Below, piece after piece: positions 1 to 64,000 of a DNA stretch of 64,000 nucleotides. Each line of letters starts with the position of its first letter. Positions within the stretch are counted from its first letter, which is position 1. Source of the DNA: Candidatus Parcubacteria bacterium (lineage in GTDB: Bacteria > Patescibacteriota > Minisyncoccia > Sungbacterales > SURF-37); assembly GCA_003599755.1 (NCBI GenBank), contig QZJO01000009.1, positions 86,140 to 150,139 on the forward strand, read 5' to 3'. The position numbers were made by a program, and so were the translations under genes. The notes below the pieces were generated by a model. That model was not told where the DNA came from, ran no database searches, and worked only from the letters and a program-made list of their open reading frames with translations.

Positions 1-564
1 TTCGATCACAAATTCTTTTCTTCCTAATGCATCATATAACGTACGGACGCTCCAGCCCTGAGGGTACATAATCTCAAACCCGTACTCCTCGTTGTGATAG
101 GTCTCCCAAGTAGAAATATCCTCTCGGCGCTGAATTGTCGGCACCAAGAGATCGAAAACCTTTAAAATTTCAGGGTCAGTACTTAACGACCAGATTTGGA
201 AACGTGAATCGCATCTGGTGTATTGAACAGTTCGCGCAGAACAATCACCCGTCTGATTGCCTCCGATTTCAATAAACTCGAAGTTTTCTATGTTCAGGTG
301 TGGGCTAATGATAAGACCTGCCTCAACAGGTTCCTCCCCACGAATCTGCATCCCCGCTGACTGATACATAGCTGGCTGAACAATCCAAGTGGGAGGATAC
401 TTGAAAGCCAATTTCCATTTCTCGGACTCGTAGGTTTTCCAAGTGAAAACATCCAGCGCTGCTCGTTCGGAATCCTGTACCTCAGGATGAACATTGAAAC
501 CACTGAGCAGATATACCGTGCTTGCCAAGATAACCAGCGCTGACACGAGCAATGTCTCGCTCAT
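1..564 (-). CDS. Secreted/membrane-anchored hypothetical protein; C-terminus beyond the window edge. Has an internal repeat (W-[KE]-T-Y-x-x-E-[KE]-[WY]-x-[LF]-x-[FI]-x-Y-P-x-x-W) and an N-terminal signal/TM (LLVSALVILASTVYLLSGF).
   Basis: Manual translation of the minus strand from the ATG at 564..562 found no stop codon down to position 1. The ORF track omits it because it runs off the edge. GC ~43% versus >60% for the rest of the window. Confidence 0.5.
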   Translation of the reverse strand, partial: MSETLLVSALVILASTVYLLSGFNVHPEVQDSERAALDVFTWKTYESEKWKLAFKYPPTWIVQPAMYQSAGMQIRGEEPVEAGLIISPHLNIENFEFIEIGGNQTGDCSARTVQYTRCDSRFQIWSLSTDPEILKVFDLLVPTIQRREDISTWETYHNEEYGFEIMYPQGWSVRTLYDALGRKEFVIE

Positions 565-614
565 GCCGTTGCTGCGGATCTTGCTCCCCCTTGATCCCGA
601 ACGGGCAGACATAG

Positions 615-800
615 CTAGGGCTCGAGGCCTCCGGAAAACGCCTCTCGTTCGGCGAGCGCATTGATCTCACGGATCGCTTCGGATGCTTTATAAAGAAGAA
701 ACACCGTGACCGAGATCGCGATCACCGCCAATACAAGCATATGGAGTGATGACCGGATATCGATCCGGATGAGGACGAGATTAGGATTTTGGGTACCCAT
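615..800 (-). CDS. Small hypothetical membrane protein (61 aa, one TM helix LHMLVLAVIAISVTVFLLY).
   Basis: ORF track; hydrophobic core; directly upstream of the low-GC edge gene on the same strand. Could be spurious. Confidence 0.25.
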   Translation of the reverse strand: MGTQNPNLVLIRIDIRSSLHMLVLAVIAISVTVFLLYKASEAIREINALAEREAFSGGLEP

Positions 801-1149
801 GAACCTATCCTAACACAGCCAAAAATCGAGATATCCTCAGGAGAGTCGCGGAAACCTAATTGCAGCACGATACGACAAACCCGCACTCTACGCAGAATTG
901 TTTCCGCCCGCTGGACCAATGCAAGCGCGCAGCACACGCCGGGCATGCGTTTAGACACGATTCGTCGTAGCAAATAGAATGCGGATGCCCCGGGTCCGGT
1001 CGGTCTTCATGCCGAACGGCGTATGCCGCCGCCTCGGTCATTGATGCTCGCTTTTGATCTTGCTGCCGAGCGTGCACAGCTGGTTAAGCGCGGACTTCGC
1101 TTCTTTGGCCACAGCACCGAGCTCTGCTCTGGTGCTGGACTGCGCTTCG

Positions 1150-2031
1150 CTATTCATGCTCACCCGTTATCTTTCCTCCCAAGGTACGGAGCTGGTGCAA
1201 CGCTTCTTTCGCCTCGCCCGGCTTAAACACCTTCGAATGCCACGGATACGAGAATTCCATGAAATCAACGCCCTTGCCCGGAATATTGTGCGCGATGATG
1301 AGAACGGGCTTTTCGTAGACCGCGTCGGCGGTATCGAATGCGTTTACGATCTCCGGAAAACTATGGCCGTTGATCTCAATCACGTGCCAATTGAACGCCT
1401 CGTATTTTTCGCGCAGCGGCTCGAGCGGCATGATGTCCTCGGTCATGCCATCGATCTGGATATTATTGCGATCCATGACCGCGGTGAGATTATCGAGCTT
1501 GAGCTTTCCGGCAAGCATTGCCGCTTCCCAGATATTGCCCGCATCCTGCTCGCCATCGGACATCAAACAATACACATTGATCCGCGGGCCGGATTCTTTT
1601 TTCTTTTTCGCCTCCATTTTCGCCGCGATCGCCATGCCGACCGCCTGCGAGAGTCCGGAGCCGAGCGGCCCGGAAGTCGTTTCAAGGCCCGGCAACGCGG
1701 TGCGATGCGGGTGGCCCTGCAGGCGCGTGCCGAATTTGCGAAGCGTCTTCAGTTCTTCGACCTGGAAATACCCGGAGCGCGCGAGCGCCGCGTAGAGCAC
1801 CGGGCAAATATGTCCGTTGGAAAGCACCACGCGATCGCGATCCGGCCAGTCGGGATTCTTCGGGTCGTGCCGGAGTACGTGAAAATAGAGCGCGGTAAAA
1901 ATGTCGGCCATGCCCAGCGGCCCGCCGACATGGCCCGATCCGGCGCCTACTACCATTTCGATCACATCCTGCCGGATGCGATTGGCCAGCGCTTCGAGCT
2001 CTTTGATTTTCGCGTCAGTGAGATGCGGCAT
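1150..2031 (-). CDS. tkt: Transketolase, N-terminal (TPP-binding) subunit of a split transketolase.
   Basis: 293 aa. Motifs GSGHVGGPLGMADIFTALYF and DRDRVVLSNGH match the TktA N-terminal domain. The ORF stops where the pyrimidine-binding and C-terminal domains would begin. Confidence 0.9.
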   Translation of the reverse strand: MPHLTDAKIKELEALANRIRQDVIEMVVGAGSGHVGGPLGMADIFTALYFHVLRHDPKNPDWPDRDRVVLSNGHICPVLYAALARSGYFQVEELKTLRKFGTRLQGHPHRTALPGLETTSGPLGSGLSQAVGMAIAAKMEAKKKKESGPRINVYCLMSDGEQDAGNIWEAAMLAGKLKLDNLTAVMDRNNIQIDGMTEDIMPLEPLREKYEAFNWHVIEINGHSFPEIVNAFDTADAVYEKPVLIIAHNIPGKGVDFMEFSYPWHSKVFKPGEAKEALHQLRTLGGKITGEHE

Positions 2032-2053
2032 CGCTCTCGCGATGATGGATTTC

Positions 2054-3649
2054 TTACAGTTTCAATATATTTTCGATCCAGCTGAAGAATCCGGAGAAAA
2101 ACGACGCCGTGGCGCGAGTCGCCGGCACGTTTGCCTCGGCAAGCGTTACGGATGATGCGCCGCCGGCAGGCAATCCCGGAACGCCGTAGCCATTCGCCCA
2201 GTCATCCGCATCAAGGCCGCTCGTTCCCGCGGAATTTCCCGACCATAGAAAATCATTTTCCGCGGAGGCATCAACGGATGATATCGGCCCGAGCGCAGTC
2301 CAGCCGGCATCGCCCTCCAACGCGACGCCGATGCGGTCGCCCGCGTCCGCTCCCGCCACGTTGGCGCGCAGCTCGAAATACCGCGTCGTGCCGGCCGGAA
2401 TCACGATCGCCTCCGCGTCGTCCAGGATGTTCGGATTGAAATATAATTCCACCTGCTGGCCGACCGGCCCATTCGATACCAGTGGTCCGAAATTCAACCG
2501 TCCGCCGCCTACGAACGCGGGATTGGAATACGAGCTATCGGCGTACGCGTATATTCGGGGCTCGGTGACCATAATATCGTCGGCAGTGCCTTCATCGCCG
2601 AAGATATCGAAGTCGAACGTGAACTTATAGAGTGAAATGCCGCCCTGCGGCCCCGCGGTAATCGAGAAACGATACAGATGCCGATCGCCATTCTGCAGCG
2701 TATTCGTGGGTACGGGCAGAACAGTAATAACCGGTACGGATTTGAAAATCCGCGCGCCGGGGGCATCGGTCGCCATACCCGCGGCGTGCGCGCGCCGAGA
2801 TGACGATTGCCCCACCGCATAATTGAGCGCCGGCGTGTTGTCCCAATTGACCGCTACCAAATTTCCCGCTTTGAATGCAGCCGACCCCGCCGCTGTAATA
2901 TCCCCCTTTATCGTAACGATTTTCGAGCCATTTTGGGGTATCGCAAGCCCGCTGATCCGAACCAGCATGGCGCGATCATCGGATGTCGGCACCACCTCGC
3001 CTACTTTGATCGCACCGTCCCATACATGCATCCGATCGAATGAGCGCGAACCGGTCACCCAAAACGCGAGCTGCTCAACCTGAAGAGGTTCGCTTCCCGC
3101 AGAAAGCGTCAGCGCGAGAAATTCGGCATTGGCAGTACCCGCGGCAAGCGCGCGATACGCCGGGCTGGATGGAGCGATGCTGACATTGAATTGCCCCGCC
3201 GCGGGCGGCGTCGGCGACGGGAGCGGCGGTACCGTTGGCGAAATAGCGCCATCGACGATAATGCGTACGACATCAGCATCAACGACCACGCGCGCATCGG
3301 GCTTCGCCGGCATGCCCCGGTATACGACTCCCGAAAAATTCACCATCGCCCCATTCCGGACGCTTGCGAATGCGGTAGGCTTCCCTTCCGTATTGATAAA
3401 CTCGGTCTCATCATTGACGCGGACTTCCCAATGCACGCTCGAAATCCCCCAACTCGAATGCGCTTTGAAAATAAAACCAGCGGGAAAAACCTCCGAGACG
3501 ATCGCGCCTCGCGCAAGCACCTTCTCATTCCGCTCGATATGCACTTCCTGCCGGATGCCGATGCCGCCAACCTGGGCATTTGCGATGCCGAGTGCCGTCA
3601 CCGTACCGAGAATCGCGATCGCCATCGCCCGAAGTGCATTCTTTCGCAT
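2054..3649 (-). CDS. Large secreted hypothetical protein (531 aa). Signal peptide MRKNALRAMAIAILGTVTALGIANAQ.
   Basis: ORF track; N-terminal signal peptide; Ala/Gly/Thr-rich, no recognised catalytic motif. Confidence 0.6.
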   Translation of the reverse strand: MRKNALRAMAIAILGTVTALGIANAQVGGIGIRQEVHIERNEKVLARGAIVSEVFPAGFIFKAHSSWGISSVHWEVRVNDETEFINTEGKPTAFASVRNGAMVNFSGVVYRGMPAKPDARVVVDADVVRIIVDGAISPTVPPLPSPTPPAAGQFNVSIAPSSPAYRALAAGTANAEFLALTLSAGSEPLQVEQLAFWVTGSRSFDRMHVWDGAIKVGEVVPTSDDRAMLVRISGLAIPQNGSKIVTIKGDITAAGSAAFKAGNLVAVNWDNTPALNYAVGQSSSRRAHAAGMATDAPGARIFKSVPVITVLPVPTNTLQNGDRHLYRFSITAGPQGGISLYKFTFDFDIFGDEGTADDIMVTEPRIYAYADSSYSNPAFVGGGRLNFGPLVSNGPVGQQVELYFNPNILDDAEAIVIPAGTTRYFELRANVAGADAGDRIGVALEGDAGWTALGPISSVDASAENDFLWSGNSAGTSGLDADDWANGYGVPGLPAGGASSVTLAEANVPATRATASFFSGFFSWIENILKL

Positions 3650-3727
3650 ACTATTCCTCGCTATTTGATAGGTTTTATATCTTCCAGAATAGCCGGAAAC
3701 ACCGACGGCCGATAGAACAGTTATCCC

Positions 3728-4387
3728 CTATGCGTGGGCTAGTTCTCTAATCGCCATCTTGGGACTCGGATGGCTGAAAATATAATTGCCGGCCACGAGC
3801 ATATTCGCACCGGCTCTGACGCACTCGCGGGCGATGGCCGGCGTGATACCGCCGTCCACTTCGATATTCGCTTTGGGAAACGCTTGGCGCAGATGTTTGA
3901 TTTTCGAAAGATTGTGCCGGTCGAATTCCTGCCCACCCTTGCCCGGCGGCACGGCGAGAATCTGCAACAGCGCGAGCCGGTCCGCGAACGGCTTGAGCGC
4001 AGTCCACGACGTTTGCGGCGCGACCGAAAACCCGAGCTCAATTCCGCTTTGCCGGCATTCTCGCGCGATAAGATCGAAATCATGCGTCACTTCGTAATGC
4101 ACGATTACCCGATGCACCGGTTTGATGAGCCAGGCCTCTATCCGCTCTTCGGGCCGGTCCTCCATGAGATGAATCTCGATATGGCATTTGGTCTGGAAAC
4201 CAACGAGATCCAAGGGTTGATGCCAGAGCGTATTGGGCGTGAACGTGCCATCAGCGACATCGAGATGCACCCAATCTACATATGGCTCCACGAGCCGGAT
4301 TTTTTTCACGGCCTCGTCCCAGGTTTCGGCATTGATGGCGGGGAGGATCTGAGCCATATCAACAATAGCCGTCTGCAAAATAATCAC
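3728..4387 (-). CDS. rpe: Ribulose-phosphate 3-epimerase.
   Basis: 219 aa. VHLDVADGTFTPN matches the RPE metal-binding signature; C-terminal GG.T...AG.N..VAG pattern present. Confidence 0.9.
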   Translation of the reverse strand: MIILQTAIVDMAQILPAINAETWDEAVKKIRLVEPYVDWVHLDVADGTFTPNTLWHQPLDLVGFQTKCHIEIHLMEDRPEERIEAWLIKPVHRVIVHYEVTHDFDLIARECRQSGIELGFSVAPQTSWTALKPFADRLALLQILAVPPGKGGQEFDRHNLSKIKHLRQAFPKANIEVDGGITPAIARECVRAGANMLVAGNYIFSHPSPKMAIRELAHA

Positions 4388-4523
4388 AAGCGATAATACC
4401 GAGGTAGATTAGAACCATCGCCATGATAATCGCGCCGATGAGATGTAATTTCGATCGCACCGCAAGATTGTTGAGCCATCTTCGAATGGCCGGATGGAAA
4501 AATTCTGAAAAGGGTTCTCGCAT
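4359..4523 (-). CDS. Possible small single-TM membrane protein (54 aa from an internal Met) between rpiB and rpe.
   Basis: Track ORF 4359..4616 overlaps rpiB. The internal Met at 4523 would start just after the rpiB stop. TM segment LIGAIIMAMVLIYLGIIA. No clear SD. Confidence 0.2.
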   Translation of the reverse strand: MREPFSEFFHPAIRRWLNNLAVRSKLHLIGAIIMAMVLIYLGIIACDYFADGYC

Positions 4524-4527
4524 AGAT

Positions 4528-4980
4528 TTAGCCGGAGCGCGTTTCGACTTCTCGAATTTTTTTAAGCCGCCGTTCGTGGCGTTCCGCGCCGCTGAAAGAC
4601 GATGCGAGCCATGCATCCGCGATCACTTCGGCATCGTGCTTGGAAAGCCAATCCGCGGGAAGAACGAGTACGTTCGCGTCGTCATGCTCACGAGATTGGC
4701 GCGCGACCGATTCATTCCAACAGAGTGCCGCCCGGATGCCCTTATGACGGTTCGCCACAATATCCATGCCGTGCCCCGAACCGCACAAGAATATGCCGAC
4801 GCGATCCTCTCCTATGAGTACCTCTTTGGCCCCCTCCGCGGCGAAATCTACGTAATCGTCCGTGGCCTCATAGGTTTCAGCGCCGACATCGATGAGATCG
4901 TGCCCGGCCGCCGCAAGATGGCCCTTCAATTCCTCTTTGAGTTTGAATCCGCGATGGTCCGCGGCAAGAATGATCTCCAT
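4528..4980 (-). CDS. rpiB: Ribose-5-phosphate isomerase B.
   Basis: 150 aa. MEIILAADHRGFKLKEEL...CGSGHGM matches the RpiB/LacAB family. Confidence 0.9.
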   Translation of the reverse strand: MEIILAADHRGFKLKEELKGHLAAAGHDLIDVGAETYEATDDYVDFAAEGAKEVLIGEDRVGIFLCGSGHGMDIVANRHKGIRAALCWNESVARQSREHDDANVLVLPADWLSKHDAEVIADAWLASSFSGAERHERRLKKIREVETRSG

Positions 4981-5019
4981 GCACTAATGACGCAATGACG
5001 AACGACTTAATGACCCGCC

Positions 5020-6144
5020 CTATCCTCCGATTTCATTATACGATACCGCGGCGCGCGAATTCATGCGGATGCTTTGCAAAATGCCCACGCCGGCCAGAAT
5101 CGTGACCAAGCTCGATCCGCCATAGGAAATGAACGGCAAGACGATCCCGGTGACCGGCAGCATGCCGAGGTTGATCGCCAGATGCACGAGCGTCTCGGCG
5201 AACAAGAACGATCCGAATCCAAGCACGAACAAGCGCGCGAAATTATCCTCGGCCTCCCGGCCGATGCGCACGAGACGCCAGAAAAACAGGCCGAAGAGGC
5301 CAAGCAGCAAGAGCGCGCCGATAAACCCCGTTTCCTCGGCGAACGCCGCGAAAATAAAATCGGTCTCGGCCTCGGGCAAAAAATTCAGATGCGACTGGGT
5401 TCCGTATCCGATCCCCTTGCCCATAAGCTCGCCCGAGCCGGCCGCGATCATGGCCTGGATCGTATTGTAGCCCGCGCCTTGGGGATCGACCCAAGGATCT
5501 AAAAAGGAAGTCACGCGAAGCTTCTGATACGGCTCCATGAACCAAAACCATGCCAAGAGCGCAACTACGATGCCGGTCGCGCCAAACAGGAGGACATGCT
5601 TCAACTGGATTCCGGAAAACGCGATGACCGCAAACCATACCGCCAACAATATCAGTGCCGAGCCCATGTCCGGCTGCAGGAGTACGAGCACGACTGCCGC
5701 GCCCACGTAGATGCCCGAGACGATCAGATGCCGCATCTGCCCGATCTCGATATGCCGCCGCGAAAAATATTTTGCGAGTAGGAGCACGATCACGAGCTTC
5801 GCAAGCTCGACCGGCTGAATGGAGGCGCCGCCGAACTGAAACCAGCCCCGAACCCCGCGGGTCTCGGGCGCGAACAAGAGCAGCCCGACGAGCAGTACCA
5901 GCGTTCCTAAATACAATACGGCTAAGAAGCCCCCGTGATTCCGGAATATGCGGTAGTCGAGCGACGCGCATACGGCAAACGCGGCAACGCCAACAAGTGC
6001 CCAGATGAGCTGGCGCCAAAACAAATTCGAGCCGGCCGGCGAATAGCTCCAGACCGCAAGCAGGCCTACGGCGACCAAGAGGCCGGTAATGCCAACCAGC
6101 GGCCAGTCGGCATAGCGGATCAACCGTTGCATTGCATGCGTCAT
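5020..6144 (-). CDS. SEDS-family peptidoglycan glycosyltransferase (FtsW/RodA/SpoVE).
   Basis: 374 aa, ~10 TM segments. Conserved C-terminal LPVTGIVLPFISYGGSSL motif of the FtsW/RodA family. Confidence 0.9.
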   Translation of the reverse strand: MTHAMQRLIRYADWPLVGITGLLVAVGLLAVWSYSPAGSNLFWRQLIWALVGVAAFAVCASLDYRIFRNHGGFLAVLYLGTLVLLVGLLLFAPETRGVRGWFQFGGASIQPVELAKLVIVLLLAKYFSRRHIEIGQMRHLIVSGIYVGAAVVLVLLQPDMGSALILLAVWFAVIAFSGIQLKHVLLFGATGIVVALLAWFWFMEPYQKLRVTSFLDPWVDPQGAGYNTIQAMIAAGSGELMGKGIGYGTQSHLNFLPEAETDFIFAAFAEETGFIGALLLLGLFGLFFWRLVRIGREAEDNFARLFVLGFGSFLFAETLVHLAINLGMLPVTGIVLPFISYGGSSLVTILAGVGILQSIRMNSRAAVSYNEIGG

Positions 6145-6148
6145 AAAA

Positions 6149-6916
6149 TCAGCGCGGTAATAGCGACGGTGAACGGGCCTCGATCAGCATCGCGCCGACC
6201 GATTGAGCAATAACGCTCGGCCATCGGAACGTGATGGACGCAGAATCGCCGGAGCGCAACTCTTCGAGTTCGCGCGCGTTGGCGGCGATGAGATTCCCCT
6301 GGGCGTCGAGGATCAGGACGTATACCGTCAAATCGCGCACCGCATCGAGCGATCGATTTTGCGCGATGGTCGTCACCTCGCTTTGCGGGAATCCGCGCAC
6401 GTCGGTAATGCCGTATGCGCGATTTCCCGCAACCACGTCCGGCCGCACGGCATCAACGACCATCCAATCGGCTTCGCCGATAACCAGATCAATCTGCCGG
6501 ACCGTATCATCCACCGGAATACCGAATTCCAAAAAATGCGCGGTTTCGCCGGGGTATAAATACGACTGGCCTTTGCGCGTGGCGAGCACCGCGCCCGCGG
6601 CATCAAAGAACCGGAATTCATAATTAACGCGTCGCGCTCCGACGCGGACATTCGGATTGCGGACTTCGGCCGCGGCATCCACGACGCCGGAGCGGCTCGG
6701 CACCGCGCGGGCCCAAAGCACCTCCACGGGTTTGCGGTTTTTCAGTTCACAGGGCGCGCATGATCCGCCGCAGTCCACTCCTTCTTCGTTCTGATTCCGC
6801 CGGCCGTCGGTGCAGGTCGCTTCCGAAATGCCCTGGAAAAATAAAAATCCGACGCCTGCCAGGATCACGGCCAGGATTGAAAACGCGATAAATTGCCGTT
6901 TTGTCCGATAATCCAT
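6149..6916 (-). CDS. Membrane-anchored hypothetical protein (single N-terminal TM, extracytoplasmic domain with a CGGSCAPC motif).
   Basis: Track ORF 6149..7000. The internal start MDYRTKRQF at 6916 is preceded by a strong SD (GAGGGGGATATGG), so it is preferred. Forms an operon-like pair with RodA. Confidence 0.5.
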   Translation of the reverse strand: MDYRTKRQFIAFSILAVILAGVGFLFFQGISEATCTDGRRNQNEEGVDCGGSCAPCELKNRKPVEVLWARAVPSRSGVVDAAAEVRNPNVRVGARRVNYEFRFFDAAGAVLATRKGQSYLYPGETAHFLEFGIPVDDTVRQIDLVIGEADWMVVDAVRPDVVAGNRAYGITDVRGFPQSEVTTIAQNRSLDAVRDLTVYVLILDAQGNLIAANARELEELRSGDSASITFRWPSVIAQSVGAMLIEARSPSLLPR

Positions 6917-6977
6917 ATCCCCCTCATCCGTATGCCTGGCTCCAGTATACCGGTTCTCGGCTCCGACCGGAACTTGC

Positions 6978-7011
6978 CGAAAACGAAAAATCCCCTCCAT
7001 CGAGGGGCTTC
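6978..7011 (-). terminator. Rho-independent terminator downstream of the 5S rRNA (end of the rRNA unit).
   Basis: Minus strand reads GCCCCTCGATGGAGGGG + ATTTTTCGTTTT. The perfect 6-bp GC stem CCCCTC/GAGGGG lies at 6993..7008, followed by a T-run. Confidence 0.7.
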
Positions 7012-7060
7012 GCGATTACCCAGCACCTCCCGCTTCTATTTAAAACACCGGAAATTTTGT

Positions 7061-7178
7061 ATGCTGGCCTACTCTACTTTCCCAGGGACGCAAGGTCCCA
7101 AGTATCATCGAGCCCCTGCGCTTTCACGGCTCTGTTCGGAATGGGAAGAGGTGGGACACGCAGGGATAAAAGACCAGC
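7061..7178 (-). rRNA. rrf: 5S ribosomal RNA.
   Basis: Reverse complement aligns to the bacterial 5S consensus (CCGAACAGAGCCGUGAAAGCGC...GGGAAAGUAGAGUAGGCCAGCAU) with terminal helix GCUGGUC/GGCCAGC. Confidence 0.85.
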
Positions 7179-7537
7179 AAACAAAATTTCCGGTGTTGGG
7201 GTTCGGAACCTACCCGCCTGTATTTTGCAAAGCAAAATTCTGGCGGGATCTGACAACATGCGCGGGCAAAACCAATTCGTGTCCCGCTTCGCGAGCCACC
7301 GCGGATGGTCGCGGATGAAACGCTGATCAGCGCAGATACGAGACCGTATCCGCGAAATCCGCGTAGGAATCCGCGTTAATCTGCGGCGTCTCACTATGTG
7401 AGACGCGTCGCCCCTTCGGGCGGGAGTACATCGGCCGATTAGTACCGCTCGGCTCAAGCGCTCACGCGCCATACACCTGCGGCCTATCAACGTGATCATC
7501 TCTCACGGGCCTGATAACGATACCTAATCTTGGGGTG

Positions 7538-7570
<33 letters not shown>

Positions 7571-7689
7571 CGTCCGAACATAGCTACCCAGCGATGCTCC
7601 TGGCGGAACAGCTGGTACACCAGAGGTTCGTTCATCCTGATCCTCTCGTACAAAGGACGACGCCCCGCAAGTATCAACGCCTGCAGTAG

Positions 7690-7983
7690 ATAGGAGACCA
7701 ACCTGTCTCACGCATCTACACGCGTATTCCTACGCGGATTGGACTATATCTTCATCCTTCCGCTCGCGCGGGATGGGATGGCTGACGTGTAGTCTCTACG
7801 GGCTCCGCAACAGTAAGCGGATTCCCTCGGTATTGTCCGGTCTGGATTCTACCGAAATCAGTCAGCTGGCCTCGCGATATTCCTACCGCGAGCCGCCGTG
7901 AATAATGTCTTAACCTCGGGCTCAAACCGTTCATGCGCCAATCATCCGTTTGATTGACATCGCGATGCGCGATTAGCGCATCA
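7690..7983 (-). mobile_element. ORF-less group I-type intron in 23S rRNA at the position equivalent to E. coli U2593 (peptidyl-transferase region).
   Basis: The conserved run GGGUU(U/C)A(G/A)A(A/C)CGU | CGUGAGACAG is interrupted by 294 nt. Exon 1 ends in U and the insert ends in G, as expected for group I splicing. Contains a hairpin CAAACCGTT...AACGGTTTG. Track ORFs inside it (e.g. 7752..7934) are non-coding. Confidence 0.6.
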
Positions 7984-8116
7984 ACGGTTTGAACCCAGCT
8001 CGCGTACCTTTTTAATGGGCGAACAGCCCAACGCTTGGGAGCTTCTCCACCCCCGCGCTAAGGTGAGCCGACATCGAGGTGCCGAACTGCGCCGTCGCTA
8101 TGGACGCTCGGGCGCA

Positions 8117-8156
<40 letters not shown>

Positions 8157-9551
8157 TTTGGCCTTGTTCTAGTAAGTAGCACATACCCACATCTCGACCC
8201 CGAAGGGTCGAAAAGTGAATACACACCATAGCCATCGGATCACTACGTTCTGCTTTCGCACCTGCTCGGAATGTCCTCCTCGCAGTCAAGCCGGCTTTTC
8301 CCGTTACAGGTCCAGCGCGATTTCCATCCGCGCTAAGCCGACCTTTAAACCCCTCCATTACGCTTTAGGAGGGTTCTGCCCCAGACAAACTGCCTGCCAA
8401 GCACTGTCTCGCCGGAGTTTTTTCTCCGACGGTTAGGACCTAAAGGTTTCCAGAGTGGTATTTCACTGACGGCTCCATCCCGGCCGAAACCGAAACTTCA
8501 ACGCCTCCCACCTATGCTACGCAAGAAACTTCTAGACCCAATACCAAGCTGCAGTAAAGCTCCCGGGGTCTTTTCGTCTAACTGCAGGTAACCGGCATCT
8601 TCACCGGTACTGTATTTTCACCGAGCTCCACGTGGAGACAGTCCTCCGATCGTTACGCCTTTCATGCGCTTCGGAACTTACCCGAAAAGGAATTGCGCTA
8701 CTTTAACACGGTTATAGTTACCGCGGACATTGACGAGGGCTTGGCACCTCATGCCGAACAACGTTGATATAATCTCGATCACTCGACAGAAATGATTAAC
8801 CTTCTCGCATTGGTCAGGCGTCACCCCCTATACATCCTCTTACGAGTTCGCAGGGAGCTGTGTTTTTGGTAAACAGTCGCCAGAGGTACTTTCGCTGCGG
8901 CCTCGATTCATCACCGAGGCAGGCCTTATCGCGAACTTACGGCCGCTTGTTTGCCTAGTTCCTTCACGTGGACTCACTCGTTCGCCTTGGTGCATTCACA
9001 CCAACCCACCAGTGTCGGTTTCCGGTACGGTTTCTTATTGGTTAACCCTAGAGGGTTTTCTGGGAAGCGTGCTCAGCGAGCTTATCCGAGAGTCGCCCCT
9101 CGGCGTTGCCCCGGCACTCGGGACCGAGCATTACCTCTGCCGGCGGATTTGCCTACCGGCGTCCCCTATGCCGCGGACGGAAATCCCTAATCCGCCTCGC
9201 GTACTACGCTCCGTCACCCCATCAGAACCAATCAGAAGTCACGGAATATTAACCGTGTGTCCATCGGCTGCGGCTTTCGCCATTGCCTTAGGCCCGACTA
9301 ACCCTTGGATGATTGCCATTGCCAAGGAAACCTTGGGTTTGCGGCGATTCCGACTTTCACGGAATTTGCGGTTACTTGTGCCAACATTCTCTCTTCCGTA
9401 CGCTCCAGAGCTCCTCACGGATGCTCCTTCATCGCAGAACGAAATGCTCCCCTACCACGCGCGTTCGACGAATCGAACGCGCATCCGTAGCTTCGGTACT
9501 ATGCTTAGCCCCGTTGAATCTTTGGCGCCGGATCTCTTGACGAGTGAGCTG

Positions 9552-9594
<43 letters not shown>

Positions 9595-10167
9595 CGCTGT
9601 CTCTGAAATCCGACCACCTTAACCACTGAGCATAGATTTAGGGACCTTAGCTGACGATCAACGGCTGTTTCCGTTGCGCACGACGGAGCTTAGCCCCCGC
9701 CTGCTGACTCCCGGAATAACGCCCCGCGCATTCGGAGTTTGATTGGTCGCCGCGGGTTTCCCCGCTAGCGACCATCCAGTAGCTCTACCTCGCGTGACGC
9801 GTGATCCGAGGCTAGTCCAAAAACTATTTCGGGGAGAACCAGCTATTTCCAGGTTCGATTAGCTTTTCACTCCGTACCACAGCTCATCCGAGAATTTTGC
9901 ACCATTCACCGGTTCGGACCTCCCCCCGATTTTCATCGGGGCTCATCCTGGCCATGGTAAGCTCACCTGGTTTCGGGTCTCATGAGTACTACTTATTGGA
10001 ATGTAGATTGTGGAGTGTCGTTTGTGGTTTCCCACATTCTATGTTCCACATTCTACAGTCCAATGACGCGCTATTCGCACTCGGTTTCCCTGTGACTCGG
10101 TGCCGTACGGCACTTAATCAGCAGTACTCAAGAACTCGTTGGCTCATTCTTCAATAGGCACGCCGTG

Positions 10168-10468
10168 GTCCGGCACCTTCTTAAGCATTATCGAGGTCAA
10201 TTCGCTTTTTTAGTTCAGCCCAACGTTTGCCGAACTGTTTCAGTTTCTGTTCTCTTCGTCTTGCAGCTCGTTCATCCCGGAAAGCCTCATAATATATAAG
10301 CTCCCAAGGAACGCCGGCTTTCGTAGCTCGGTTCAAACCTTCATTATGACCGGCTACGCGTTTTCGAAGATCAGCTGAAAATCCAATATAGTATCGCGAA
10401 TTGACAACACTTCTGAGAACGTACACGTAGTACATTTTCTCAATATAACGCACAAGAAGGTGCCGGAC
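10168..10468 (-). other. 23S rRNA intervening sequence (IVS) in the helix-25 region (E. coli ~545). A 15-bp perfect stem (GTCCGGCACCTTCTT / AAGAAGGTGCCGGAC) encloses a 270-nt low-GC loop carrying an ORF.
   Basis: 23S sequence is continuous outside the two arms (...GGAGUCGGAGUC | stem ... stem | CACGGCGUGCCUAUUGAAGAAUGAGCC...). Arms are 10168..10182 and 10454..10468. Loop GC ~45% versus rRNA ~55%. Confidence 0.65.
10181..10453 (-). CDS. GIY-YIG nuclease-family protein (YhbQ/UPF0213-like, 90 aa) encoded inside the 23S helix-25 IVS.
   Basis: YYVYVLRS...RYYIGFSADLRKRVAGHNEG...PWELIYYEAFRDERAARRREQKLK is the canonical GIY-YIG domain (GIY..YIG..R..H/E..N). GTG start at 10453 or ATG at 10435. Stop overlaps the stem arm. 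Confidence 0.7.
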   Translation of the reverse strand: MRYIEKMYYVYVLRSVVNSRYYIGFSADLRKRVAGHNEGLNRATKAGVPWELIYYEAFRDERAARRREQKLKQFGKRWAELKKRIDLDNA

Positions 10469-11646
10469 TCCGACTCCTTGTAGACATATGGTTTCAGGTA
10501 CTATTTCATCGCCCTCACCGGGCTGCTTTTCACCGTTCCCTCACGGTACTGGTTCACTATCGGTGACGAAGAGTATTTAGCGTTGGGTCTCTAGTCGACC
10601 CGGCTTCACGCGCAGTCGCCGAACGGCGCGTTACTCAAGAATAGATTCAGAAGGCATACGACCATTTTCGAATACGGGGCTATTACCGTCTTTGGCCCGC
10701 CGTTCCAGGCGAGTTCTTCTAATAGCCGCATGTACCTTCTCGGACCGAAGTCCGACGAATCCATCTTACAACCCCCAGCAATCCGGCTTGCGCCGAATCG
10801 ATAGGTTTGCGCTGCTCCCGTTTCGCTCGCCGCTACTCAGGGAATGGGAGTCACACAAATTGGTGAACTCATGTATGCCCACCAATTTGGGTAACTCTTT
10901 GTTTTCTCTTCCTCCGCTTACTGAGATGTTTCACTTCAGCGGGTTCGCTCTCACACGGTTTTACCCGTGGAGTCTCCGACTATTAAGTCAGAGGGGTTAC
11001 CCCATTCGGAAATCCCCGGATCAAAGGTTGCTCACCACCTCCCCGAGGCTTATCGCAGGCACGCCGCGTCCTTCATCGCCTCTTCATCCCGAGGCATCCA
11101 CCATACGCCCTTGTTTGCACTCCCACCCGATTGGGTGAAAGGTTCTGCCCGCACATGTTGTCAGATATTACTTCGTATTTTGTTTTCAACGTTCGGTCAG
11201 TCCGCGTTGCCACCGTACCGGATGTCCGTATCGAACCGCGGTTCGGTCCGGGCATCTGCCACGATCGCACGAAAAAAGGCCGCTCGAGCGGCCCCAGGGG
11301 TCGACGCACGCTGGAAAGCAGCCGCCTATTCCCGAAGGGCCATTGAAATGCCGTATGTGAGAGCTTCACGCATGTTGTTCCTATTATAGGGATATCGCCG
11401 CACGCGTCAAGAGGCCGAAAAGTGGGCTTCATCCACTGTTCACCCCCACACTCATTACGGCAACATTTCCATCCCTATGTATGAAGGCGGGGGGGGTGCG
11501 TCCGCGTTGATTCTGCCCTGCAGTCATGCGCGATGCAGCGCTTCGCGTTCTTGCGCAATGAGGGCGAGGGTTAATTCGACTTCCTCCCAAATACAAACTC
11601 CCTCGGCATTGCCGGGGGAGTTTGTTCTCTGGTTCGCAAGCGGATC

Positions 11647-12441
11647 TTATCGGCCGGTCAGCTCCCGCCGCATCCGATCGATGGCCGAAGACGCCGCATC
11701 CTTGCCGCCCAGGCCGAACGAAAGCCCGAACGCGAGCGCGAGCATCGCGACAAGGCCCGTGATCAAGGTCTGGATAAGGATTGTGGCAACGCCGAGCTGC
11801 AGGAGCGCGGCAACGACCGCGAAGACCCAGATCGCCCAGCGCGACATCACGCCCACGAACGCGCCGCGCAGGCCGGCGGCTTCCAACGAAGCGCGGACCG
11901 AGCGCTCCACCACCTCCGCGATTTTTGCGGCAATGATGATGATGAGCGCGGCGACGACGACATTCGGAAGGTACGCAAGCACCTGGCTGAGGAATACGCT
12001 CACCTGAGTCAGGCCGAGAATGTTCGCGGCTGCAAGCAAGAATACGATGATGATGAACCAACGAACGAGGGCACCGACGAACGCGCCCGTATTGAGGCGT
12101 ACGCCGCCCCGCTCCAAGGCCTTTTCCACCTCCAATTTCTGGAGCGCGGCATCAACTCGGAGCGCACGGATCACTTGCTCGACGAGCGTGCCGAGCGCGA
12201 CCGCGACGATCCAACCGATGAGAAAGACCACCACGGCGCCGATGAGCAGTGGAATGAAATTCCCCACTGCCATCCACGACTGTCTGAATGATTCGGTAAT
12301 GATTTGGCCCCACGTCTGAAATGCCATAGACAATTCTGTTGTTGCCGGCGCCAATGCCGAGCCGTGCACCCGTTCGGCACTCGTCCGCCGACGATGATTT
12401 TCTGTTATGACTGATAATTTCACCGAAGCCCGCCGCGGCAA
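11647..12441 (-). CDS. Membrane protein with repeated conserved-TM-helix motifs (CmpX/PF05552-like, mechanosensitive-channel-related).
   Basis: Repeated ~25-aa units of pattern (L/F)..(I/L)P(L/N)...A..(V/I)...G(W/L)..A. Start ambiguous: TTG at 12441 or ATG at 12327. Followed by a bulged terminator hairpin at ~11590..11620. Confidence 0.5.
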   Translation of the reverse strand: MPRRASVKLSVITENHRRRTSAERVHGSALAPATTELSMAFQTWGQIITESFRQSWMAVGNFIPLLIGAVVVFLIGWIVAVALGTLVEQVIRALRVDAALQKLEVEKALERGGVRLNTGAFVGALVRWFIIIVFLLAAANILGLTQVSVFLSQVLAYLPNVVVAALIIIIAAKIAEVVERSVRASLEAAGLRGAFVGVMSRWAIWVFAVVAALLQLGVATILIQTLITGLVAMLALAFGLSFGLGGKDAASSAIDRMRRELTGR

Positions 12442-12535
12442 CGGAATATCGCCATGGGCTCGACCCGGGCTCTCGGACTAGTTCCTTACCTATATCCATT
12501 ATAGCGGACCTGCAGGAATACGGATTCCCGTTATG

Positions 12536-12568
12536 CACAAGGCCTCTTCGCGCGAAGAGGCCTTGTGC
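12536..12568 (-). terminator. Palindromic GC-rich hairpin (CACAAGGCCTCTTCGCGCGAAGAGGCCTTGTG) after the MerR-like gene. T-rich flank on the plus-strand side only.
   Basis: Perfect 13-bp stem seen in sequence. Terminator function is inferred. Confidence 0.45.
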
Positions 12569-12594
12569 CCGTTCTTTATTATTAAAGAAGATAA

Positions 12595-14226
12595 TTAGCG
12601 GCGCATCACCGCGTCATGTACGCGCAAAAGCCCATCACCCGTTACTCCGGATACGGCATGGAGTACAGCAGCTGTTTGTTTGAATTCCATTTCCATGCTC
12701 TCGACATCGGCGAAATTCGCATGGAGCTTAGGCACGACGACCAGACGCAGTATGCCGCGAGCAGCACCCGCGAAGACGCGATCAGCCACGCGATCAAACG
12801 CCATCGGCACCGCAGCGACGATTGACACCGCTTCGGCCCCCGCCCGGGTAAACATATCGCCGATATCCACCACTGCGATCTTGGCAGCGAATCCCACCGC
12901 CCCGCGCACGCGCCCGATGCCATCCATTGCGCGTTCCATGCCGGGCAGCCGGCCCTCGATACCCAGTTCCCCCAACATCCGAAATGGCTCGCGCCCGGCC
13001 GCGTGCAAACCGTGTGCTACCGCGCCGATCGCTCGCGCCAGTCCCCGCTGCCCGCGATCAATGGCTTGGCCGAGCGCCGCTCCGTCCAGTGGGACGGCAG
13101 ACAGGCGCGCCGCGTCCGTCATTTCCGAATTCGCTGACGGCAGAGCATCGACCAATTGATGATTGGTACCCAATGCCGCTACGGCGCTGCCTAACGTCCG
13201 CTGGATTTCATGCGCGCCGGCGGGAATCAACGCCGGGCGCACCGGCGGCGAGGATGGCACCCGAACGGGACGCCGGACCGCGATCGCGGTCCCGCCGTCG
13301 GAAAGAAACCGAAGTTCGACAATCGCTTGAGAGACCGCAATGACTCGCCACGCGGCCGAACGCCACGCGTCGAATACGATGCGATCGGAAATCGGCTGCT
13401 GACCCATAGGCGGTACGGCATGGAACGGCTCTCGCAGCATCGCATCCAGTTCCTCACGCGCCTGGACCGTCGCGCCGATCGCTGCCTTGGCAAGTGGCGC
13501 GGGCGCAGCAACTTCATTTGCAAAACGCGAAGGCGATATTGGTGAAAATGCGATATGCGACGAAGTACCGAATCGCTGAAGCGCCATGCCGATACGGTCC
13601 GTCGCGCGCACTACTGCCGCATCGCTTACCGCAATCGTACGCTCCGGCAGCGAACGCACTCCTGCGCTTGTCTGGAGAACCGCCGCTTCGCTCATGCCGC
13701 CGAACGCATATCCGAGTTCCGCCGTCGCAAAAACGAGCGCGCCGACTTCTTCGAACGCAGTAGTTGTAAACCGGGCAAATGCATCCGGCGCAGCAAAGAA
13801 CGCATGCGCAATCGGAAATTCCGGACGCGGCGCCGAAAACCGAATCGCTGGAATATTACTCACGAATGAAACCACCAGCAGCATCGCAAGCATGGCAAGC
13901 GCCGAGCCGACAAGCGATTCTGGTACGCGCAACGGTGCATGCGGCACCCGAATCGCCGCTTCCGCTTCGGACGGCATGATCGGTTCGGGTACGCGTTCGG
14001 ATTCAGAAGACGATACCCCTGAATCTTTCTCGCCGTGAAAAAATATATGCTCCTCCGCTAAGCGGACGATCGAGTCAAAGTCCGCCTGCGTATAGTAGCG
14101 CCAGCCGCGATTGTCCCGCGCTGCACGGGGAATTTTCCCCTCTTGCTCCCAACGCAGGAGAGTGCTTTTGTCGCGATCGAGCCGCTTTGTAAGGTCGATC
14201 AGGCGGTAGATGCGTTCTTCAGCCAT
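12595..14226 (-). CDS. MerR/excisionase-type HTH domain fused to a TM segment and a long Ala-rich C-terminal domain (543 aa). Hypothetical membrane-bound regulator.
   Basis: N-terminus IYRLIDLTKRLDRDKSTLLRWEQEGKIPRAARDNRGWRYYTQADFDSIVRL fits the MerR/HTH_17 pattern. Hydrophobic segment LVGSALAMLAMLLVVSFV follows. Remainder is low-complexity Ala/Arg/Val-rich with no catalytic motif. Confidence 0.55.
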   Translation of the reverse strand: MAEERIYRLIDLTKRLDRDKSTLLRWEQEGKIPRAARDNRGWRYYTQADFDSIVRLAEEHIFFHGEKDSGVSSSESERVPEPIMPSEAEAAIRVPHAPLRVPESLVGSALAMLAMLLVVSFVSNIPAIRFSAPRPEFPIAHAFFAAPDAFARFTTTAFEEVGALVFATAELGYAFGGMSEAAVLQTSAGVRSLPERTIAVSDAAVVRATDRIGMALQRFGTSSHIAFSPISPSRFANEVAAPAPLAKAAIGATVQAREELDAMLREPFHAVPPMGQQPISDRIVFDAWRSAAWRVIAVSQAIVELRFLSDGGTAIAVRRPVRVPSSPPVRPALIPAGAHEIQRTLGSAVAALGTNHQLVDALPSANSEMTDAARLSAVPLDGAALGQAIDRGQRGLARAIGAVAHGLHAAGREPFRMLGELGIEGRLPGMERAMDGIGRVRGAVGFAAKIAVVDIGDMFTRAGAEAVSIVAAVPMAFDRVADRVFAGAARGILRLVVVPKLHANFADVESMEMEFKQTAAVLHAVSGVTGDGLLRVHDAVMRR

Positions 14227-14470
14227 CGGCGCAGAAATGAAAAATAATTGATCTGGAAATTTGTCGCGAATTAACGAAAGACGCCCGGCTGATCGCCGAG
14301 CGTCTTTGATGTTCTATCGCAGGTTTGGACCGGAAGCTTGAGAAAAAGACGGACTCGGCAAAATTGCCGGATTTTCATCTCTTTCTCGAGATTTCGGGAG
14401 GCCATGCAGATACTGCATATACTCCCTATACTCCTAGAATACGGCACACCCGGAGCACGGCAAAGCCCCA

Positions 14471-14480
14471 TGTGGATAAC
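14471..14480 (+). promoter_or_regulatory. DnaA-box-like site TGTGGATAAC (reverse complement of TTATCCACA) in the non-coding region upstream of efp.
   Basis: Exact 10-mer, one of four identical copies in the window, all intergenic. Confidence 0.4.
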
Positions 14481-14896
14481 CCGGGGGCAACAACTGGGTA
14501 TACTGAGTATGTTCAGTTCCCGCAGCGTGGGATATCGGCCGGCAGCGTCCGCGCGCGACCCATCAGAAGTTCTTTCCCGCGGCATTGCGCCGCTTTTCCG
14601 AATCGAGTTCTTTACTCGACTATCTCCCGCCACGGCAAGCTCCTTCAACTACTATTCTCTTTCTCACAGGGTTTTTACTCTGCGGGAATTGCACCGCAAC
14701 GGTGCACACCTTCACTGGTTCCCTTTTCCATCTCCGGGCGCCGAGTGGAGATCCACCGTGCGCACGGAGACCGCCAGACACGCGGTCTCTTTTCTTTCAT
14801 GCGTATACGCAATGCGCTGCGGCACGCGTATTGCGCACGGTCTCTCGTTCGTAGTACGCTCGTTGGGGTTATCCTCTCACTCGCCAACCGAACATC

Positions 14897-15466
14897 ATGC
14901 TCAGCATCAACGACCTCAAGGCCAAGACCATCGTCCTCATCGATGACGCGCCCTATCAGATCACCGAAATAAAACATTTGCACATGGGGCGGGGCGGTTC
15001 ATCGGTGCAGACGAAAATAAAAAATCTCGTCACCGGCCAATTGTTCTCAAGAAATTTTAAGCCAGGTGATACCTTCGAAGAAGCGGATATCGAGAAACGC
15101 GAACTCGTACATCTGTACGCGCATCGCGGCGAATATGTATTCGCGCCGAAAGAAAAACCGAGCGAGCGCTACACGCTCACGAAAGACCAGCTTGGCGACA
15201 CGGTGCAGTGGCTCATCCCGAACACGCCGGTCACGGCGGTCTTTCTCGACGACAAACTACTCGGCATCACCGTGCCGATTAAGATAGATTTCAAAGTTAC
15301 CGAAGCGCCGCCTGGGCTCAAAGGCGATACGGCGAGTGGCGGCACGAAGCCCGTGACTATCGAGACCGGCGCGATTATCAACACGCCTCTCTTCATCAAC
15401 GCCGGCGATACGATTCGGGTGAATACCGAGACCGGCGAATACGCGGAACGCGTCAGCAAGGGCTGA
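14897..15466 (+). CDS. efp: Elongation factor P.
   Basis: 189 aa with the three-domain EF-P pattern (KAKTIVLIDDAPYQITEIKH...GRGGSSVQTKIKNLVTG). Confidence 0.9.
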   Translation: MLSINDLKAKTIVLIDDAPYQITEIKHLHMGRGGSSVQTKIKNLVTGQLFSRNFKPGDTFEEADIEKRELVHLYAHRGEYVFAPKEKPSERYTLTKDQLGDTVQWLIPNTPVTAVFLDDKLLGITVPIKIDFKVTEAPPGLKGDTASGGTKPVTIETGAIINTPLFINAGDTIRVNTETGEYAERVSKG

Positions 15467-15476
15467 CGCGTTTTTT
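15449..15476 (+). terminator. Rho-independent terminator of efp.
   Basis: CGCGTCAGC-AAGG-GCTGACGCG followed by TTTTTT. The stem overlaps the efp stop codon. Also lies at the 3' end of the convergent ATPase gene. Confidence 0.8.
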
Positions 15477-17430
15477 AATCCAATCGGATTACCTCGCCCG
15501 GCGCCATCGCACTTCCACGCGGTGCGGCCGGTTCTTTTTTTCTCGGCCGCGATTCGATTGCGGGCGGCGGCGCAGCGATATCTTTCTCGTTCGATCGCGG
15601 CGGCATTTGCGCTGCCGGAACGCTCGCGGCGGCAGGGATTTTTTTCTCGCGCGGCTGATCGCCATTCATCGCCTCCGCAAGCGCCTTGCGCAGCTCCCCG
15701 AGATGATGCGCGGAGCGGCTTGCGTCGGCCTGCTTTGACTGATCGGAGCGCCGTTCGGACTCGCGCGCCGGCGCGGCCGGGCGAAGTTCTTTCAGCGACA
15801 ATGGTTTGGCGTCGCGCCGCGCGTTTCGATCGCGGCCGCCCTGCGGCCGCTCCCCTTGTTTTGCGGCAGAAGCGGACGCGGAAGATGTCGGAGCAGCACC
15901 GGTCGGCGCTGCCGCATCGGTTGGCGCGGTAGCGCCGTCGGCCATCTGGGAACGAAATTGGATCAAGTGCATATGTTCCTCGCAAAATACCGGCCGCTTG
16001 CCGTCGGGTTTGAACGGCACCAGGATCGACTTCTGGTCCACGGCGCATTTGGCCTCGTACATCGGCCGATCGGGTTTAGCCGCGGCAGCGCCGGCTGAGC
16101 GCAAGCCCGCGCCCGGAACCGCTTCAAAGCCGCCCAACGTGAATTCGCGAATCTTTTCCTCGACCTGGGCGCGCGGCGCGCTGTAGTGCTCCCGCGAGTA
16201 TTGAACAATCTCTTTGACGAAGGACTGCGCCGGCGTCGGCATCGGCGGCAGGGTCTCGGCCGAAAACGGCCGAGACGTCAGCCCGTCGATCATGAGTTTG
16301 AGATACACTTGCTTGAACCCGAGGTTAACGAGGTCCTGGACCATGAATTCGGGCATGAATTCTTTTTCCAAGAGTTCCGCATCTTCGGCGCCGATACGGA
16401 ACGTAATCATCGTACCGACGTTGCCGAAGATGGCATGCTGCACCTCCTCTTCCATTTGCGCAATGTATTGATGCGCAACGGTCAGGTTGAGACGGTACTT
16501 GCGCGCCTCGGACAAGATGTTTGCGAAGGACTCGGTGGCGAAGTTCTGGAACTCGTCGACGTAGAGGTAGAAATCTTTACGCTCGGGTTCGGGGATATCC
16601 ACGCGGCTCATGGCGGTAAGATACAATTTCGCCACCATCATGGCGCCCAAGAGCCGCGAATTCTCCTCGCCGATGTTCCCTTTCGAAAGATTTACGATGA
16701 AAATCTTCTGCTCATCCATGATGGCCCGCATATCCAGGGACGTCTCGACTTGGCCGATGACGTTGCGGATCAGCGGATTGCCGGAAAACTGGCCGATCTT
16801 GTTCTGAATCGCGGCCACGGCCTCGCGCATGTATTGCTCCGGATACTTGGCGAATTCGTTTTCCCAAAAACCCCGGATGACCGGATCGGTCAGCTGCGCC
16901 ACGATCTGGCGCCGGAATTCCTTTTCGCCGAACATGCGATTCACGGATAACAGCGTCGAGCCCTTTACTTGCAGCAGTGCGAGAATGGCATTGGCCAGAA
17001 GGTACTCCATGCGCGCGGACCAAACCTCCGGCCCGAAAATCTTTTTGAACACGCTCAAAAGGCCCGAGGTAATCAGATGTCGTTGGTCCTCGGCCACGGC
17101 TTCCATGACATTGAACGCCATCGGATATTCGATATCCACCGGATTGAAATACACAACGTCCTTGATGCGGTGCTCGGGCACAAATTGGAGCACCCGCTCG
17201 GCGTATTCGCCGTGCGGGTCCACGACCGCGACGCCATGACCGGCTTGGATATCCTGGATGGTCATGTTTTCCAGAAGCGTGGACTTGCCCATGCCGGTCT
17301 TTCCGATGATATAGACGTGCTTGCGTCGATCGCCGCGTTGGATGCCAAATCGCCGCCGCTGGCCGCGGAAGTTCGTCTCGCCAAAAAAGGTGATGTCTTT
17401 GTCGGATGCTCTGCCGTCCATGGATGGCAT
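15475..17430 (-). CDS. HerA/FtsK/VirD4-superfamily P-loop ATPase (DUF87/AAA_10 N-terminal domain plus TraG-D_C-like C-terminal module), with a low-complexity Ala/Pro/Arg-rich tail.
   Basis: Walker A YIIGKTGMGKSTLL; DUF87 hallmark VVDPHGEY; Walker B LYVDEFQNF; LTVAHQYIAQMEEEVQHAIFGNVGTMITFRIGAEDAELLEKEF resembles the TraD/TraG C-terminal motif. No TM segments. Confidence 0.7.
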   Translation of the reverse strand: MPSMDGRASDKDITFFGETNFRGQRRRFGIQRGDRRKHVYIIGKTGMGKSTLLENMTIQDIQAGHGVAVVDPHGEYAERVLQFVPEHRIKDVVYFNPVDIEYPMAFNVMEAVAEDQRHLITSGLLSVFKKIFGPEVWSARMEYLLANAILALLQVKGSTLLSVNRMFGEKEFRRQIVAQLTDPVIRGFWENEFAKYPEQYMREAVAAIQNKIGQFSGNPLIRNVIGQVETSLDMRAIMDEQKIFIVNLSKGNIGEENSRLLGAMMVAKLYLTAMSRVDIPEPERKDFYLYVDEFQNFATESFANILSEARKYRLNLTVAHQYIAQMEEEVQHAIFGNVGTMITFRIGAEDAELLEKEFMPEFMVQDLVNLGFKQVYLKLMIDGLTSRPFSAETLPPMPTPAQSFVKEIVQYSREHYSAPRAQVEEKIREFTLGGFEAVPGAGLRSAGAAAAKPDRPMYEAKCAVDQKSILVPFKPDGKRPVFCEEHMHLIQFRSQMADGATAPTDAAAPTGAAPTSSASASAAKQGERPQGGRDRNARRDAKPLSLKELRPAAPARESERRSDQSKQADASRSAHHLGELRKALAEAMNGDQPREKKIPAAASVPAAQMPPRSNEKDIAAPPPAIESRPRKKEPAAPRGSAMAPGEVIRLD

Positions 17431-17433
17431 AAA

Positions 17434-18717
17434 CTAAATCGGCAATGTCGGCGGAGGCTCCGCGCGCCGCGCCGGAATGCGCGGCAACAGCGGGGCCTTG
17501 GTTGCCAAGCCTGGAAAATGGAAAATCGTCGCAAGCTCTTCGCTATTCAATACGATCCGCTTTGATTTCATCAGAATGGTATCGGTGAAGCGCTTGCGCA
17601 GCCGGAAATATTTATAGAAGAGCTGCTTCTTTTCGAGCTTCACCTTGCGCTTGAGGAATCCGGGCCACCACCAGGTAGTTGCCGTGGCCATGGCATTGCC
17701 ATTGAGTTTAAAGCTATTGAGCGTAAGCGTATTATATTGCTTCAGGCCGCCGATGAATGAGGACAGATGGGATAGGCCGAAACGGTCACGCCGCGCGATA
17801 TAGGTGAAACGGATCACCGTCGAGAAGCCCGGCTTTGTGATGTTGCGGGAGATCGCCTTAATCTGCTCTTCGATATTCGCCGGAATCATCTTGAATTCGA
17901 ATGCCGGCTTTTTCTCCGGAGCCGGTTGCGCGGTTCCGAGTAACGCGCCGGATAATTCCTGCGCTATCATTCCGATCATGCTTTTTTTCTCCGGTACTTT
18001 TTCCCCCGCGAGTTTTTTGATCAGCGCCTCACCCTCGACTTTCCAATCGTCATCCTCCGCCGGTTGGAACAATAGCTGGTAGGCCATGTATTCGCCCGGC
18101 CCGATTTTACCGAACGCTTCGGCCATGGACGAAAACGGATCGACTTTCTCATATTCCTCCTGGCCCGGCTGCATGGAGACGAAATCCCGGTAGGTACGGA
18201 TCGGATAGGCATCTTCTTTCGCCAGGGAAAATTCGATGCCGAACAAATCCCATTCGGGCGTCGGCATGGTCGGCGGCAGTCGCCGGACGTAGTCCTCCAC
18301 TTCCACGACCTCGGCTTCGGGATACTGGGCGTAGAGATGGTTTTCGACGACGTTGCGGAAAAAAACCGGCGTGCGGATGTAAAAATGCACCTCGCCCTCG
18401 AGCGAGACCATTTCGAATATGATGTAATCGCGCTGCAGCCCCTGCCACCAGACCTCAAGCGGATCCAACGACCAAATCATGGTCTGCAATCCGCCGTAGA
18501 GCTGCTCCATCGCCTCAGGTGTTTTGGGGATGTCGCGCGGAATGCGTATCTCCAAAAGTACCCATTCGAGATTGGCGAAGTACCGTACCTTCAAATAGTA
18601 CTTCCAGAGCGCCCTGCCCGTGACAAAGAGCATGGGCGGCATCCACATCCACCACGTGTGGCTAAACAGCGCCACAACGATCGCGAGGTTATCAAGAAAA
18701 TCGAAGATGAATCCCAT
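17434..18717 (-). CDS. Hypothetical membrane-anchored protein (427 aa, one N-terminal TM, Trp-rich). Probable partner of the downstream ATPase.
   Basis: 4-nt gap to the ATPase gene on the same strand. TM segment FLDNLAIVVALFSHTWWMWMPPMLFV. No recognised domain. Confidence 0.5.
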   Translation of the reverse strand: MGFIFDFLDNLAIVVALFSHTWWMWMPPMLFVTGRALWKYYLKVRYFANLEWVLLEIRIPRDIPKTPEAMEQLYGGLQTMIWSLDPLEVWWQGLQRDYIIFEMVSLEGEVHFYIRTPVFFRNVVENHLYAQYPEAEVVEVEDYVRRLPPTMPTPEWDLFGIEFSLAKEDAYPIRTYRDFVSMQPGQEEYEKVDPFSSMAEAFGKIGPGEYMAYQLLFQPAEDDDWKVEGEALIKKLAGEKVPEKKSMIGMIAQELSGALLGTAQPAPEKKPAFEFKMIPANIEEQIKAISRNITKPGFSTVIRFTYIARRDRFGLSHLSSFIGGLKQYNTLTLNSFKLNGNAMATATTWWWPGFLKRKVKLEKKQLFYKYFRLRKRFTDTILMKSKRIVLNSEELATIFHFPGLATKAPLLPRIPARRAEPPPTLPI

Positions 18718-18831
18718 AGAACTAGTATACGAAAGGCGGCGTTGCGGCCCAACCTATCGCGCTGGACAAGTTCCGGCCTACCATACGCCGACGGCTGCGG
18801 TTTTCAAGCGACCGGAACCCGAATGCCCGAC

Positions 18832-19872
18832 TTAGACCAGCTGGTACCCCTCGGTTGACCGGCGAAAGAGATCCTTGTTTTGCAGATTCAAAAACACGGT
18901 ATTCGGCTTCACGAAGCGCTGCGCCAGCACCCGCTTGGCGATCTCTTCTTTGGGCAGCGGCCGCTTCGCATTGCGCAAAATTTCGGCAATGATATCGCTG
19001 ACCGTGCCCGGCTGGTAGCCCCATTCGGACAACGCATACAGCCCCCGCCCCACGAGCACGAATCGGGAATCCTTGATCAGTTCATTGTGCACGGTCTGCG
19101 GATGCGCCCGGTGGTTGGACCAGCCCGACTTCGAAATGGCGCCCGCCACTTCCCGGAAATGCATGGGCTTTTGGGCCCGCGCGAGTACCGCGTAGGCCTT
19201 GTCCTTCACGCCGCGCGGTCGGATCGTCGGCCACGAGACCAAGCCGAACTCGCCATACGGATTCTGCTTGATGAGTTTCGAGATACTCAAATACGATTCG
19301 AGCGTATCGGGATTCGGCACGGAGCCAAGCACGTCGCGCGCGTGCGTCTTCAAAATCTGGAACATATCGGCCGCGGGAATGGGCTTTTTCTTTTCGGCCA
19401 ATTCTTCGGCCGCGCGGGCCATGATCGACTGCGCGGCTTTCAGCGATTCTTCTTTCGTATACCAGCGGTCGTGCCACGTATCTTCCTCGCGCTTAGCCGA
19501 AAACGGTTGGCCGACGGTCAACAGGAAATACACGTGATTGTGGAATTTCGGTTCAATGACCGAATGGAGCAGCTTTGATTCCTCGCACACGTGTCCGTGA
19601 TGGGCAAAATGATTTTCGAGTGCGGCAAACGTCGGCGCGAATGCGGCGACGGCCTCGGATTTGGCAAGCTGGCGCAATCCCTCGGCTTCGATCTGGCGCA
19701 CCCGTTCCCGAGTGACCTTGAACGAGCGACCAATGGATTCGAGCGTCTCGGGTTCCTTACCGCGGAGCCCAAACCGGCGCTCTAACACCTCGCGCACCCG
19801 CGCCGAAGGAAGCGACTTGAGGGCAGTCGCGATCACTTCGCGGGGATGGACGGGAAGAGTAAGTTTTTGCAT
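18832..19872 (-). CDS. Sigma-70 region-4-like HTH protein with a C-terminal HARE-HTH (RNAP-delta-like) domain.
   Basis: N-terminal [28 protein letters not shown] matches sigma-70 r4. C-terminal [24 protein letters not shown]...[18 protein letters not shown] matches the HARE-HTH pattern. Confidence 0.6.
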
Positions 19873-19881
19873 GGCTCGGAT

Positions 19882-20793
19882 CTACGCGGCTCGCATGCGT
19901 CCGGCACGGCGTTCGTCCCAGCGGCGCCAGGTAACCAGAAGCGGGCTTGCAATACAGATAGAAGAATACGTTCCGGCAATAATGCCGATAATCAAGGTAA
20001 TACTGAACATTTTGGTGCTCTGGCCGCCAAAGAGCCACACGGCCCCTAACGCCAGAACCACAGTCAGCGAGGTATTGATCGATCGGACGAGCGTCTCGCG
20101 CACGCTTCTGGCCACCAGAAGCGAAAACTCGTCCCCCGGGCGGCGGGAAAGATTCTCGCGGACCCGGTCAAACACTACAATCGTATCATGGACCGAAAAG
20201 CCCAAAATTGTCAAGATAGCGGTCACAGCAAGCATATCGACCTCGTATCCCCAAAACATTCCGGCTAGCGCGAAGAATCCGACGGGTATGGCGACATCGT
20301 GCAAGAGGGCGATGACGGTTACGATGCCGTATTTCCAAGACGCAACAGGCAATGAAACCTTTCGGAAGGCAAATGCGATGTAGGAAACGATCAGGAGGAT
20401 CACAAGGCCGATCGCGACCAGCGATCGGCGGGCCATTTCGCGGCCGATCGTCGGGCCGATGGTATCGTAGCGGCGTTCGGCGAACTCCCCGCCCGTATGG
20501 CGTACCGCGGCGCCCAGGGCCTGATGCTCTTCTTCGGTGACATGGCGAAACCGCAGGATCATTCCCTGCTCACCCGTCGGTTGGATGCTTACGCTGCCCA
20601 GATCCAACGGCGCGATAGCCGCTCGCATGGCCTCTACCTCCGGCCGCGCGTTCATGAATTCTATTTCCCAAAGCGTGCCGCCGGTAAAATCAATGCCGAG
20701 GCGCAATCCGGCAAATACCAATAGCACCACGCTTGCCGCGATCACGAGCGCCGAAAGGCCATACCAGAGCGAACGAAGTTTGATGACGGACAT
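19882..20793 (-). CDS. secF: Protein-export membrane protein SecF.
   Basis: 303 aa with the SecF pattern (GIDFTGGT...VHDTIVVFDRVREN). Confidence 0.9.
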   Translation of the reverse strand: MSVIKLRSLWYGLSALVIAASVVLLVFAGLRLGIDFTGGTLWEIEFMNARPEVEAMRAAIAPLDLGSVSIQPTGEQGMILRFRHVTEEEHQALGAAVRHTGGEFAERRYDTIGPTIGREMARRSLVAIGLVILLIVSYIAFAFRKVSLPVASWKYGIVTVIALLHDVAIPVGFFALAGMFWGYEVDMLAVTAILTILGFSVHDTIVVFDRVRENLSRRPGDEFSLLVARSVRETLVRSINTSLTVVLALGAVWLFGGQSTKMFSITLIIGIIAGTYSSICIASPLLVTWRRWDERRAGRMRAA

Positions 20794-20799
20794 AACCGA

Positions 20800-22161
20800 T
20801 CAAGAAGCGATACCGCGCGCGAATCCCGACGTGAACAGCCACCGCGCCCGTCCCAGGCGGGGCGCGAGCGCCGCGAATAGGAACGTCCGCGATACGGTGA
20901 TGGCCGACAGCATGGAAATGAGCACCCCGATGCCGAGCGTCAGCGCGAATCCACGCACCGCGCTCTGGCCGAGCCAGTACAAGATGAGCGCCGTGATCAA
21001 GCTCGACACGTTCGAATCGCGGATCGAAGTCCAGGCGCGAGCGAATCCTTCCCGGATCGCCGCCGGCAAATCGCGGCCGCGCTCCAGCTCTTCACGCATG
21101 CGTTCGAATATCAGAATATTCGCGTCCACCGCCATGCCGATCGAAAGAATGAAGCCGGCGATGCCCGCGGCGGTGAGCGTTACCGGAATCGCCTTGAACA
21201 ACAAGAGCATAATCGCGGCATAGATGACCAACGCGAGGACCGCGATGAGGCCGGGCAGCCGGTACCAGAAAAGCATGAAAACCGCGACCGCAAGAAACCC
21301 GACCACGACCGCGGCCAAGCTCTTCTGGAGCGAATCTTTGCCGAGCGACGCTTCCACCGTCTGCTGGTTGACGAGCGTGATCGGAACGGGCAGCGCGCCG
21401 GCGTTCAGCCGCCGTACCAGTTCCCGCGCTTCGGCGACCGTAAATTGACCCGTGATCTGCGCGCGGCCGCCGGTGATCGTCTCGCTCACCACCGGGGTCG
21501 AAAGCGGCGCGCCGTCCAAATAAATCCCGATAGGCCGGCCGACGTTGCGTGCGGTGATGACCTCGAACAATGCCGCGCCTTCATCGGTAAACTGCACGCT
21601 GATGAGCGGAGCGTTGGTCGTAGGATCGAACTGCAAATCCGCGCGCTCAAGATACCGGCCAGTCAGTTCCGTGGGCTGGAAAAACGGATCTTCAATCACT
21701 TCTTCGCCGTTTTGCGCGCGTTCGAGCAGCGCCTGGGTTTCGGCTTCGGGCCGCGGCTCTTTGAATTCAAGAAACGGCGTCTCGCCGATCTGACGGATCG
21801 CCTCGTTGATGTCGCGCACGCCGGCGAGTTCCACCGCCAGCCGGTATTCGTCGCCCGAGCGCTCTACTTGCACGACGGGTTCCGTGACGCCGAAAAGGTT
21901 TACCCGCCGTTCGATCACGTCGCGCAGGCCATCCATGGCCTCGGCCGGCGAGGCGCCGGCAAACGACGAAAAATCGGCGCGATAGAGCAGATGCGTCCCG
22001 CCTTGGAGATCAAGACCAAGACGGTACGGCCGCGTGACCGCGCCGATGCCGGGAATCGCGGCAAGCTGCGGCACGAAATCAGCGACCGCAACGGCGCCGG
22101 CGATCATGCCGACGACCAAAATCAGGATTGCCGCGATGCGCAGGCGAAACGTTCCGTTCAT
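20800..22161 (-). CDS. secD: Protein-export membrane protein SecD.
   Basis: 453 aa (LGLDLQGGTHLLY...MAVDANILIFERMREE). Adjacent to secF. Confidence 0.9.
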   Translation of the reverse strand: MNGTFRLRIAAILILVVGMIAGAVAVADFVPQLAAIPGIGAVTRPYRLGLDLQGGTHLLYRADFSSFAGASPAEAMDGLRDVIERRVNLFGVTEPVVQVERSGDEYRLAVELAGVRDINEAIRQIGETPFLEFKEPRPEAETQALLERAQNGEEVIEDPFFQPTELTGRYLERADLQFDPTTNAPLISVQFTDEGAALFEVITARNVGRPIGIYLDGAPLSTPVVSETITGGRAQITGQFTVAEARELVRRLNAGALPVPITLVNQQTVEASLGKDSLQKSLAAVVVGFLAVAVFMLFWYRLPGLIAVLALVIYAAIMLLLFKAIPVTLTAAGIAGFILSIGMAVDANILIFERMREELERGRDLPAAIREGFARAWTSIRDSNVSSLITALILYWLGQSAVRGFALTLGIGVLISMLSAITVSRTFLFAALAPRLGRARWLFTSGFARGIAS

Positions 22162-22230
22162 GCGAACGAAGAGTCAATGGATTTCTACTCTACGGAAAAC
22201 GGCCCGATAAGGCAAATCAGCCGAACCGAT

Positions 22231-23028
22231 TCAGAGCTTGGCCGGGATAAAATTGCCTACGCGTTCCCGCCAGATGCAAAACACGCATTCCGGGCTCGGG
22301 TCGGGAATCGGCTGTTCGAGGACGGTGATCCCCCGCTTGATGCGCGGCAGGACTGAGAGTGGATCGGTCTTCAATGTTTTGACCACCACGGCCATTTGCA
22401 CGCCATTGTGCAGATCCTCCGTGGAATCCGGATAGTAATAGATCAGGTGGCCGATGCCCGAAGTCGGCTTGCCGTTGGATTCGAGCAAAAACGCATACGC
22501 ATCGAGCTGCTCTTGATAGGAAGCGTACATTGCCCGCTCGATGCGCGGATCGGAACTCGAGGTCTTGTGGTCTACGGGCGTATACGTGCCGTCGGCGCGA
22601 ACCAGGCATTCGTCGAGTTTTCCCTTAAATCCGTATTGATCGTCCACGCGATAGAAATACTCCTCTTGGAACGGCGATTCGAGCCGGCCCTCGACGTGGC
22701 CGGCCACGATCGGCGGCAACTCGTCTGTGCCGCGAAAGCGGTCGAAATAATGCTTTACCAGTACGTCAAAGCGGTTCGCAAGCCGCGAGACAATGCCTTC
22801 GGGCTGGTAAATCCCTTGCCGATACTGCAGCCAAAAACAGCGCGGGCAGCGGTCCAGGCCGCCGAGACCCGTATGCGAGAGCCAGATCTTTCGGCCGTTG
22901 CGTCCGTTAGCCGCAGGCTTGGCGGCCGGCACGGATTTCGCGTTTTCGTTCAGCGGCATACTCATTTGCATATTCCGTTGGAGATCGCCTTTACCGGCAT
23001 ATCGCACAGCGCACCATGGGCTCTGCAA
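22231..23028 (-). CDS. Stand-alone Cas4/RecB-like PD-(D/E)xK nuclease with a 4-Cys Fe-S cluster.
   Basis: N-terminal CPRC and C-terminal ECVFC cysteines; VDHKTS (D..K) and QEQLDAYAFLL (QxxxY) motifs typical of the Cas4/AddB nuclease domain. No CRISPR array or other cas genes in the window. Confidence 0.65.
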   Translation of the reverse strand: MQSPWCAVRYAGKGDLQRNMQMSMPLNENAKSVPAAKPAANGRNGRKIWLSHTGLGGLDRCPRCFWLQYRQGIYQPEGIVSRLANRFDVLVKHYFDRFRGTDELPPIVAGHVEGRLESPFQEEYFYRVDDQYGFKGKLDECLVRADGTYTPVDHKTSSSDPRIERAMYASYQEQLDAYAFLLESNGKPTSGIGHLIYYYPDSTEDLHNGVQMAVVVKTLKTDPLSVLPRIKRGITVLEQPIPDPSPECVFCIWRERVGNFIPAKL

Positions 23029-23160
23029 ACCATCAGCCCGCTTCCGCCATCATTGGCGATTTCTAACGGGGCACACCATCTCAGTATAGTGATCGATCGG
23101 AAAAAAGAAACCCGTCACGCGCTTGCTGGCGCGCGACGGGTCCTCGAGGTTATGGAGGCG

Positions 23161-23541
23161 TCAATCGTCGCAGCCGGGCCGGTCGCGCGGCGGCACGAAA
23201 CTCGCCAACATGCGCCGACTTTCCGCGGTCACACGCTCGAGCTCGGCATGCGCCGCAGTGTCAGGAATAATCTCGGGATTCCCAACGAGCTGCCACCGAC
23301 GCTGGCGCCCCGAAAGGAGCACCTCGATTTGATGGAGCAAGCGCGTCCGGACGATGGCATCCCCTTCCGCATAGTGGCAGGTACATGCAGGCAGGTCTTC
23401 CAGATTGAACTCGATGATGAAGACCCGCGCCGGCATCGCCACCATACGAATCGGGAATGCGCCGCGCATTGCGCGATCGATGTTGTGAGCTGCCGGTGCG
23501 TCGGGGTGCCCTCGATACACCAACGTGAACTTCGCGTACAT
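23161..23541 (-). CDS. Hypothetical protein (126 aa).
   Basis: ORF track only; no recognised motif. Sits between dinB and the Cas4-like gene on the same strand. Confidence 0.35.
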   Translation of the reverse strand: MYAKFTLVYRGHPDAPAAHNIDRAMRGAFPIRMVAMPARVFIIEFNLEDLPACTCHYAEGDAIVRTRLLHQIEVLLSGRQRRWQLVGNPEIIPDTAAHAELERVTAESRRMLASFVPPRDRPGCDD

Positions 23542-23579
23542 GCGCCCCTCCTGGCGATCGGAATCAAGTGTGCTGCCGA

Positions 23580-24683
23580 TTAGTATACTCTGTCCGCCCG
23601 TGATTGGGCACGCGCAAGTTTTTCAACACGCACGCCGATGAGCCGAATCGCTTTCCTTCGAGGGTTTTCCCGCGCATCCAAAAACGGCAACAACATCCGG
23701 AGCGATTCGGCGTACAGATCGTCGGCCGATGTCAGCGGCGTTCGGCTCGTATGCGACCGGGTAGCGGTTGCGAAATCCGCGAATCGGACGGTAATCACCA
23801 CAGTGCGAAACGTGGCGAACCCTTCGTTGTGGAGTCGCCGCACAACCGCCGCGCCCAGATCCCGCATGCGCTCGAGTATGAACGACGCGGCAAGCGTGTC
23901 GCGCTCGAACGTTTCTTGCTCCCCTACGGATTTGGGCTCCCCGTCGTTCGAAACAGGATCTTCGGACTGGCCGCGGGCATGGCGCCAAAGGCCGTCGCCC
24001 CATTTCCCGAATGCCTCGACAAGTACGGTCCGCGAAATATTGTGCAGATCGCCGATCGTACGGACGCCGCGCTTGGCAAGCTCTGTCTCGGTCTTCGGGC
24101 CGATGCCGGGCAGCGCACGGATCGCGAGCGGTGCAAGAAATTCGAGAACGCCGTCCGGCTCCACCACGGTGAGGCCGTCGGGTTTTTTGAAGTCCGACGC
24201 GATTTTTGCGACAAGCTTGTTTGGTCCGACGCCGATCGATGCGGTCAACCGCTCATTCTCGCGGATCGCGCGCTTGATCCGTTCAGCGAGCACGCGCGCC
24301 TTCGCGAATGAACCGGCTGACGAAACATCCACATACGCCTCGTCGATGCTCGCTTGTTCGAACCGATCCCCGAGCGGCGCGATGATGGCCATAATGCGCT
24401 CCGACGCGTCCTCGTATGCGTGAAAATTGGGCGTAACGAAAATCGTCGCTAATTCGCCCCGGCGCCGTGCGTCCTCGGCAAGCCGCCAGGCCCGGGAAAT
24501 CGGCATGGCTGAACGAATGCCATAACGCCGCGCCGCGTAGTTCGCAGTCGAGACCACGCCGCGCCCGCTGCCGCCCTGCGGATCAGCGCCGACCACAACG
24601 GGCTTATGGGAAAACTGCGGATTCTCCCGCTCCTCCACGGCGGCGAAAAACGCATCCATGTCTATATGTAAAATAATGCGCAT
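23580..24683 (-). CDS. dinB: DNA polymerase IV (Y-family).
   Basis: ILHIDMDAFFAAVEERENP...ASIDEAYVDVS: canonical DinB N-terminus with catalytic D..D/E. Confidence 0.9.
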   Translation of the reverse strand: MRIILHIDMDAFFAAVEERENPQFSHKPVVVGADPQGGSGRGVVSTANYAARRYGIRSAMPISRAWRLAEDARRRGELATIFVTPNFHAYEDASERIMAIIAPLGDRFEQASIDEAYVDVSSAGSFAKARVLAERIKRAIRENERLTASIGVGPNKLVAKIASDFKKPDGLTVVEPDGVLEFLAPLAIRALPGIGPKTETELAKRGVRTIGDLHNISRTVLVEAFGKWGDGLWRHARGQSEDPVSNDGEPKSVGEQETFERDTLAASFILERMRDLGAAVVRRLHNEGFATFRTVVITVRFADFATATRSHTSRTPLTSADDLYAESLRMLLPFLDARENPRRKAIRLIGVRVEKLARAQSRADRVY

Positions 24684-24758
24684 GGCACACGCAGTATAGC
24701 CAAAAATGGATCGAGCTGCCCGCGGCTTGCGGGCAGCTCGATATAAGCTCGGGCGGCA

Positions 24759-25031
24759 TCAGCGCGACGGGCCAGCGGCCCAGCTCATCTCGATGACGAG
24801 GTTGTCGCGCGGAATGAACTTGTCCAAGGGCAGCGGCTGCGGCGCCCGGAGAAGAACCCGGTGCCGCGCATCCTCGAACGGCAGCGACGCGCACCACAAG
24901 GGATCCTGGCGTACCGCGATCAGCCCTTGGTTCAGCAACCGAATCAGGCAATCGCGCGGTCGCACGCCCCAGTGATACGCCATTGTGTCCCGGATCTCCC
25001 TGCCGTCCACGCGCGCGACGATGGTAAGCAT
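24759..25031 (-). CDS. Small hypothetical protein (90 aa) immediately upstream of dinB.
   Basis: ORF track. Overlapping alternative ORFs exist in the same region. No motif. Confidence 0.25.
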   Translation of the reverse strand: MLTIVARVDGREIRDTMAYHWGVRPRDCLIRLLNQGLIAVRQDPLWCASLPFEDARHRVLLRAPQPLPLDKFIPRDNLVIEMSWAAGPSR

Positions 25032-25079
25032 GCGCCCTCCTTTCCGCTATCGCGTGTCTAGCACAACTAAAATCACGGA

Positions 25080-26630
25080 TCAATCCGCCGGCTGCTCCTC
25101 GATGATGTTCTCTCCATTACCGATCGACTGGTAGATCGCCGCGCCCGTCCTCACTGGTGCGGCCGCTGGTTCATCGCCGGCGAACACGGTTCCGTAGACG
25201 TAATTCTCTTCCAAGTAGTCGATCACATGCTCGACATCGCGCGTCCGATCCTGCGAACCGAGTACGATGATCGCTACCGATCGCGTTCCGCCTTCGGAAA
25301 GACGCACGCGAAATACGCCGGCCAGGGTCTGGCCCGCGGCCGATGATTGGCCAGCTTTGCCGCCGAGGAATCGTTCGTCGTCGCGCCAATTCCCGTTGAT
25401 CCAGGTGTAACGCTCGCCGTTGACCGAAGTAATCGATTTTTCGCGGAGCGCCGCGATATCGAAAATAGGTTTTTTATGCTGGCTCAAAAACCGGAGTAGT
25501 TTGAAGATATCCTCGGCCGTAGAAACGTTTTGGGCGCCAATGCCGCTGGCATCCGCGAACGTCGTACGATGCATGCCGATGGCAGCGGCCTTTTGGTTCA
25601 TGGTATCTACGAACCGCCAGCCGTGGCGCGGATACAGCTCCGCAACGTCATTGGAGGACTCGAGCAGCAATGGATACAAAAGATCCTGCGAGCGGAATAT
25701 CTCACCCGCTTCGATGCCCTGGACGTGGCCCGGATAATCCAAAGCATTGGCTGGAATGCGGATCTCCTTGAAGCGATTGATGGACTCTATCGCCACGAGC
25801 GCAGTCATGAGCTTGGTAACGCTTGCGATCGGCCGCACGGCCTCGCGCTCGCGCTCAAACAGCACTCTGCCGGTCTCGAAATCCACGGCCAGGACGGATG
25901 GCGCGCTGATCGCGGGCGCAGGAGCCGGCCGGCCGTCGGTTCCGACGCGCCGGAAATATGCCCCTGCATCAGCCGGCGTCGCGTGGCCGGCATAGACCAG
26001 GACCGGCATGCCGTTTTTCGTTTCGCGGAAAAGTTCTTCCGAATCGGCCGTAGAAAGGCGAATGCAGCCGCCCGAATACGTATCCGCGACCGGCGCGCCG
26101 CTCGGGTAATACGGCCAGCCGTGGATGAAATAATTGCCGTAAAAATGCATGCTCCAGGGCATCCATACCTCACCAATGGAAGAAAAATGGTTCTCTTCCC
26201 GGGAGCGGATCTTATAGACACCGTTGGGCGTCTCGAAAAAACTGCCTTCTTCGCCGCGCGCCTTGATGGGAAATGCTTTTGCCGGAGCGCCTTCCCGCCA
26301 TACGACAATCTCCATCGCGGCAAGATCGGCGAATACAAAATCTTCACCCGCGGCAGCGAGTTTTTCCCGCTCGACAAGTACCGCTTCGCCGTTGGCAAAA
26401 ATCACCGCCCCGTCTTCGAGCGTCTGGTACTGCGGCTCGTTTGTTGTCGCCGGCGGTTCTCCGAAATCCGGCCGCGCGTCCACGACCGACCACTGGCCGA
26501 GGCGCCATGCGCCGAACCAAAGCCCGCTGAGCGCGGCAAACGCCAAGATGGTCACGATGACCCGCGGATGATACGCCGTTGGCATGGAAGTAGTCGATTG
26601 TACGCTACCGAGTTCTGAGTGCTTCATCAA
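25080..26630 (-). CDS. Fusion protein: N-terminal L,D-transpeptidase (YkuD) domain plus C-terminal serine-type D-Ala-D-Ala carboxypeptidase (PBP5/S11-like) domain, N-terminally membrane-anchored.
   Basis: L,D-TPase catalytic motif HGWPYYPSGAPVADTYSGGCIRL. D,D-CPase motifs SVTKLMTA (SxxK), LESSNDVA (SxN), GGKAG (KTG-like). N-terminal TM segment. Confidence 0.7.
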   Translation of the reverse strand: MMKHSELGSVQSTTSMPTAYHPRVIVTILAFAALSGLWFGAWRLGQWSVVDARPDFGEPPATTNEPQYQTLEDGAVIFANGEAVLVEREKLAAAGEDFVFADLAAMEIVVWREGAPAKAFPIKARGEEGSFFETPNGVYKIRSREENHFSSIGEVWMPWSMHFYGNYFIHGWPYYPSGAPVADTYSGGCIRLSTADSEELFRETKNGMPVLVYAGHATPADAGAYFRRVGTDGRPAPAPAISAPSVLAVDFETGRVLFEREREAVRPIASVTKLMTALVAIESINRFKEIRIPANALDYPGHVQGIEAGEIFRSQDLLYPLLLESSNDVAELYPRHGWRFVDTMNQKAAAIGMHRTTFADASGIGAQNVSTAEDIFKLLRFLSQHKKPIFDIAALREKSITSVNGERYTWINGNWRDDERFLGGKAGQSSAAGQTLAGVFRVRLSEGGTRSVAIIVLGSQDRTRDVEHVIDYLEENYVYGTVFAGDEPAAAPVRTGAAIYQSIGNGENIIEEQPAD

Positions 26631-26646
26631 CTGAGGATAACGAGAA

Positions 26647-26874
26647 TTATCCGGGCAATTCCCGCATCAACCATTGGACGCGCCCGACCTCGCCAGTTTT
26701 CAGGCGTACTTTGATACCGCGCGGATGAAATTCGCGCGGGGTGAGAATATCCTGCACGAACCCTTGCGTATAGTTGTTCGTGCCGTAGTGCTCCTTTTCT
26801 ATGATCCAGACCGCATCGCCCGGCCTGATTTTCGAGCGCGGCGGCGGATTCGGATTGTCATTGCCCGGCTCCAT
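26647..26874 (-). CDS. YwbE-family small protein (DUF2196).
   Basis: IRPGDAVWIIEKEHYGTNNYTQGFVQDILTPREFHPRGIKVRLKTGEVGRVQ matches the YwbE consensus (...G.V.DILT....HP.GIKVRL..G.VGRV). Confidence 0.65.
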   Translation of the reverse strand: MEPGNDNPNPPPRSKIRPGDAVWIIEKEHYGTNNYTQGFVQDILTPREFHPRGIKVRLKTGEVGRVQWLMRELPG

Positions 26875-26914
26875 GACATTTCTTAGGGCGCAATCCTAAC
26901 AGGAAATCACTGTC

Positions 26915-29659
26915 CTATTTCACCGCCATCAGCCGCTGATGCTCCTCGGTACTCAGATCTCCGCATTTTTTATATTTCTTCCCGCTGCCGCACGGACAAA
27001 GATCATTGCGGCCCACGGGCGCTTTTTTCGGCACCGACGCATGGGCAACCGCGCGCCTTGCCCGTCCGGCCCGCGTTTTCGGAACGGCAACGGCCGCGGG
27101 TGCTTGCTCTGCGTCTTTGGCCGAATGAAACTCCAAATGCGCCGGCTGATCGGCCGCCGCAAGACGAATCACGCCCGGCGCCTGGCGGGACTGCAGCGCC
27201 TTGAACAACGTTGCCGCGATCTGCGCGCGGATGCTTGCCTGCAGCTCGCGGAACAATCGCACGCCCTCGTGCTTGTATTCCACGAGCGGATCGCGCTGGC
27301 CATAGGCCCGCAGCCGCACCGAGTCGCGCAGATGCTCCATTTGGTCCAAGTGATCCATCCAAAGCATGTCGATGGACTGGAGCGTCACGATCTTCGCGAT
27401 CTGGCGCGCCTCGGCCTGGCCGAGGCGTTTTTCTTCGGTCTCGAACAGCAAACGAAACGTCTCGGCTAGAAAGCGGATCATCTCCGCGCGGCGGTCAGTG
27501 GCCGGCAAATTTTGTCCGGCAATACGGGTAAGCTCTTCGGCGATCGTGTCGGCGGTCGCACCCATAGCACGAACGCTTTCGACGATCTCGGTGATATTCC
27601 AGGATGCCGCATCGTCATCAGCCGCGTGAAAAGAAACCAGCCGCTCGATTTCTTCATGCACCATCTCAAAAAGATCCGCCACGAGCTTGCCGGACGAGTC
27701 CGCGGCGGCTTCGAGCACGCCGCGGCGCAAGCGATACGCGTACTCGCGCTGCTTCGTCATCACGTCGTCGAATTCGAGGATGTGCTTGCGCGCGTCGAAA
27801 TGGAATCCTTCGATCTTGGCTTGCGCGGATTCGATCGACTTGGAGACCAGACGATGTTCGATGGGCTGATCTTCAGGAATGCCGAGCGTCTCCATGAGCG
27901 ATTTGATGCGATCCGAACCGAAGATGCGCATAAGGTCGTCTTCCAAAGAAAGGAAGAACTGGGACGAACCCGGATCGCCCTGGCGCCCCGCGCGCCCCCG
28001 GAGCTGGTTGTCGATGCGCCGCGCCTCGTGCCGCTCGGTGCCGATAACATGCAATCCTCCCGCCGCGCGGACTTCGTCCGCTTCGCGGGACTCGGGCGGA
28101 TTGCCGCCGAGAATGATATCCACCCCGCGACCCGCCATGTTCGTCGCGATGGTAACCGCGCCCCTGCGGCCGGCCTGCGCGATGATCAACGCCTCTTGCT
28201 CGTGATTCTTGGCGTTGAGCACCTGGTGCGCAATTCCCTCGCGCCGCAAGTACTCGGCGAGCCGCTCGTTTTTTGCGATGGATACGGTGCCAATCAACAC
28301 GGGCTGGCCGCGCTCGTGACGCGCTTTGACTTCGCGGGCGATTGCCGAGAATTTGCCGTGCTCGGTCTTGAAAATGAGATCAGCCCGATCTTCGCGGACC
28401 ATCGGCCGATTCGTCGGAATCGGCATCACTTCCATTCTGTAGACCTTATGGAACTCCTCGGCCGAGGTCATGGCGGTGCCGGTCATGCCGCCGAGCTTCC
28501 GATAAAGCCGGAAATAGTTCTGGAACGTGATCGTCGCGAGCGTGCGCGATTCCTGCTGCACGCGCACGCCTTCCTTGGCTTCGATGGCCTGATGCAGGCC
28601 GTCGGACCAGCGCCGGCCGGGCATGAGACGGCCGGTGAATTCATCCACAATGATCACCTCGCCCTCTTTGACGACGTAATCGCGATCGCGCTTAAACAGG
28701 GCTTGGGCCCGTAGCGCCTGCTCGAGGTAGCGAACGTAGCGGAATCCTTTTTCTTCGTAAATGTTCGCGACACCAAGGAGCTTTTCGATCTTGTCGATAC
28801 CGGCCTCGGTGATGGTCACGGCCTTGAACTTCTCGTCCACGTTATAGTCCTCGCTCTCGACCAGCGCAGGGGTCAGGCGAGCGAACGTATGGTAGGAGTC
28901 GGCAGCTTCGATATCGGGCGCGGATATGATCAGCGGCGTGCGCGCCTCGTCGATGAGGATCGAGTCCACTTCGTCCACGATCGCGTAATAGTGCGCGCGC
29001 TGCACGACCCGATCCAAGTCCGGCGCCATATTGTCGCGTAAATAATCAAACCCGAATTCGTTGTTCGTGCCATAGGTGATGTCGGCGGCATACGCGTCGC
29101 GCCGGCTGACCGGCCGAAAATGGTCCAGGCGGTCATCGCCGTGTGACGGCGCCTCGGTGAACGACGCGTCATAGATGCCGGAAAAATCGTGCGCGATCAC
29201 GCCCGTCGTCATGCCCAGACGCGCGTACACCGGCCCCATCCACCCCGCGCCGACCCGGGAAAGATAGTCGTTGGGCGTCACCAGGTGCGCGCCGTTGCCG
29301 GCCAACGCGTTCAGATAGAGCGGTAACGTGGCGACCAAAGTCTTCCCTTCTCCGGTACGCATCTCTGCGATCGCGCCCCGGTGCAGCGCAATGCCGCCCA
29401 AAAGCTGCACGTCGAAATGCCGCTGGCCGATGGCGCGGCGCGCCGCTTCGCGCACCGCGGCAAATGCTTCGGGAAGTAATTGGTCGAGCGTCTCGCCGTT
29501 CGCGAGCCGGCTGCGAAATTCCTCGGTTTTTTTCGAAAGATCGCCGTCGGAAAGATTCTGGAACGCGGGTTCCAGGGCATTGATGCGGTCCACGATCGGC
29601 TGAAATGAGCCGATCGCTCGGCTATTGGGGTCGCCGAACAGTTTTGAGAAAAATCCCAT
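26915..29659 (-). CDS. secA: Preprotein translocase ATPase SecA.
   Basis: Start taken at MGFFSKLFGDPN (the track ORF extends 31 codons further upstream). DEAD-like motor motifs and C-terminal zinc finger CPCGSGKKYKKC. Confidence 0.9.
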   Translation of the reverse strand: MGFFSKLFGDPNSRAIGSFQPIVDRINALEPAFQNLSDGDLSKKTEEFRSRLANGETLDQLLPEAFAAVREAARRAIGQRHFDVQLLGGIALHRGAIAEMRTGEGKTLVATLPLYLNALAGNGAHLVTPNDYLSRVGAGWMGPVYARLGMTTGVIAHDFSGIYDASFTEAPSHGDDRLDHFRPVSRRDAYAADITYGTNNEFGFDYLRDNMAPDLDRVVQRAHYYAIVDEVDSILIDEARTPLIISAPDIEAADSYHTFARLTPALVESEDYNVDEKFKAVTITEAGIDKIEKLLGVANIYEEKGFRYVRYLEQALRAQALFKRDRDYVVKEGEVIIVDEFTGRLMPGRRWSDGLHQAIEAKEGVRVQQESRTLATITFQNYFRLYRKLGGMTGTAMTSAEEFHKVYRMEVMPIPTNRPMVREDRADLIFKTEHGKFSAIAREVKARHERGQPVLIGTVSIAKNERLAEYLRREGIAHQVLNAKNHEQEALIIAQAGRRGAVTIATNMAGRGVDIILGGNPPESREADEVRAAGGLHVIGTERHEARRIDNQLRGRAGRQGDPGSSQFFLSLEDDLMRIFGSDRIKSLMETLGIPEDQPIEHRLVSKSIESAQAKIEGFHFDARKHILEFDDVMTKQREYAYRLRRGVLEAAADSSGKLVADLFEMVHEEIERLVSFHAADDDAASWNITEIVESVRAMGATADTIAEELTRIAGQNLPATDRRAEMIRFLAETFRLLFETEEKRLGQAEARQIAKIVTLQSIDMLWMDHLDQMEHLRDSVRLRAYGQRDPLVEYKHEGVRLFRELQASIRAQIAATLFKALQSRQAPGVIRLAAADQPAHLEFHSAKDAEQAPAAVAVPKTRAGRARRAVAHASVPKKAPVGRNDLCPCGSGKKYKKCGDLSTEEHQRLMAVK

Positions 29660-29773
29660 TGATTCGCAAAAAGCCACGCCATTGTAGCGCAGCAAATCCG
29701 TATTGACAACGGCAAACGGGCGCGCGAGGGTAAGCACCAGCGAAGCGTTCATTCAACCCCGAAGGAGGATACG

Positions 29774-30733
29774 GTGGCGATCAACGACATCGGCCGGAAA
29801 CACAATGATATCGACTACAAGAAGGGAATCATCTGGGACCGCTGCGATGAGGGCCGCGAGACCGGCCACCGCTACATCGCCATCTACGCGCATGAGATGA
29901 GCCGGATGCAGGAGATCGTGCTCCTCCGGCTCGCCCGCTTCGGCGATTCCCTGTGGCTGCGCACGCTGGACGGCAAAGACCACCTCTGGCCCCAGTACGC
30001 CTGGGCCGACGAGCACCACTTCCACCAGCTCCAGGCGCTGCTGCCCTGCCTCCAGCACCGGCGGCCCAAGCGCGTCCTCATTCTCGGCGGTGGGGACTTT
30101 CTCGCCGCGTGGCGCGCGACCATGGTCAAGTCCGTCGAACACGCGAAGATCGCCGACTGGGATCCGCGCCTCAGTGAGCTTGTGCTCAAGCATCAGCCGT
30201 GGGTCGAAGCGACCGGCACGCACAAGCGCGTGGAATGGGGCGAGCCGGTCGACGTGCGGAAATTCCTGCCCCGCAACCAGGACGAGCAATGGGACGTGAT
30301 CATCGGCGACCTCACGGACCTGACGGCAATGAACACGCTCGTGCCTGACTTCGCCGAGCATGTCTTTCGCATCCTGAAGCCCGGCGGCGTATTCTCCACG
30401 CAGGCCGGATCCCTGTCGGTTGCGCCGGGATCCACCCACGGCCTCCGCGACGGCATCGCAGCGCTCAAGAAAGCGTTCCGCGTGGGTACGAAAAACGGTG
30501 GCCGCGTGGAGGTGCTCTGGTGGCCAATCGAGTCGTTCAGCTACCCCCAGGCCTTTGTGCAGGCCTGGAAGGAGCAGCGGATGCTGCCCGCATGTCCGAC
30601 TGCCCAGACGATCTGGCGCCGCTGCAGCGTCACCGAGCTCAAGAGCGACCGTCCGTTTCTGAACGCCGAGATCGCAGCCCGCGCCTTTGCCGTTCCGCTG
30701 GAGTTTCAGCGGTGGCTCGGCCTCGCCTCCTAA
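29774..30733 (+). CDS. speE: Spermidine synthase-like aminopropyltransferase.
   Basis: VLILGGGD ... VIIGDLTD match the SpeE AdoMet-decarboxylated binding motifs. Confidence 0.75.
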   Translation: MAINDIGRKHNDIDYKKGIIWDRCDEGRETGHRYIAIYAHEMSRMQEIVLLRLARFGDSLWLRTLDGKDHLWPQYAWADEHHFHQLQALLPCLQHRRPKRVLILGGGDFLAAWRATMVKSVEHAKIADWDPRLSELVLKHQPWVEATGTHKRVEWGEPVDVRKFLPRNQDEQWDVIIGDLTDLTAMNTLVPDFAEHVFRILKPGGVFSTQAGSLSVAPGSTHGLRDGIAALKKAFRVGTKNGGRVEVLWWPIESFSYPQAFVQAWKEQRMLPACPTAQTIWRRCSVTELKSDRPFLNAEIAARAFAVPLEFQRWLGLAS

Positions 30734-30745
30734 AATAGCCGATGC

Positions 30746-30783
30746 GCGCCGCTCCCGAGCCCGGGAGCGGCGCTGTTGTTTTT
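30746..30783 (+). terminator. Rho-independent terminator of speE.
   Basis: GCGCCGCTCCCG-AGC-CGGGAGCGGCGC followed by TGTTGTTTTT. Confidence 0.8.
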
Positions 30784-30788
30784 AATTA

Positions 30789-30824
30789 AGAAAACGCCGC
30801 GAGAGGAAACTCACTCTCGCGGCG
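30789..30824 (-). terminator. Rho-independent terminator of the convergent speH gene.
   Basis: Minus strand reads CGCCGCGAGAG-TGAGTTTCC-TCTCGCGGCG followed by TTTTCTTAATT. Confidence 0.75.
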
Positions 30825-30878
30825 CTGGATCGGCCTCGCCGATCTTGAGTCAACCACCGTGGCGACGATCCGTGCTCG

Positions 30879-31340
30879 CTACGACGGCGTGGCAGCGGTT
30901 TGACCCCGCTGAAGCGTGGGCGATGGGGCCACCGGATTCGCCGGCACCGGCGAAGGATCAGCCGGCGGCTGCTTGTGGGGCCGTGGAGGTCCCATGAACA
31001 TGCCGCGCCGCAGTTCGACGACAGACGTGCGTTCGGCGCCGAACTGCTCGATAAGGAAGTTTGCTGCGATCTCCGGCTGCAGCACGTCGCCGCAAGAGAA
31101 GACATCCACCGCGGCGTAGCAGTACTCGGGCCATGTATGGATCGCCAGATGCGACTCGGCGATTACCACTACCCCGCTGATGCCGAAGGGGTTGAACTCG
31201 TGGAACACGACATCCACGATGGTGGCCTGTGCGCGCTTGGCCGCTTCGACGAGGGCACCTTTCACGCCCTCGAGGTCCGTGATCGCCCCGCGATCGCAGT
31301 CGAACAGTTCCAGCAACAGGTGCCGTCCCAGTGCGTTCAC
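30879..31340 (-). CDS. speH: Pyruvoyl-dependent S-adenosylmethionine decarboxylase proenzyme (SpeH-type, class 1B).
   Basis: VVVIAESHLAIHTWPE: ES|H processing site (Ser to pyruvoyl) and HTWPE motif. Confidence 0.75.
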   Translation of the reverse strand: MNALGRHLLLELFDCDRGAITDLEGVKGALVEAAKRAQATIVDVVFHEFNPFGISGVVVIAESHLAIHTWPEYCYAAVDVFSCGDVLQPEIAANFLIEQFGAERTSVVELRRGMFMGPPRPHKQPPADPSPVPANPVAPSPTLQRGQTAATPS

Positions 31341-31409
31341 CCTTCACACCTCCCTTCGGCACCGCGTGGCGCCGTTACGAAAGAGCTTGCCGCGCCCCCG
31401 CGGCTCAGG

Positions 31410-31841
31410 TCACGCGATATTCGCGTGCGGGTATTCGGTCCCTCGGACCACGATATTGGTTTCAACCTTCCGGATGCCGAATACCTTCCGGAAGTAGCTG
31501 ATCACGGGTGTGGTGTTGAAATTCCGGCAGGAATAGACATCGATGCTGACGAACCGCCGGCGCGGAAACGTATGTACGCTGATGTGCGATTCTTGGATCA
31601 TCACGAATCCCGAGAATCCCCCGGGATCTTTCTTATCGTTCCCGGCCGCCTCGACGACGTAGGGCGGGCAGAGCGGATGCATGCGCATGCGCAACGGCAA
31701 TTCGGCCAGCGAACGCGCCACCAGCGCAAAGTCATTAAGTTTCTTGAAATCACAAAAATAGCCATCCAGGGTCAGATGGAGTCCGAAATTCTTCGTGGTT
31801 TTCCGATTGTCTGCCCGACGCTTCAGGCCGTTTCGTTTCAA
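31410..31841 (-). CDS. Second AdoMetDC-family pyruvoyl enzyme paralog. It could be a diverged AdoMetDC or an arginine decarboxylase derived from it.
   Basis: FVMIQESHISVHTFPRRRFVSIDVYSC keeps the ESH/HT.P motifs, but overall identity to the neighbouring copy is low. Confidence 0.65.
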   Translation of the reverse strand: MKRNGLKRRADNRKTTKNFGLHLTLDGYFCDFKKLNDFALVARSLAELPLRMRMHPLCPPYVVEAAGNDKKDPGGFSGFVMIQESHISVHTFPRRRFVSIDVYSCRNFNTTPVISYFRKVFGIRKVETNIVVRGTEYPHANIA

Positions 31842-31860
31842 CTGAGAATGAACGCGCTCG

Positions 31861-32277
31861 TCAGATACTCTCGTCCCGTATCCGTCCTTCTCGGTAGAGG
31901 CGCGCCGCGCGAGAAAGATGGAGATCCTTCTTCGCGCGCCGCGCTCCGCGGAGCAACCGCGATCGTGAGCGCTCTTTCACCTTGGTAATATCCCGCTTCA
32001 AGATATCCGCGAGCCCATCGATCGCCGCATGGATATCTTCGGCGTCAGCCCGCTGCCAAAGTTGTTTCTGCGGCAACTTGCAGTTCGCGGCCGCGGACCA
32101 CACGATTCCCTTGCGATGATGGCGCGTGTCGCGTATCAACTCGAGTTCGAGTACGGCAGCGGCATACGCCGGATCGCGGCCGAGAAGTTTGGCCACCGGT
32201 TCGACGATCTTTTCGCCGACGTAGCGGCGAATACTCGGCGTCACGGTAAGGCCTACACCCTTTACCACGAGCTTCAT
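31861..32277 (-). CDS. hpf: Ribosome hibernation-promoting factor / RaiA family (S30AE).
   Basis: MKLVVKGVGLTVTPSIRRYVGEKIVEPVAKLL matches the HPF N-terminus (MKL.I.G.N.E.T.AI..YVE.K). Start taken at the internal Met (track ORF begins 9 codons earlier). Confidence 0.75.
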   Translation of the reverse strand: MKLVVKGVGLTVTPSIRRYVGEKIVEPVAKLLGRDPAYAAAVLELELIRDTRHHRKGIVWSAAANCKLPQKQLWQRADAEDIHAAIDGLADILKRDITKVKERSRSRLLRGARRAKKDLHLSRAARLYREGRIRDESI

Positions 32278-32313
32278 CGCCTGATTATAGGAATTTTTGT
32301 GCAACCCACAAGT

Positions 32314-32323
32314 GTGGATAACT
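32314..32323 (+). promoter_or_regulatory. DnaA-box-like site TGTGGATAAC, 10-37 nt upstream of the hpf start.
   Basis: Exact copy of the recurring 10-mer. Confidence 0.4.
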
Positions 32324-32414
32324 CAATTTGACCGTATAGAGCCGGATCGGCGGCCGTCCAAATATCCGTACGTCGCACGCGTCCGTACTCGACGAGGCGG
32401 CGCGCGGCAAACAT

Positions 32415-32439
32415 AAACGCCCCTCATCGAGGGGCGTTT
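32415..32439 (-). terminator. Palindromic hairpin AAACGCCCCTCATCGAGGGGCGTTT with a weak T-rich flank on the minus strand. Probable terminator between the tiny basic ORF and hpf.
   Basis: Perfect 11-bp stem (AAACGCCCCTC / GAGGGGCGTTT). Core motif CCCCTC-ATCGA-GGGG resembles the rRNA terminator at 6993. Confidence 0.5.
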
Positions 32440-32460
32440 ATGCGTAATGGCGAATCGCGG

Positions 32461-32523
32461 TTAGCGGCGGCGCTTCTTCCCGCCTTTCTTCGCCTTCTTC
32501 GCTGCTTTGCGGCGTCGTGCCAT
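32461..32523 (-). CDS. Speculative 20-aa highly basic peptide MARRRKAAKKAKKGGKKRRR.
   Basis: ATG...TAA ORF followed by a terminator hairpin. No obvious SD. Below the ORF-track length cutoff. Confidence 0.15.
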   Translation of the reverse strand: MARRRKAAKKAKKGGKKRRR

Positions 32524-32685
32524 AGGTCAAAACGAGTTAACCGAACGATCGCGAATCCGCGAACCGTTCATTGATGCGGGTACCGACCGTGTACTCGCGT
32601 GATGCGCGCCCGCACTGCGGACGGCGCGAGCGAACCAATGTTCACTCACTCCATAAATTGTAGTACATGACAAGTCGTTGACAAC

Positions 32686-32695
32686 TGTGGATAAC
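32686..32695 (+). promoter_or_regulatory. DnaA-box-like site TGTGGATAAC, preceded by TTGACA (32678..32683).
   Basis: Exact copy of the recurring 10-mer in a locally AT-rich intergenic stretch. Confidence 0.4.
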
Positions 32696-32784
32696 TTTTA
32701 TTTCATCTGCAGGCCGTGCAGGCGGCCGAGCGAATGAAACCCGCCTAAATTTTTGAAAAACGTTAGGCGGGTGGAAATCCTATA

Positions 32785-33774
32785 TCACCCCCGTTTCGCC
32801 AGCGGCTCGCGCTCGGTGGCAGAATCTTCAAATCCGATATATCGAATTTCTTCTTCCAAGAAAATGCCGAACATGCGATGCACGCGCTCCTTTGCAAGCG
32901 CGATGAGCATGACGACGTCTTCGGCGCGCGCATTCCCGACATTGATAATAAAGTTGCCGTGGCGCTCTGAAATTTTTGCGCCGCCAATTTGGTATCCTTT
33001 GAGCCCCGCGCGATCGATCAAGAGCCCTGCTGCAATGCCGGGAACGGTTCCGGAGCGTCCTACATCCGGAAATTGCCGCAGCACGGCATCCTTGTCGATA
33101 TCGCGGCGCGTCCATGGAATATTTTTGAATGCACAGCCGGCCGTCTGCGCGCCGATATCTTGGCCCGCATGGCGCTTGAACGTGTAGGCGCGCACAAGCT
33201 CTTGGCCCCGAGCGGCATCACCCGGCTGCAACGCCAGGCGCGCCGCAAGCACGACCAGCTGCGGCGCGCGCTTGAACATACTGTCCCGGTATCCGAATGC
33301 GCATGCCGCGGCCGGCACATCGCGCGCCGCGCGGGCTTCGGTGTCGTATGCGAGAATCGATACCACGACATCTTTCATCTCGGAGCCGAAGCAGCCGGCA
33401 TTCCCCACGACCGATCCGCCGATGGTTCCGGGCACGCCGATCGCCCATTCAAACCCGCGGAGGCCATGCACCAACGTATCGGCGACGACGCGCGCCATCG
33501 AAACACCGGCATCGGCCTCGACAACGCCATTCTCGTGGCGAACGCCGCCGCCGACCGGATGGATGACCAGACCCGGAAATCCGGCATCGGAGACCAAAAC
33601 ATTCGATCCCGCGCCGAGAACCATCCACGGCACGCCGTGATCCTCAGCAAAGGAAAAAGCCGCGATCCATTGGTCGCGGGAATCAACGTCGGCGTAGAAC
33701 CGGGCCGGACCGCCGATGCGAAACACCGTATGCTTCGCCAGCGGCTCGTGCTCCTTGATATGCAAATCAGACAT
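32785..33774 (-). CDS. murB: UDP-N-acetylenolpyruvoylglucosamine reductase.
   Basis: TVFRIGGPARFYADV...FAD-binding N-terminus and C-terminal MurB domain (GGAKISERHGNFIINVGNARAEDV). Start taken at MSDLHIKEHEP. Confidence 0.9.
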   Translation of the reverse strand: MSDLHIKEHEPLAKHTVFRIGGPARFYADVDSRDQWIAAFSFAEDHGVPWMVLGAGSNVLVSDAGFPGLVIHPVGGGVRHENGVVEADAGVSMARVVADTLVHGLRGFEWAIGVPGTIGGSVVGNAGCFGSEMKDVVVSILAYDTEARAARDVPAAACAFGYRDSMFKRAPQLVVLAARLALQPGDAARGQELVRAYTFKRHAGQDIGAQTAGCAFKNIPWTRRDIDKDAVLRQFPDVGRSGTVPGIAAGLLIDRAGLKGYQIGGAKISERHGNFIINVGNARAEDVVMLIALAKERVHRMFGIFLEEEIRYIGFEDSATEREPLAKRG

Positions 33775-34239
33775 GTGCATGCAAAAACGGAGGCCTTGCA
33801 CGTTTCCTCACAAGGGCTATGCAGGGGTAGACTCTCCGCCTGCTCCGCGCGGCGTATTCGGCGGATTGCTGTTTGCCTGCCCAGCACTTAGGCGAAGCCC
33901 ATAGTGCTGGGCATTTGCTTGCCCTCCCACCATTCCGCGTTCACGAGGGCTGCAGAGGGTGAACTCCAATTCTATTTGTCATTTGTGAGTGCCAGCTCTG
34001 CAACCCACCTCAAGGCGGAATGGCGGGAGGTTGAAAGTGCCTGTCCCTATGACCCATGCGGCAAGCGTGTCCATCATACGACGCAAGATCCGTCCTCGTC
34101 TTCCTACCCTATACCCGGCAGTACAACCCTTTATAAACCCTCTGTAAACTATTTTCCAATGTTTCCATACGAATAACCTTTACAGCGCGCCGCATTGTAC
34201 TGCCGGGTATACTCCCGAAAGGGGCCAGGGAACGCCCGA

Positions 34240-34283
34240 GCCGAAATACAAACGTATAAAGCCCCGGAGAACCGGGGCTTTAT
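34240..34283 (-). terminator. Rho-independent terminator of the peptidoglycan-binding protein gene.
   Basis: Minus strand reads AAAGCCCCGG-TTCT-CCGGGGCTTT followed by ATACGTTTGTATTTC. Confidence 0.7.
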
Positions 34284-34389
34284 ACCGACAAATAGATGGA
34301 TCTTCCGGCGAACCGGAAGGTACACTCACATACTTATCCGTAGCAGACCGCTATGCCGCTGTCAAGGCCTCTCCTTCCACAAGCACCGG

Positions 34390-35571
34390 TCATTGGCCCT
34401 GGAGAAGCTTAATCTGATCCTGCAGTGCCTGGATTTGCGCTTGCAATTGTTGAACCATCGCAGGATCCGGCGTGCTGGACGGCGTCTCAGAGCTTGCTGC
34501 CGGAGTCGGCGTCGGCGCCGCGGATCCCATGAGCTCGTTCAGCTTGGCGCGGGTCTTCGGACCCACGATGCCGTAGCCGGGATCATCCGGTCCGGCGATG
34601 CCATGCCGTTCTTGGAAACGCTGAATCGCGCGCGTCGTTAGCGAACCGAAGTAACCGGTGACTAACCCCTCCGGATAGAGTTCCGTGTCTTGAGCGAGAA
34701 ACTGCTGTAATGCGGTTACCGCATCGCTTTGGCTGCCCTGAGCGAGCATTGCCGTGAACACGAATCCTGTGGATGCCGCCGCAGGCGGTGTCGCCGGAGT
34801 CGGGGTCGGCGCAGGAGCCGGAACGGTGGCGCCGCCAAATACCTCGATCAGTTTGGCGCGGGTCTGCGGACCAACACGACCGACTTGCGGCAGGCCTTGG
34901 CTGGCTTGGAACCGCCGCACTGCCGCCGCGGTCGCGGGACCGAAGTAACCGGTCACGAGGCCCTCGGGATAAAGCGCGGAATCCGTCGCGAGTAAGGCCT
35001 GGAGTTGCGCGACATCGTTGCCGTCATCGCCCGGATCCAAATCACGGGAGAAGATATCGAGAAGATTCGGGACCGACGCAGGCGCAGGTGCCGGGGTCGG
35101 CGCCGGAGTAGGCGTTGGCGCAGGTGCCGGAACCGGTGCGGGCGAGCCGCCTCCGCCGCCGCCCCCTCCTCCACCACCACCGCCACCACTGATGATGCCT
35201 CCGCCTCCGCCGCCACCCGAACTTGATGAGGTGCACTCAGTAGCCGTAGGCGTCAGCGTGAACGTTACTGAAGGCGAAATATTGCGCTCGAAGCGGACAG
35301 ACCAGGTTTCCCCGCAGGTTTCCGTCGCGGTCGGGGCATCCGAGTATGTAAGTTTGGTCGTATCCGGCGACGTGACCGTCAAGGTCTCGCCCTCACCCAT
35401 GGTTACCTGGATATTCTGGTCGGACACCGTAATAGAATTCACGTTCCCGCCGACCGTATAATTCTTGCCGCCGACCGGCGCGGTAATACCGATGTCCACC
35501 ACCGCAGCGGCGGCAATCGCTGGTGCCAAAACCAGTCCTGCGGCAATGCCGATAAGAAGATATCGCTTCAT
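34390..35571 (-). CDS. Secreted protein with two peptidoglycan-binding (PG_binding_1-like) repeats and a poly-Gly/Pro-Ala linker.
   Basis: Signal peptide MKRYLLIGIAAGLVLAPAIAAAA. Repeats ...DVAQLQALLATDSALYPEGLVTGYFGPATAAAVRRFQASQGL... and ...AVTALQQFLAQDTELYPEGLVTGYFGSLTTRAIQRFQERHGI... Gly run of >20 residues. Confidence 0.7.
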   Translation of the reverse strand: MKRYLLIGIAAGLVLAPAIAAAAVVDIGITAPVGGKNYTVGGNVNSITVSDQNIQVTMGEGETLTVTSPDTTKLTYSDAPTATETCGETWSVRFERNISPSVTFTLTPTATECTSSSSGGGGGGGIISGGGGGGGGGGGGGGSPAPVPAPAPTPTPAPTPAPAPASVPNLLDIFSRDLDPGDDGNDVAQLQALLATDSALYPEGLVTGYFGPATAAAVRRFQASQGLPQVGRVGPQTRAKLIEVFGGATVPAPAPTPTPATPPAAASTGFVFTAMLAQGSQSDAVTALQQFLAQDTELYPEGLVTGYFGSLTTRAIQRFQERHGIAGPDDPGYGIVGPKTRAKLNELMGSAAPTPTPAASSETPSSTPDPAMVQQLQAQIQALQDQIKLLQGQ

Positions 35572-35634
35572 ACTATGCGCGGATGCCGGACACGAGAGAT
35601 GCCGGCCGGCAACCGCAAAAGGAATTACCGCAGA

Positions 35635-36306
35635 TTACTGGCAGCGACCTTGTTCAACGACGAGCAGTGCGGTGCCGCCGTTTGTCAGGTTGGAAGTAGA
35701 CATCTGGAATGCGGTTGTCGACGTTCCGCCGCCGTTTCCCACGTAGACGCGCACCCAACTGTTGTTCTCTCCTCTCAATTCAATGCATCCGCCCTGGCTC
35801 GCCGACGTTGACTCGACCGAGAGCGTAGTCGTTGCGGCAGATCCCAATGCCGCGTCTCCTGTTACGCCCAGTTCCTGATATGGACTGGTGGTGCCGGACA
35901 CGCCCAGGCGTGAATTAAAGACGCCAAGTTCATCAACGACCAGGTTGCCTTGCCCGGTCGTCGCTTGGCCCACGCCGAGTGCAACGCTGAAGTATCCCGA
36001 GCCGCTCACGTTGAACGTCGTTACCGGCGAGTTCGTCGAAGCGCCGGCGGATAGCGTGCTATAAAACAGGCCGACGCCCGTTGCCTGCAGCGTTGAGGAG
36101 GCATATACCGCGCCCGTAAGGGTAGACGCGCCCGTTACGGTCAGCGTGCCGTCCGTGTTGATATTCGTGCTGATCGTCGTGGCCGATAAGACGCTATAAG
36201 AAACCGCGAGTACGAATATGGCAGCCAAAAGACCGACCATAATGATATCCCGCTTCGACACCAGTGAACTGAACGTGGTCCGCATATGTTCTCCCGTTCT
36301 ATACAA
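35635..36306 (-). CDS. Membrane-anchored Thr/Ser/Gly-rich hypothetical surface protein (223 aa).
   Basis: N-terminal TM segment IIMVGLLAAIFVLAVSYSVL followed by a T/S/G-rich repetitive sequence. No pilin-type prepeptidase site seen. Confidence 0.45.
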   Translation of the reverse strand: MYRTGEHMRTTFSSLVSKRDIIMVGLLAAIFVLAVSYSVLSATTISTNINTDGTLTVTGASTLTGAVYASSTLQATGVGLFYSTLSAGASTNSPVTTFNVSGSGYFSVALGVGQATTGQGNLVVDELGVFNSRLGVSGTTSPYQELGVTGDAALGSAATTTLSVESTSASQGGCIELRGENNSWVRVYVGNGGGTSTTAFQMSTSNLTNGGTALLVVEQGRCQ

Positions 36307-36423
36307 ATAAACACCGTATGCGACCGGAACGAAACCGCTTCCGGCTGAGTATTAGGGATAGGCGACTACCTATCGCCCTGCTTGCATTACTATACCAGGA
36401 AAAAAAACGTTCAATACCGCGGT

Positions 36424-36433
36424 TGTGGATAAC
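36424..36433 (+). promoter_or_regulatory. DnaA-box-like site TGTGGATAAC inside a short palindrome GCGGTT-GTGGAT-AACCGC, in the divergent intergenic region before the glycan locus.
   Basis: Exact copy of the recurring 10-mer. Confidence 0.4.
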
Positions 36434-36526
36434 CGCTGATTATGTAACTGCTTCTTTACAACGGGTCACGATCGCCGTTTTGATCTGCCATACTGGGCCT
36501 ATCCGGCAGCGAATCCATATGACGCC

Positions 36527-37693
36527 ATGCAGCGGAAGCAAAAAATCCTATTCGTGATAACAAAATCGGTCTGGGGCGGCGCGGGCCGCTATGTCTATGA
36601 CCTCGCCACCCGATTGGATGACGCGGGGCCATTTGATATTGCCGTTGCCTGCGGCGGAAACGGTCCGCTTCTCGAAAAGCTCCGAGAGCGCGGCATCCGC
36701 ACCATTCCCTTGCCCTGGCTCGAACGAGATATCGGCATCGTGCGGGAGCTTGCCGCACTCGGAGCGCTCGTGGCGCTGTTTTTCCGCGAGCGACCGGACG
36801 TCGTCCATCTCAATAGTTCAAAAGTCGGAGGGCTCGGTGCGGTTGCTGCCGCCATCGCCCGGCTCGGCCGGCTTTCCACCCGCCCGCGCGCGATCTTTAC
36901 CGTGCACGGCTGGGCGTTTTATGAACCCCGTCCCCGTTGGCAGCGCTGGATCATCATGACCGCTTCATGGGCAACGGGGCTGCTCTGCGATCGCGTCATT
37001 CTCATCAATACGGCGGATCACCGTTCAGCCGCGCGTTTTATCTCGCACAAAAAACTCGCGCTCGTATTCCACGGCATTAAACCGCTTGCCGCGCTGCCGC
37101 GCGACGAAGCCCGCCGAGCGCTGGCCGTGCGCACCGGCTGGCCGTTCGCCATTGATACCGTGCTCATCGGCGCGATCGCGGAACTGACGCGCACCAAAGG
37201 CCTGGATATCCTGCTCGAGGCCGCCGAGGCGCTCAAAAACCGCGCGGGACGGGAGTCATGGCGCATCGTTATCATCGGTGAGGGCGAGGATCGCGCCAAA
37301 CTTGCCGCGCGTATTGCCGAGCGCGGCCTGACGAATGCCGTGGCGCTGGCCGGATTTATTCCCGATGCCGCAACCCTGCTTTCCGCATTCGACATATTCG
37401 TTCTGCCCTCGCGCAAGGAAGGCCTGCCCTATGCGCTTATGGAAGCCATGAGCGTTGGCGTGGCCGCGGTCGGCAGCCGCGTGGGCGGCGTGCCGGATCT
37501 TATTGAAGACAACGTGAGCGGCAAGCTCGTGCCGGCCGGCGATACGACAGCTCTTGCCGAAGCCATCGGCGAACTGATCGAACATCCCGGTCGGCGGCGT
37601 ATGATAGGTGAAAGCGCCCGTCAGCGCATTCGGTCCGCATTTCCCATCGACACCATGGTTCACCAGACCGCGGCTCTGTATTTGAACGCATAA
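36527..37693 (+). CDS. Glycosyltransferase family 4.
   Basis: GT4 E-x7-E motif region FVLPSRKEGLPYALMEAMSVGVAAV. Confidence 0.85.
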   Translation: MQRKQKILFVITKSVWGGAGRYVYDLATRLDDAGPFDIAVACGGNGPLLEKLRERGIRTIPLPWLERDIGIVRELAALGALVALFFRERPDVVHLNSSKVGGLGAVAAAIARLGRLSTRPRAIFTVHGWAFYEPRPRWQRWIIMTASWATGLLCDRVILINTADHRSAARFISHKKLALVFHGIKPLAALPRDEARRALAVRTGWPFAIDTVLIGAIAELTRTKGLDILLEAAEALKNRAGRESWRIVIIGEGEDRAKLAARIAERGLTNAVALAGFIPDAATLLSAFDIFVLPSRKEGLPYALMEAMSVGVAAVGSRVGGVPDLIEDNVSGKLVPAGDTTALAEAIGELIEHPGRRRMIGESARQRIRSAFPIDTMVHQTAALYLNA

Positions 37694-37697
37694 CTCC

Positions 37698-39149
37698 ATG
37701 CGCCGCTCACTCTCGCCCGCGACGCTCTTGATCCTGGTCGGCGATATCGCCGTATTCCTGGCAGCCATCACGATCACGCTCGTCATCCGTCACGGTGGCG
37801 CTCCCGATGCGTCGATCGTCGAACTTTATCGATTCGCCGCTCCGTTTCTCATCGCGCTCTGGGCGGCCGGTTTTACGATCTTCGGCCTGTACGATATCCG
37901 GTTCGTCAAAAACGATCCGCAATTTTTCGATCGCCTGCTGCGCGCGGTACTCTTCAACGGCGCGGTCACCGCGTTTTTCTTTTATGCGATTCCACGCTTC
38001 GGCTTGCGACCGCTCGGTTCTCTGGTTATTCTCACCGGCGTTCTTGCCGTTCTTACGCTCGGCTGGCGAGGGCTCGCGAATATCATCCTCGCCCAACAGC
38101 GCAAGGATCGGATCCTTTGGATCGGCATCACGCCCGACGTGCTGGCCATCGTCCGGTTCCTGCGGGCAAACCCCCAGCTTGGCTTCGCACCGGCGGCATT
38201 TTTACGCATGCATGGCGAAGACGACCTACGCCTGCACGCGACAAGTTTCAGCGAGCCGGTCTTTCCGGCCGAACATCCCCTCACCGATATTGTCGCGCGC
38301 GAGCGAATAACCCATATCGTTCTCTCCCCCGCCGTTCAGCAGTCGGCGACACTGGCCAAAGCGCTCTTTCGCGTCGTGCCGCTCGGCGTGACCGTCATGG
38401 AATTCGACAAATTCTACGAACTGGTCGAAGGTAAAATTCCCGTGGCGCATATCAACGAGGCGTGGTTTTTTGAAAATCTCATCGGCCAGCGGCGGCCGCG
38501 CTATGAATTCGGCAAGCGGATACTTGATCTTGGATTCGCCGTCCCGTGGGGTATCGCGATGCTCATACTCTTCGCGCCGATTGCGCTCGGCATCGTGCTC
38601 TCGACGCCGCGCGACATCCGCTCCTGGCGCGCGCGCCGCGCCCGGCCGGGCGATGGCATCATCTTTTTCCGCCAGCGGCGCGTCGGGCGCGATGGCCGCG
38701 TATTCCAGTTCGTGAAATTCCGCAGCCAGCGCCTCGGCGCGGAGCGCTACGGCAGCGAAAAATTCGCGGGCAGTCCGCCTGCCGGACGGGCAGGTCATGA
38801 TCCACGCACGTATCCGTTCGGTACGTTCCTCCGCAAAACGTATCTTGATGAATTGCCGCAGGTTTGGAATGTGCTCAAGGGCGACATGTCGTTCGTCGGC
38901 CCGCGGCCCGAGCGGCCGGAATTCGTGCGCGAGCTGGAACGAACCATCCCCTTCTACCGGACCCGGGAACTCGTGCTGCCCGGCATCACGGGCTGGGCGC
39001 AGATCAACATGGAAAACGACGCCTCGGTGTCCGACGCGCCCGAAAAACTCCAGTACGATCTGTATTACATCAAGAACCGTTCGCTCGCACTTGATCTCAA
39101 TATCCTCTTGAAGACCGCGTTGGCGCTTTTACGCCGGAGCGGACGCTGA
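37698..39149 (+). CDS. Polyprenyl-phosphate glycosyl-1-phosphate transferase (WbaP/CpsE-type bacterial sugar transferase).
   Basis: N-terminal TM helices. C-terminal LDELPQVWNVLKGDMSFVGPRPERPEF and PGITGWAQIN are hallmark motifs of bacterial sugar transferases (PF02397). Confidence 0.85.
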   Translation: MRRSLSPATLLILVGDIAVFLAAITITLVIRHGGAPDASIVELYRFAAPFLIALWAAGFTIFGLYDIRFVKNDPQFFDRLLRAVLFNGAVTAFFFYAIPRFGLRPLGSLVILTGVLAVLTLGWRGLANIILAQQRKDRILWIGITPDVLAIVRFLRANPQLGFAPAAFLRMHGEDDLRLHATSFSEPVFPAEHPLTDIVARERITHIVLSPAVQQSATLAKALFRVVPLGVTVMEFDKFYELVEGKIPVAHINEAWFFENLIGQRRPRYEFGKRILDLGFAVPWGIAMLILFAPIALGIVLSTPRDIRSWRARRARPGDGIIFFRQRRVGRDGRVFQFVKFRSQRLGAERYGSEKFAGSPPAGRAGHDPRTYPFGTFLRKTYLDELPQVWNVLKGDMSFVGPRPERPEFVRELERTIPFYRTRELVLPGITGWAQINMENDASVSDAPEKLQYDLYYIKNRSLALDLNILLKTALALLRRSGR

Positions 39150-39209
39150 TCATTCCTGCTGCCGCGGCAGGAGCGTAAAGAAACGGGCGTCTCAATGACG
39201 CCCGTTTCT

Positions 39210-40127
39210 TTACTTCGCGTTTCGCATTTCCAGTTTTTTCTTTACCCGTTCGAGATGTTCCTTGTCGTGGCCGATCACGTCCTCAAGCGCCAGGCCTTGT
39301 TCGGCCAAGAGCGCATCGTTGAACGCGCGATCGGCGCGCAAGAGATCGGCCACCGCGCTAAGGCCGATATCCGCGGCATGCGTGATAAACGCGTCCATAT
39401 CTTTGGGAAAACAAAAACCCCCAACGCCGCGATACCCGCCGTAGAGCACGTCGATATGCGAATCGCCGATGCGGTGATCGGCGGCCATGCCGATGCGCAC
39501 GTTTTCATAATCCGCGCCCATGCGCTCGGCGAGTTTGGCAAGAGCATTCGCGAACATCACCTTGCGGTAAAAATGAACGTTGCGCGCGTACTTGATGATC
39601 TCGGCTTCGGTCGCCGTGATCGCCGTTCGCCGATAGGTGTTGATCCCCCAGGGCGACATGAACGGAGCCTTGGGCAGAAGCGATAACACGGCGTGTGCGG
39701 CATCCTGGCTTTGGCTCGTGAAGCCCACAATCTGGGCATCGGGCCGGACAAAATCCTCCCAGGCGAATTTTTCAGTCAGATTCTCGGGATTGAAAAGAAC
39801 TTTGTGCTCGGGAAATTTTTCCTGAAACGCTTCGGTCGTCCCGGGCGGTACCGTGGATTTGATCACCATGATTTTTGGCGAATGCACGAGCCGGAACGCG
39901 GATTCTACCGCGGCAAGATTCGCCCGGCCGTCCGGCATCCGCGGCGTCGGCACGCAAATGAACACCACCGCGGCCTTGTCCGGGTCGTCGGACATGGCTT
40001 TGGCCGGATCGGTATCGTACAAAAAGAGATCCTTGCCGCGCTCATAGCCGCGCATTTCTTGGAAATAGCGGGCAAGCGGCGTGCCCACCATCCCTACCCC
40101 GATCACCGCAACGGGAATTCGGCTCAT
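39210..40127 (-). CDS. Nucleotide-sugar dehydrogenase family protein (UDP-glucose/GDP-mannose dehydrogenase-like, short form).
   Basis: Rossmann AVIGVGMVGTPLA and catalytic-Cys motif GGFCFPKD. Start taken at MSRIPVAVIG. Confidence 0.7.
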   Translation of the reverse strand: MSRIPVAVIGVGMVGTPLARYFQEMRGYERGKDLFLYDTDPAKAMSDDPDKAAVVFICVPTPRMPDGRANLAAVESAFRLVHSPKIMVIKSTVPPGTTEAFQEKFPEHKVLFNPENLTEKFAWEDFVRPDAQIVGFTSQSQDAAHAVLSLLPKAPFMSPWGINTYRRTAITATEAEIIKYARNVHFYRKVMFANALAKLAERMGADYENVRIGMAADHRIGDSHIDVLYGGYRGVGGFCFPKDMDAFITHAADIGLSAVADLLRADRAFNDALLAEQGLALEDVIGHDKEHLERVKKKLEMRNAK

Positions 40128-40215
40128 GGCAAAAATATTCAGAATTATTGCACTATGAGTGATACCGCCAGTCGCGCGCTTCCGTTTTACCTCGCGCCAG
40201 AACGCTTGCAAAGCT

Positions 40216-42462
40216 TCATAATCCCTGCCGGATCTGGTCGATCAGCTGCTCGCCGCGCTCTTTGAACAGCGGCTCAAGGCGGATCGCTTCTTCGAGCGCG
40301 GCGATCGCCTCTTGATTGCGGCCAGCCCGATAATACATGGCGCCGAGATTCGCATGCGCTTCGGCGCTCTGGGGCGAAGCCGCGACCGCGGCCTCTGAGA
40401 GAGCGACCGCCTTGGCAAAGTCCCCCGCGCGCGCATATGCCTCGGCAAGGCGGGGCTCGGCAGGCGTTCGCGTGCCGTAGAAATCCTCCATGATCTGCTC
40501 GGCGTCGGCCGCGCGGCCGGCAAGAATGAGAATCATCGCGTAGTTCCGCGCCGCCTCGGGATAATCGGGCGCAAGCTCGTAGGCGCGCTGCAATGAACGG
40601 ACCGCGCCTTCGGCGTCATTCGCGTTCAGATACGCTTCGGCGGCGATAAAGTAAAACTGCGGCCGCTGATCGGAAAGCTGGAATAATTCATCGAGCACGG
40701 CAAGGGCTTGAGCCGTTTGCCCCACCGCGAGGTACAGGGACGCGGAAAACACCTTGGATCGCACGTCCGTCGGGAATTCCTCGCGCTGCGCTTCATGCTC
40801 GGCGATCGCGAATTGGAGGAATTTAAGGCGGTCTTGCTCCGCGAGCGATTGATCCGCCGCGAGCGCAGTGGCGATCTGCGCGGCCTGCTCGCGAATTTCG
40901 GTCGCGCCGAACGTATTGCGATCGAGTCCGCCTTGGAACGTCGCGATGAGCGAATCTACCTTGCCTGCTGCGGGCGCGATGCCGTTGATTCTCAAGCCGT
41001 CCAAAATCGATTTGGCGGCAAGCATCGGCTGGATATTCGCAAACCATAGCGCGGCAACGACTACGATCGCGGCAGCGCCGGCCGCGCCCGCAGCGGGTAT
41101 GAGCCCGAATGCGCGAACCGATGACCGCGCCTCGCCGCGCGCGGCCGTCGCGAAGCTATGGATGTACGCAAGCACGGCGAAGAATAGAAGATAACTCGTG
41201 AGGTTATCGAAAACGAATACATTCTGGAACATATGCGCCGCAATAAGCGCTCCGAACACGGCAAATGTCGCCGCGTTCATGCTGCCGCCGCGATGCAGTG
41301 TCCAAAGCAGCCAGGCCGCGGCGGCGTACATGCTCAGATACGCGACCAGGCCGAATATGCCGCCGGCGATCAGCCAATCCAGGAATACGTTATGTGCGCG
41401 ATCGAACCACGGCTCCTGGCGCCAGAGCGCCGGGTCGTAATATTTCGAAAACACGTAGACGAACGAATCCTGTCCCCAGCCGATGATCGGCCGCTCCTGC
41501 CAGCCCTCGAAGGCCATCCGCCAGATGATGAAGCGGGATTGCGTCGTGGTTTCGGAAAGCGATATGGCGGCGAAGCGCGATAGGACGTCGCTTTGGCGCA
41601 CGAATGCCGTATCTCTCACGAGGAAAAACAACACCGGCAGCGCGATTGCCGCGCCGATCGCGCCGAATGCCAATCGCCGGGCCGCGCCGCGGGCAGACCA
41701 GGCAAAGAGGAGGCCGAACACGAACAATCCGCCCAAAAACCCGAGCATCGCGCCGCGGGTCGCGGTGAAGTAGAGCATCACGAGCTCCAGCGCAAACGCC
41801 GCTGTGAGCGCGGCGCGCAAATACCAATTCTTGGTATCGAGTACGAACCAAAGAATGAAGAACAGATTGAATACCAAATACGCCGCATAATACGTGGCGT
41901 TGCCGAACGTCGCGTCCACGCGCGTGCCGCCTTGATGAATTTCAAATACGCCCGCAAGCTGCAGGAGGCCATAGATCGCTGTGGCTATGCTTACGACGAC
42001 GCTCGTGCCGAAAAACAGTCGCCAATCCCATTCAGTGCGAAACGCCGCGGCCAACAGGAAAAAGAAAAGACCGAGATGCAAGATACCAAGGTACCCTTCC
42101 ATTCGCTCGAAGTTGGACCAAAAGCTGTGATATGGCGAGATACCGAATGCCGTAGCCGCGCCCATGACAATAAGAAATGCGAGCACGGCCCAGGCGATTG
42201 TCGACGAACGCGGTCGGAATCGCGGAAACCGGAATGCCGCGTATACCCACACGACCGCGAGCAGTTCGATCAGGACCCGAAACAAAAAGTTCTTTCCCGT
42301 GATGAACGGAAAATAAAGCGAACGCGTAACGACGAAAACTAAAAACGGCGTCACCAAGAGGCCGATCTTCAGGGTCCACGAAAGCGTTTTTTCAGTATCT
42401 GACATGGCAAAATCCAGTGTAGCACCGCCCGCCAAAAAAGAAAGCGCCACCCCGATGCGCAT
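40216..42462 (-). CDS. O-antigen ligase/polymerase-like (Wzy_C) polytopic membrane domain fused to C-terminal TPR repeats.
   Basis: ~12 TM helices with a large periplasmic loop. C-terminal ~250 aa contain TPR-like repeats (AEAYLNANDAEGAVRSLQRAYELAPDYPEA...). Confidence 0.7.
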   Translation of the reverse strand: MRIGVALSFLAGGATLDFAMSDTEKTLSWTLKIGLLVTPFLVFVVTRSLYFPFITGKNFLFRVLIELLAVVWVYAAFRFPRFRPRSSTIAWAVLAFLIVMGAATAFGISPYHSFWSNFERMEGYLGILHLGLFFFLLAAAFRTEWDWRLFFGTSVVVSIATAIYGLLQLAGVFEIHQGGTRVDATFGNATYYAAYLVFNLFFILWFVLDTKNWYLRAALTAAFALELVMLYFTATRGAMLGFLGGLFVFGLLFAWSARGAARRLAFGAIGAAIALPVLFFLVRDTAFVRQSDVLSRFAAISLSETTTQSRFIIWRMAFEGWQERPIIGWGQDSFVYVFSKYYDPALWRQEPWFDRAHNVFLDWLIAGGIFGLVAYLSMYAAAAWLLWTLHRGGSMNAATFAVFGALIAAHMFQNVFVFDNLTSYLLFFAVLAYIHSFATAARGEARSSVRAFGLIPAAGAAGAAAIVVVAALWFANIQPMLAAKSILDGLRINGIAPAAGKVDSLIATFQGGLDRNTFGATEIREQAAQIATALAADQSLAEQDRLKFLQFAIAEHEAQREEFPTDVRSKVFSASLYLAVGQTAQALAVLDELFQLSDQRPQFYFIAAEAYLNANDAEGAVRSLQRAYELAPDYPEAARNYAMILILAGRAADAEQIMEDFYGTRTPAEPRLAEAYARAGDFAKAVALSEAAVAASPQSAEAHANLGAMYYRAGRNQEAIAALEEAIRLEPLFKERGEQLIDQIRQGL

Positions 42463-42493
42463 CGGGGCGGCGCGAAGCCGGAAAGAACGAGAA

Positions 42494-43417
42494 TCAGCCG
42501 ACGCCCGGCAGGAAAACCTGCTCGTGCAGCCGCGGGATGTCGGTGAGGTCGGCGTATGGATGCTCCGGCATCGTCTTCAGCTCCGAGAGAAAGTTCCAGG
42601 AACCCATGTAGGTGTTGCCCGCAATCATGCGCGCTCTGGGCCGGAACTTGCCGCCGAACGTCCAGGCGAACGAACTGGCTCGGATGTCGAGCTGGTACAA
42701 CATGCGCCGAGAGCGAGAGAGCTCCTGTTCGATCTCATCGAGTCCAGTGACATCGAGCGCCGGATGCGTCACGGTGTGCGAGGCGATCTCCATGCCGCTG
42801 TCAGCCATGGCCTGGAGTTGATCGGCGCTCATGAAATACTCGCAGGCGAAGCGCTCCTGCGAGCCGCTGCCGAGCCACCCATCGAACATCTCGTCAAGCT
42901 TCTCCACCTTGAACGACTGCGATGGCCAGTGGTTGAACATCCACTTTATGCGCCGCATCTCCGGCGCCTCACCCATCTTGCGGCCGCTGGTGTCGTAGCG
43001 CTTCGGGTCCAGGAGATCGAGGTACGGCGTGCCGGCGAAGACCTTGGGCAAGATCTCACGCTCCAGACGTTCGGCGCCGAGCTCGGCGATGAGGATCTGG
43101 AAACCGATGACTGGCGGCAGCTTACGCTCGAAGGCGCACGTAATGACGAAGAACGTGGCCGGAACGCCGCACTCCTGGAGGATCGGGAAGGCCGTAGTGA
43201 ACTGATCACGAAGACCATCGTCGAACGAGAGCGTGACGTGCTTGTCGGGGAGGGGCTCCTTGGCATCCAGCCGCCCGGCTACCTCCCCGCACGTCAAGAA
43301 CTGGTAGCCGTCGCCCTTCAGCGCTTCGATCTGCTTCCGAAGGCGGCTCGGCGCGCAGTTGGGGCCGGGGGCTGCGCTATCACGAATATAGTGGTAGCCC
43401 AGATGCAACGCCTGCAT
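42494..43417 (-). CDS. Polysaccharide deacetylase (NodB-homology domain).
   Basis: VTLSFDDGLRDQ (motif 1, D-D) and EIASHTVTHP (His motif). Confidence 0.8.
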   Translation of the reverse strand: MQALHLGYHYIRDSAAPGPNCAPSRLRKQIEALKGDGYQFLTCGEVAGRLDAKEPLPDKHVTLSFDDGLRDQFTTAFPILQECGVPATFFVITCAFERKLPPVIGFQILIAELGAERLEREILPKVFAGTPYLDLLDPKRYDTSGRKMGEAPEMRRIKWMFNHWPSQSFKVEKLDEMFDGWLGSGSQERFACEYFMSADQLQAMADSGMEIASHTVTHPALDVTGLDEIEQELSRSRRMLYQLDIRASSFAWTFGGKFRPRARMIAGNTYMGSWNFLSELKTMPEHPYADLTDIPRLHEQVFLPGVG

Positions 43418-43524
43418 CGCTTACCTCTTTCTGGCGCGCGTGCGCCGATCGACGTGATGGTGCTGCTTCAAAAACAGTGATAACCGTAGCATAACTACGG
43501 CTTCTGTCAATACTCTGACAGTGC

Positions 43525-43998
43525 TTATTTCCACCCCGGCACTGCTTCCAACGCCACCAGATCCTTCGCCGGAATTTTGATAATGACGAGGCGCGCGGTC
43601 CCCTCGGCGCGATGCGCATGCGGCTGGCCAGCGGGAATCCAGAGCCAATCCCCCGGCCGCAGCGCCACTTCGGTTCCATTTCTGATTTCACTCGCTTTGA
43701 TCTCGCGGTCATCCACGCCGCCGTCCAGCAATTTCTTTGCCCACGGTTCGACGAGCTCGCCACCATATACAAACGTCACCTCACCCTCGAGGCATTGCCA
43801 CAAATCACTCTCGTGCCGATGCACTTCGGCTTCATTGACGACCGCGTAATCTTCGAGAATGTTGATCGGCAAGCCGTGCCGCAGCGCGAGCGATTTCAAC
43901 GGCTCAAGCAAACGCTTGCCTGCGCTCGGCTCCGTGCCGAGCGTTTCGTCGATGGCTGATTTGCGAATCACGGCGCACTGCGCCAGCACGGATGCCAT
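43525..43998 (-). CDS. Cupin-domain protein.
   Basis: LWIPAGQPHAHRAEGTARLVIIKIP: cupin motif 2-like beta-barrel signature. Confidence 0.55.
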   Translation of the reverse strand: MASVLAQCAVIRKSAIDETLGTEPSAGKRLLEPLKSLALRHGLPINILEDYAVVNEAEVHRHESDLWQCLEGEVTFVYGGELVEPWAKKLLDGGVDDREIKASEIRNGTEVALRPGDWLWIPAGQPHAHRAEGTARLVIIKIPAKDLVALEAVPGWK

Positions 43999-43999
43999 G

Positions 44000-44863
44000 T
44001 TATCCCAATGCAATGAGCATGACGCCGGCAATCATGAGTAATGCGCCGGCAAATCGCTCCCGGATATGATCTTCGTGAAAGAATACGCGGCCGCCGATCA
44101 CGTTGAACAACATACTGACGCGCTTGATGGATATGAAATATGCTGCGGGCATGAGCGAGAGTCCGAAATAATGGAGGCCGAACGAAAACCCCGAGAGAAT
44201 CGAAAGACCGCCGAGCATGCCCCCGTGCCCGGCAATCGAAACGCCGGTGCCGCGCCGGAACGCTATCGGCGTCAACGCGAGCGCAATGGCTGCGGTCAAA
44301 TAAAATGCCGTCAGAAACGGCGAGGCGAGATTCGTGACGACATAGCGCGTCGTCACGATCGATATCGAAACCAGGAAAGAGCCGGTCAGAATCAGCACCG
44401 TTCCCGGTTCGGCGAACACATTGGCGATGCTTTGGCTGAGCGAATGCGTCTGGCCGATACGCCAGCCGAGTACGAATGCGCCCGCAACGATCGTGAAAAT
44501 ACCGACGAGACCGATCATGGTCGGCTGCTCGCCAAGAATGACGTACCCCACCGGAATTAAAAATATACTTGTCGACGCGTGCAGCGGCGCCATGAGCGAA
44601 AGCGGCGAGCGCTGGATGGCATGATATCCGACATAGAATTGAAAAATCTCCAGGGGCGTGTTGATCACGGCGATAATCAGCCAAAACGACAGTTCCGGCA
44701 CGTGCCATTCGGAAAAAATAGTTACCGCAAGCGCGAGAATCGGCAATGCGGAGGCCAGGCGCAGCCAAATCAAAAAGAACGTATCCTCGCCCTTCAGTTT
44801 CTTAATGAAAACGTCCGAGAACGAGACCGTCAGCGCGTTCGCGACAGCGACGAATGGTCCCAT
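44000..44863 (-). CDS. EamA/DMT-family transporter.
   Basis: 10 TM helices in two EamA-like halves. Start taken at MGPFVAVANAL. Confidence 0.65.
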   Translation of the reverse strand: MGPFVAVANALTVSFSDVFIKKLKGEDTFFLIWLRLASALPILALAVTIFSEWHVPELSFWLIIAVINTPLEIFQFYVGYHAIQRSPLSLMAPLHASTSIFLIPVGYVILGEQPTMIGLVGIFTIVAGAFVLGWRIGQTHSLSQSIANVFAEPGTVLILTGSFLVSISIVTTRYVVTNLASPFLTAFYLTAAIALALTPIAFRRGTGVSIAGHGGMLGGLSILSGFSFGLHYFGLSLMPAAYFISIKRVSMLFNVIGGRVFFHEDHIRERFAGALLMIAGVMLIALG

Positions 44864-44865
44864 GA

Positions 44866-45582
44866 TTAGGATTTGAAACTCTCGGCAGCGCGCTCGGCCA
44901 GATGCCAATCCTCGGGGCTGTCGATGTTCACGCTGTATCGTTCTTCAACCGGATACAACTTTACCCTGTTACCGTACAGCGACGGCTCGTTTGAATCGAA
45001 CAAAAGACCGGCCCTGAAGAGGTAGATTGCGCCGTTATGGGTATATGTTTTTTGCGGGAAGTCCTGGCGCCGCGGGATACGGCTCTTGATCGGTCCGCCG
45101 ATAAACAGCGACCCCCATCCCTCTTCATCGATGATCTCAGCCCAGTAAGGACTATAATGCCCGGGGATTTCCACGACCGAGACGAGCGAATCCGCGCCGC
45201 TTTCGGAAAAAACTTTCACCGCATCCCGAATATGCGCTGCCTGACGGAACGGCGCGGTTGGCTGCAGCAGCATAATGGCATCGGGCTCATAGCGCTCCTG
45301 GTCTTTGAGCCACTGCACCGCGTGTTGGAGCACGGGCAGCGTAGGCGTTTTATCTTCGGCAAATTCTTTTGGCCGCATGAATGGTACTTCGATCCCCCAT
45401 TGTTTCCCGACCGCGGCGATCTCGTCATCGTCAGTTGTCAAAATAATGCGATCAAAGACGCCGGCTTGTTTTGCCGCCTCGATAGTCCAGGCGATCAGTG
45501 GCTTGCCGCCGAGGTCCTTGATGTTTTTGCGCGGAATGGATTTTGACCCGCCGCGCGCGGGGATGATGCCGAGAATTTTCAT
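44866..45582 (-). CDS. neuA: Nonulosonic-acid cytidylyltransferase (CMP-NeuNAc synthetase / NeuA-PseF-LegF family).
   Basis: ILGIIPARGGSKSIPRKNIKDLGGKPLIAWTIEAA: canonical CMP-sugar cytidylyltransferase N-terminus. Confidence 0.8.
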   Translation of the reverse strand: MKILGIIPARGGSKSIPRKNIKDLGGKPLIAWTIEAAKQAGVFDRIILTTDDDEIAAVGKQWGIEVPFMRPKEFAEDKTPTLPVLQHAVQWLKDQERYEPDAIMLLQPTAPFRQAAHIRDAVKVFSESGADSLVSVVEIPGHYSPYWAEIIDEEGWGSLFIGGPIKSRIPRRQDFPQKTYTHNGAIYLFRAGLLFDSNEPSLYGNRVKLYPVEERYSVNIDSPEDWHLAERAAESFKS

Positions 45583-45684
45583 ACCATGCTCAGTGTAGCG
45601 GTTATTGACAAAACAGACAAGAAATGATATTTACGAATGGCTTATAAAACGTTCCTTCCACCACTACCCGTCTCAGGAGGCATC

Positions 45685-46746
45685 ATGAAGCTCGCGCTCT
45701 ACTCGCACGATGTCGGACCGCGGAGCAACCTCGCGATGATCGGTACCGCCGCCAGGGGCCGTGGCTGGGAAGTCATGTCCCATGACCCGCCGCTCGGCGA
45801 CCAGCTGGAAGCGCTGCTCGCATTCGGACCTGACGCCGTGATCACCGGCCTGTCATCGGGCATCTCCGGATCGCGCGTGGATGAGGAGATCGCGCTCGGC
45901 CAGCGCGCTTTGCGCCAAAGCGCGCTCTGGCTCATCGTCGCGGATACGCACTACGCGGGCTTGCGTCCGCCGGCGAGGGGGCACGTCAGCGGCGCTTACG
46001 TAGCGCCCGCGACCCGGGCCGAGATCCCCGAGTACGAAGTGTTCGGCTATCCGCGCGGCAGCATCCAGTACCTGGGCGGACCGCCGATGTGGCAGATCTT
46101 CTGGACCTACGCGCCCGTACGCCTGCCGGGCAATCCGCATCTGCCGTCGTTCTACATCGGCTGCGCCAAGGATCCGGCGCTGACCGACCGGTTCATCGAG
46201 ACGATCGTTTTCGGCGCCGAACGGGCCTTCGGCGCGGGCAACTTCGATATCATCCTCGGCATCCATCCAAGCGAGGACGGCAAGCCGCGCGAAGTCCCGA
46301 AGCAGGAATGGGCCAAGATCCGCGCGGCCAAGCTCGCCGAGCAGAGCGGGATCCTGGACGGCGTATCGCTCCTCTGGCCGGATCCGGCCGTTGAGTCGGC
46401 GCGCATCGCGATCAGCACGACGTATGCCTGCTCCACGGGCGGCGGTACGGACGGTATCGTCGCGGCCATGCACCGGCGCATTCCCCTGTTCTGGGAGACC
46501 GATGAGGTTCGACAGCGCAATCTCCGGCAGCTCGGCCGCGAGGAATGGCTGCCGGCCGAAGCCGGCGCACTCGTAAAGATCGCAACCGGCGATGACGTCG
46601 CGCGCGCGATCGCCCGCCTCCAGAACCGCCACGAGCTCATCCGGCTCGCCGCGCATCAGGGAGAACTCTACCCCCGCCCGAGCGAGGAAGAACTCGCCTG
46701 GCCGGTCGCGGAACAGATCCTCGACTTCCTCGAAGAGCGCCGATAA
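45685..46746 (+). CDS. Hypothetical protein in the glycan locus (353 aa).
   Basis: Start chosen at the ATG 4 nt after a perfect AGGAGG (45675..45680). No recognised motif. Confidence 0.5.
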   Translation: MKLALYSHDVGPRSNLAMIGTAARGRGWEVMSHDPPLGDQLEALLAFGPDAVITGLSSGISGSRVDEEIALGQRALRQSALWLIVADTHYAGLRPPARGHVSGAYVAPATRAEIPEYEVFGYPRGSIQYLGGPPMWQIFWTYAPVRLPGNPHLPSFYIGCAKDPALTDRFIETIVFGAERAFGAGNFDIILGIHPSEDGKPREVPKQEWAKIRAAKLAEQSGILDGVSLLWPDPAVESARIAISTTYACSTGGGTDGIVAAMHRRIPLFWETDEVRQRNLRQLGREEWLPAEAGALVKIATGDDVARAIARLQNRHELIRLAAHQGELYPRPSEEELAWPVAEQILDFLEERR

Positions 46747-46804
46747 GGCGCCGGCACAACACCGCGCGAATCAAGCGGCGCCCAGACGGGCGCCGCTGTT
46801 TTTG

Positions 46805-48037
46805 TTAACCGATCTGGATGTCGTTGAACTTCTTTTGGGTGTATAGCGGCACCTGCTTCAGCGCGCCGCGAATGCGCTTGGAGGTATCGGGTTTGTAATA
46901 CGCATGCGACGGGGCATATGGCCCGTGCGCCACTTGATACTGCACGGCTTGGCGGATCGCGTCGCGGTCATAGCCGACGTCCACCACGTTTTCGCCCCGC
47001 AGCCGGCCCTGCTGGCGCGTGCCGACGTTCACTACCGGCACGCCGAAGAATGAGGCCTCCTTGATGCCCGAAGATGAATTGCCGACGAGCGCCGCGGCAT
47101 TACGCAGCAGCGACACGAAATCACGCGGGTTGATATCGATCACGAACCGGATATGCGGCGTATCATGGTGTTCGCGAAAGCGCCGGATGCCGCCCGAAAT
47201 CTCGTCCGTGCCCGCATCGGGATTCGGCCAGAACCAGAGCGCCTGGATGCCAAGGTCATGAATGGCCTCGAGCGTAGCCATGACGTTTCGCAAATTATCC
47301 GCCTCGCTCGTGACCGGGTGCTGGATCACCATCGCGTAGGGCTTGGTAAAGTCGATCGCCCCGCCCACGCCGATGCGGTTGGTCATTGCCTCGTCCGGCT
47401 GGCGCTTCACGCCGGCGGCAAACTCAAGGTCCGGCGAACCGACGTTGAACACGTATTCGGGCCGCTCGCCCATTTGCAGTACCCGGCGGTACGCGTCGTC
47501 GTTGGTGACGAAATGAATGTGCGCGAGTTTGGTGATCGCGTGGCGCACGCTTTCATCAATGGTACCCGACACATCGCCCCCTTCGATGTGCGCCACGGTT
47601 TTGTTGAGATATGCCGCGGTCATAGCGGCTGCCAGCTGTTCAAACCGATCACCGCGGATCAAGACGATGTCGGGGTTCAGTTTTTGGAATGTATTCGTCA
47701 ATTCTAATACGGCAAGACCCGCGGTCTTGGCCATGGCCGCGTGATTGCCGCCCTCAATAAGATTCAGCATCTGCTCGTGCACGACAAATCCGCGCCGCTC
47801 GAGCGTCGGCATGACGTTCGAATATTTTGCGAGTAGCGCCGAGCTGCCGACGACAAGCTGAAGCTCAAAATCCGGATCGCCCTGGAGCTCGCGCAACAGC
47901 CCTTCTTGGCGCGCGTAATGGATGCGATTCGTAATAACAAAGCACACCTTGCGCTTGGCACGCGGTTCGCGGAATCCCACGGTTTCGGGGATGCCTTTTA
48001 CAAAGGTTTTTATTTTCTTTTTGGTTTCAGCGTTCAT
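46805..48037 (-). CDS. neuC: UDP-N-acetylglucosamine 2-epimerase (hydrolysing), NeuC type.
   Basis: FVITNRIHYARQEGLL, HIEGGD and GNSSSGIKEASFFGVPVVNVGTRQQGR match the NeuC/WecB epimerase fold. Confidence 0.8.
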   Translation of the reverse strand: MNAETKKKIKTFVKGIPETVGFREPRAKRKVCFVITNRIHYARQEGLLRELQGDPDFELQLVVGSSALLAKYSNVMPTLERRGFVVHEQMLNLIEGGNHAAMAKTAGLAVLELTNTFQKLNPDIVLIRGDRFEQLAAAMTAAYLNKTVAHIEGGDVSGTIDESVRHAITKLAHIHFVTNDDAYRRVLQMGERPEYVFNVGSPDLEFAAGVKRQPDEAMTNRIGVGGAIDFTKPYAMVIQHPVTSEADNLRNVMATLEAIHDLGIQALWFWPNPDAGTDEISGGIRRFREHHDTPHIRFVIDINPRDFVSLLRNAAALVGNSSSGIKEASFFGVPVVNVGTRQQGRLRGENVVDVGYDRDAIRQAVQYQVAHGPYAPSHAYYKPDTSKRIRGALKQVPLYTQKKFNDIQIG

Positions 48038-48040
48038 GCG

Positions 48041-49135
48041 TCAGATCATCGCATCGGGAGTAACAGGATCGTACTTCCGCAGTATGCGCGCGGCCGTCTT
48101 CCCCACCACATTCTCATATTCTTCCGACGGCATCCCGCCCGCGTGGGCCTGCGGCCGCATGGCATAGAGCATCCCGGCCGTGATAACCGTGCCGGCCGGA
48201 ATGTCGGCGCCCGCCATGAGCGACTTTCGGAAATACGGCCGGAATACGGCTTCGTCCTCCTGCAGCACTTTACCTTTCTCGCCCATGCCGCGGCGCACGA
48301 TGTCGTTGGAAAGATACTGCTCGCGAAGATTGGGATCGGCCTCGATCGCGCGAATGCCCGCGACCAGCGCGGTCATTTCATCAGGCGTCATTGAGACCTT
48401 GTGGTCCGCGCCCCAGAGGCCGCGATCGAACGAAAAATGCTTTTCTACTACGGTCGCACCCAGCGCAACGGCCGCGAGCGCCGAATCGATGCCGATGGAG
48501 TGGTCGGAAAAGCCGACCGGCACGCCATAACGCTCGCGCAGAAATTCGATTGAGGCCAAATGCAGATCTTCGGGCGGGCAGGGATAGCGCGACACGCAGT
48601 GCAGAAGCGTGAACGAAGCGTTACGGCGCTTCAAAAAGTCCACCGCGCGATCGAGCTCTTCGAGCGTAGACATGCCCGTGGATATAATGATCGGCTTTTT
48701 CGTCCCCGCAATGTAGTCGAGCGTCACGAAGTCCAGAATATCGCCCGAGCCAACTTTCCAAAGTTCCACGCCGAGCTTCTGGAGCTTTTCGGCGGCACCT
48801 CGGGACATCGGCGTCGAATGGAATACGATATTGATCTGGTCGCAGTACGCCTTCAGCGGCTTCCAAAATTCCTCGAACGGCGTGGCGTTCGTATTGCGCG
48901 TGACCCACGAGTAACGGTCTGCTCCTTTGAAATGCGGCGAGACGACCTCGGGCAGATTGAGTTGTTCGTCCTCGACGTTATGCGTCTGGAACTTTACCGC
49001 GTCCGCGCCGGCCTCTTTCGCGGCAAGCGCGAGGGCCTTCGCGTTGGCGAGATACTCGGCGACCGGCCGTTCGTCCTCGGTCTGGATAAAATTCTTGCCG
49101 ATCTCGGCAATGACAAACACCCCTTTGCCGAACAT
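48041..49135 (-). CDS. neuB: N-acetylneuraminate (nonulosonic acid) synthase, NeuB type, with a C-terminal SAF domain.
   Basis: FVIAEIGKNF...AVKFQTH, HCVSRYPCPPEDLHL and FSDHSIG. Start taken at MFGKGVFVIAEIG. Confidence 0.85.
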   Translation of the reverse strand: MFGKGVFVIAEIGKNFIQTEDERPVAEYLANAKALALAAKEAGADAVKFQTHNVEDEQLNLPEVVSPHFKGADRYSWVTRNTNATPFEEFWKPLKAYCDQINIVFHSTPMSRGAAEKLQKLGVELWKVGSGDILDFVTLDYIAGTKKPIIISTGMSTLEELDRAVDFLKRRNASFTLLHCVSRYPCPPEDLHLASIEFLRERYGVPVGFSDHSIGIDSALAAVALGATVVEKHFSFDRGLWGADHKVSMTPDEMTALVAGIRAIEADPNLREQYLSNDIVRRGMGEKGKVLQEDEAVFRPYFRKSLMAGADIPAGTVITAGMLYAMRPQAHAGGMPSEEYENVVGKTAARILRKYDPVTPDAMI

Positions 49136-49291
49136 GCTTTGTGACGGTGATTGGGAATCCATAGATTCGTCCATTATAGCCATGACCGTATCGCGAGAAA
49201 ACCGGCCTTGAGCCGGCTCAAAAGGAAACGCCGCAGGGTACATCAGTACTACCCCTGCGGCGGAATGCGCGTTTCGATGACTCTCCGTGCT

Positions 49292-50443
49292 TCAGAACCG
49301 GTAGCCGACCTCCCGCCATGCGCCGTTCGCCGCAGCTGAATCAAAGGCCTTGGCGCAAGCGTGCGCGACGTTGAGCGCTTGGCGAACCGAATGGCGCGGC
49401 ACCTTCTGACCGTCGATTGCGGCCAGAATGTCGAGCCACATCCGCCGGTAGATCGTGAGGTTGTACTCTGCCCAAGCAGCTGCCTCGGGTTCGGGCTCGA
49501 ATGGCACGGGCATGCCCTCCGCGATGAGCGTGTCCGCCGCGGGCTGAGGACCGTAGGTGAGCACGCCGTTTCGAAACTGGAAGGTATGCGCCACGGTCCG
49601 GTGCGCGTACGGACTGCTCGCGTCTTGCACCGCCAGACACACGGCCCAGTTCAGCAAGCGGCCGCTCATGAACCGAAGCGTACCGATCATGGTGTCGTAG
49701 CCGCCATGGCGATCGAGGTTCGTGTGATACGTCAGCACCTCGCCCTTCGCCTGAATGGCCGCGATAGCCGAGTCGGCGACGAGTAAAGCGGTCATGAAAT
49801 TGTGCGAGAGGCCGCCGGCGGCCGGATTGTAGCGCGTCTCGGTGCGCCACTTGCCGCCGCCCATGATCCGATCGCATTGCCACATCGTGTAGGCCGTATC
49901 GCCCCAGAGGAACTCGCCGAGATCCTTCCGGCATCGCAGCAGCGCTTCGATCGGTCGCGCGTGGCTGTACTTCTCGCCGACGAAGAGTTTTCCCGGATAC
50001 TCCTCATTGAGCATGGCGAACTCGGCCAGCTGATGAGCGACGCCGATCGGCTTCTCGACGAAAACGAGCTTGCCGGCAGCCAGAGCCATTCTGGCCGGCT
50101 CGAGATGCAGATGGTCAGGCGTTGCCACGACGACCAGCTGCACGGCAGGCAAGGAAACCAGCTCCTGGACGCTGGGAACATATAGCGTCCCGGGAAACGG
50201 GAATTCTTTGGACGCTTGATACCGCCGCCCTTCATCCGGATCGCAGAGCGCCGCGATACGCACGCCGGGGATACCGGCGAGCGCTCGCGCGTTCGGCAGA
50301 CCCTCATCCAGATTCAGATCAACAACCCCTACGCCGACCGGATGCTTTCGCATGACACCCTCCCTACACAGACCCGCGATCACGCGGGCATTGGTCATAC
50401 CACCATCTCCGAGGCCCACGATGCCAACGCCAATCTCATCCAT
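49292..50443 (-). CDS. Gfo/Idh/MocA-family NAD(P)-dependent oxidoreductase.
   Basis: IGVGIVGLG...RIAALCDP N-terminal Rossmann pattern; EKP motif (LVFVEKPIG). Confidence 0.75.
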   Translation of the reverse strand: MDEIGVGIVGLGDGGMTNARVIAGLCREGVMRKHPVGVGVVDLNLDEGLPNARALAGIPGVRIAALCDPDEGRRYQASKEFPFPGTLYVPSVQELVSLPAVQLVVVATPDHLHLEPARMALAAGKLVFVEKPIGVAHQLAEFAMLNEEYPGKLFVGEKYSHARPIEALLRCRKDLGEFLWGDTAYTMWQCDRIMGGGKWRTETRYNPAAGGLSHNFMTALLVADSAIAAIQAKGEVLTYHTNLDRHGGYDTMIGTLRFMSGRLLNWAVCLAVQDASSPYAHRTVAHTFQFRNGVLTYGPQPAADTLIAEGMPVPFEPEPEAAAWAEYNLTIYRRMWLDILAAIDGQKVPRHSVRQALNVAHACAKAFDSAAANGAWREVGYRF

Positions 50444-50529
50444 CCGACTGCCTCCTTACTCTCGACGAACCTAAAACCCGTGGCATTCGTACCACGCAGG
50501 ATTAAAAAGTCAACTGGCCACTCCTCTCT

Positions 50530-51492
50530 TCAAAAACGCTTGAGCGTTCGCACGATTTTTTGGGCGATGAAATCTTCGGTCTTGGCCATAGATTCAAACG
50601 TCGCACCTCCCAGGTGCGGCACGATAATCAAATTCCGATGATTCCGGGCGTAGCGGACGAGCGGATGGTTCTTCACATGGCCACCTTTGGGATCTTCGTT
50701 GGCAAGCACGTCCAGGGCCGCGCCGGCAATCCATTTTTTCTGCAGCGCTTCCAACAACGCCCGCTCGTCGTTCAGCTCGCCCCGCGCCGTGTTGATATAG
50801 ATCGCCTGGGGCCGCATGAGGCGGAAATGTTTTCGGCCAATAAGATTTTTCACGGCATCCGTATACAACACATGCACGCTTACGACATCAGATTCCTTGA
50901 GCAGCCGCTCCAGCGACACCTTTACTCCTCCGCCGCGACGAACAGTAGCTGCAGAAACATATGGGTCGTTAGCCAACACGCGCATGCCCAATGCCCGCGC
51001 AAAGCGCGCCACCATGGACCCGAGACGACCGAAGCCGATGACGCCGATCGTTTTGCCCGCCAGCTCATGGCCGTACAGCTCCTCCTTGTCCCAGCGGCCG
51101 CGGCGCACCGCATCGTAGCCGGCCGCGAGGTTGCGCATGAGCATGATCACAAGACCGATGGTTTCCTCCGCGGTCGGAAAAATAGAGCGCAAAAACTTCG
51201 TCTCCCCGCGGAGCGATGCGACCGTAATCCTCCGCCGCGCCGCAGCGGCCATATCAATGTGGTTGAGGCCCGTGGTCGAGGTGCCGATGACGCCTAAATT
51301 CGGCAGCGAATCGATCATGCCGCTTGAGACACGCACGCCAAGCTTTACCGCGAGCGCGACCGTACGCCGGCGTCGCTCGGGATCGCGGCGCACCGCATCC
51401 CACGCAAGCACTTCGCCGACGCGTGAAAGCGTCCGGATGGCATCCGGCGAATATCCTTTCGGTTCGGTAAGCGCGATGATCGGGCGCGGCAT
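50530..51492 (-). CDS. D-isomer-specific 2-hydroxyacid dehydrogenase family protein.
   Basis: GKTIGVIGFGRLGSMVARFARALGMRVLANDP NAD-binding signature. Confidence 0.8.
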   Translation of the reverse strand: MPRPIIALTEPKGYSPDAIRTLSRVGEVLAWDAVRRDPERRRRTVALAVKLGVRVSSGMIDSLPNLGVIGTSTTGLNHIDMAAAARRRITVASLRGETKFLRSIFPTAEETIGLVIMLMRNLAAGYDAVRRGRWDKEELYGHELAGKTIGVIGFGRLGSMVARFARALGMRVLANDPYVSAATVRRGGGVKVSLERLLKESDVVSVHVLYTDAVKNLIGRKHFRLMRPQAIYINTARGELNDERALLEALQKKWIAGAALDVLANEDPKGGHVKNHPLVRYARNHRNLIIVPHLGGATFESMAKTEDFIAQKIVRTLKRF

Positions 51493-51501
51493 AGCGGATA
51501 G

Positions 51502-52530
51502 TTATACGGCAAAACCGATTCGCTGCTTCATGTTCGTGACGATGCGCGCATAGCGCGTCAGGTAGTGAAGGTACAGCGGAAAGCGCGACAAGTCGCGCGC
51601 GAGCGCGCGTACCGAGCCTTCGGGCGGCAGCACGAGCACGGCGAACGGCGCGCGATCGGCTTTAATCGCCGCAACCCGCATATGCCCGATCGGGAGGCCG
51701 GTCTGGCGCTGCAGCCGGCGCTCGGCAATGGATTTTTCTTCATCCACTTCGGAATGGAGAACGTCGAAGCCGGCCGAGCGCACGAACGCGCCAAGATTCT
51801 CGGGTGTAAACATGAACGGATGATCCAATTGGATCGCGAAATGGGCTCTGCCCGACATGCGCGCCTGCTGGCGGAAGTTTTTTACTTCCAAGATCAGCTT
51901 GCCGCCGGGACGAAGCGTGTCGTACGCCCAGCGGAAGAAAAATTGCGGGTCGAGCAAATGGTTCAAGGATTTCGTGCACACGATATTGGCGGCGGCCGGC
52001 AGATCCGGCGCGATCGTCGCTACGTCCTCGATGAGCCCGGCGTAGGTTTTAATGCCGCGACTCGTTGCGTATTCGGCTCGCGCCACCGTCGGCTCGATGC
52101 CGATCGGCTCGATGGGCGCGATCTCCTGCATCCCGGCAAGCAGGCCGCCTTCGGCCGAACCCACATCAATCGTAAGGCCGGGCTCGATAAACGCGCTCAA
52201 ACGCGCGGCAAGCGCGCGGCCGTGGCGCCGCGCAGCATCGAACCCCGCACCTTGCGCTTCTTTGGGATTCGCTTCGCCGTGCTTATACACGCGCCTGCGG
52301 CCGTCCATGTAGCGGTAGTATTCGGCGTACCAGTCCTTGGCCGGCCGCGGATTGATCGCGACCAGGCCGCACCGCCGGCAGAGCACTGTTTTCACCGGCA
52401 GCCCGTGGCCGTCGATTTGGGCAAGTACGGCAAAATCGCTCCCTTGGCAGAGATTGCATGCAGCCGATTCGAGCGGCGCGTTCCGAATCAATTCGGCAAG
52501 TTGAGCGTCTGCCTGTTTACGGACTTCCAT
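51502..52530 (-). CDS. Class I SAM-dependent methyltransferase with an N-terminal Cys4 zinc ribbon.
   Basis: CNLCQ...CRRCG ribbon; IDVGSAEGGLL (motif I). Confidence 0.65.
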   Translation of the reverse strand: MEVRKQADAQLAELIRNAPLESAACNLCQGSDFAVLAQIDGHGLPVKTVLCRRCGLVAINPRPAKDWYAEYYRYMDGRRRVYKHGEANPKEAQGAGFDAARRHGRALAARLSAFIEPGLTIDVGSAEGGLLAGMQEIAPIEPIGIEPTVARAEYATSRGIKTYAGLIEDVATIAPDLPAAANIVCTKSLNHLLDPQFFFRWAYDTLRPGGKLILEVKNFRQQARMSGRAHFAIQLDHPFMFTPENLGAFVRSAGFDVLHSEVDEEKSIAERRLQRQTGLPIGHMRVAAIKADRAPFAVLVLPPEGSVRALARDLSRFPLYLHYLTRYARIVTNMKQRIGFAV

Positions 52531-52593
52531 ACCCGGTAGTAGAATTCGATAATTTTAGATATCTTCTTTACGGCCTATGCATACTAAAGGATA

Positions 52594-53952
52594 CTACCGC
52601 GGATCCAACGCCGTTGCGATGCGCTCGGCCAGGCGCTCTCCCGCACGCCCATCGAGTCGGTAGCAGTGCTCGCGAATGATCACCTGGCGCGCCGCTTCAT
52701 CCTCGCGCGGATCAGTGAGATAGCGGCGCACCCATGCGCGCAATTCTTCGGGCTTTTGCACAAGGCGTACGCCACCGGTATCGATGATATGGCGCTGATG
52801 TTCGTAATCGTAATATTGCCGGATGCTTCGGCCGTACGGCCGGGGCGATGCATCGAAGCCGACGAGGATTATTGGTTTGTTAAATACGGCAGCGTCAATA
52901 ATCATGGTCGAGGCCCACGTGATAACCAGATCGCTCGCGGCAAGCGAGTCAGCCAAGTGCCGGTCGGCGGCGCGGTCCAGATGCACGTCCACGAAGTCCG
53001 CAGAGTTGGCCGGCGCGTCGAACACGGCATTGGCCGGCGGCGCTTTCCCGGCAAAATCCGATTTACCCACGACCGGCATGCGCACGAGTACTTGCGCCGG
53101 AAGATCGGCCAATGCATCCAGAATAATCGGCGCGACCGGGTCGCCCTGCAGATACCGGTCTGCCGGCGGCGTGAACAAAATCGTTTTCTTGGTTGGATCC
53201 AGGCCAAGACGCCGCAAAAATTCTTCGCGCGGCGTCCGCTCGACGGTATTCGTATAGTGGTCGTAATGCGGAATGCCGACGATCGCGATCCGCTCGGCCG
53301 GCATGTCACCGTAACGAATGATCTCATCCCGCACGCGCTCGGCATTCACCACGAGGTCCTCCGGAATATATTGCAGGAGGGTTTTTGACGTGACGTTGTC
53401 CCACGAGCGCACCATGCCAAGCACGCGCACGCCGCGCCGACGCGCAAATCGCATTAAGCTCACATCCTCCGGCGCGTATACATCCGTGGCGAATAAAAGA
53501 TCGGGTTTCCATCGATCAAATAATGCGCCGTACGATCCGGCGGTTGCCAGCCGCATGGATGCAGCGCGGAAAAGCGTGCGCACCGGACGGAATCTTCCGA
53601 GAAACGCGGTGAATCCGGAAAGCCAATAGTCAAACCGATTGCAGTCGCGTTCGAACTTCGCGAGCCGTTGGACGCGGCGGGTTTTTGTCGGCAAGAGATT
53701 GGTCGCCAAGACCCAGAGTATCCGGTCTTTGCCGGATTCTGGAGGTGCCGGGACGGGCTCGATAAACACCCGTTCCCCGCCGTATTCCTGACGCAACGCA
53801 TCAGCACGGCCTTCGGGCGCGAGAATCACCACCCGGACGTCCCGCTCCAAGAGCTTCGCGAGCGCATCGGTCGCGAGAATATTGCGCGCGATGATGCCCC
53901 GTGCGCAGGTAATAAATACCGTTTTGAAATTCGGGACATTCGGACGGCTCAT
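52594..53952 (-). CDS. CDP-glycerol/alditol-phosphate transferase-like protein (TagB/TagF family).
   Basis: C-terminal SDLVITWASTMIIDAAVFNKPIILVGFDASPRPYGRSIRQYYDYE resembles the TagF motif block (L.TDYSS...KPII...D...Y...R.Y.DY). Confidence 0.55.
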   Translation of the reverse strand: MSRPNVPNFKTVFITCARGIIARNILATDALAKLLERDVRVVILAPEGRADALRQEYGGERVFIEPVPAPPESGKDRILWVLATNLLPTKTRRVQRLAKFERDCNRFDYWLSGFTAFLGRFRPVRTLFRAASMRLATAGSYGALFDRWKPDLLFATDVYAPEDVSLMRFARRRGVRVLGMVRSWDNVTSKTLLQYIPEDLVVNAERVRDEIIRYGDMPAERIAIVGIPHYDHYTNTVERTPREEFLRRLGLDPTKKTILFTPPADRYLQGDPVAPIILDALADLPAQVLVRMPVVGKSDFAGKAPPANAVFDAPANSADFVDVHLDRAADRHLADSLAASDLVITWASTMIIDAAVFNKPIILVGFDASPRPYGRSIRQYYDYEHQRHIIDTGGVRLVQKPEELRAWVRRYLTDPREDEAARQVIIREHCYRLDGRAGERLAERIATALDPR

Positions 53953-55061
53953 GCGAATACCCGCTCCATTTCGTTAAGAATGTAACGCGACCGAGCAAGA
54001 ATCGTGTGGCCCGCGCGCACGTCGCGCGCCCATGCGCGCGCAAGCGACTCGATGGCTTGGGGCCGCGCGAGATATGAGCGGATTTTCTCCACGAGTTCGG
54101 CGCCGTTTTTCAAATGGAATCTGCCGCCGCGAAACTCTATATCATAGAGGATCGCGTTTCTGCCGTCTTCCAGCGCGGGGCCCGTGGTCTCGATGTATGG
54201 CTTGGGCGCGATGAGCGCGGTTAGGGGCGCGAGGCCGACTTCCGCGTGTCGAAACGAATCCCATGACTTTCCGGACGGCGAAAGCGCCATGCGCGCTTCG
54301 GCCAGATACGTCCAGTAATCCTGGATAAGCGTAAAACTCTGGCGCTTCACGTCATGCTCGATGATGCGCGCTTTTTTGAATGCGCCGCGGATCAGATCCA
54401 CGACTTCGGGACGGTCGTCCTGACACTCCGTGCGCGTGCGACCGCTGAAAAAAATATCGCTCGATTTTAACGCGGTGGGCAGTACGTACGACGACGGCCG
54501 GACGGGGCTCGGTGCGAGCGGTAATACGGCATCGGTCTGCTCCCCGCGCGGCAGATCCTTCATGAACAAAAGATCGAAATCGCGTCCCGCTTGAAATGAC
54601 CCCGCCAGTCGCGCGCGGGCATCCGGTGCGCCATATAATTCCCAGTGGTCCGGAAAGTCGAGCAATACCACGGGAATATCACGCTTCCGCGCGGCACGGA
54701 TCGCCCGCTCGCCCGCCCCGCCGGCGCGCGTTGACACCAGCACTGCGTCCACGGCTGAGAGTACGGTCTCAAGTGCTGCCGCACGCACGGCAGTGATCGG
54801 CGGCACGCCGTGGCAGGACGGATACGGCGCATGCGCGGGAACGCGAGCGGCATGCAAGTGCGGAAGAAAACCGCCGAGCACGAACGTGCGCTCCGCCCCG
54901 AGAATCGCCGGGATATCGCCGTAGAATTGAATCTCGGCGTCATACCCGCTAGCCGGCGAAAGATAGCGCCGCGCGGCAGTAAGGCGGCTGATGATCGGCC
55001 GCTCTAACGCATCGTTGCGGATCCCCGCCGCCGGCACAATAAGTATGGTCTTGATCGCCAT
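53949..55061 (-). CDS. Hypothetical protein in the glycan locus (370 aa).
   Basis: ORF track. 4-nt overlap with the TagF-like gene suggests co-translation. No motif recognised. Confidence 0.45.
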   Translation of the reverse strand: MAIKTILIVPAAGIRNDALERPIISRLTAARRYLSPASGYDAEIQFYGDIPAILGAERTFVLGGFLPHLHAARVPAHAPYPSCHGVPPITAVRAAALETVLSAVDAVLVSTRAGGAGERAIRAARKRDIPVVLLDFPDHWELYGAPDARARLAGSFQAGRDFDLLFMKDLPRGEQTDAVLPLAPSPVRPSSYVLPTALKSSDIFFSGRTRTECQDDRPEVVDLIRGAFKKARIIEHDVKRQSFTLIQDYWTYLAEARMALSPSGKSWDSFRHAEVGLAPLTALIAPKPYIETTGPALEDGRNAILYDIEFRGGRFHLKNGAELVEKIRSYLARPQAIESLARAWARDVRAGHTILARSRYILNEMERVFA

Positions 55062-55134
55062 GGTTTAGTAATCGAATATGGCATGCAAGAGCGAGCCAGC
55101 GCAATGCCTCGCATGCGCGTGATGGAAATTGTTT

Positions 55135-55821
55135 TCACCGTCCCGGGCGCGTAATCACCGCATAGAGCGCACCCAACGGCACCCTTTCAAGATACGGTTC
55201 GAGCGGACGGAGAAACTTGAGGATGCGCGGAAAATACGCGTAGTACCGAATATCCACGGTCCCGTAAGAGCGGAGACGGTTTGCAGCCCGGCGCGAGGAA
55301 AACATCGTAGCATGTTTATCAACCGCGCTTCGCGCGAATACCAAGCGCGTCACGGGATTCCACGGATTCATTTCGAACAGGACAAATGCGCCGCCGGGCT
55401 TGAGCGTCCGAATAATTTCGCGGTACGCCACATCGTGCGCATCGAACGGGATATGATGAAACACGCCCACCGCATACGCGAGATCGAAAGTCGCGTCATT
55501 GAACGGCAGTTGCGCCCCATCCGTAACGAAAAATTCAATCTCCGGGTGATGGCGCTTCGCGTACTCGATCGAACGCGCCGAAGGATCAACGCCCACCACG
55601 CGCGCACGGCCAAAACGCGCGTGCGCGATCCCGGCCATATGGCCGTCGCTCGCGCCGAAATCAAGAATCGCCGCATCACCGCTCCCGAGGTTGGGAAACC
55701 AGCGCGCCAGGAGCTCCATGCGAAGCCGAGCGAAATAATCCTCGCCTTCCCCAGAAATGGCGATCGCATGCGCCTGTGCCTGGCGATAAAACTCTATGTA
55801 ATCGTCGAACTCGGATTTCAT
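55135..55821 (-). CDS. Class I SAM-dependent methyltransferase.
   Basis: ILDFGASDGHMAG (motif I) and PGGAFVLFE (post-II). Confidence 0.75.
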   Translation of the reverse strand: MKSEFDDYIEFYRQAQAHAIAISGEGEDYFARLRMELLARWFPNLGSGDAAILDFGASDGHMAGIAHARFGRARVVGVDPSARSIEYAKRHHPEIEFFVTDGAQLPFNDATFDLAYAVGVFHHIPFDAHDVAYREIIRTLKPGGAFVLFEMNPWNPVTRLVFARSAVDKHATMFSSRRAANRLRSYGTVDIRYYAYFPRILKFLRPLEPYLERVPLGALYAVITRPGR

Positions 55822-57314
55822 GGAAGCGATGCAGCGCGTTCCCGCGGAGCTGGGGCGACAATTTGATAAATCTTCACTATCGGATTCTCGTATACGCGTC
55901 GAAGCGCGGGATCGCGATCAAAATCCGGATTACCAAACTGCAATTCCCAAGGCCCGTAATATACGTACTCCGCCGCGACATCGCTCCACTGCACTTGGAG
56001 CGTCTCATAGCGACGGATGAGCTCTTCGCGGCGATCGTCCGGTACCCGCCCGCATCCTTGCCGGAAATACTCATTCACCGCGCCGCGGCTGAAGTAGCAA
56101 GCATACAAATCGTCCGTAAGTTTGCGGAAATTCTCATCGCGATAGTAACAGAGCGGTCCCACGCACGCGATGGCCGGAGGTTCCGATGCGAGCTGAGCCG
56201 CAAGGGTTTCGGGCGCGACGGCGAAGAGCTTGCTCGCCGTAAGATACCGCGCCTCGAGCTCATCCTGCGGGAGCGGTGAAATGATACTCTGCGGCAGATA
56301 CGGGCGCGCAGACGTATACACGGCGAGATATTGCGAGGTCAAGAACGACGAAGAGATGATCCGCGGCTCCCCCGGGATGTGTTCGTTAATCCATTCCCAT
56401 GATGCGGCAATGTCTTTCGGGAAAAAATGTTTGTTGATGATCCATTGCTGGGGCTCTCGCGCAAGCATTGCGACGTTCACCGCCTTTTTGGCAACCACTG
56501 CCAGAGATCCGAGCGCGATGAGCGCGGTAATGAGGATTGCCGCGCGCCGAGAGCGCTCGGAGATTCTCCGCGCGAGTTCAAAAACCATGAGGGATACGAT
56601 AATGAAGATCGTAACGCTCGTCGCCTTCGGCCAGTGGTCGGGCGCGGGCACAAAACCGGTGACGAGCTGGACGTTCCATATGACGGGCATTGCCGCGATA
56701 AGAATTATGAGAAATATCGCGCGCATGCGGTCCCGCTTGCCATAGATAAGCCAGGCGAACGCCCCAAGGACTATATATGCGAGATAATCAAAGCCAAGCC
56801 CGACCCAGAAAAATTCGCGCCCTTCGGCAAGCGACAAGCGAAGAAGAAAATCCTCTTGCCCTTCCGCGCGCGTGAAGCGCACAAAGTTCATCGCGTAGGG
56901 GGCAAGCGTTACCGCAGCACTCCCCAGCATGATCGCCGCGCCCCGAAGACGCGCACGATCGCCCTCGCGAATATAGGAGAAGGCAGCGGCAACGGCTGTC
57001 ATTCCCAACACCGCCATCCAGTAGATCCACGTATGAAAGTAGACGTAACCAAGAAGGCCGCCCGCGACTCCGGCGAAGATGGCGTTGCGCGGACGGGGTC
57101 GCTCCCAAAATGCCAGAAGCGCCAAGAATGCGATGAGGAAAAACGGCAAGGTCAACAGAGGAAAATCGAGGCGCGTCAGCGGAAGCTTGTCGATCTGCGT
57201 ATTGACGCCGGGCCAAAATTGCTTGACGAAATAGCCTAAAAATTCCCGCCAAATCGTCGCGAGGTCGCTTGAACGCGGCGTGAAAAAGAATTGCTCGAGA
57301 TTAGGCAGTGCCAT
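55818..57314 (-). CDS. Polytopic membrane protein of unknown function (possible glycan polymerase or lipid-linked glycosyltransferase).
   Basis: ~11 TM helices and a soluble C-terminal domain. 4-nt overlap with the downstream methyltransferase. Confidence 0.45.
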   Translation of the reverse strand: MALPNLEQFFFTPRSSDLATIWREFLGYFVKQFWPGVNTQIDKLPLTRLDFPLLTLPFFLIAFLALLAFWERPRPRNAIFAGVAGGLLGYVYFHTWIYWMAVLGMTAVAAAFSYIREGDRARLRGAAIMLGSAAVTLAPYAMNFVRFTRAEGQEDFLLRLSLAEGREFFWVGLGFDYLAYIVLGAFAWLIYGKRDRMRAIFLIILIAAMPVIWNVQLVTGFVPAPDHWPKATSVTIFIIVSLMVFELARRISERSRRAAILITALIALGSLAVVAKKAVNVAMLAREPQQWIINKHFFPKDIAASWEWINEHIPGEPRIISSSFLTSQYLAVYTSARPYLPQSIISPLPQDELEARYLTASKLFAVAPETLAAQLASEPPAIACVGPLCYYRDENFRKLTDDLYACYFSRGAVNEYFRQGCGRVPDDRREELIRRYETLQVQWSDVAAEYVYYGPWELQFGNPDFDRDPALRRVYENPIVKIYQIVAPAPRERAASLP

Positions 57315-58293
57315 AAAAGTTGAGCATCCGGAGGGGAATCGGCGTAAGCGCCGCGACCAGGGCGAAGGCGAGCGCCCAGAGGTTTCTATGAAAGAGTTTC
57401 TTGCCCACGAGGAAGAACAACAGAAAATTCACCTGGGAAAACACGAAGAGCGCGGCAAGGTATGCGGGATATATCTTTCCTTCGGCGGGAACGAGGAATG
57501 CGGCGAACACGAGCGAAGGAATCGGATTGCGCAACGTCGTCGGCGAGTCGTCGGCGAAGGGATCAGAGGAGGGTGAATGGCCGTCGTATACTTCCCGCGC
57601 GCGAGCAAGATAGGTAAGATCGTTCCGGTAATTTTCATAAGAGAATACGAACGGCTGGCCGTCGTTCGTCTCTAAATATTCCGCGATCGCCCACAACGGC
57701 CCAACATGGAGCAGGCCGACGATAAGCGAACACGCGGCAACCAGCATCGGGAATACCGGCCGTACCGGCGTCTGGGAAACGCCCGGGAGCGCCGCTCCGA
57801 TACCATCGCGCATAGCCGCGGATCTGTCACGGAAGACGAAAAATCTAAACCCGCAGTAGTTCCACGCGATAATGGCCACAATCGAAAGCGCCTCGGCGAA
57901 GTTCGCCCAAACGACTTCGGCAAGATCCTCGAATGCCGCAAGCTGTGGCGCGGGTGGAATGAGCGTGGTTACCACATAGACGACGCCGGCGTTGAGCGCG
58001 ACCGCGCCTCCGTTGACGAGCACGAATTTGAAAAACTGCCAGGCCCCTCCGCGCGCGCGAAACACCCAGCGACTGTTCCACGCGTAGCTATGTACGATCA
58101 CCACCGCCGTCGAAAACGCACTGATAACCATGAACGCGATACCGGCGTAGACGTCAAAAAACGCGCCCAGCAAATTCACGAGCGCGAAAAAAAGGAGCGT
58201 GTTGAGGACGCCGACAACCACGTAGCGGATGAATCGCGGGGATACGAGTCCGAAGATTCCGCCCCCTTCCCTGCCGAGTCCGAACAATCGCAT
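57301..58293 (-). CDS. GtrA-like membrane protein with an extra C-terminal TM region.
   Basis: FIRYVVVGVLNTLLFFALVNLL...HSYAWNSRWVFR matches the GtrA family (PF04138). Confidence 0.6.
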   Translation of the reverse strand: MRLFGLGREGGGIFGLVSPRFIRYVVVGVLNTLLFFALVNLLGAFFDVYAGIAFMVISAFSTAVVIVHSYAWNSRWVFRARGGAWQFFKFVLVNGGAVALNAGVVYVVTTLIPPAPQLAAFEDLAEVVWANFAEALSIVAIIAWNYCGFRFFVFRDRSAAMRDGIGAALPGVSQTPVRPVFPMLVAACSLIVGLLHVGPLWAIAEYLETNDGQPFVFSYENYRNDLTYLARAREVYDGHSPSSDPFADDSPTTLRNPIPSLVFAAFLVPAEGKIYPAYLAALFVFSQVNFLLFFLVGKKLFHRNLWALAFALVAALTPIPLRMLNFYGTA

Positions 58294-58343
58294 GGATTCG
58301 ATAATACTAGCAGACGGGGCCGAAAAATTGAACTACATACGGG

Positions 58344-59314
58344 TCATCCGCTACGGGCGCGATACCAATCAATGGTCTTTTGGAGTCCCTCGTCGAGATC
58401 CGTCTTCGCCCGAAACCCGAGCAAGCGCTCGGCTTTCGAAACGTCGACCAACCGCACCGGGATCATGGATGGTTTTGAAGCATTGAATTGAATCCGGGCG
58501 CCAGTAAACCCGTCGAGCTCGAGAATTTTGTCGAGCATGTCTTTAACCCGATATCCTTTGCCGAGCCCGATATTGAATACATCGTATCGATCGATTTTCT
58601 CTGCAGCCAGCAGCATCGCATCCACTACGTCGTCTACGAAAATCGGGTCCCGTACATCCTCCCCCGTCCCCCATACTTCAAGCGGGTCTTGGCGTTCGAC
58701 GACTTTGCGGATGAGCGCGGGGATGACGTGCGAGACCGCGGGATCGAAATTATCGCCGGGGCCGTAAACATAGGAAAGCCGGAGAACAATCGTGGTCATC
58801 GGCTTGGCAAGCTTTTCTCCGTACATCCGCGCGAGCACTTCGGTGATGCGCTTGGACCATCCGACGAAAAAGTATTTCTCGAACGGATCGCCTGAAAACA
58901 TCTCCTCTTCGCGCACCGGCCGCTGGCCGGTCGGCGGATAGGCGGTGGTACTTCCGAGCCACACGAGTTTTCGGACGCCTGCGCGGTACGCCGCATCGAA
59001 AACGTTCGCGTCAATGGCGATGTTCGATGTGACGCTCTGCAGCGGATCGCGCGCAGTGGCGCCCGCGCCCGGGGTGTAGGCCGCGCAGTGAAATACGTAG
59101 ATAACGCCTTCAAGCGCCTTTTTGCACTCCTCCGGCCTGGCAAGATCGGCTTGTACGTACGATGCGCCCGCTGCGCGATCCTTCGGCTCCGTCCGGTTGA
59201 ACGTCGCGCGCACTACCGCGCCCGCTTCGACCAGGCGCTTGGCAAGATTCGAGCCGATCAGGCCGGATGCGCCGGTGACGAGCACGGTTTGATTTTTGAG
59301 CAATGAGTCGGCCA
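58344..59314 (-). CDS. NAD-dependent epimerase/dehydratase (SDR family).
   Basis: Start at MADSLLKNQTVLVTGASGLIGSNL (SD AAGGA 8 nt upstream). The track ORF runs 109 codons further upstream in the same frame through an Arg-rich low-complexity stretch. Confidence 0.8.
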
Positions 59315-59407
59315 TGGGACAATCCTTAATCCTTACTACCATTGCACATACCGTGCTGTAACAAAAGAAAAGCCCCCGGCGCATGCGTCGCGCCGAGGGT
59401 GCAACTG

Positions 59408-60202
59408 TCAACGATCCTCTACTCCCGGGGGGCGAAGCTGTCGAAGCCCGAGATACGTCGTGCCGACGGTGACCATGTCCGGCCCTGCAGCTTGCGTATC
59501 GCCGATCTGGATGTGCTCCTGATCTCCGCCGTCGAGGAGCGCAAGCCACTCGTACACCGGGAACAGGACCGTACCGATAAACTCGCCCGCATCGAGGTTG
59601 CGGCTCGACTTCTCGACCGGGTTCCTGGGAATCCCGAGGCACGGGAAGATCAGATCCCCGGTCGCGCCGACGTGCACGGGAATGGCCGAGCGGCGCAGGA
59701 ACTCGACCCGGTCAAGCGCGATCCGCGTCTCCTCTTCGAACTCCCGGGCAGCACCTTCGGCCAGATCCTCGCCCTTCTTGAAGCCGCCGGAGGGGAGCTG
59801 CAGGATGACGCGCTTGACCGCGGGTCGGTAGGACGCCGTCACCGGCACGAGACGGCCGATCGGCGAGGGCACGACCGCGAAGGTGATTGAGTAGGCGCGG
59901 CCGGGGCTGATGTGGAAGTACGTGGTCGGCTTCCCATCGGGTCCCTGGTAGATCGCGGCGGCCATCGGCGGGACGAAGCGGAGCTCCTTTCGTTGCGCCT
60001 CGGCAAGGTCCCGCGCCTGGTAGTCGGCGACCGGGACTTCCTCGACGAGCGACCAGTTGTCGATGCCCATCTCGCGAAGCACGTCGTAGACGCTCTTCGC
60101 GTTCACCACACGGAGGTCATAGATTGTCTCCACGCTGATTCTCCTCCCAGTTTGGAATGAACAGTCGAAACAAGCTGTAAATGAAATCCAATAAAAAGTC
60201 AA
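59408..60202 (-). CDS. NUDIX hydrolase.
   Basis: Nudix box GGFKKGEDLAEGAAREFEEETRI. True start may be an internal Met (e.g. MGIDNW at 60070). Confidence 0.6.
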   Translation of the reverse strand: MTFYWISFTACFDCSFQTGRRISVETIYDLRVVNAKSVYDVLREMGIDNWSLVEEVPVADYQARDLAEAQRKELRFVPPMAAAIYQGPDGKPTTYFHISPGRAYSITFAVVPSPIGRLVPVTASYRPAVKRVILQLPSGGFKKGEDLAEGAAREFEEETRIALDRVEFLRRSAIPVHVGATGDLIFPCLGIPRNPVEKSSRNLDAGEFIGTVLFPVYEWLALLDGGDQEHIQIGDTQAAGPDMVTVGTTYLGLRQLRPPGVEDR

Positions 60203-60248
60203 GGAAACCCGCGGGCGAGCAAATTTGCTATTTCAAAGAGTCTGGATG

Positions 60249-61316
60249 CTAAAACGGCCCGCGGAATTCGGCGATCTCTTTTGAAATCTCGCCTTTGGCC
60301 GTCCAGGGACGGCGGCCGTGAAGCAGCCGATGCGCGGCTTCGGCGATCGTGCGCGGATTTGGATAGAAACGGTCCTCGAGCGGACGCGAAGGCGGGCAGG
60401 TAGTCGCGGCGAATCCGAGGCGTTCGAGTTTCGGCAGCGCGAGTTTTTCTTTCTGAAAATACTCGACGATTCGCGCGATAATCTCCGCACCCGCGCCGCA
60501 GGTAGGCCATGCGTTGTCCGCGATAAGAAGGTGTTTCGTCTTTTTGACCGAACGGAGAATGGTATCCATGTCGAGCGGGGCCAGCGTCACCGGGTCGATC
60601 ACCTCCACCCGGATGCCGGCATCCTCGAGCAGATGGGCTGCCCGGAGCGATTCGGGCACCATGTAGGATATCCCGACGATGGTTACGTCGCTCCCTTGTT
60701 TCAGCACGCGCGCCCTGCCGAACGGCACGGTGTAGGGTTTGGCCGGCACATGTCCCTTCATCGTGTGCAGCATGCGGTGTTCGATGAATACCACGGGGTT
60801 GTTGTCGCGAATGCTTTGGATAAGCGTCCCTTTCGCGTCATACGGCGTAGAGGGGATTACTACCTTCAGTCCCGGTACGTGCATGAAGAACGAATAAAGG
60901 GCTTGCGAGTGCTGCGCGCCCTGCCCCCAAGAGCGGCCGATCACCGAGCGAAATACGGCGGGAATGTTCACCGAACCGCCGTACATGTAGCGGGCCTTTG
61001 CCGCGATATTTACGATCTGGTTCATCGCGAGCAGCAAAAAATCCATGCGGATATGGGCGTGGATCGGACGCAGGCCCGCGAGCGCGGCTCCGATCGCGAC
61101 GCCCGTCATCGCATCTTCGGAAAGCGGCGTATCGAATATGCGCGACGCGCCGAATCTTTTTTGAAGGCCGGCAGTAGTTCCCCACATGGCGATATGATCG
61201 TCCACTCCCATCCCAAACATGAACACCGAGGAGTCGCGGGCCATTTCTTGTTCCTGCGCCTCCCGAATTGCCTCAGCATAGGTGAGAATGCGCTCCTTCA
61301 TACTAGGCAAAGACAT
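60249..61316 (-). CDS. TPP-dependent 2-oxoacid dehydrogenase E1 component, beta subunit (transketolase-like).
   Basis: E1-beta fold: N-terminal pyrimidine-binding half and C-terminal transketolase_C-like half (DAGIRVEVIDPVTLAPLD). Confidence 0.85.
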   Translation of the reverse strand: MSLPSMKERILTYAEAIREAQEQEMARDSSVFMFGMGVDDHIAMWGTTAGLQKRFGASRIFDTPLSEDAMTGVAIGAALAGLRPIHAHIRMDFLLLAMNQIVNIAAKARYMYGGSVNIPAVFRSVIGRSWGQGAQHSQALYSFFMHVPGLKVVIPSTPYDAKGTLIQSIRDNNPVVFIEHRMLHTMKGHVPAKPYTVPFGRARVLKQGSDVTIVGISYMVPESLRAAHLLEDAGIRVEVIDPVTLAPLDMDTILRSVKKTKHLLIADNAWPTCGAGAEIIARIVEYFQKEKLALPKLERLGFAATTCPPSRPLEDRFYPNPRTIAEAAHRLLHGRRPWTAKGEISKEIAEFRGPF

Positions 61317-62301
61317 CGGTGAAAAGCTCCTCTACCTTCGGAAAAGGACTTTTCTCGGCGTATGCGAATGCTGCTTTGATTTCACGCTCAACCGCGCGCT
61401 CGATTGCGGCGCGTTTTTTCGGAGCGAGAAGGTTCCCGATGCGCGGGAGCTGATCATTCTTCACCCATGGCTCGAGTTCCTTCTTCGTGCGATATCCCTG
61501 GTCGTAGTCATCACCGGGACCCACGTGCTGGCGCCAGCGATACGTCATACACTCGAAAAATATTGGTCCGGATTTCCCTGCCGTGATGGCTTGGCGCGCG
61601 CGCCGCGCGCGCTCGTAGATCTTCAGCACGTCATTGCCCTCGATGCGCTCCGCCGGCATCCCATAGGCCCGCGCCCGTTCTACGATATTCGCGCGGGCGT
61701 GGCGCGCGCGCTCATGGGAATGGATCGCGTAAAAATTGTTTTCGCAAATAAAGATAACCGGGAGTTTTCTTAGCGCGGCGAAATTCATACTCTCGTGCCA
61801 TACCCCCTCGTCAACGCCGCCGTCTCCGAAAAAGCTCACCGCGATCCGATCCCGGTCGCCGCGGTAGCGGATCGCGAGCGCAAAACCCACAGCTTGCGGA
61901 ATCGTGGTTCCGACGATTGCTGACGCACCCATGACGCCGACGCGAACGTCAATCAAATGCATGGAACCGCCCTTGCCTTTGTTCGAGCCAGTATGCTTGC
62001 CGTAAAGCTCGGCGATCATTTTTTTCAGATCACCCCCCTTGGCGAGATAAAGCGCGTGCGACCGATATGTACCGAAAACAGCGTCCTGTGGCTTTAGGGC
62101 CTCGGCAACCCCGACCGACACGGCCTCCTGGCCAATAGAAAGATGCACGGGACTTTGAATTTTGTCCGTGGGATACACCCGCGCAATTTCCTCTTCTACG
62201 CGCCGTATTCGATAGAGCGAGCGGTAGAGCGTCTCATGAGATATGGATTTCATCGGATGCGGATCGATCAAGCCGGCAGGCCGGCGAAGTGCTTGTGCCA
62301 C
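61303..62301 (-). CDS. TPP-dependent 2-oxoacid dehydrogenase E1 component, alpha subunit.
   Basis: TPP-binding GDG-X24-27-NN region: SFFGDGGVDEGVWHESMNFAALRKLPVIFICENNFYAI. Confidence 0.85.
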   Translation of the reverse strand: MAQALRRPAGLIDPHPMKSISHETLYRSLYRIRRVEEEIARVYPTDKIQSPVHLSIGQEAVSVGVAEALKPQDAVFGTYRSHALYLAKGGDLKKMIAELYGKHTGSNKGKGGSMHLIDVRVGVMGASAIVGTTIPQAVGFALAIRYRGDRDRIAVSFFGDGGVDEGVWHESMNFAALRKLPVIFICENNFYAIHSHERARHARANIVERARAYGMPAERIEGNDVLKIYERARRARQAITAGKSGPIFFECMTYRWRQHVGPGDDYDQGYRTKKELEPWVKNDQLPRIGNLLAPKKRAAIERAVEREIKAAFAYAEKSPFPKVEELFTDVFA

Positions 62302-63374
62302 ACGAGGTATTCGCGGAAAAACCCTTCCATCATCTCCTTTTCCGCCTGCGGAAGATTCGTGAGTGCTTTGGCGCGCTCAAGACCTTGGGCGGCGAGCTCG
62401 GCCGTTGCCGCGCGATACGACTTCTCGGCAAGCGGTATTGACCGAAGGAGTTTTACGAATCGGTCCGCTCCCCGGTCGTTTACCAGTTCGTCCTCTAAAT
62501 CCTTCCAGAAATCATGAGGATTCCGAAACTGCTTCACCAGCGGATAGCCGTACGAGATGATACCGCCGAGGTGCTCCGCCAGTTTGCAGACGAAAAAACT
62601 CGTCCAGATGTCGGCATTCCGACCGGTGGAAACAGGCGTGTAATATGCCGGTATGATTTCGCGCGCAAAGGCCGTGTTTTGGTTGTTGAACGCGCACCAC
62701 GTGCCGGGCGCGAGCCCGAAATTCGGCTGGAACGCCTCGTCCATCCCGACAATGCGCACCGGCCAAAAGAGGCGCGAAATCGCGTCTTGATCGGGATCTT
62801 CCAGCACGAGCCCGTTGTTGACGATAACGGTGCCCGCCTGCTTCGCCACTGATTTCTGCTGGAGTTTGTACTGGCGCTGGCCCCACGGGAATCCCCGCGG
62901 AAAAATCGGAATTCCTTTCTCCTCGCGAAGCGTCTCGTAGACATTCCACCAGCCGGTTTCGGTCGAAACGAGCGGAAGCGTCGGAGACGTACCGGCGATC
63001 TTATGCGCGCCGACGAAATCAATATCAGTGACGAAATTATCATCGTCGACCGAAATTAGCGTTTCGCATCCTTCCTGGTACGCGACAAGATGCCAGAGAA
63101 GCCGCCGCACGGGCGTGTTTTCCGGCACCATCGCCCAAAGCTCGGGGAACTCGGCAAGGCGCTTGCGCTGATCATCGAGATCCACATAAGTAATCGGGAT
63201 GTTGTACTTCACCGATACCGTCTCGCAATGCGCTTTCGTTTCCGGCGGCGTCTTGCGGTCGCCGATGATGTACCACGCCAAATCAGTATGCCGATGCGCC
63301 GCAATATTCGCGCACACTTCATCAATGAAGGTCGGTACGCGGATCGTGGTGGTGAGGAGGACGGTTTTAGCCAT
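62268..63374 (-). CDS. Putative GT-A-like glycosyltransferase (DxD-containing) of unknown specificity.
   Basis: LISVDDDNFVTD acidic motif. No close family recognised. Confidence 0.4.
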   Translation of the reverse strand: MAKTVLLTTTIRVPTFIDEVCANIAAHRHTDLAWYIIGDRKTPPETKAHCETVSVKYNIPITYVDLDDQRKRLAEFPELWAMVPENTPVRRLLWHLVAYQEGCETLISVDDDNFVTDIDFVGAHKIAGTSPTLPLVSTETGWWNVYETLREEKGIPIFPRGFPWGQRQYKLQQKSVAKQAGTVIVNNGLVLEDPDQDAISRLFWPVRIVGMDEAFQPNFGLAPGTWCAFNNQNTAFAREIIPAYYTPVSTGRNADIWTSFFVCKLAEHLGGIISYGYPLVKQFRNPHDFWKDLEDELVNDRGADRFVKLLRSIPLAEKSYRAATAELAAQGLERAKALTNLPQAEKEMMEGFFREYLVWHKHFAGLPA

Positions 63375-63383
63375 ACACGAGCA

Positions 63384-63821
63384 TTACATGATGCGCTGCG
63401 CACCAAGGAAGCTTCGTACTTCAGACATTGTGCCGCGCGGGAACGATTTAAAAAATGCGATCTTCTGGGCTTGGGCGCTTCCACGAAGGCGACCGCCGAT
63501 CGGCCGCGCGAGATACACAACGCTCACACTATGCTGCCATCGCCCGAGATAACGGTACTCAATGACGCCGACGATCCGTTGCACGGCAAGCTTCAAACCA
63601 GTCTCTTCGCGGGCGATCCTCCGGATTGCAGCCGGTAATTGTTCCTGCATCCGGACTCGCCCGCCGGGAAGATGCCACATGCCTTTATCCGGCTGAATAT
63701 CACGCCGCGAGAGTATGATGCCCCGCGCGTCCCGGATCACCAGATCCACGCACAAACGCGGCACCTTCCGATAGATCGAACGATACTTCCTATCTGAAAG
63801 CCACGCGCTCGTGTTGGCCAT
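63384..63821 (-). CDS. NUDIX hydrolase, GDP-mannose mannosyl hydrolase-like.
   Basis: Nudix box GGRVRMQEQLPAAIRRIAREETGL. Confidence 0.7.
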   Translation of the reverse strand: MANTSAWLSDRKYRSIYRKVPRLCVDLVIRDARGIILSRRDIQPDKGMWHLPGGRVRMQEQLPAAIRRIAREETGLKLAVQRIVGVIEYRYLGRWQHSVSVVYLARPIGGRLRGSAQAQKIAFFKSFPRGTMSEVRSFLGAQRIM

Positions 63822-63822
63822 G

Positions 63823-64000
63823 ATCAGCGCCAGAAAAAAAATTCGTACGCGAACTGGATGAGATGCGCAAACCCGATACGGAAGAGTTTGAGGCGCCGCT
63901 CCGGGTCGAGGCGCTTCGGCTCGTCTCCGGGAATCTCGACGACGTCGAGTTTGCGCTTCGCCGCGCGCACGGACATCAGCGCTTCCCAGGGAATATTCAT
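63823..64000 (-). CDS. Partial small ORF at the window edge (>=59 aa, N-terminus possibly beyond the window).
   Basis: No stop codon between 64000 and the TGA at 63823..63825, which overlaps the ATG of the downstream Nudix gene (ATGA coupling). Confidence 0.2.

Follow-up and report, generated by a model that had tools for sequence, protein, structure and literature searches.

Homologues of the VirD4 type have been reported in 2,918 of 3,035 Patescibacteria genomes, compared with only 2,417 for VirB4, and only 148 of 5,713 such homologues lie near virB4 (PMC12102498). The family of the ATPase described below was noted in that 2025 work as an "orphan T4CP", and its authors raise exaptation (PMC12102498). 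A comparable split is known from pIP501, where the T4CP of the TraJ/TraI pair lacks TM segments and a small membrane protein encoded separately provides the anchor (PMC12857230).

Functional data come from Tn-seq in Southlakia epibionticum, where the T4SS, the canonical FtsK (SEML1_0096) and a second T4CP-like paralogue (SEML1_0142) are all essential (PMC10633639). At a locus syntenic with the one described here, SEML1_0294, with Sigma70_r4 and HARE-HTH domains, is essential, and the adjoining SEML1_0293, of 921 aa, is non-essential (normalized reads 5817, then 2940, then 1372); both genes are flagged as core and Patescibacteria-enriched (PMC10633639). SEML1_0293 is the likely Saccharimonadia counterpart of our ATPase, and its length, Pfam coordinates and synteny indicate that it is apparently a fusion of anchor and motor. 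A literature search returned no paper on the membrane partner or the three-gene operon. The initial annotation had suggested an undescribed system, and this holds for the partner and the operon; it does not hold for the ATPase, with VirD4-type homologues far from virB4 reported in 2025 (PMC12102498) and Tn-seq data already in hand for the likely Saccharimonadia counterpart (PMC10633639).

The three-gene operon and its setting

The window analyzed here is a 64,000-nucleotide stretch of a Candidatus Parcubacteria (CPR) genome. Three minus-strand open reading frames lie where the initial annotation had placed them: a sigma4/HARE gene (18832..19872, 346 aa) that comes first in the conserved trio, a membrane protein gene (17434..18717, 427 aa) and an ATPase gene (15475..17430, 651 aa). 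Directly upstream on the same strand, Pfam identifies secF (19882..20793), 9 nt from the sigma4/HARE start, and secD (20800..22161). The trio is surrounded by housekeeping genes (SecDF, SecA, EF-P, DinB and 23S/5S rRNA), neighbors recorded for the module also include MnmA, AlaRS and YceG, and the GC content of the trio matches its surroundings.

The membrane protein gene and the ATPase gene are separated by 3 nt (TAG ttt ATG), or by 12 nt when the ATPase is taken to begin at Met4, as in the NCBI entry (a 648-aa protein). The proposed translational coupling of the two genes is upheld, with the gap corrected from 4 nt to 3. A longer spacer of 114 nt (18718..18831, minus strand) separates the sigma4/HARE gene from the membrane protein gene. 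It contains a single weak promoter-like match, TTGAAA-16-TATGGT (18807..18780, minus strand); the number of such sites in the region does not exceed the shuffled expectation, and an Rfam search gave no match. The corresponding spacer is usually shorter in relatives (median 44 nt), which suggests that the sigma4/HARE and membrane protein genes are co-transcribed.

The membrane protein is identical to a database protein with a precomputed match to PF26449 (DUF8128). A search against the local Pfam copy returned no match for it; the database assignment nevertheless overturns the earlier view that the protein has no recognizable domain. Conservation is broad, with DUF8128 proteins encoded in at least 593 species-level genomes and 3,686 clusters at 50% identity. 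The sigma4/HARE gene sits directly 5' of the DUF8128 gene in all 80 related genomes, and the ATPase gene directly 3' in 65 of 80 loci, with a median gap of 26 nt. The breadth of DUF8128 and the conserved gene order place the arrangement far beyond chance, and across hundreds of species of ultra-small Patescibacteria the trio forms a genuine operon passed on by vertical descent. Across 63 relatives the ATPase has a median identity of 56%, equal to that of SecD. These data support the ATPase and DUF8128 genes as a conserved, translationally coupled pair. An ATPase match is absent at the other 15 of the 80 loci, and in at least five of those inspected YceG or NusA comes directly after DUF8128 in its place; the pair is thus separable at the level of gene order. 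In 39 of the 80 loci the trio is preceded by SecD/SecF, a frequent conserved synteny that we do not claim as part of the machine.

The ATPase and its DUF8128 partner

The ATPase has Pfam matches above the gathering score to TrwB_AAD_bind (38.9 bits; cut-off 20.5), T4SS-DNA_transf, DUF87, TraG-D_C and zf_Tbcl_2, in keeping with the DUF87 plus TraG-D_C architecture first assigned to it. All of the motifs read from its sequence are present. Walker A is GKTGMGKS (17281..17304, minus strand, aa 43-50), with G, K, G, G and K invariant in 88 homologues, and Walker B is YVDEFQNF (16540..16563, minus strand, aa 290-297), with D, E, F, Q, N and F invariant in the same set. VDPHGEY is found at aa 70-76, HQYIAQ at aa 320-325 and GNVGTMITFRIGAEDAE at aa 336-352. 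The protein has no TM segment, as initially noted, the highest 19-residue Kyte-Doolittle mean being 1.45.

Between the Walker motifs is an all-alpha insertion (16756..17091, minus strand, about aa 114-225; AF2 helices at 111-222 in model numbering, to which 3 is added for ORF numbering) that in the predicted model takes the place of the all-alpha domain of T4CPs. The best Foldseek match of the AF2 model is TrwB (E 3e-11, TMt 0.60-0.64), followed by DotL, HerA, Cag-beta and then the VirB4 CTD. By sequence and predicted fold the ATPase is type-IV-coupling-protein-like (TrwB/VirD4-like). The original HerA/VirD4-like label can be made more precise: the motor is closest to T4CPs (TrwB, DotL), and the partner has a predicted fold that resembles the VirB4 N-terminal domain.

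Toward the C terminus is a treble-clef Zn-ribbon (zf_Tbcl_2, TIGR04272; 15961..16068, minus strand; 30.0 bits against a cut-off of 27) of the CxxC-x17-CxxC type. The ligands of the window protein are C462-x2-D465 and C483-x2-H486, the pLDDT is 85-95 in the AF2 model, and a strict CxxC...CxxC/H ribbon is found in 53 of the 88 homologues. A long, basic, A/P/R-rich tail follows. Approximately 150 of its residues are predicted to be disordered ahead of the end motif APGEVIRLD (15478..15504, minus strand), which has the consensus (L/I)(K/R)PGE(S/T)I(K/R)F(E/D), is kept in most of the 88 homologues and is a candidate partner-docking peptide.

DUF8128 begins with a hydrophobic, Trp-rich helical pair at aa 2-49 (AF2 helices 2-20 and 22-49). 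Tryptophan accounts for 13 of 427 residues, and the hydropathy maximum is 1.78. One TM helix is predicted, TWWMWMPPMLFVTGRALW (18604..18657, minus strand, aa 21-38), and K39, K43 and R45 lie just past it, so by the positive-inside rule the globular domain would be cytoplasmic. Among 104 family members, a 19-residue hydropathy window reaches at least 1.2 in 95% and at least 1.6 in 61%. The AF2 model has a mean pLDDT of 89.8. In Foldseek searches of the PDB, its top 14 matches are all TrwK/VirB4 (probability 0.66-1.00, 13 at 0.99 or above), the only high-probability match among solved structures. Global TM-scores are low (TMq 0.30-0.35, rmsd about 11 Å), and there is no match to VirB4 at the sequence level. 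The model indicates an alpha/beta domain with a VirB4-N-terminal-domain-like fold behind an N-terminal anchor, and its assignment to the N-terminal domain in particular draws on the phage matches described below and on length.

The same two halves are found in Bacillus phages. DUF8128 matches the N-terminal halves of the ATPases of phage G (gp156) and phage JL, and BFVD matches of its model include gp156 (E 3e-17), phage JL (5e-16) and the VirB4-like gp155 (5e-7). With profile HMMs, DUF8128 aligns to gp156 aa 49-318 (63.7 bits) and the ATPase to aa 381-796, in colinear order. DUF8128 also matches PHROG phrog_5156 (E 1.9e-11), where it occupies profile positions 75-289 and the ATPase 414-804. 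In phage G gp156, the phage JL protein and SPO1 gp27.4 both halves form one polypeptide, whereas in the window they are encoded by two genes. The phage homologue adjoins a Replic_Relax gene.

The DUF8128 C-terminal tail (VLNSEELATIFHFPG...APLLPR...EPPPTLPI; 17437..17553, minus strand) falls where the fused phage proteins have the linker between their two domains (colinear match to gp156 aa 259-318). It is invariant or nearly so in alignment columns even though pLDDT is low beyond aa 400, which makes it a candidate docking motif.

The sigma4/HARE gene

The protein encoded directly upstream has Sigma70_r4 (aa 18-70) and HARE-HTH (aa 222-284) domains, both above the Pfam gathering score, and the initial description of this gene and its position is confirmed. 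It is an unusual, sigma4/delta-like DNA-binding protein. The layout is a region 4.2-like domain, an unassigned middle, the HARE-HTH and a C-terminal region; sigma region 2 is absent. The -35 recognition helix TRERVRQIE is intact, and PDB sequence matches are to RpoS/RpoD region 4 (E 1e-11).

A two- or three-component system had been proposed. The ATPase/DUF8128 pair is supported, but the sigma4/HARE protein may stand apart. With SEML1_0294 essential and SEML1_0293 non-essential in Southlakia, it would not be merely a machine subunit, and the three genes may not form one machine. A serious contender, a little short of even chances, is a machine of only two genes, with the sigma4/HARE protein acting independently as an essential transcription factor associated with RNAP and merely sharing an ancient operon. 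Its fixed length (346-347 aa across the family), its intact recognition helix and its persistence beside DUF8128 even at loci where the ATPase has moved away fit this reading. However, adjacency in 80 of 80 loci at a median of 44 nt is unusually strict for unrelated genes in rearranged genomes, and it spans Paceibacteria-type lineages and, by annotation, Saccharimonadia. Most probably the protein binds DNA or RNAP as a partner or regulator and has a further essential role of its own, without being an obligate structural subunit.

Possible functions of the module

The architecture, fold relationships and conservation are direct results of this analysis, and from them we infer a cellular job. 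We lean modestly toward a core chromosomal operon whose motor, built in two parts and tethered to the membrane, belongs to the VirB4/VirD4 lineage (T4SS ATPase) and works outside the context of conjugation, with DNA as the likeliest substrate. DNA is favored by structural matches to T4CPs, some of which transfer DNA and some only proteins, and to the DNA translocase HerA. Also in its favor are the nucleic-acid-binding look of the Zn-ribbon and basic tail and the Replic_Relax gene beside the phage homologue. Yet DotL and Cag-beta, both close structural matches of the ATPase, move proteins, and the neighboring SecDF genes might point to protein export.

It is unlikely that the pair instead serves as a coupling protein acting in trans with the Patescibacteria T4SS, recruiting protein (or DNA) substrates. 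T4CPs are the closest structural and HMM relatives of the ATPase, T4CP genes are often far from virB4 (PMC12102498), pIP501 TraJ/TraI offers a precedent (PMC12857230), and a VirB4-like DUF8128 fold could dock onto inner-membrane parts of the T4SS. Against this, VirD4-type homologues occur in more genomes than VirB4, and in Southlakia the T4SS is essential and SEML1_0293 is not; the essential SEML1_0142 is the better candidate partner. As the initial annotation had noted, there is no T4SS component, relaxase or pilin nearby; this holds for 46 of the 54 non-overlapping window ORFs of at least 120 aa, the scanned set (the other eight lie between 43.5 and 63.8 kb). The flanks of the 80 related loci, up to 8 kb per side, likewise contain no T4SS genes.

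Within DNA translocation, a doubtful sub-case is a cytoplasmic uptake or scavenging motor, an analogue of ComFA that pulls DNA through ComEC. In about 10 of the 80 loci, ComEC (Competence plus MBL) is encoded two to three genes 3' of the ATPase. The Southlakia gene table includes ComEC, DprA (SEML1_0298, at a distance of five genes from the module) and a ComFC-like gene, without ComFA or ComEA, and comEC, too, is non-essential in that species. Nucleic-acid binding would fit the Zn-ribbon and basic tail. The ComEC linkage is, however, regional with housekeeping genes in between, ComEC is absent from this window, and many competent bacteria do without ComFA.

A chromosome-segregation or division translocase of the FtsK/SftA type, tethered by DUF8128, is quite improbable. 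The ATPase belongs among HerA/FtsK-related ASCE ATPases, is a core gene with housekeeping-level conservation and shares the window with the cell-envelope/division gene FtsW/RodA (5020..6144), but Southlakia has a separate, canonical and essential FtsK, SEML1_0293 is dispensable, and the ATPase has no FtsK_SpoIIIE or gamma-domain Pfam match.

It is highly improbable that the module is left over from an integrated conjugative element or serves in HerA-type defense against phages: the T4CP-type Pfam matches and the PADLOC matches to mad8 (E 2e-13), HerA (1e-10) and, for the sigma4 domain, MzaA are set against the same housekeeping synteny in 80 species, normal GC, no real match in IMG/VR, no sign of patchy strain-level presence or flanking att sites, and no integrase, relaxase, VirB4, nuclease or SIR2 effector nearby among the scanned window ORFs. 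All NCBIfam and PADLOC matches are far below family cut-offs or confined to the P-loop or HTH, and the PADLOC matches of the ATPase are generic P-loop matches. The early suggestion of a defense system is not supported: the operon is core and present in single copy, lies among SecDF, EF-P and rRNA genes, and has no effector gene. Two outcomes had been named beforehand as counting against the translocation reading, a partner not conserved beside such ATPases in relatives and an ATPase grouping firmly with canonical conjugative coupling proteins on an integrated element. Relatives do keep the partner, and no integrated conjugative element carries this ATPase.

For the membrane-tethered motor, a mechanism can be outlined. 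The anchor half, DUF8128, is predicted to consist of an amphipathic helix, one TM helix and the cytoplasmic VirB4-N-terminal-like domain; the motor half combines a TrwB/VirD4-like RecA-type NBD carrying intact Walker A/B motifs with the all-alpha domain, the Zn-ribbon, the basic disordered tail and the end peptide. As in its relatives, the motor may form a hexameric ring, docked through DUF8128 at the inner face of the membrane, where NTP hydrolysis would thread a polymer, most likely DNA. The module would act independently of conjugation, and probably also of the essential Patescibacteria T4SS function.

The gene trio and its surroundings

Three minus-strand open reading frames (ORFs) form the module, in agreement with the initial annotation. 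They encode a sigma4/HARE protein (18832..19872, 346 aa), a membrane protein (17434..18717, 427 aa), and an ATPase (15475..17430, 651 aa, or 648 aa from the NCBI start at Met4). The 4-nt gap first reported between the last two is a 3-nt spacer, TAG-ttt-ATG. In a Candidatus Parcubacteria MAG, identical proteins are recorded under the locus tags C4552_02530 and C4552_02535. The secF gene, itself preceded by secD, ends 9 nt upstream of the sigma4/HARE gene. The GC content of the three genes (0.56–0.57) is similar to that of their flanks, and the gene content of the window is otherwise that of an ordinary chromosome, with EF-P, DinB, SecA, MurB, FtsW/RodA, and a mechanosensitive-channel-domain protein. 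As originally noted, type IV secretion system (T4SS) components, relaxases, and pilins are absent, as are integrases; this holds for the 46 ORFs scanned out of 54 that do not overlap and reach 120 aa. These 46 ORFs show no linkage to a relaxase or a VirB4-containing T4SS, and none was found in the gene families that recur across 80 related loci. No paralogues were found in the window.

The arrangement is highly conserved across the 80 related loci, which were oriented on the membrane protein gene. All 80 have the sigma4/HARE gene directly upstream and in the same orientation (79 by clustering and one truncated); the spacer has a median of 44 nt and is at most 300 nt in 77 of 79 cases. Given this invariant position and the short spacers, the trio is operon-like, and secD–secF precede it in 39 loci. 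The ATPase gene follows directly downstream in 65 of the 80 loci, at a median distance of 26 nt. The 15 loci with no ATPase match (L010, L031, L035, L037, L039, L042, L043, L046, L051, L057, L063, L066, L074, L078, and L080) all keep the other two genes as a pair, and two of them (L051 and L063) end at a contig edge. Among those checked, the next gene is YceG/MltG in L037, L039, and L074 and NusA in L031 and L035; a YceG-family gene is found in 15 of the 80 loci. Within the trio's own spacers, an Rfam scan returned nothing significant (the sole listed match is a sub-threshold sRNA, E 0.26), promoter-like sites did not exceed those in shuffled sequence, and no positional enrichment of a −10 element was found in 79 related spacers. 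The trio is conserved and chromosomal, and it is probably co-transcribed.

A competence gene recurs in part of the set. In about 9–10 of the 80 loci, ComEC is encoded two or three genes beyond the ATPase gene in the downstream direction, with EF-P/MnmA or TrmD in between. The ComEC-bearing loci are L033, L041, L049, L055, L060, L068, L072, L076, and L079, and in seven of the ComEC-bearing loci a separate MBL-domain gene comes after ComEC. ComEC was not found downstream of the ATPase in the window.

Several other features of the window deserve mention. A 23S rRNA match (7418..11126, minus strand) spans 3,709 nt against the 2,925-nt Rfam model, so the gene must contain about 780 nt of insertion or insertions resembling the rRNA introns and insertions of Patescibacteria (CPR). 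A 5S rRNA gene (7062..7178, minus strand) comes after the 23S; no 16S gene was found beside this pair and no tRNA gene in the whole 64-kb window. The gene at 12595..14226 (minus strand) encodes a 543-aa protein with only a MerR-type HTH (aa 7–51), leaving some 490 residues without a family match; this protein recurs downstream of the trio in a related locus (L003). One 516-aa protein (25080..26630, minus strand) combines YkuD L,D-transpeptidase and Peptidase_S11 D-Ala-D-Ala carboxypeptidase domains. A long cell-surface glycan/nonulosonic-acid gene cluster occupies 36527..59642 and includes NeuB (48041..49243), a UDP-GlcNAc 2-epimerase (46805..48037), a Wzy_C O-antigen-ligase/TPR protein (40216..42462), a sugar transferase, epimerases, and a Glyphos_transf-domain protein (CDP-glycerol glycerophosphotransferase-type). 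Four large ORFs had no Pfam match at the thresholds used: 2054..3649 (minus strand, 531 aa), 55818..57314 (minus strand, 498 aa), 1054..2085 (plus strand, 343 aa), and 22396..23583 (plus strand, 395 aa).

A coupling-protein-like motor and its membrane partner

Judged by its sequence, the ATPase is a motor like the type IV coupling proteins (T4CPs), with an intact active site. In Pfam, TrwB_AAD_bind (38.9 bits, cut-off 20.5), T4SS-DNA_transf (36.4), DUF87 (35.3), and TraG-D_C (27.8) all score above gathering, as does a treble-clef Zn-ribbon, zf_Tbcl_2, at aa 455–485. NCBIfam ranks VirD4-like and TraD models first, at scores far under their equivalog cut-offs (bits/cut-off of 57.1/250 for conju_CD1115, 50.6/366 for SXT_TraD, 32.8/648 for TOL TraD, and 15.3/521 for F-type TraD). 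Walker A (aa 43–50) and Walker B (aa 290–297) are in place, and the catalytic residues are invariant in 88 homologues. An AF2 model built on these 88 homologues has pLDDT above 90 for aa 50–330 and a confident Zn-ribbon, places an all-alpha insertion of about 110 residues (approximately aa 114–225) between Walker A and B, and turns disordered from about aa 497. In Foldseek, the model matches TrwB first (E 3e-11, TMt 0.60–0.64), then DotL, HerA, and Cag-beta, with the VirB4 C-terminal domain after these (4ag5, 4e-7); the HerA structures 4d2i and 9x1m are among the good matches. No transmembrane (TM) segment was found, the maximum KD19 of 1.45 falling within the all-alpha domain. Median identity across 63 relatives is 56%, equal to that of SecD from the same loci.

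The ATPase ends in a peptide, (L/I)(K/R)PGE(S/T)I(K/R)F(E/D) (15478..15504, minus strand), that is present in most of the 88 homologues after about 150 disordered A/P/R-rich residues. The peptide looks like a docking motif for a partner. The disordered tail with its terminal motif recalls the tail of TraD.

The membrane protein had been described as having no recognisable domain. The identical database protein does carry one, PF26449.1, which we take to be DUF8128; the assignment is precomputed for it and for most of 120 homologues among the matches listed, while the local Pfam, NCBIfam, and PADLOC libraries gave no match. The family is large, with 912 matches in a word-indexed search and 3,686 clusters at 50% identity (E ≤1e-3). 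No fewer than 593 species-level genomes encode a member, and where a record title mentions a lineage, it indicates Patescibacteria/CPR. The AF2 model (pLDDT 89.8, pTM 0.85) has helices at aa 2–20 and 22–49 leading into a compact alpha/beta domain. The family's conserved hydrophobic segment is the second of these helices (TWWMWMPPMLFVTGRALW). Because K/R residues come directly after it, the protein would have a single N-out/C-in anchor and a cytoplasmic globular domain. The C-terminal tail (17437..17553, minus strand), EELATIYHFP...APLLPR.EAKKGEPP.GLP, is invariant or nearly so and is predicted to be disordered after aa 400.

Structure comparison links DUF8128 to VirB4. The top 14 PDB matches in Foldseek are all TrwK/VirB4 of R388, with no other credible match; 13 of them have prob 0.99–1.00 and E 3e-4 to 1e-3, and the 14th has prob 0.66 and E 1.4e-2. 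The TMq values are low (0.30–0.35), and the output does not give the aligned VirB4 residues, so a tentative placement at the VirB4 N-terminus comes from the phage matches below and from length. Among viral models, DUF8128 matches gp156 of Bacillus phage G (E 3e-17, TMq 0.49) and proteins of phages JL (5e-16) and Slash; a further match is to the N-terminus of gp155, a VirB4-like protein of phage G (E 5e-7). In these predicted models, the DUF8128 fold appears to be shared only with VirB4-type N-terminal regions. The similarity to VirB4 is absent at the sequence level, a DUF8128 profile finding only a chance match (6emo, E 0.1) among PDB sequences.

DUF8128 and the ATPase are fused elsewhere. The 824 positions of PHROG 5156 match DUF8128 at 75–289 (E 2e-11) and the ATPase at 414–804 (E 9e-58), and phage G gp156 (825 aa) and SPO1 gp27.4 (906 aa) carry the motor in the C-terminal half. 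Profile HMMs align colinearly on gp156, DUF8128 to aa 49–318 (63.7 bits) and the ATPase to aa 381–796 (174 bits), and in BLASTP the DUF8128 motif LNxEELAxxxHxPG aligns immediately ahead of the gp156 motor. Given this colinearity on the fused phage proteins, the gene split in CPR corresponds to the inter-domain linker. The Bacillus phages are reached from DUF8128 and the ATPase only by motor sequence and by profile and fold methods; tblastn with DUF8128 against 50,697 phage records gave no match. The fused homologues (gp156, gp27.4, and those of CP-51/JL/Shanette) have the same module order in one chain of 825–913 aa, with motors 25–29% identical. Unlike the CPR pair, they lack the N-terminal TM helix (gp156 begins after it), the Zn-ribbon, and the tail. 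In phage G (L081, 1196..5338), gp156 adjoins gp155, and in SPO1 (L082, 2747..6284), gp27.4 adjoins the Replic_Relax protein gp27.3. The database records retrieved for the fused proteins of large Bacillus phages hold no function annotation.

The sigma4/HARE protein and the Southlakia counterparts

The sigma4/HARE protein has Sigma70_r4 at aa 18–70 and an internal HARE-HTH at aa 222–284 (Pfam). Its N-terminus is a close copy of RpoS/RpoD region 4.2, including the −35 recognition helix TRERVRQIE, and family length is strongly constrained to 346–347 aa. Sigma region 2 was not found with Pfam or NCBIfam. NCBIfam sigma models match by their C-terminal ~60 positions only (25–64 bits against cut-offs of 240–800), and the model for the RNA polymerase (RNAP) delta subunit RpoE, TIGR04567, scores 27.2 bits against a cut-off of 42. 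With region 2 absent and the delta model below its cut-off, the protein is by definition neither a sigma factor nor RpoE. A literature search on HARE-HTH combined with sigma region 4 in CPR found nothing relevant.

A genetically tractable relative, Southlakia epibionticum (Saccharimonadia), has a locus with the same synteny. In the Tn-seq study of Wang et al. 2023 (PMC10633639), SEML1_0294 (349 aa, Sigma70_r4 at aa 27–72, HARE-HTH at aa 225–283) is essential at all time points. Directly downstream on the same strand, SEML1_0293 (2,766 bp, 921 aa, TrwB_AAD_bind at aa 402–719) is called non-essential, but its normalized reads fall from 5817 to 2940 to 1372 while those of its neighbours stay flat. 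Both genes are flagged "core family" and "Patescibacteria enriched" (PMC10633639). Southlakia thus shares the order of a Sigma70_r4 plus HARE-HTH gene directly upstream of a TrwB_AAD_bind/DUF87/TraG-D_C ATPase gene, but its neighbours are CRISPR–Cas9, GNAT, and topoisomerase I genes, not SecDF and EF-P. The first ~400 residues of SEML1_0293 have no ECOD assignment (PMC10633639). Since the protein is 921 aa long with its motor at aa 402–719, the anchor half is apparently fused here as well, the simplest reading of the extra N-terminal ~400 residues being a fused DUF8128 half.

Beyond this motor, the sigma4/HARE protein must serve some essential purpose. More speculatively, its invariant adjacency suggests that it may regulate the operon or connect the motor to DNA or RNAP.

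Southlakia also encodes a second T4CP-like paralogue, SEML1_0142 (1,019 aa, "TraM recognition domain-containing"), which is essential (PMC10633639 Table S1). According to a recent survey (Quinonero-Coronel et al. 2025, PMC12102498), the VirD4-type homologue of Southlakia is not essential, and its authors write of exaptation that it "cannot be ruled out". The survey speaks of "the" non-essential t4cp homologue, and SEML1_0293 and SEML1_0142 may need separating. For competence, Southlakia has ComEC, a ComFC-like gene, and DprA, with no annotation for ComFA or ComEA (PMC10633639).

Relation to known machines and possible function

The pair resembles several known machines and coincides with none of them. 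With the T4CPs (TrwB of R388, VirD4, TraD, and DotL), the ATPase shares a RecA-like nucleotide-binding domain, Walker A and B, and an inserted all-alpha domain. T4CPs have their own N-terminal TM domain, whereas the anchor here is a separate 427-aa protein whose predicted fold resembles the VirB4 N-terminal domain; the ATPase is also a core chromosomal gene with no linked relaxase or T4SS genes, and it has an extra Zn-ribbon. Together the two genes appear to follow the VirB4/TrwK plan, in which a membrane-associated N-terminal domain precedes the motor, but they are split, and the motor is nearer to VirD4 than to VirB4. On VirB4 HMMs the ATPase scores 17 bits against 643 (TIGR00929) and 22.8 against 590 (VirB4_plasma), and no VirB3, VirB6, or VirB8 neighbours of the trio were found. 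A related arrangement is that of pIP501, where the TM-less T4CP TraJ is proposed to be anchored at the membrane by a separate small protein, TraI (T4SS nomenclature review, PMC12857230). That system likewise has a soluble coupling ATPase and a proposed, separately encoded membrane recruiter. TraI, however, is a small two-TM protein of a conjugative plasmid, whereas DUF8128 is 427 aa long, with a large, apparently VirB4-like cytoplasmic domain and a chromosomal housekeeping context.

The archaeal Ced/Ted and HerA–NurA systems also join a membrane partner to a HerA/VirB4-superfamily ATPase. The CedD match to the ATPase is confined to the P-loop region (38.5 bits against a cut-off of 600), and no HAS-barrel, NurA-type nuclease partner, or Ced membrane proteins were detected. 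Ahead of the P-loop, the AF2 model has merely a short beta-hairpin; the DUF87 match covers aa 36–153 only, and no nuclease or SIR2 neighbour was found.

One explanation is that the ATPase serves in trans as the coupling protein of a T4SS. This is weakened by the distribution of the family, which is more widespread than VirB4: 5,713 VirD4-type genes are spread over 2,918 of the 3,035 genomes of Patescibacteria surveyed, VirB4 occurs in 2,417 genomes, and only 148 of the 5,713 genes lie near virB4 (PMC12102498). The essential SEML1_0142 is moreover a better candidate partner of the essential Southlakia T4SS. The idea that the motor substitutes for FtsK is weakened as well, since Southlakia has a separate canonical FtsK, which is essential (PMC10633639), and no FtsK_SpoIIIE motor, gamma domain, or 4TM N-terminus was matched by Pfam in the ATPase. 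A mobile or conjugative element is contradicted by the genomic context, and a search of IMG/VR with a profile of DUF8128 returned a single, spurious match of 38 residues. The defence system entertained in the initial annotation can be set aside, with only partial P-loop/HTH matches in PADLOC (mad8, HerA, and MzaA) and conserved housekeeping synteny in 80 species.

We favor a mechanism in which DUF8128 would tether a hexameric motor at the inner face of the membrane, so that the pair would act as a "VirB4-shaped" protein with a VirD4 engine. By analogy, the substrate would be a polymer, most likely DNA, in view of the relatives of the motor, of its basic tail and the Zn-ribbon before it, and of the Replic_Relax gene beside the SPO1 homologue; ComEC also lies in the wider neighbourhood in about 9–10 loci. 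The most far-reaching form of this proposal is an unrecognised phylum-wide machine of the Patescibacteria, in which a split VirB4-N-domain anchor and a VirD4-type motor, fully outside any T4SS and accompanied by an essential sigma4/HARE protein, constitute a membrane-tethered DNA pump. We regard it as an unlikely proposition at present.

Earlier work has described the ATPase family and flagged the near-universal, orphan VirD4-like genes as unexplained, and Pfam lists DUF8128 as a domain of unknown function (DUF). A literature search found no paper on DUF8128, and none on its pairing with the ATPase, the partner's apparently VirB4-like fold, the fusions in phages, or the strict operon that includes the sigma4/HARE gene. 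What is added here is a dedicated and conserved partner for the orphan motor, with an apparently VirB4-like fold; the fusion of the two in phages and, it appears, in Saccharimonadia; and their shared operon with an essential sigma4/HARE protein. The Southlakia genes SEML1_0293 and SEML1_0294 offer a testable unit in a tractable relative and a functional handle on a DUF. The pair would also exemplify how T4SS ATPase parts, a VirB4 N-domain and a VirD4 motor, can be recombined and exapted outside secretion systems.

Patescibacteria make up a very large share of bacterial diversity. Because their genomes are tiny, yet hundreds of species retain this pair with the same stringency as SecD, it is likely to be important to them. 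A DNA pump, if true, would be a candidate for delivering chromosomal or promoter-bound DNA to the membrane, or for the missing cytoplasmic motor in DNA uptake or scavenging via ComEC in organisms that are unable to make nucleotides.

Follow-up and report, generated by a model that had tools for sequence, protein, structure and literature searches.

Gene content and layout of the glycan locus

The window analysed here is 64 kb of a 264-kb contig from a Candidatus Parcubacteria MAG and contains no N. A surface glycan locus occupies 36527-64000, with 25 genes, 22 of them on the minus strand, and intergenic gaps of at most 156 nt or overlaps throughout, giving an operon-like, gap-free layout that agrees with the contiguous, mostly co-directional block proposed in the sequence-only reading. 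Its GC content (0.57-0.63) is similar to that of the remainder of the window, and neither N content nor GC gave any sign of the assembly break that had been named as a possible objection. The locus extends past the window edge at 64000. All domains named in the sequence-only reading were recovered with strong Pfam or NCBIfam statistics, and genes absent from its list comprise a PDH-E1-like alpha/beta pair, a truncated UDP-sugar-dehydrogenase-like gene, a cupin, two GT-like genes (53949-55061 and 62268-63374) and a plus-strand orphan. The features are as follows.

36527-37693, plus: GT4 glycosyltransferase (GT-B, Glycos_transf_1; PF00534, E 2e-36; PF13439)
37698-39149, plus: large polyprenyl-phosphate phosphoglycosyltransferase (Bac_transf; PF02397, E 4e-52)
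39210-40211, minus: truncated UDP-sugar-dehydrogenase-like protein (PF03721 and PF00984 only)
40216-42462, minus: Wzy_C (O-antigen ligase family) membrane protein with C-terminal TPR (PF04932, E 6e-23; many TPR models)
42494-43417, minus: NodB-type polysaccharide deacetylase (PF01522, E 3e-18)
43525-44031, minus: Cupin_2 protein (PF07883, E 1e-9)
44000-44908, minus: EamA/DMT-family transporter, two repeats (PF00892, E 3e-18)
44866-45582, minus: CMP-nonulosonic acid synthetase, NeuA/LegF/PseF family (CTP_transf_3; PF02348, E 7e-24)
45685-46746, plus: orphan GT-B-fold protein, flanked by the oppositely oriented NeuA and NeuC
46805-48037, minus: NeuC/LegG-family hydrolysing UDP-GlcNAc 2-epimerase (PF02350, E 8e-69)
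48041-49135, minus: NeuB-family nonulosonic acid synthase with SAF domain (PF03102, 242.5 bits; PF08666)
49292-50443, minus: Gfo/Idh/MocA-family oxidoreductase (PF01408, E 4e-13)
50530-51492, minus: D-isomer-specific 2-hydroxyacid dehydrogenase, PGDH/glyoxylate-reductase-like (PF02826, E 6e-54)
51502-52530, minus: SAM methyltransferase (Methyltransf_23; PF13489, E 2e-13)
52594-53952, minus: TagB/SpsB-family GT-B enzyme, Glyphos_transf-like (PF04464, 48.7 bits)
53949-55061, minus: putative glycosyltransferase, Glyco_trans_1_2-like (PF13524, E 2e-6)
55135-55821, minus: SAM methyltransferase (Methyltransf_11/25; PF13649, E 4e-21)
55818-57314, minus: polytopic membrane protein with at least 7 hydrophobic segments and a C-terminal soluble domain
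57301-58293, minus: GtrA-family membrane protein (PF04138, E 2e-16)
58344 to about 59342, minus: extended SDR, GDP-L-fucose-synthase-like (PF01370, E 1e-49)
59408-60202, minus: weak Nudix-box protein (PF00293, 30 bits, residues 135-170 only)
60249-61316, minus: ThDP-dependent 2-oxoacid dehydrogenase E1 beta-like subunit (PF02779, PF02780)
61303-62301, minus: ThDP-dependent 2-oxoacid dehydrogenase E1 alpha-like subunit (PF00676, E 3e-65)
62268-63374, minus: GT-like protein with a sub-threshold STELLO-glycosyltransferase match (PF03385, 22.3 bits vs 27.8 cutoff)
63384-63821, minus: Nudix hydrolase, GDP-mannose-mannosyl-hydrolase-like (PF00293, E 6e-14)
63824-64000, minus: gene fragment, C-terminal 58 codons in a stop-free frame that starts beyond 64000

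The nonulosonic acid core and its likely sugar

The nonulosonic acid (NulO) module of NeuC, NeuB and NeuA type was confirmed. NeuC scored 357.8 bits against TIGR03568, above the NCBIfam equivalog cutoff of 235.9, and only 58 bits against the WecB model, and showed no similarity to PseG in comparison with the reference sequence. NeuB and the NeuA-like protein pass Pfam gathering scores. NeuB, for which the NCBI gene call reaches 49243, fell below the cutoffs of both the NeuB/LegI model (TIGR03569, 262.9 vs 399.65 bits) and the PseI model (TIGR03586, 205.8 vs 340.25 bits). When aligned to 1XUU, it keeps the catalytic and metal-binding residues K53, Q55, K129, H215, E234, H236, D247 and R314 and carries the substitutions E134D and N184S, position N184 being a reported substrate contact in the N. 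meningitidis structure. Given N184S and the failure of both curated cutoffs, the aldose substrate of NeuB is a prediction only. Environmental, archaeal and eukaryal synthases are reported to carry E134D commonly (PMC8208679). The NeuA-like protein lacks an esterase domain, and its top NCBIfam match is PseF (172 bits, under the 205.7 cutoff).

In a neighbour-joining tree with unresolved deep nodes and a partial N. meningitidis reference sequence, NeuB (32-37% identity to reference synthases for Neu5Ac, Leg and Pse) belonged to a separate clade of its own, distinct from these references and outside the PseI clade (100% bootstrap). This tree, of the kind proposed earlier as a check, argues against a PseI assignment. 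Kinship with SpsE had been regarded as an argument against a NulO synthase, a view that is out of date, as B. subtilis needs SpsE to make legionaminic acid (PMC7439481).

The NeuB clade is present in at least 223 GTDB species, and among the best 80 most labels read Patescibacteria while several name DPANN archaea. Parcubacteria-type (Patescibacteria) genomes share the cassette as a conserved trait, as do, by label, some DPANN archaea, so that the earlier description of it as unexpected for a reduced-genome organism is not supported; the sialic-acid-like cluster of this tiny-celled candidate-phyla bacterium is no oddity but belongs to its lineage at large. Neighbours in the 80 related NeuB-anchored loci were NeuC (54), NeuA (53) and, commonest after these, the 2-hydroxyacid dehydrogenase (32), followed by Wzy_C-TPR (27), the truncated UDP-sugar dehydrogenase and the TagF-like gene (25 each), the EamA transporter (23, often between NeuA and NeuB) and the phosphoglycosyltransferase (18). 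Synteny of the core extends to related locus L001, where it is also flanked by a GT4 gene.

The sugar was earlier described as sialic- or legionaminic-like, and genes of the Leg/Pse precursor branch were suggested as the means to decide. A tblastn search covering the 64-kb window of the 264-kb contig, with LegB/C/H, PtmE, PseB/C/G/H, DegT and NeuD as reference queries, gave no match to an aminotransferase, an N-acetyltransferase or PseG, and among 81 related loci an aminotransferase was present in six (DegT identity confirmed), an acetyltransferase in one and PseG in none. As these genes are absent from the 64 kb and aminotransferases are rare in the related loci, gene content makes a Neu5Ac-type sugar formed directly from UDP-GlcNAc more likely than legionaminic acid, with pseudaminic acid a very unlikely product; the sialic-like half of the description thus fits better. 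A legionaminic-type sugar is the less likely reading, despite the somewhat closer resemblance of NeuC to NeuC of Leg-type clusters than to that of E. coli K1 (36% vs 27% identity) and of the NeuA-like protein to cytidylyltransferases of Leg/Pse-type clusters (40% and 33%) than to E. coli K1 NeuA (32%). Aminotransferase and acetyltransferase genes may also lie outside these 64 kb. In the favoured Neu5Ac-type route, NeuC would act on a UDP-HexNAc by hydrolysis and epimerisation, in the simplest case turning UDP-GlcNAc into ManNAc, the divergent NeuB would join the NeuC-made sugar and PEP into a 5-acylamido nonulosonic acid, and the NeuA-like enzyme would convert this to the CMP-sugar, each step being assigned at family level.

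Candidate transferases for the CMP-sugar

A GT-B enzyme would then add the CMP-NulO, with the TagB/SpsB-like protein as main candidate and the orphan GT-B as second. The former gene, once read as a TagF-like alditol-phosphate transferase, is present, but the teichoic role is not supported: its PF04464 match covers the C-terminal third of the profile only, TagF/TarL structures were absent from the top 50 fold matches of its AlphaFold model (pLDDT 92.9; generic GT-B matches, 2-epimerases leading, in Foldseek), and no CDP-glycerol or CDP-ribitol synthesis gene, nor in Pfam scans any cytidylyltransferase besides the CTP_transf_3 protein, was found in the window. Loci anchored on the TagF-like protein were examined in three ±8-kb views. 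NeuB and CTP_transf_3 lie near its homologue in two, the third view, which lies on the contig of the second and overlaps with it, shows neither, and the Pfam lists of all three hold no CDP-alditol gene. In Bacillus toyonensis, a canonical Pse cluster also has a TagF-like family gene at its edge. With no CDP-alditol gene nearby and recurrence beside NeuB and CMP-synthetase genes, a role in CMP-NulO transfer is more plausible for the product of this gene than one in teichoic-acid synthesis. Tannerella BFO_1060 family members are knockout-validated Pse/Leg transferases (PMC5420450), and the TagF-like protein scores 56 bits against that model (NF046086), below the 200 cutoff. Against a transferase role, Leg transfer in B. 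subtilis does not require the TagB-domain protein SpsB (PMC7439481). A methyltransferase directly adjoins the TagF-like gene in L091, L092 and L093, as it does here (51502-52530), and the order Glyco_trans_1_2, TagF-like, methyltransferase recurs in L093.

The orphan at 45685-46746 has no Pfam or NCBIfam match. Its AlphaFold model (pLDDT 82, pTM 0.81) matched UDP-GlcNAc 2-epimerases, MurG and GT1 enzymes in the PDB (Foldseek, TM 0.6-0.65, E ~1e-9), again generic GT-B with 2-epimerases leading. The family comprises 317 representatives at 50% identity (E <= 1e-3), with a nearly invariant His-Pro (H194-P195, at least 90% conserved), and its product may be a nucleotide-sugar transferase or an enzyme of hydrolase/epimerase type. 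In L001 and L002, the corresponding opposite-strand position holds an unannotated gene of similar size (319-355 aa), with no sequence match detected.

Lipid-linked assembly, tailoring and a second module

By a narrow margin of confidence, we favour a locus that builds a surface glycan carrying a sialic-acid-type NulO. Lipid-linked assembly, as proposed earlier, is supported by the phosphoglycosyltransferase and Wzy_C. The former passed TIGR03025 (301.6 bits, cutoff 295.55), with the WbaP and WcaJ subfamily models below cutoff, and about five hydrophobic segments precede its catalytic domain in a WbaP/WcaJ-like architecture. It is the predicted initiating enzyme, and would start an undecaprenyl-PP-linked oligosaccharide that GT4, whose homologues were recognisable in only 3 of the 80 related loci, and other glycosyltransferases extend. 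The Wzy_C-TPR protein has about 12 hydrophobic segments, and a PDB sequence search matched its TPR part only; its Wzy_C and TPR domains are as first described, and the name polymerase is one option of three, beside ligase and O-oligosaccharyltransferase. Outside the membrane, it would polymerise the unit or attach it to an acceptor, either a protein or the cell wall. For the export step, the window showed neither a recognisable Wzx-type flippase nor an ABC exporter. Side decorations may come from a Gtr-like set of GtrA, which has extra C-terminal transmembrane segments, the polytopic protein and a GT2-like gene at the window end. The polytopic protein, without family match in Pfam or NCBIfam, is possibly a GT-C-type transferase; its gene overlaps GtrA by 14 nt and occurs in 5 of the 80 loci. 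The edge fragment ends ...VVEIPGDEPKRLDPERRLKLFRIGF...FFFWR* and looks, by eye, like a GT2/GtrB-like C-terminus.

As anticipated, the locus encodes methyltransferases and oxidoreductases with the potential to modify the sugar, and tailoring of sugar or glycan may involve the 2-hydroxyacid dehydrogenase (below every NCBIfam equivalog cutoff), Gfo/Idh/MocA (close homologues in only 2 of the 80 loci, other Gfo-family genes in 10), the cupin (13 loci, 48-72% identity; possibly a sugar isomerase or epimerase), NodB (PgaB/IcaB-like, under NCBIfam cutoffs; 12 loci) and the two methyltransferases (that at 55135-55821 with homologues in 11 loci). The truncated UDP-sugar dehydrogenase keeps the N-terminal and central domains without the C-terminal UDP-binding domain, scores 137.8 bits against TIGR03026 (cutoff 189.8) and retains the GGFCFPKD motif, which we take to be the site of the family's catalytic Cys. 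Its homologues, 54-64% identical in 25 of the 80 loci (319 aa in L001), adjoin Wzy_C-TPR wherever both occur.

A second sugar-nucleotide module would consist of the E1 alpha/beta pair, both Nudix proteins and the Fcl-like SDR, and its product may be a deoxy or C-branched sugar. The SDR, probably starting at 59342 or 59315, reached 163 bits against NF047922 (Fcl; cutoff 500) and is only 27% identical to LegB. Of the two Nudix hydrolases called earlier, that at 63384-63821 is solid (NF011963, 52 bits, below the 146 cutoff), but that at 59408-60202 is weak, matching over the Nudix box only and finding no NCBIfam match. The E1 beta-like (NF006667, 303 bits vs 321) and alpha-like (TIGR03182, 297.6 vs 393.85) subunits lie below cutoff, and no lipoyl, E2 or E3 family gave a Pfam match among the scanned ORFs. 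A homologue of the GT-like protein at 62268-63374, 35% identical, adjoins an SDR in L083.

Gene content and integrity of the glycan locus

Open reading frames were called across the window and scanned against Pfam and NCBIfam. The sequence-only reading had described a cell-surface glycan locus of sialic type at 36527-64000, and every domain that it listed was found there. The nonulosonic acid (NulO) locus is real; its teichoic-like character is doubtful, and its being unexpected in such an organism was overstated.

Genes of the locus (window coordinates, strand and product; "unlisted" marks genes absent from the list of the sequence-only reading)
36527-37693, plus: GT4 glycosyltransferase
37698-39149, plus: Bac_transf phosphoglycosyltransferase
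39210-40211, minus: truncated UDP-sugar dehydrogenase (UGDH)-like protein, unlisted
40216-42462, minus: Wzy_C with TPR repeats
42494-43417, minus: NodB deacetylase
43525-44031, minus: cupin, unlisted
44000-44908, minus: EamA/DMT transporter
44866-45582, minus: CTP_transf_3 (NeuA-like)
45685-46746, plus: conserved orphan gene between NeuA and NeuC, unlisted
46805-48037, minus: NeuC
48041-49135, minus: NeuB
49292-50443, minus: Gfo/Idh/MocA protein
50530-51492, minus: 2-hydroxyacid dehydrogenase
51502-52530, minus: methyltransferase
52594-53952, minus: Glyphos_transf-like protein
53949-55061, minus: Glyco_trans_1_2-like gene, unlisted
55135-55821, minus: methyltransferase
55818-57314, minus: polytopic protein without family match, unlisted
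57301-58293, minus: GtrA
58344-about 59342, minus: SDR
59408-60202, minus: Nudix protein (weak match)
60249-61316, minus: E1 beta, unlisted
61303-62301, minus: E1 alpha, unlisted
62268-63374, minus: protein with a sub-threshold STELLO match, unlisted
63384-63821, minus: Nudix protein

The minus strand carries 22 of the 25 genes, with spacing of 156 nucleotides or less or with overlaps. A stop-free frame at 63824-64000 (minus strand), GT2-like by eye, represents the C-terminal 58 residues of a gene whose start lies past position 64000 and whose end lies 2 nucleotides ahead of the Nudix start codon, and the locus therefore continues past the window. GC content of the locus (0.57-0.63) is similar to that of the remaining window, which contains no N at all; an assembly artefact was ruled out by this absence of Ns, the uniform composition and synteny with independent genomes. 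At NCBI, the protein identical in sequence to the NeuB-like product is named 'hypothetical protein C4552_02680' (263,839-bp contig, where the locus tags concerned run from C4552_02670 to C4552_02700), and the products of 52594-53952 and 45685-46746 are likewise called 'hypothetical protein'. For the protein at 62268-63374, a metagenome scan gave only one relative (35% identical, in the fetched locus L083).

NulO synthesis enzymes, their distribution and their product

NeuB matches PF03102 with 242.5 bits (cutoff 22.1) and the SAF domain PF08666 with 30.4 bits (cutoff 21), and is assigned on these matches to the NeuB-family NulO synthases with a TIM barrel and a SAF domain. It scores 262.9 bits against NeuB_NnaB (TIGR03569, cutoff 399.65) and 205.8 bits against PseI (TIGR03586, cutoff 340.25), below both equivalog cutoffs. 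In alignment with the Neisseria meningitidis enzyme (1XUU), K53, Q55, K129, H215, E234, H236, D247 and R314 are identical, with E134 to D and N184 to S as active-site changes. An AEIG motif, which we take to hold E25, occurs outside this alignment, and R314 is said, after Gunawan et al., to bind the N-acetyl group. The E134D change is carried by 29% of environmental sequences and has been termed an archaeal/eukaryal change (PMC8208679). NeuC scores 357.8 bits against TIGR03568 (cutoff 235.9) and 58.3 bits against the non-hydrolysing WecB model, as would be expected of a hydrolysing UDP-GlcNAc 2-epimerase, within which class TIGR03568 does not separate NeuC from LegG. The NeuA-like protein passes PF02348 (85.2 bits), has PseF as its best equivalog (172.1 bits, under the 205.7 cutoff) and lies far under the cutoffs of the KdsB models. 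With NeuC 36% identical to NeuC/LegG of legionaminic acid (Leg)-type clusters versus 27% to E. coli K1 NeuC, and NeuA 33-40% identical to cytidylyltransferases of Leg or pseudaminic acid (Pse) clusters, both enzymes are marginally nearer to those of Leg/Pse-type clusters than to K1 enzymes.

For the NeuB tree, references were set by gene context: E. coli K1 neuBCA, a canonical Leg cluster, Leg-like clusters of haloarchaea and alphaproteobacteria, and canonical Pse clusters. In the bootstrapped neighbour-joining tree, whose deep nodes lack resolution, the clade of the window NeuB stands alone on a long stem and is 32-37% identical to each reference type. It falls outside the PseI clade (100% support), is not grouped with the LegI references and joins N. 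meningitidis NeuB in a loose grouping only. Such a phylogeny, proposed earlier as a means of telling the sugars apart, sets the window NeuB apart from PseI and, at this resolution, groups it firmly with no other sugar type. The accompanying notion that SpsE-type clustering would speak against a NulO synthase is out of date, SpsE of B. subtilis being needed for Leg synthesis (PMC7439481). Because neither of the curated definitions, NeuB/LegI and PseI, covers the clade, standard annotation misses it.

Homology searches returned hundreds of proteins 70-78% identical to the window NeuB, and when the species genomes of GTDB were scanned, NeuB relatives came up in at least 223 species, so that the locus can hardly be called unexpected for a reduced-genome organism. 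The best 80 of the 223 relatives are 56-77% identical, and their record titles name Sungbacteria, Giovannonibacteria, Harrisonbacteria, Yanofskybacteria, Portnoybacteria, Magasanikbacteria and Paceibacteria together with several Woesearchaeota and Nanoarchaeota bins, some of the titles being plainly unreliable automatic labels. In six loci titled Woesearchaeota or Nanoarchaeota (L035, L041, L042, L047, L059 and L067), the clade members are 57-63% identical. Going by bin labels, some of which are unreliable in this list, the distribution suggests a clade shared between two ultra-small symbiont groups. The neighbours of these 80 NeuB genes were counted by blastp of their loci against the window proteins.

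Relatives of window proteins near NeuB (number of loci out of 80)
NeuC: 54
NeuA: 53
2-hydroxyacid dehydrogenase: 32
Wzy_C-TPR: 27
truncated UGDH: 25
TagB/SpsB-like protein (52594-53952): 25
EamA: 23
SDR: 20
phosphoglycosyltransferase: 18
cupin: 13
NodB: 12
the two methyltransferases: 11 and 7

In a 1.03-Mb record (L001), the order is NeuB, NeuC, an unannotated gene on the opposite strand, NeuA, Wzy_C-TPR and a short UGDH, with a phosphoglycosyltransferase and a GT4 gene farther along. Given this census and gene order, the window locus represents one version of a lineage-wide cassette and no one-off acquisition. GT2 proteins, Wzx-like flippases and Capsule_synth (KpsC/S-like) proteins are further recurrent neighbours, and a GT-B family with marginal Pfam matches to Glyphos_transf and alpha-2,8-polysialyltransferase lies directly beside NeuB in relatives.

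When the 64-kb window was searched by tblastn with LegB, LegC, LegH, PtmE, PseB, PseC, PseG, PseH, DegT and NeuD, the sole match was a generic SDR, which is 27% identical to LegB, scores 65 bits against the LegB model (cutoff 475) and is matched best by the GDP-fucose synthase model. LegC/PglE, LegH/PglD and, beyond this generic match, a 4,6-dehydratase were not found in the window. Thus, among the Leg/Pse genes that the sequence-only reading had singled out for a search, the aminotransferase and acetyltransferase are absent from the window and the SDR is a generic hit. Across 81 related loci (±10 kb), 6 contain an aminotransferase (confirmed as DegT), 1 contains an acetyltransferase, and none contains PseG. 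Pseudaminic acid is very unlikely as the product of a locus with this gene content, and a Neu5Ac-type route straight from UDP-GlcNAc is the simplest reading. The sugar had been described as sialic- or legionaminic-like; with no Leg branch found, the sialic type is favoured and Leg is less supported.

The locus shares with the Neu5Ac systems of E. coli K1 and N. meningitidis the adjacent trio of 2-epimerase, NeuB with SAF domain and CTP_transf_3 protein, as well as the lack of an aminotransferase/acetyltransferase branch, and it keeps the catalytic residues of N. meningitidis NeuB. By contrast, identity to E. coli K1 is just 27-32% across enzymes, the window NeuB with its E134D and N184S changes stays under the TIGR03569 cutoff, NeuA has no C-terminal esterase domain, and the accessory set consists of a 2-hydroxyacid dehydrogenase, a cupin, EamA and methyltransferases. 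NeuD, the GT38 polysialyltransferase and the Kps ABC exporter of K1-type systems are missing in the window, and K1 NeuE and NeuS have no detectable similarity to any window protein. With Leg systems (C. jejuni Leg/Ptm, B. subtilis sps and haloarchaeal), the locus has in common the NeuC- and NeuB-like proteins, a small cytidylyltransferase and a Gfo/Idh/MocA neighbour, but the window and most related loci are without LegB/PglF, LegC, LegH and PtmE.

It is quite improbable that the product is a Leg-type 5,7-diamino NulO, in which case the dehydratase, aminotransferase and N-acetyltransferase genes would lie elsewhere and NeuC would act as LegG on a 2,4-diacetamido-trideoxyhexose nucleotide. The identities of NeuC and NeuA lean to Leg/Pse clusters with PseF as the best NeuA model, a Gfo/Idh/MocA gene also stands beside NeuB in the canonical Leg clusters fetched, DegT is present in 6 of 81 related loci and the SDR resembles LegB at 27% identity. 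However, an aminotransferase, an N-acetyltransferase and a nucleotidyltransferase of PtmE type are all missing from the window, 75 of the 81 related loci have no aminotransferase within 10 kb, the SDR has GDP-fucose synthase as its top model and falls far short of the LegB cutoff, and NeuB stands apart from the LegI references in the tree. Another reading is that the locus makes a different or new ulosonic acid, Kdn-like or derived from a phosphorylated or oxidised aldose, with the 2-hydroxyacid dehydrogenase, the cupin and the truncated UGDH as core enzymes. We consider this unlikely, since a NeuC that passes its equivalog model and lies 3 nucleotides from NeuB points to a 2-acetamido-mannose-type substrate, R314 is kept in NeuB, and the window has neither a kinase nor an HAD phosphatase for a phosphorylated route. 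It would nevertheless account for a clade that is equally remote from all reference types (32-37%) and fails both equivalog cutoffs, for the E134D and N184S changes in the active site, for a within-clade NeuB identity that is unusually high over many lineages (56-77%), and for the company of the dehydrogenase (32/80), truncated UGDH (25/80) and cupin (13/80), none of which, to our knowledge, is a textbook component of Neu5Ac, Leg or Pse synthesis.

Besides this NeuB, a paralogue that is 29-38% identical and sometimes without SAF is present in many relatives (L001 3375-9892, L091 11100-14829 and L092 11762-16091); none occurs in the window. The paralogue has its own CTP_transf_3 protein and HAD/Hydrolase_3 phosphatase, with SIS, APH-kinase, Gfo or SDR proteins varying among loci, and this set looks like a separate phosphorylated-sugar route, by analogy with Kdn-9-P or Kdo synthesis.

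Candidate-phyla bacteria and DPANN archaea are generally regarded as host-attached, and very little is known of the surface molecules involved. That very small genomes in at least 223 species retain a costly sialic-acid-like pathway points to an important surface function. A further reading, to which we give a low probability, is that the locus belongs to a lineage-specific NulO system of Patescibacteria and (by record title) DPANN, which would place a new chemotype on the surface of ultra-small episymbionts for host attachment or evasion. Its components would be the distinct NeuB clade, the 2-hydroxyacid dehydrogenase, the cupin, EamA, the truncated UGDH, unclassified GT-Bs and Wzy_C-TPR, with EamA beside the CMP synthetase possibly carrying the CMP-sugar across the membrane. 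The interest lies mainly in the breadth of conservation among lineages of ultra-small symbionts, and in the transferases and tailoring enzymes that lack an assignment. NeuC and NeuB are targets for enzymology, together with the TagB/SpsB-like protein and the orphan GT-B with its His-Pro motif as candidate CMP-NulO transferases, a class described in the literature as poorly known. In the searchable full-text literature, no dedicated study of NulO genes in candidate phyla, Patescibacteria or DPANN was found, and sialic acid genes in candidate-phyla bacteria appear, as far as that text extends, in a single passing sentence (PMC4736985).

Candidate transferases, polymerisation and export

The protein at 52594-53952, read earlier as a TagF-like alditol-phosphate transferase, scores 48.7 bits against PF04464 (gathering 22.1), with matched profile positions limited to 250-366 of 367. 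Its AlphaFold model (pLDDT 92.9) has 2-epimerases, MshA, NeuC and GT1 enzymes, that is, generic GT-B proteins, among the top 50 Foldseek matches in the PDB, with no TagF or TarL structure in these 50. A PDB sequence search gave a weak match to TarL (8VA1, E 0.13), and the BFO_1060 model NF046086 matches its N-terminal region only (56 bits, E 3e-15, cutoff 200), which on sequence is similarity rather than membership. In Tannerella, TagB-domain proteins of the BFO_1060 family are required to add Pse/Leg derivatives to the O-glycan (PMC5420450). In B. subtilis, Leg transfer does not require SpsB, which has a TagB domain (PMC7439481). TagD and TarI/TarJ, which supply CDP-alditol, are absent from the scanned window ORFs and from three ±8-kb views anchored on homologues of the protein (two of which overlap on one contig); the same views contain NeuB and CTP_transf_3 in 2 of 3 and an adjoining methyltransferase in 3 of 3. 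A Bacillus TagB-family fragment has no detectable similarity to any window protein. A further instance of a TagB-family gene beside NulO genes was seen on Bacillus toyonensis plasmid p239 (L087, 1-663), where a gene named 'CDP-glycerol glycerophosphotransferase family' edges a canonical pseC-pseG-pseH-pseI cluster.

With a partial PF04464 match and no CDP-alditol supply gene in the window, the teichoic-like reading of this gene becomes doubtful, and we rate a CMP-NulO transferase, without proof, above an alditol-phosphate transferase. Were the protein a true CDP-alditol phosphotransferase, the product would be a teichoic-like phosphodiester polymer and the NulO would be added by another enzyme, for example the orphan GT-B; we hold this to be of small likelihood. 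The gathering score that it passes, the NCBI name of its homologues ('CDP-glycerol glycerophosphotransferase family'), the weak TarL match and the dispensability of SpsB are in its favour, and they are set against a PF04464 match confined to the C-terminal third, the want of TagF/TarL structures in the top 50 Foldseek matches, the missing TagD/TarI/TarJ in the window and the three anchored loci with CTP_transf_3 and NeuB present, and the need for TagB-domain proteins in Tannerella. The favoured NulO transferase role has its closest parallel in the O-glycosylation system of Tannerella forsythia (Tanf_01245, TFUB4_00887, BFO_1060), which likewise combines a soluble TagB/SpsB-type GT-B with NulO genes; an O-methylated, perhaps protein-linked glycan, predicted here from genes, would be another likeness. 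However, the match to BFO_1060 (56 versus 200 bits) is far under the cutoff, the organism is of Parcubacteria type and not Bacteroidota, and neither Pse nor Leg is a likely identity for the NulO of this locus.

The orphan protein at 45685-46746 has no family match in Pfam or NCBIfam. Its model (pLDDT 82) adopts a GT-B fold with 2-epimerases, MurG and GT1 enzymes as nearest PDB structures in Foldseek. By exhaustive profile search its family, small and fast-evolving, has 317 representatives, in which a His-Pro that follows the first C-terminal-domain strand is nearly invariant; in a Pfam scan of 96 members, 2 weakly match Epimerase_2 and the others match essentially nothing. Profile-profile comparison between this family and that of the TagB/SpsB-like protein was not significant. 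The protein is thus another candidate for the NulO transferase, or else an enzyme of epimerase/hydrolase-like type; given that both models return generic GT-B matches, TagF-like, sialyltransferase-like and epimerase-like functions could not be told apart by fold.

The product of 37698-39149 matches PF02397 (176.7 bits) and TIGR03025 (301.6 versus 295.55), has about five hydrophobic segments and misses both specific models (WbaP, 168.9 versus 403 bits; WcaJ, 217 versus 411 bits); these matches identify it as a large polyprenyl-phosphate phosphoglycosyltransferase of WbaP/WcaJ type. Wzy_C-TPR has about 12 hydrophobic segments and matches PF04932 with 81.8 bits (cutoff 31.7); it belongs to the Wzy_C/O-antigen ligase family and may be a polymerase, ligase or O-oligosaccharyltransferase. 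PDB sequence searches matched only its TPR part, and were uninformative for the 498-aa membrane protein. The large Bac_transf initiator, cytoplasmic glycosyltransferases and polytopic Wzy_C protein are common to this locus and Wzy-dependent undecaprenyl-PP assembly, from which it differs in that neither Wzx nor Wzz was recognised in the window and in a Wzy_C protein that is fused to TPR and consistently paired with the truncated UGDH-like protein; an ABC exporter was not recognised in the window either. A tentative possibility that deserves some weight is that Wzy_C-TPR acts as an O-oligosaccharyltransferase or ligase like PglL or WaaL, putting the NulO glycan on surface proteins (pilins, S-layer) or the wall instead of polymerising it to a chain of capsule or O-antigen-like kind. 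PF04932 spans WaaL ligases and PglL/PilO O-oligosaccharyltransferases but is also matched by Wzy polymerases; the fused TPR domain would fit binding to a partner protein, but no acceptor protein was identified; and the Pfam scan recognised no Wzz or other chain-length regulator in the window. NulOs in Tannerella cap a protein O-glycan (PMC5420450).

GtrA, the polytopic protein that it overlaps by 14 nucleotides and the GT2-like fragment at the window edge may form a Gtr-type decoration system. Like Gtr systems (GtrA, GtrB of GT2 and GtrC of GT-C), the locus has a GtrA-domain protein, a polytopic protein with a soluble C-terminal domain and a probable GT2 C-terminus. By contrast, GtrA has additional transmembrane segments here, the GT-C assignment is without sequence or fold support and the GT2 gene lies about 5.5 kb from GtrA. 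The 3' end of the CMP-NulO synthetase gene is overlapped by the EamA gene (44000-44908, minus strand), of which 23 of the 80 related loci have a counterpart. EamA/DMT proteins share a superfamily with the CMP-sialic acid transporters of eukaryotes, and one may speculate by analogy that EamA moves a CMP-sugar or a lipid-linked sugar across the membrane.

Tailoring enzymes and the remaining window

The UGDH-like protein (39210-40211, minus strand) comprises the N-terminal and central domains, with the C-terminal UDP-binding domain missing, and scores 137.8 bits against TIGR03026, under the cutoff of 189.8. The GGFCFPKD motif is kept, and its Cys is presumably the catalytic residue of the family. 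The short form is found in 25 of 80 related loci at 54-64% identity, adjoining Wzy_C-TPR wherever both occur, and from its domain content it may act on a substrate other than a UDP-sugar. Pseudogene status was ruled out because the same short form is kept in 25 loci.

The E1 alpha and beta subunits score 297.6 bits (pyruvate dehydrogenase (PDH) cutoff 393.85) and 303 bits (cutoff 321), and none of the scanned window ORFs matched a lipoyl, E2 or E3 family in Pfam; with scores under the cutoffs and partners absent in the window, the pair does not appear to belong to a PDH complex. It is flanked by the GDP-fucose-synthase-like SDR and the GDP-mannose-hydrolase-like terminal Nudix protein, both under their cutoffs. 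These genes may constitute a second sugar-nucleotide module, in which the E1 pair would act on a keto-sugar, either by C-branching or by decarboxylation. In the deoxysugar pathways of antibiotics, E1 alpha/beta pairs such as AviB1/AviB2 reportedly attach two-carbon branches to keto-sugars; the pair here likewise stands alone among sugar-nucleotide enzymes, but the window shows no 4,6-dehydratase. Since the subunits lie just under the PDH cutoffs, an ordinary 2-oxoacid decarboxylating role is possible. Genes for E1 alpha, E1 beta and a lipoyl protein (L084, 13551-15864) likewise lie near a Leg-type cluster of Haladaptatus; at 32-41% identity, the Haladaptatus E1 proteins lend no specific support to a link between E1 and NulO. 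A link of the 2-hydroxyacid dehydrogenase to an N-glyceroyl modification of NulO was set aside, as the Tannerella study gives no genetic basis for this modification (PMC5420450).

The upstream half of the window encodes SecA, SecDF, FtsW, MurB, EF-P and many unannotated ORFs, which fits a candidate-phyla genome. A 5S rRNA gene lies at 7062-7178 (minus strand), and the 23S rRNA gene (7418-11126, minus strand) spans 3709 nucleotides versus the 2925-nucleotide model, giving about 780 nucleotides of insertion. A number of the long 'ORFs' called in 7074-11432 are spurious for this reason. Insertions of this kind in rRNA are typical of candidate-phyla bacteria. The inserted sequence includes a 90-aa ORF (10181-10453, minus strand) that is GIY-YIG-like by eye (MRYIEKMYYVYVLRS...YYIGFS). 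At 15475-17430 (minus strand), adjoining the gene for a 427-aa protein without assignment, is encoded a type IV secretion coupling-protein ATPase that resembles VirD4/TraG, contains a zinc-finger region and may function in a DNA-uptake or secretion apparatus.
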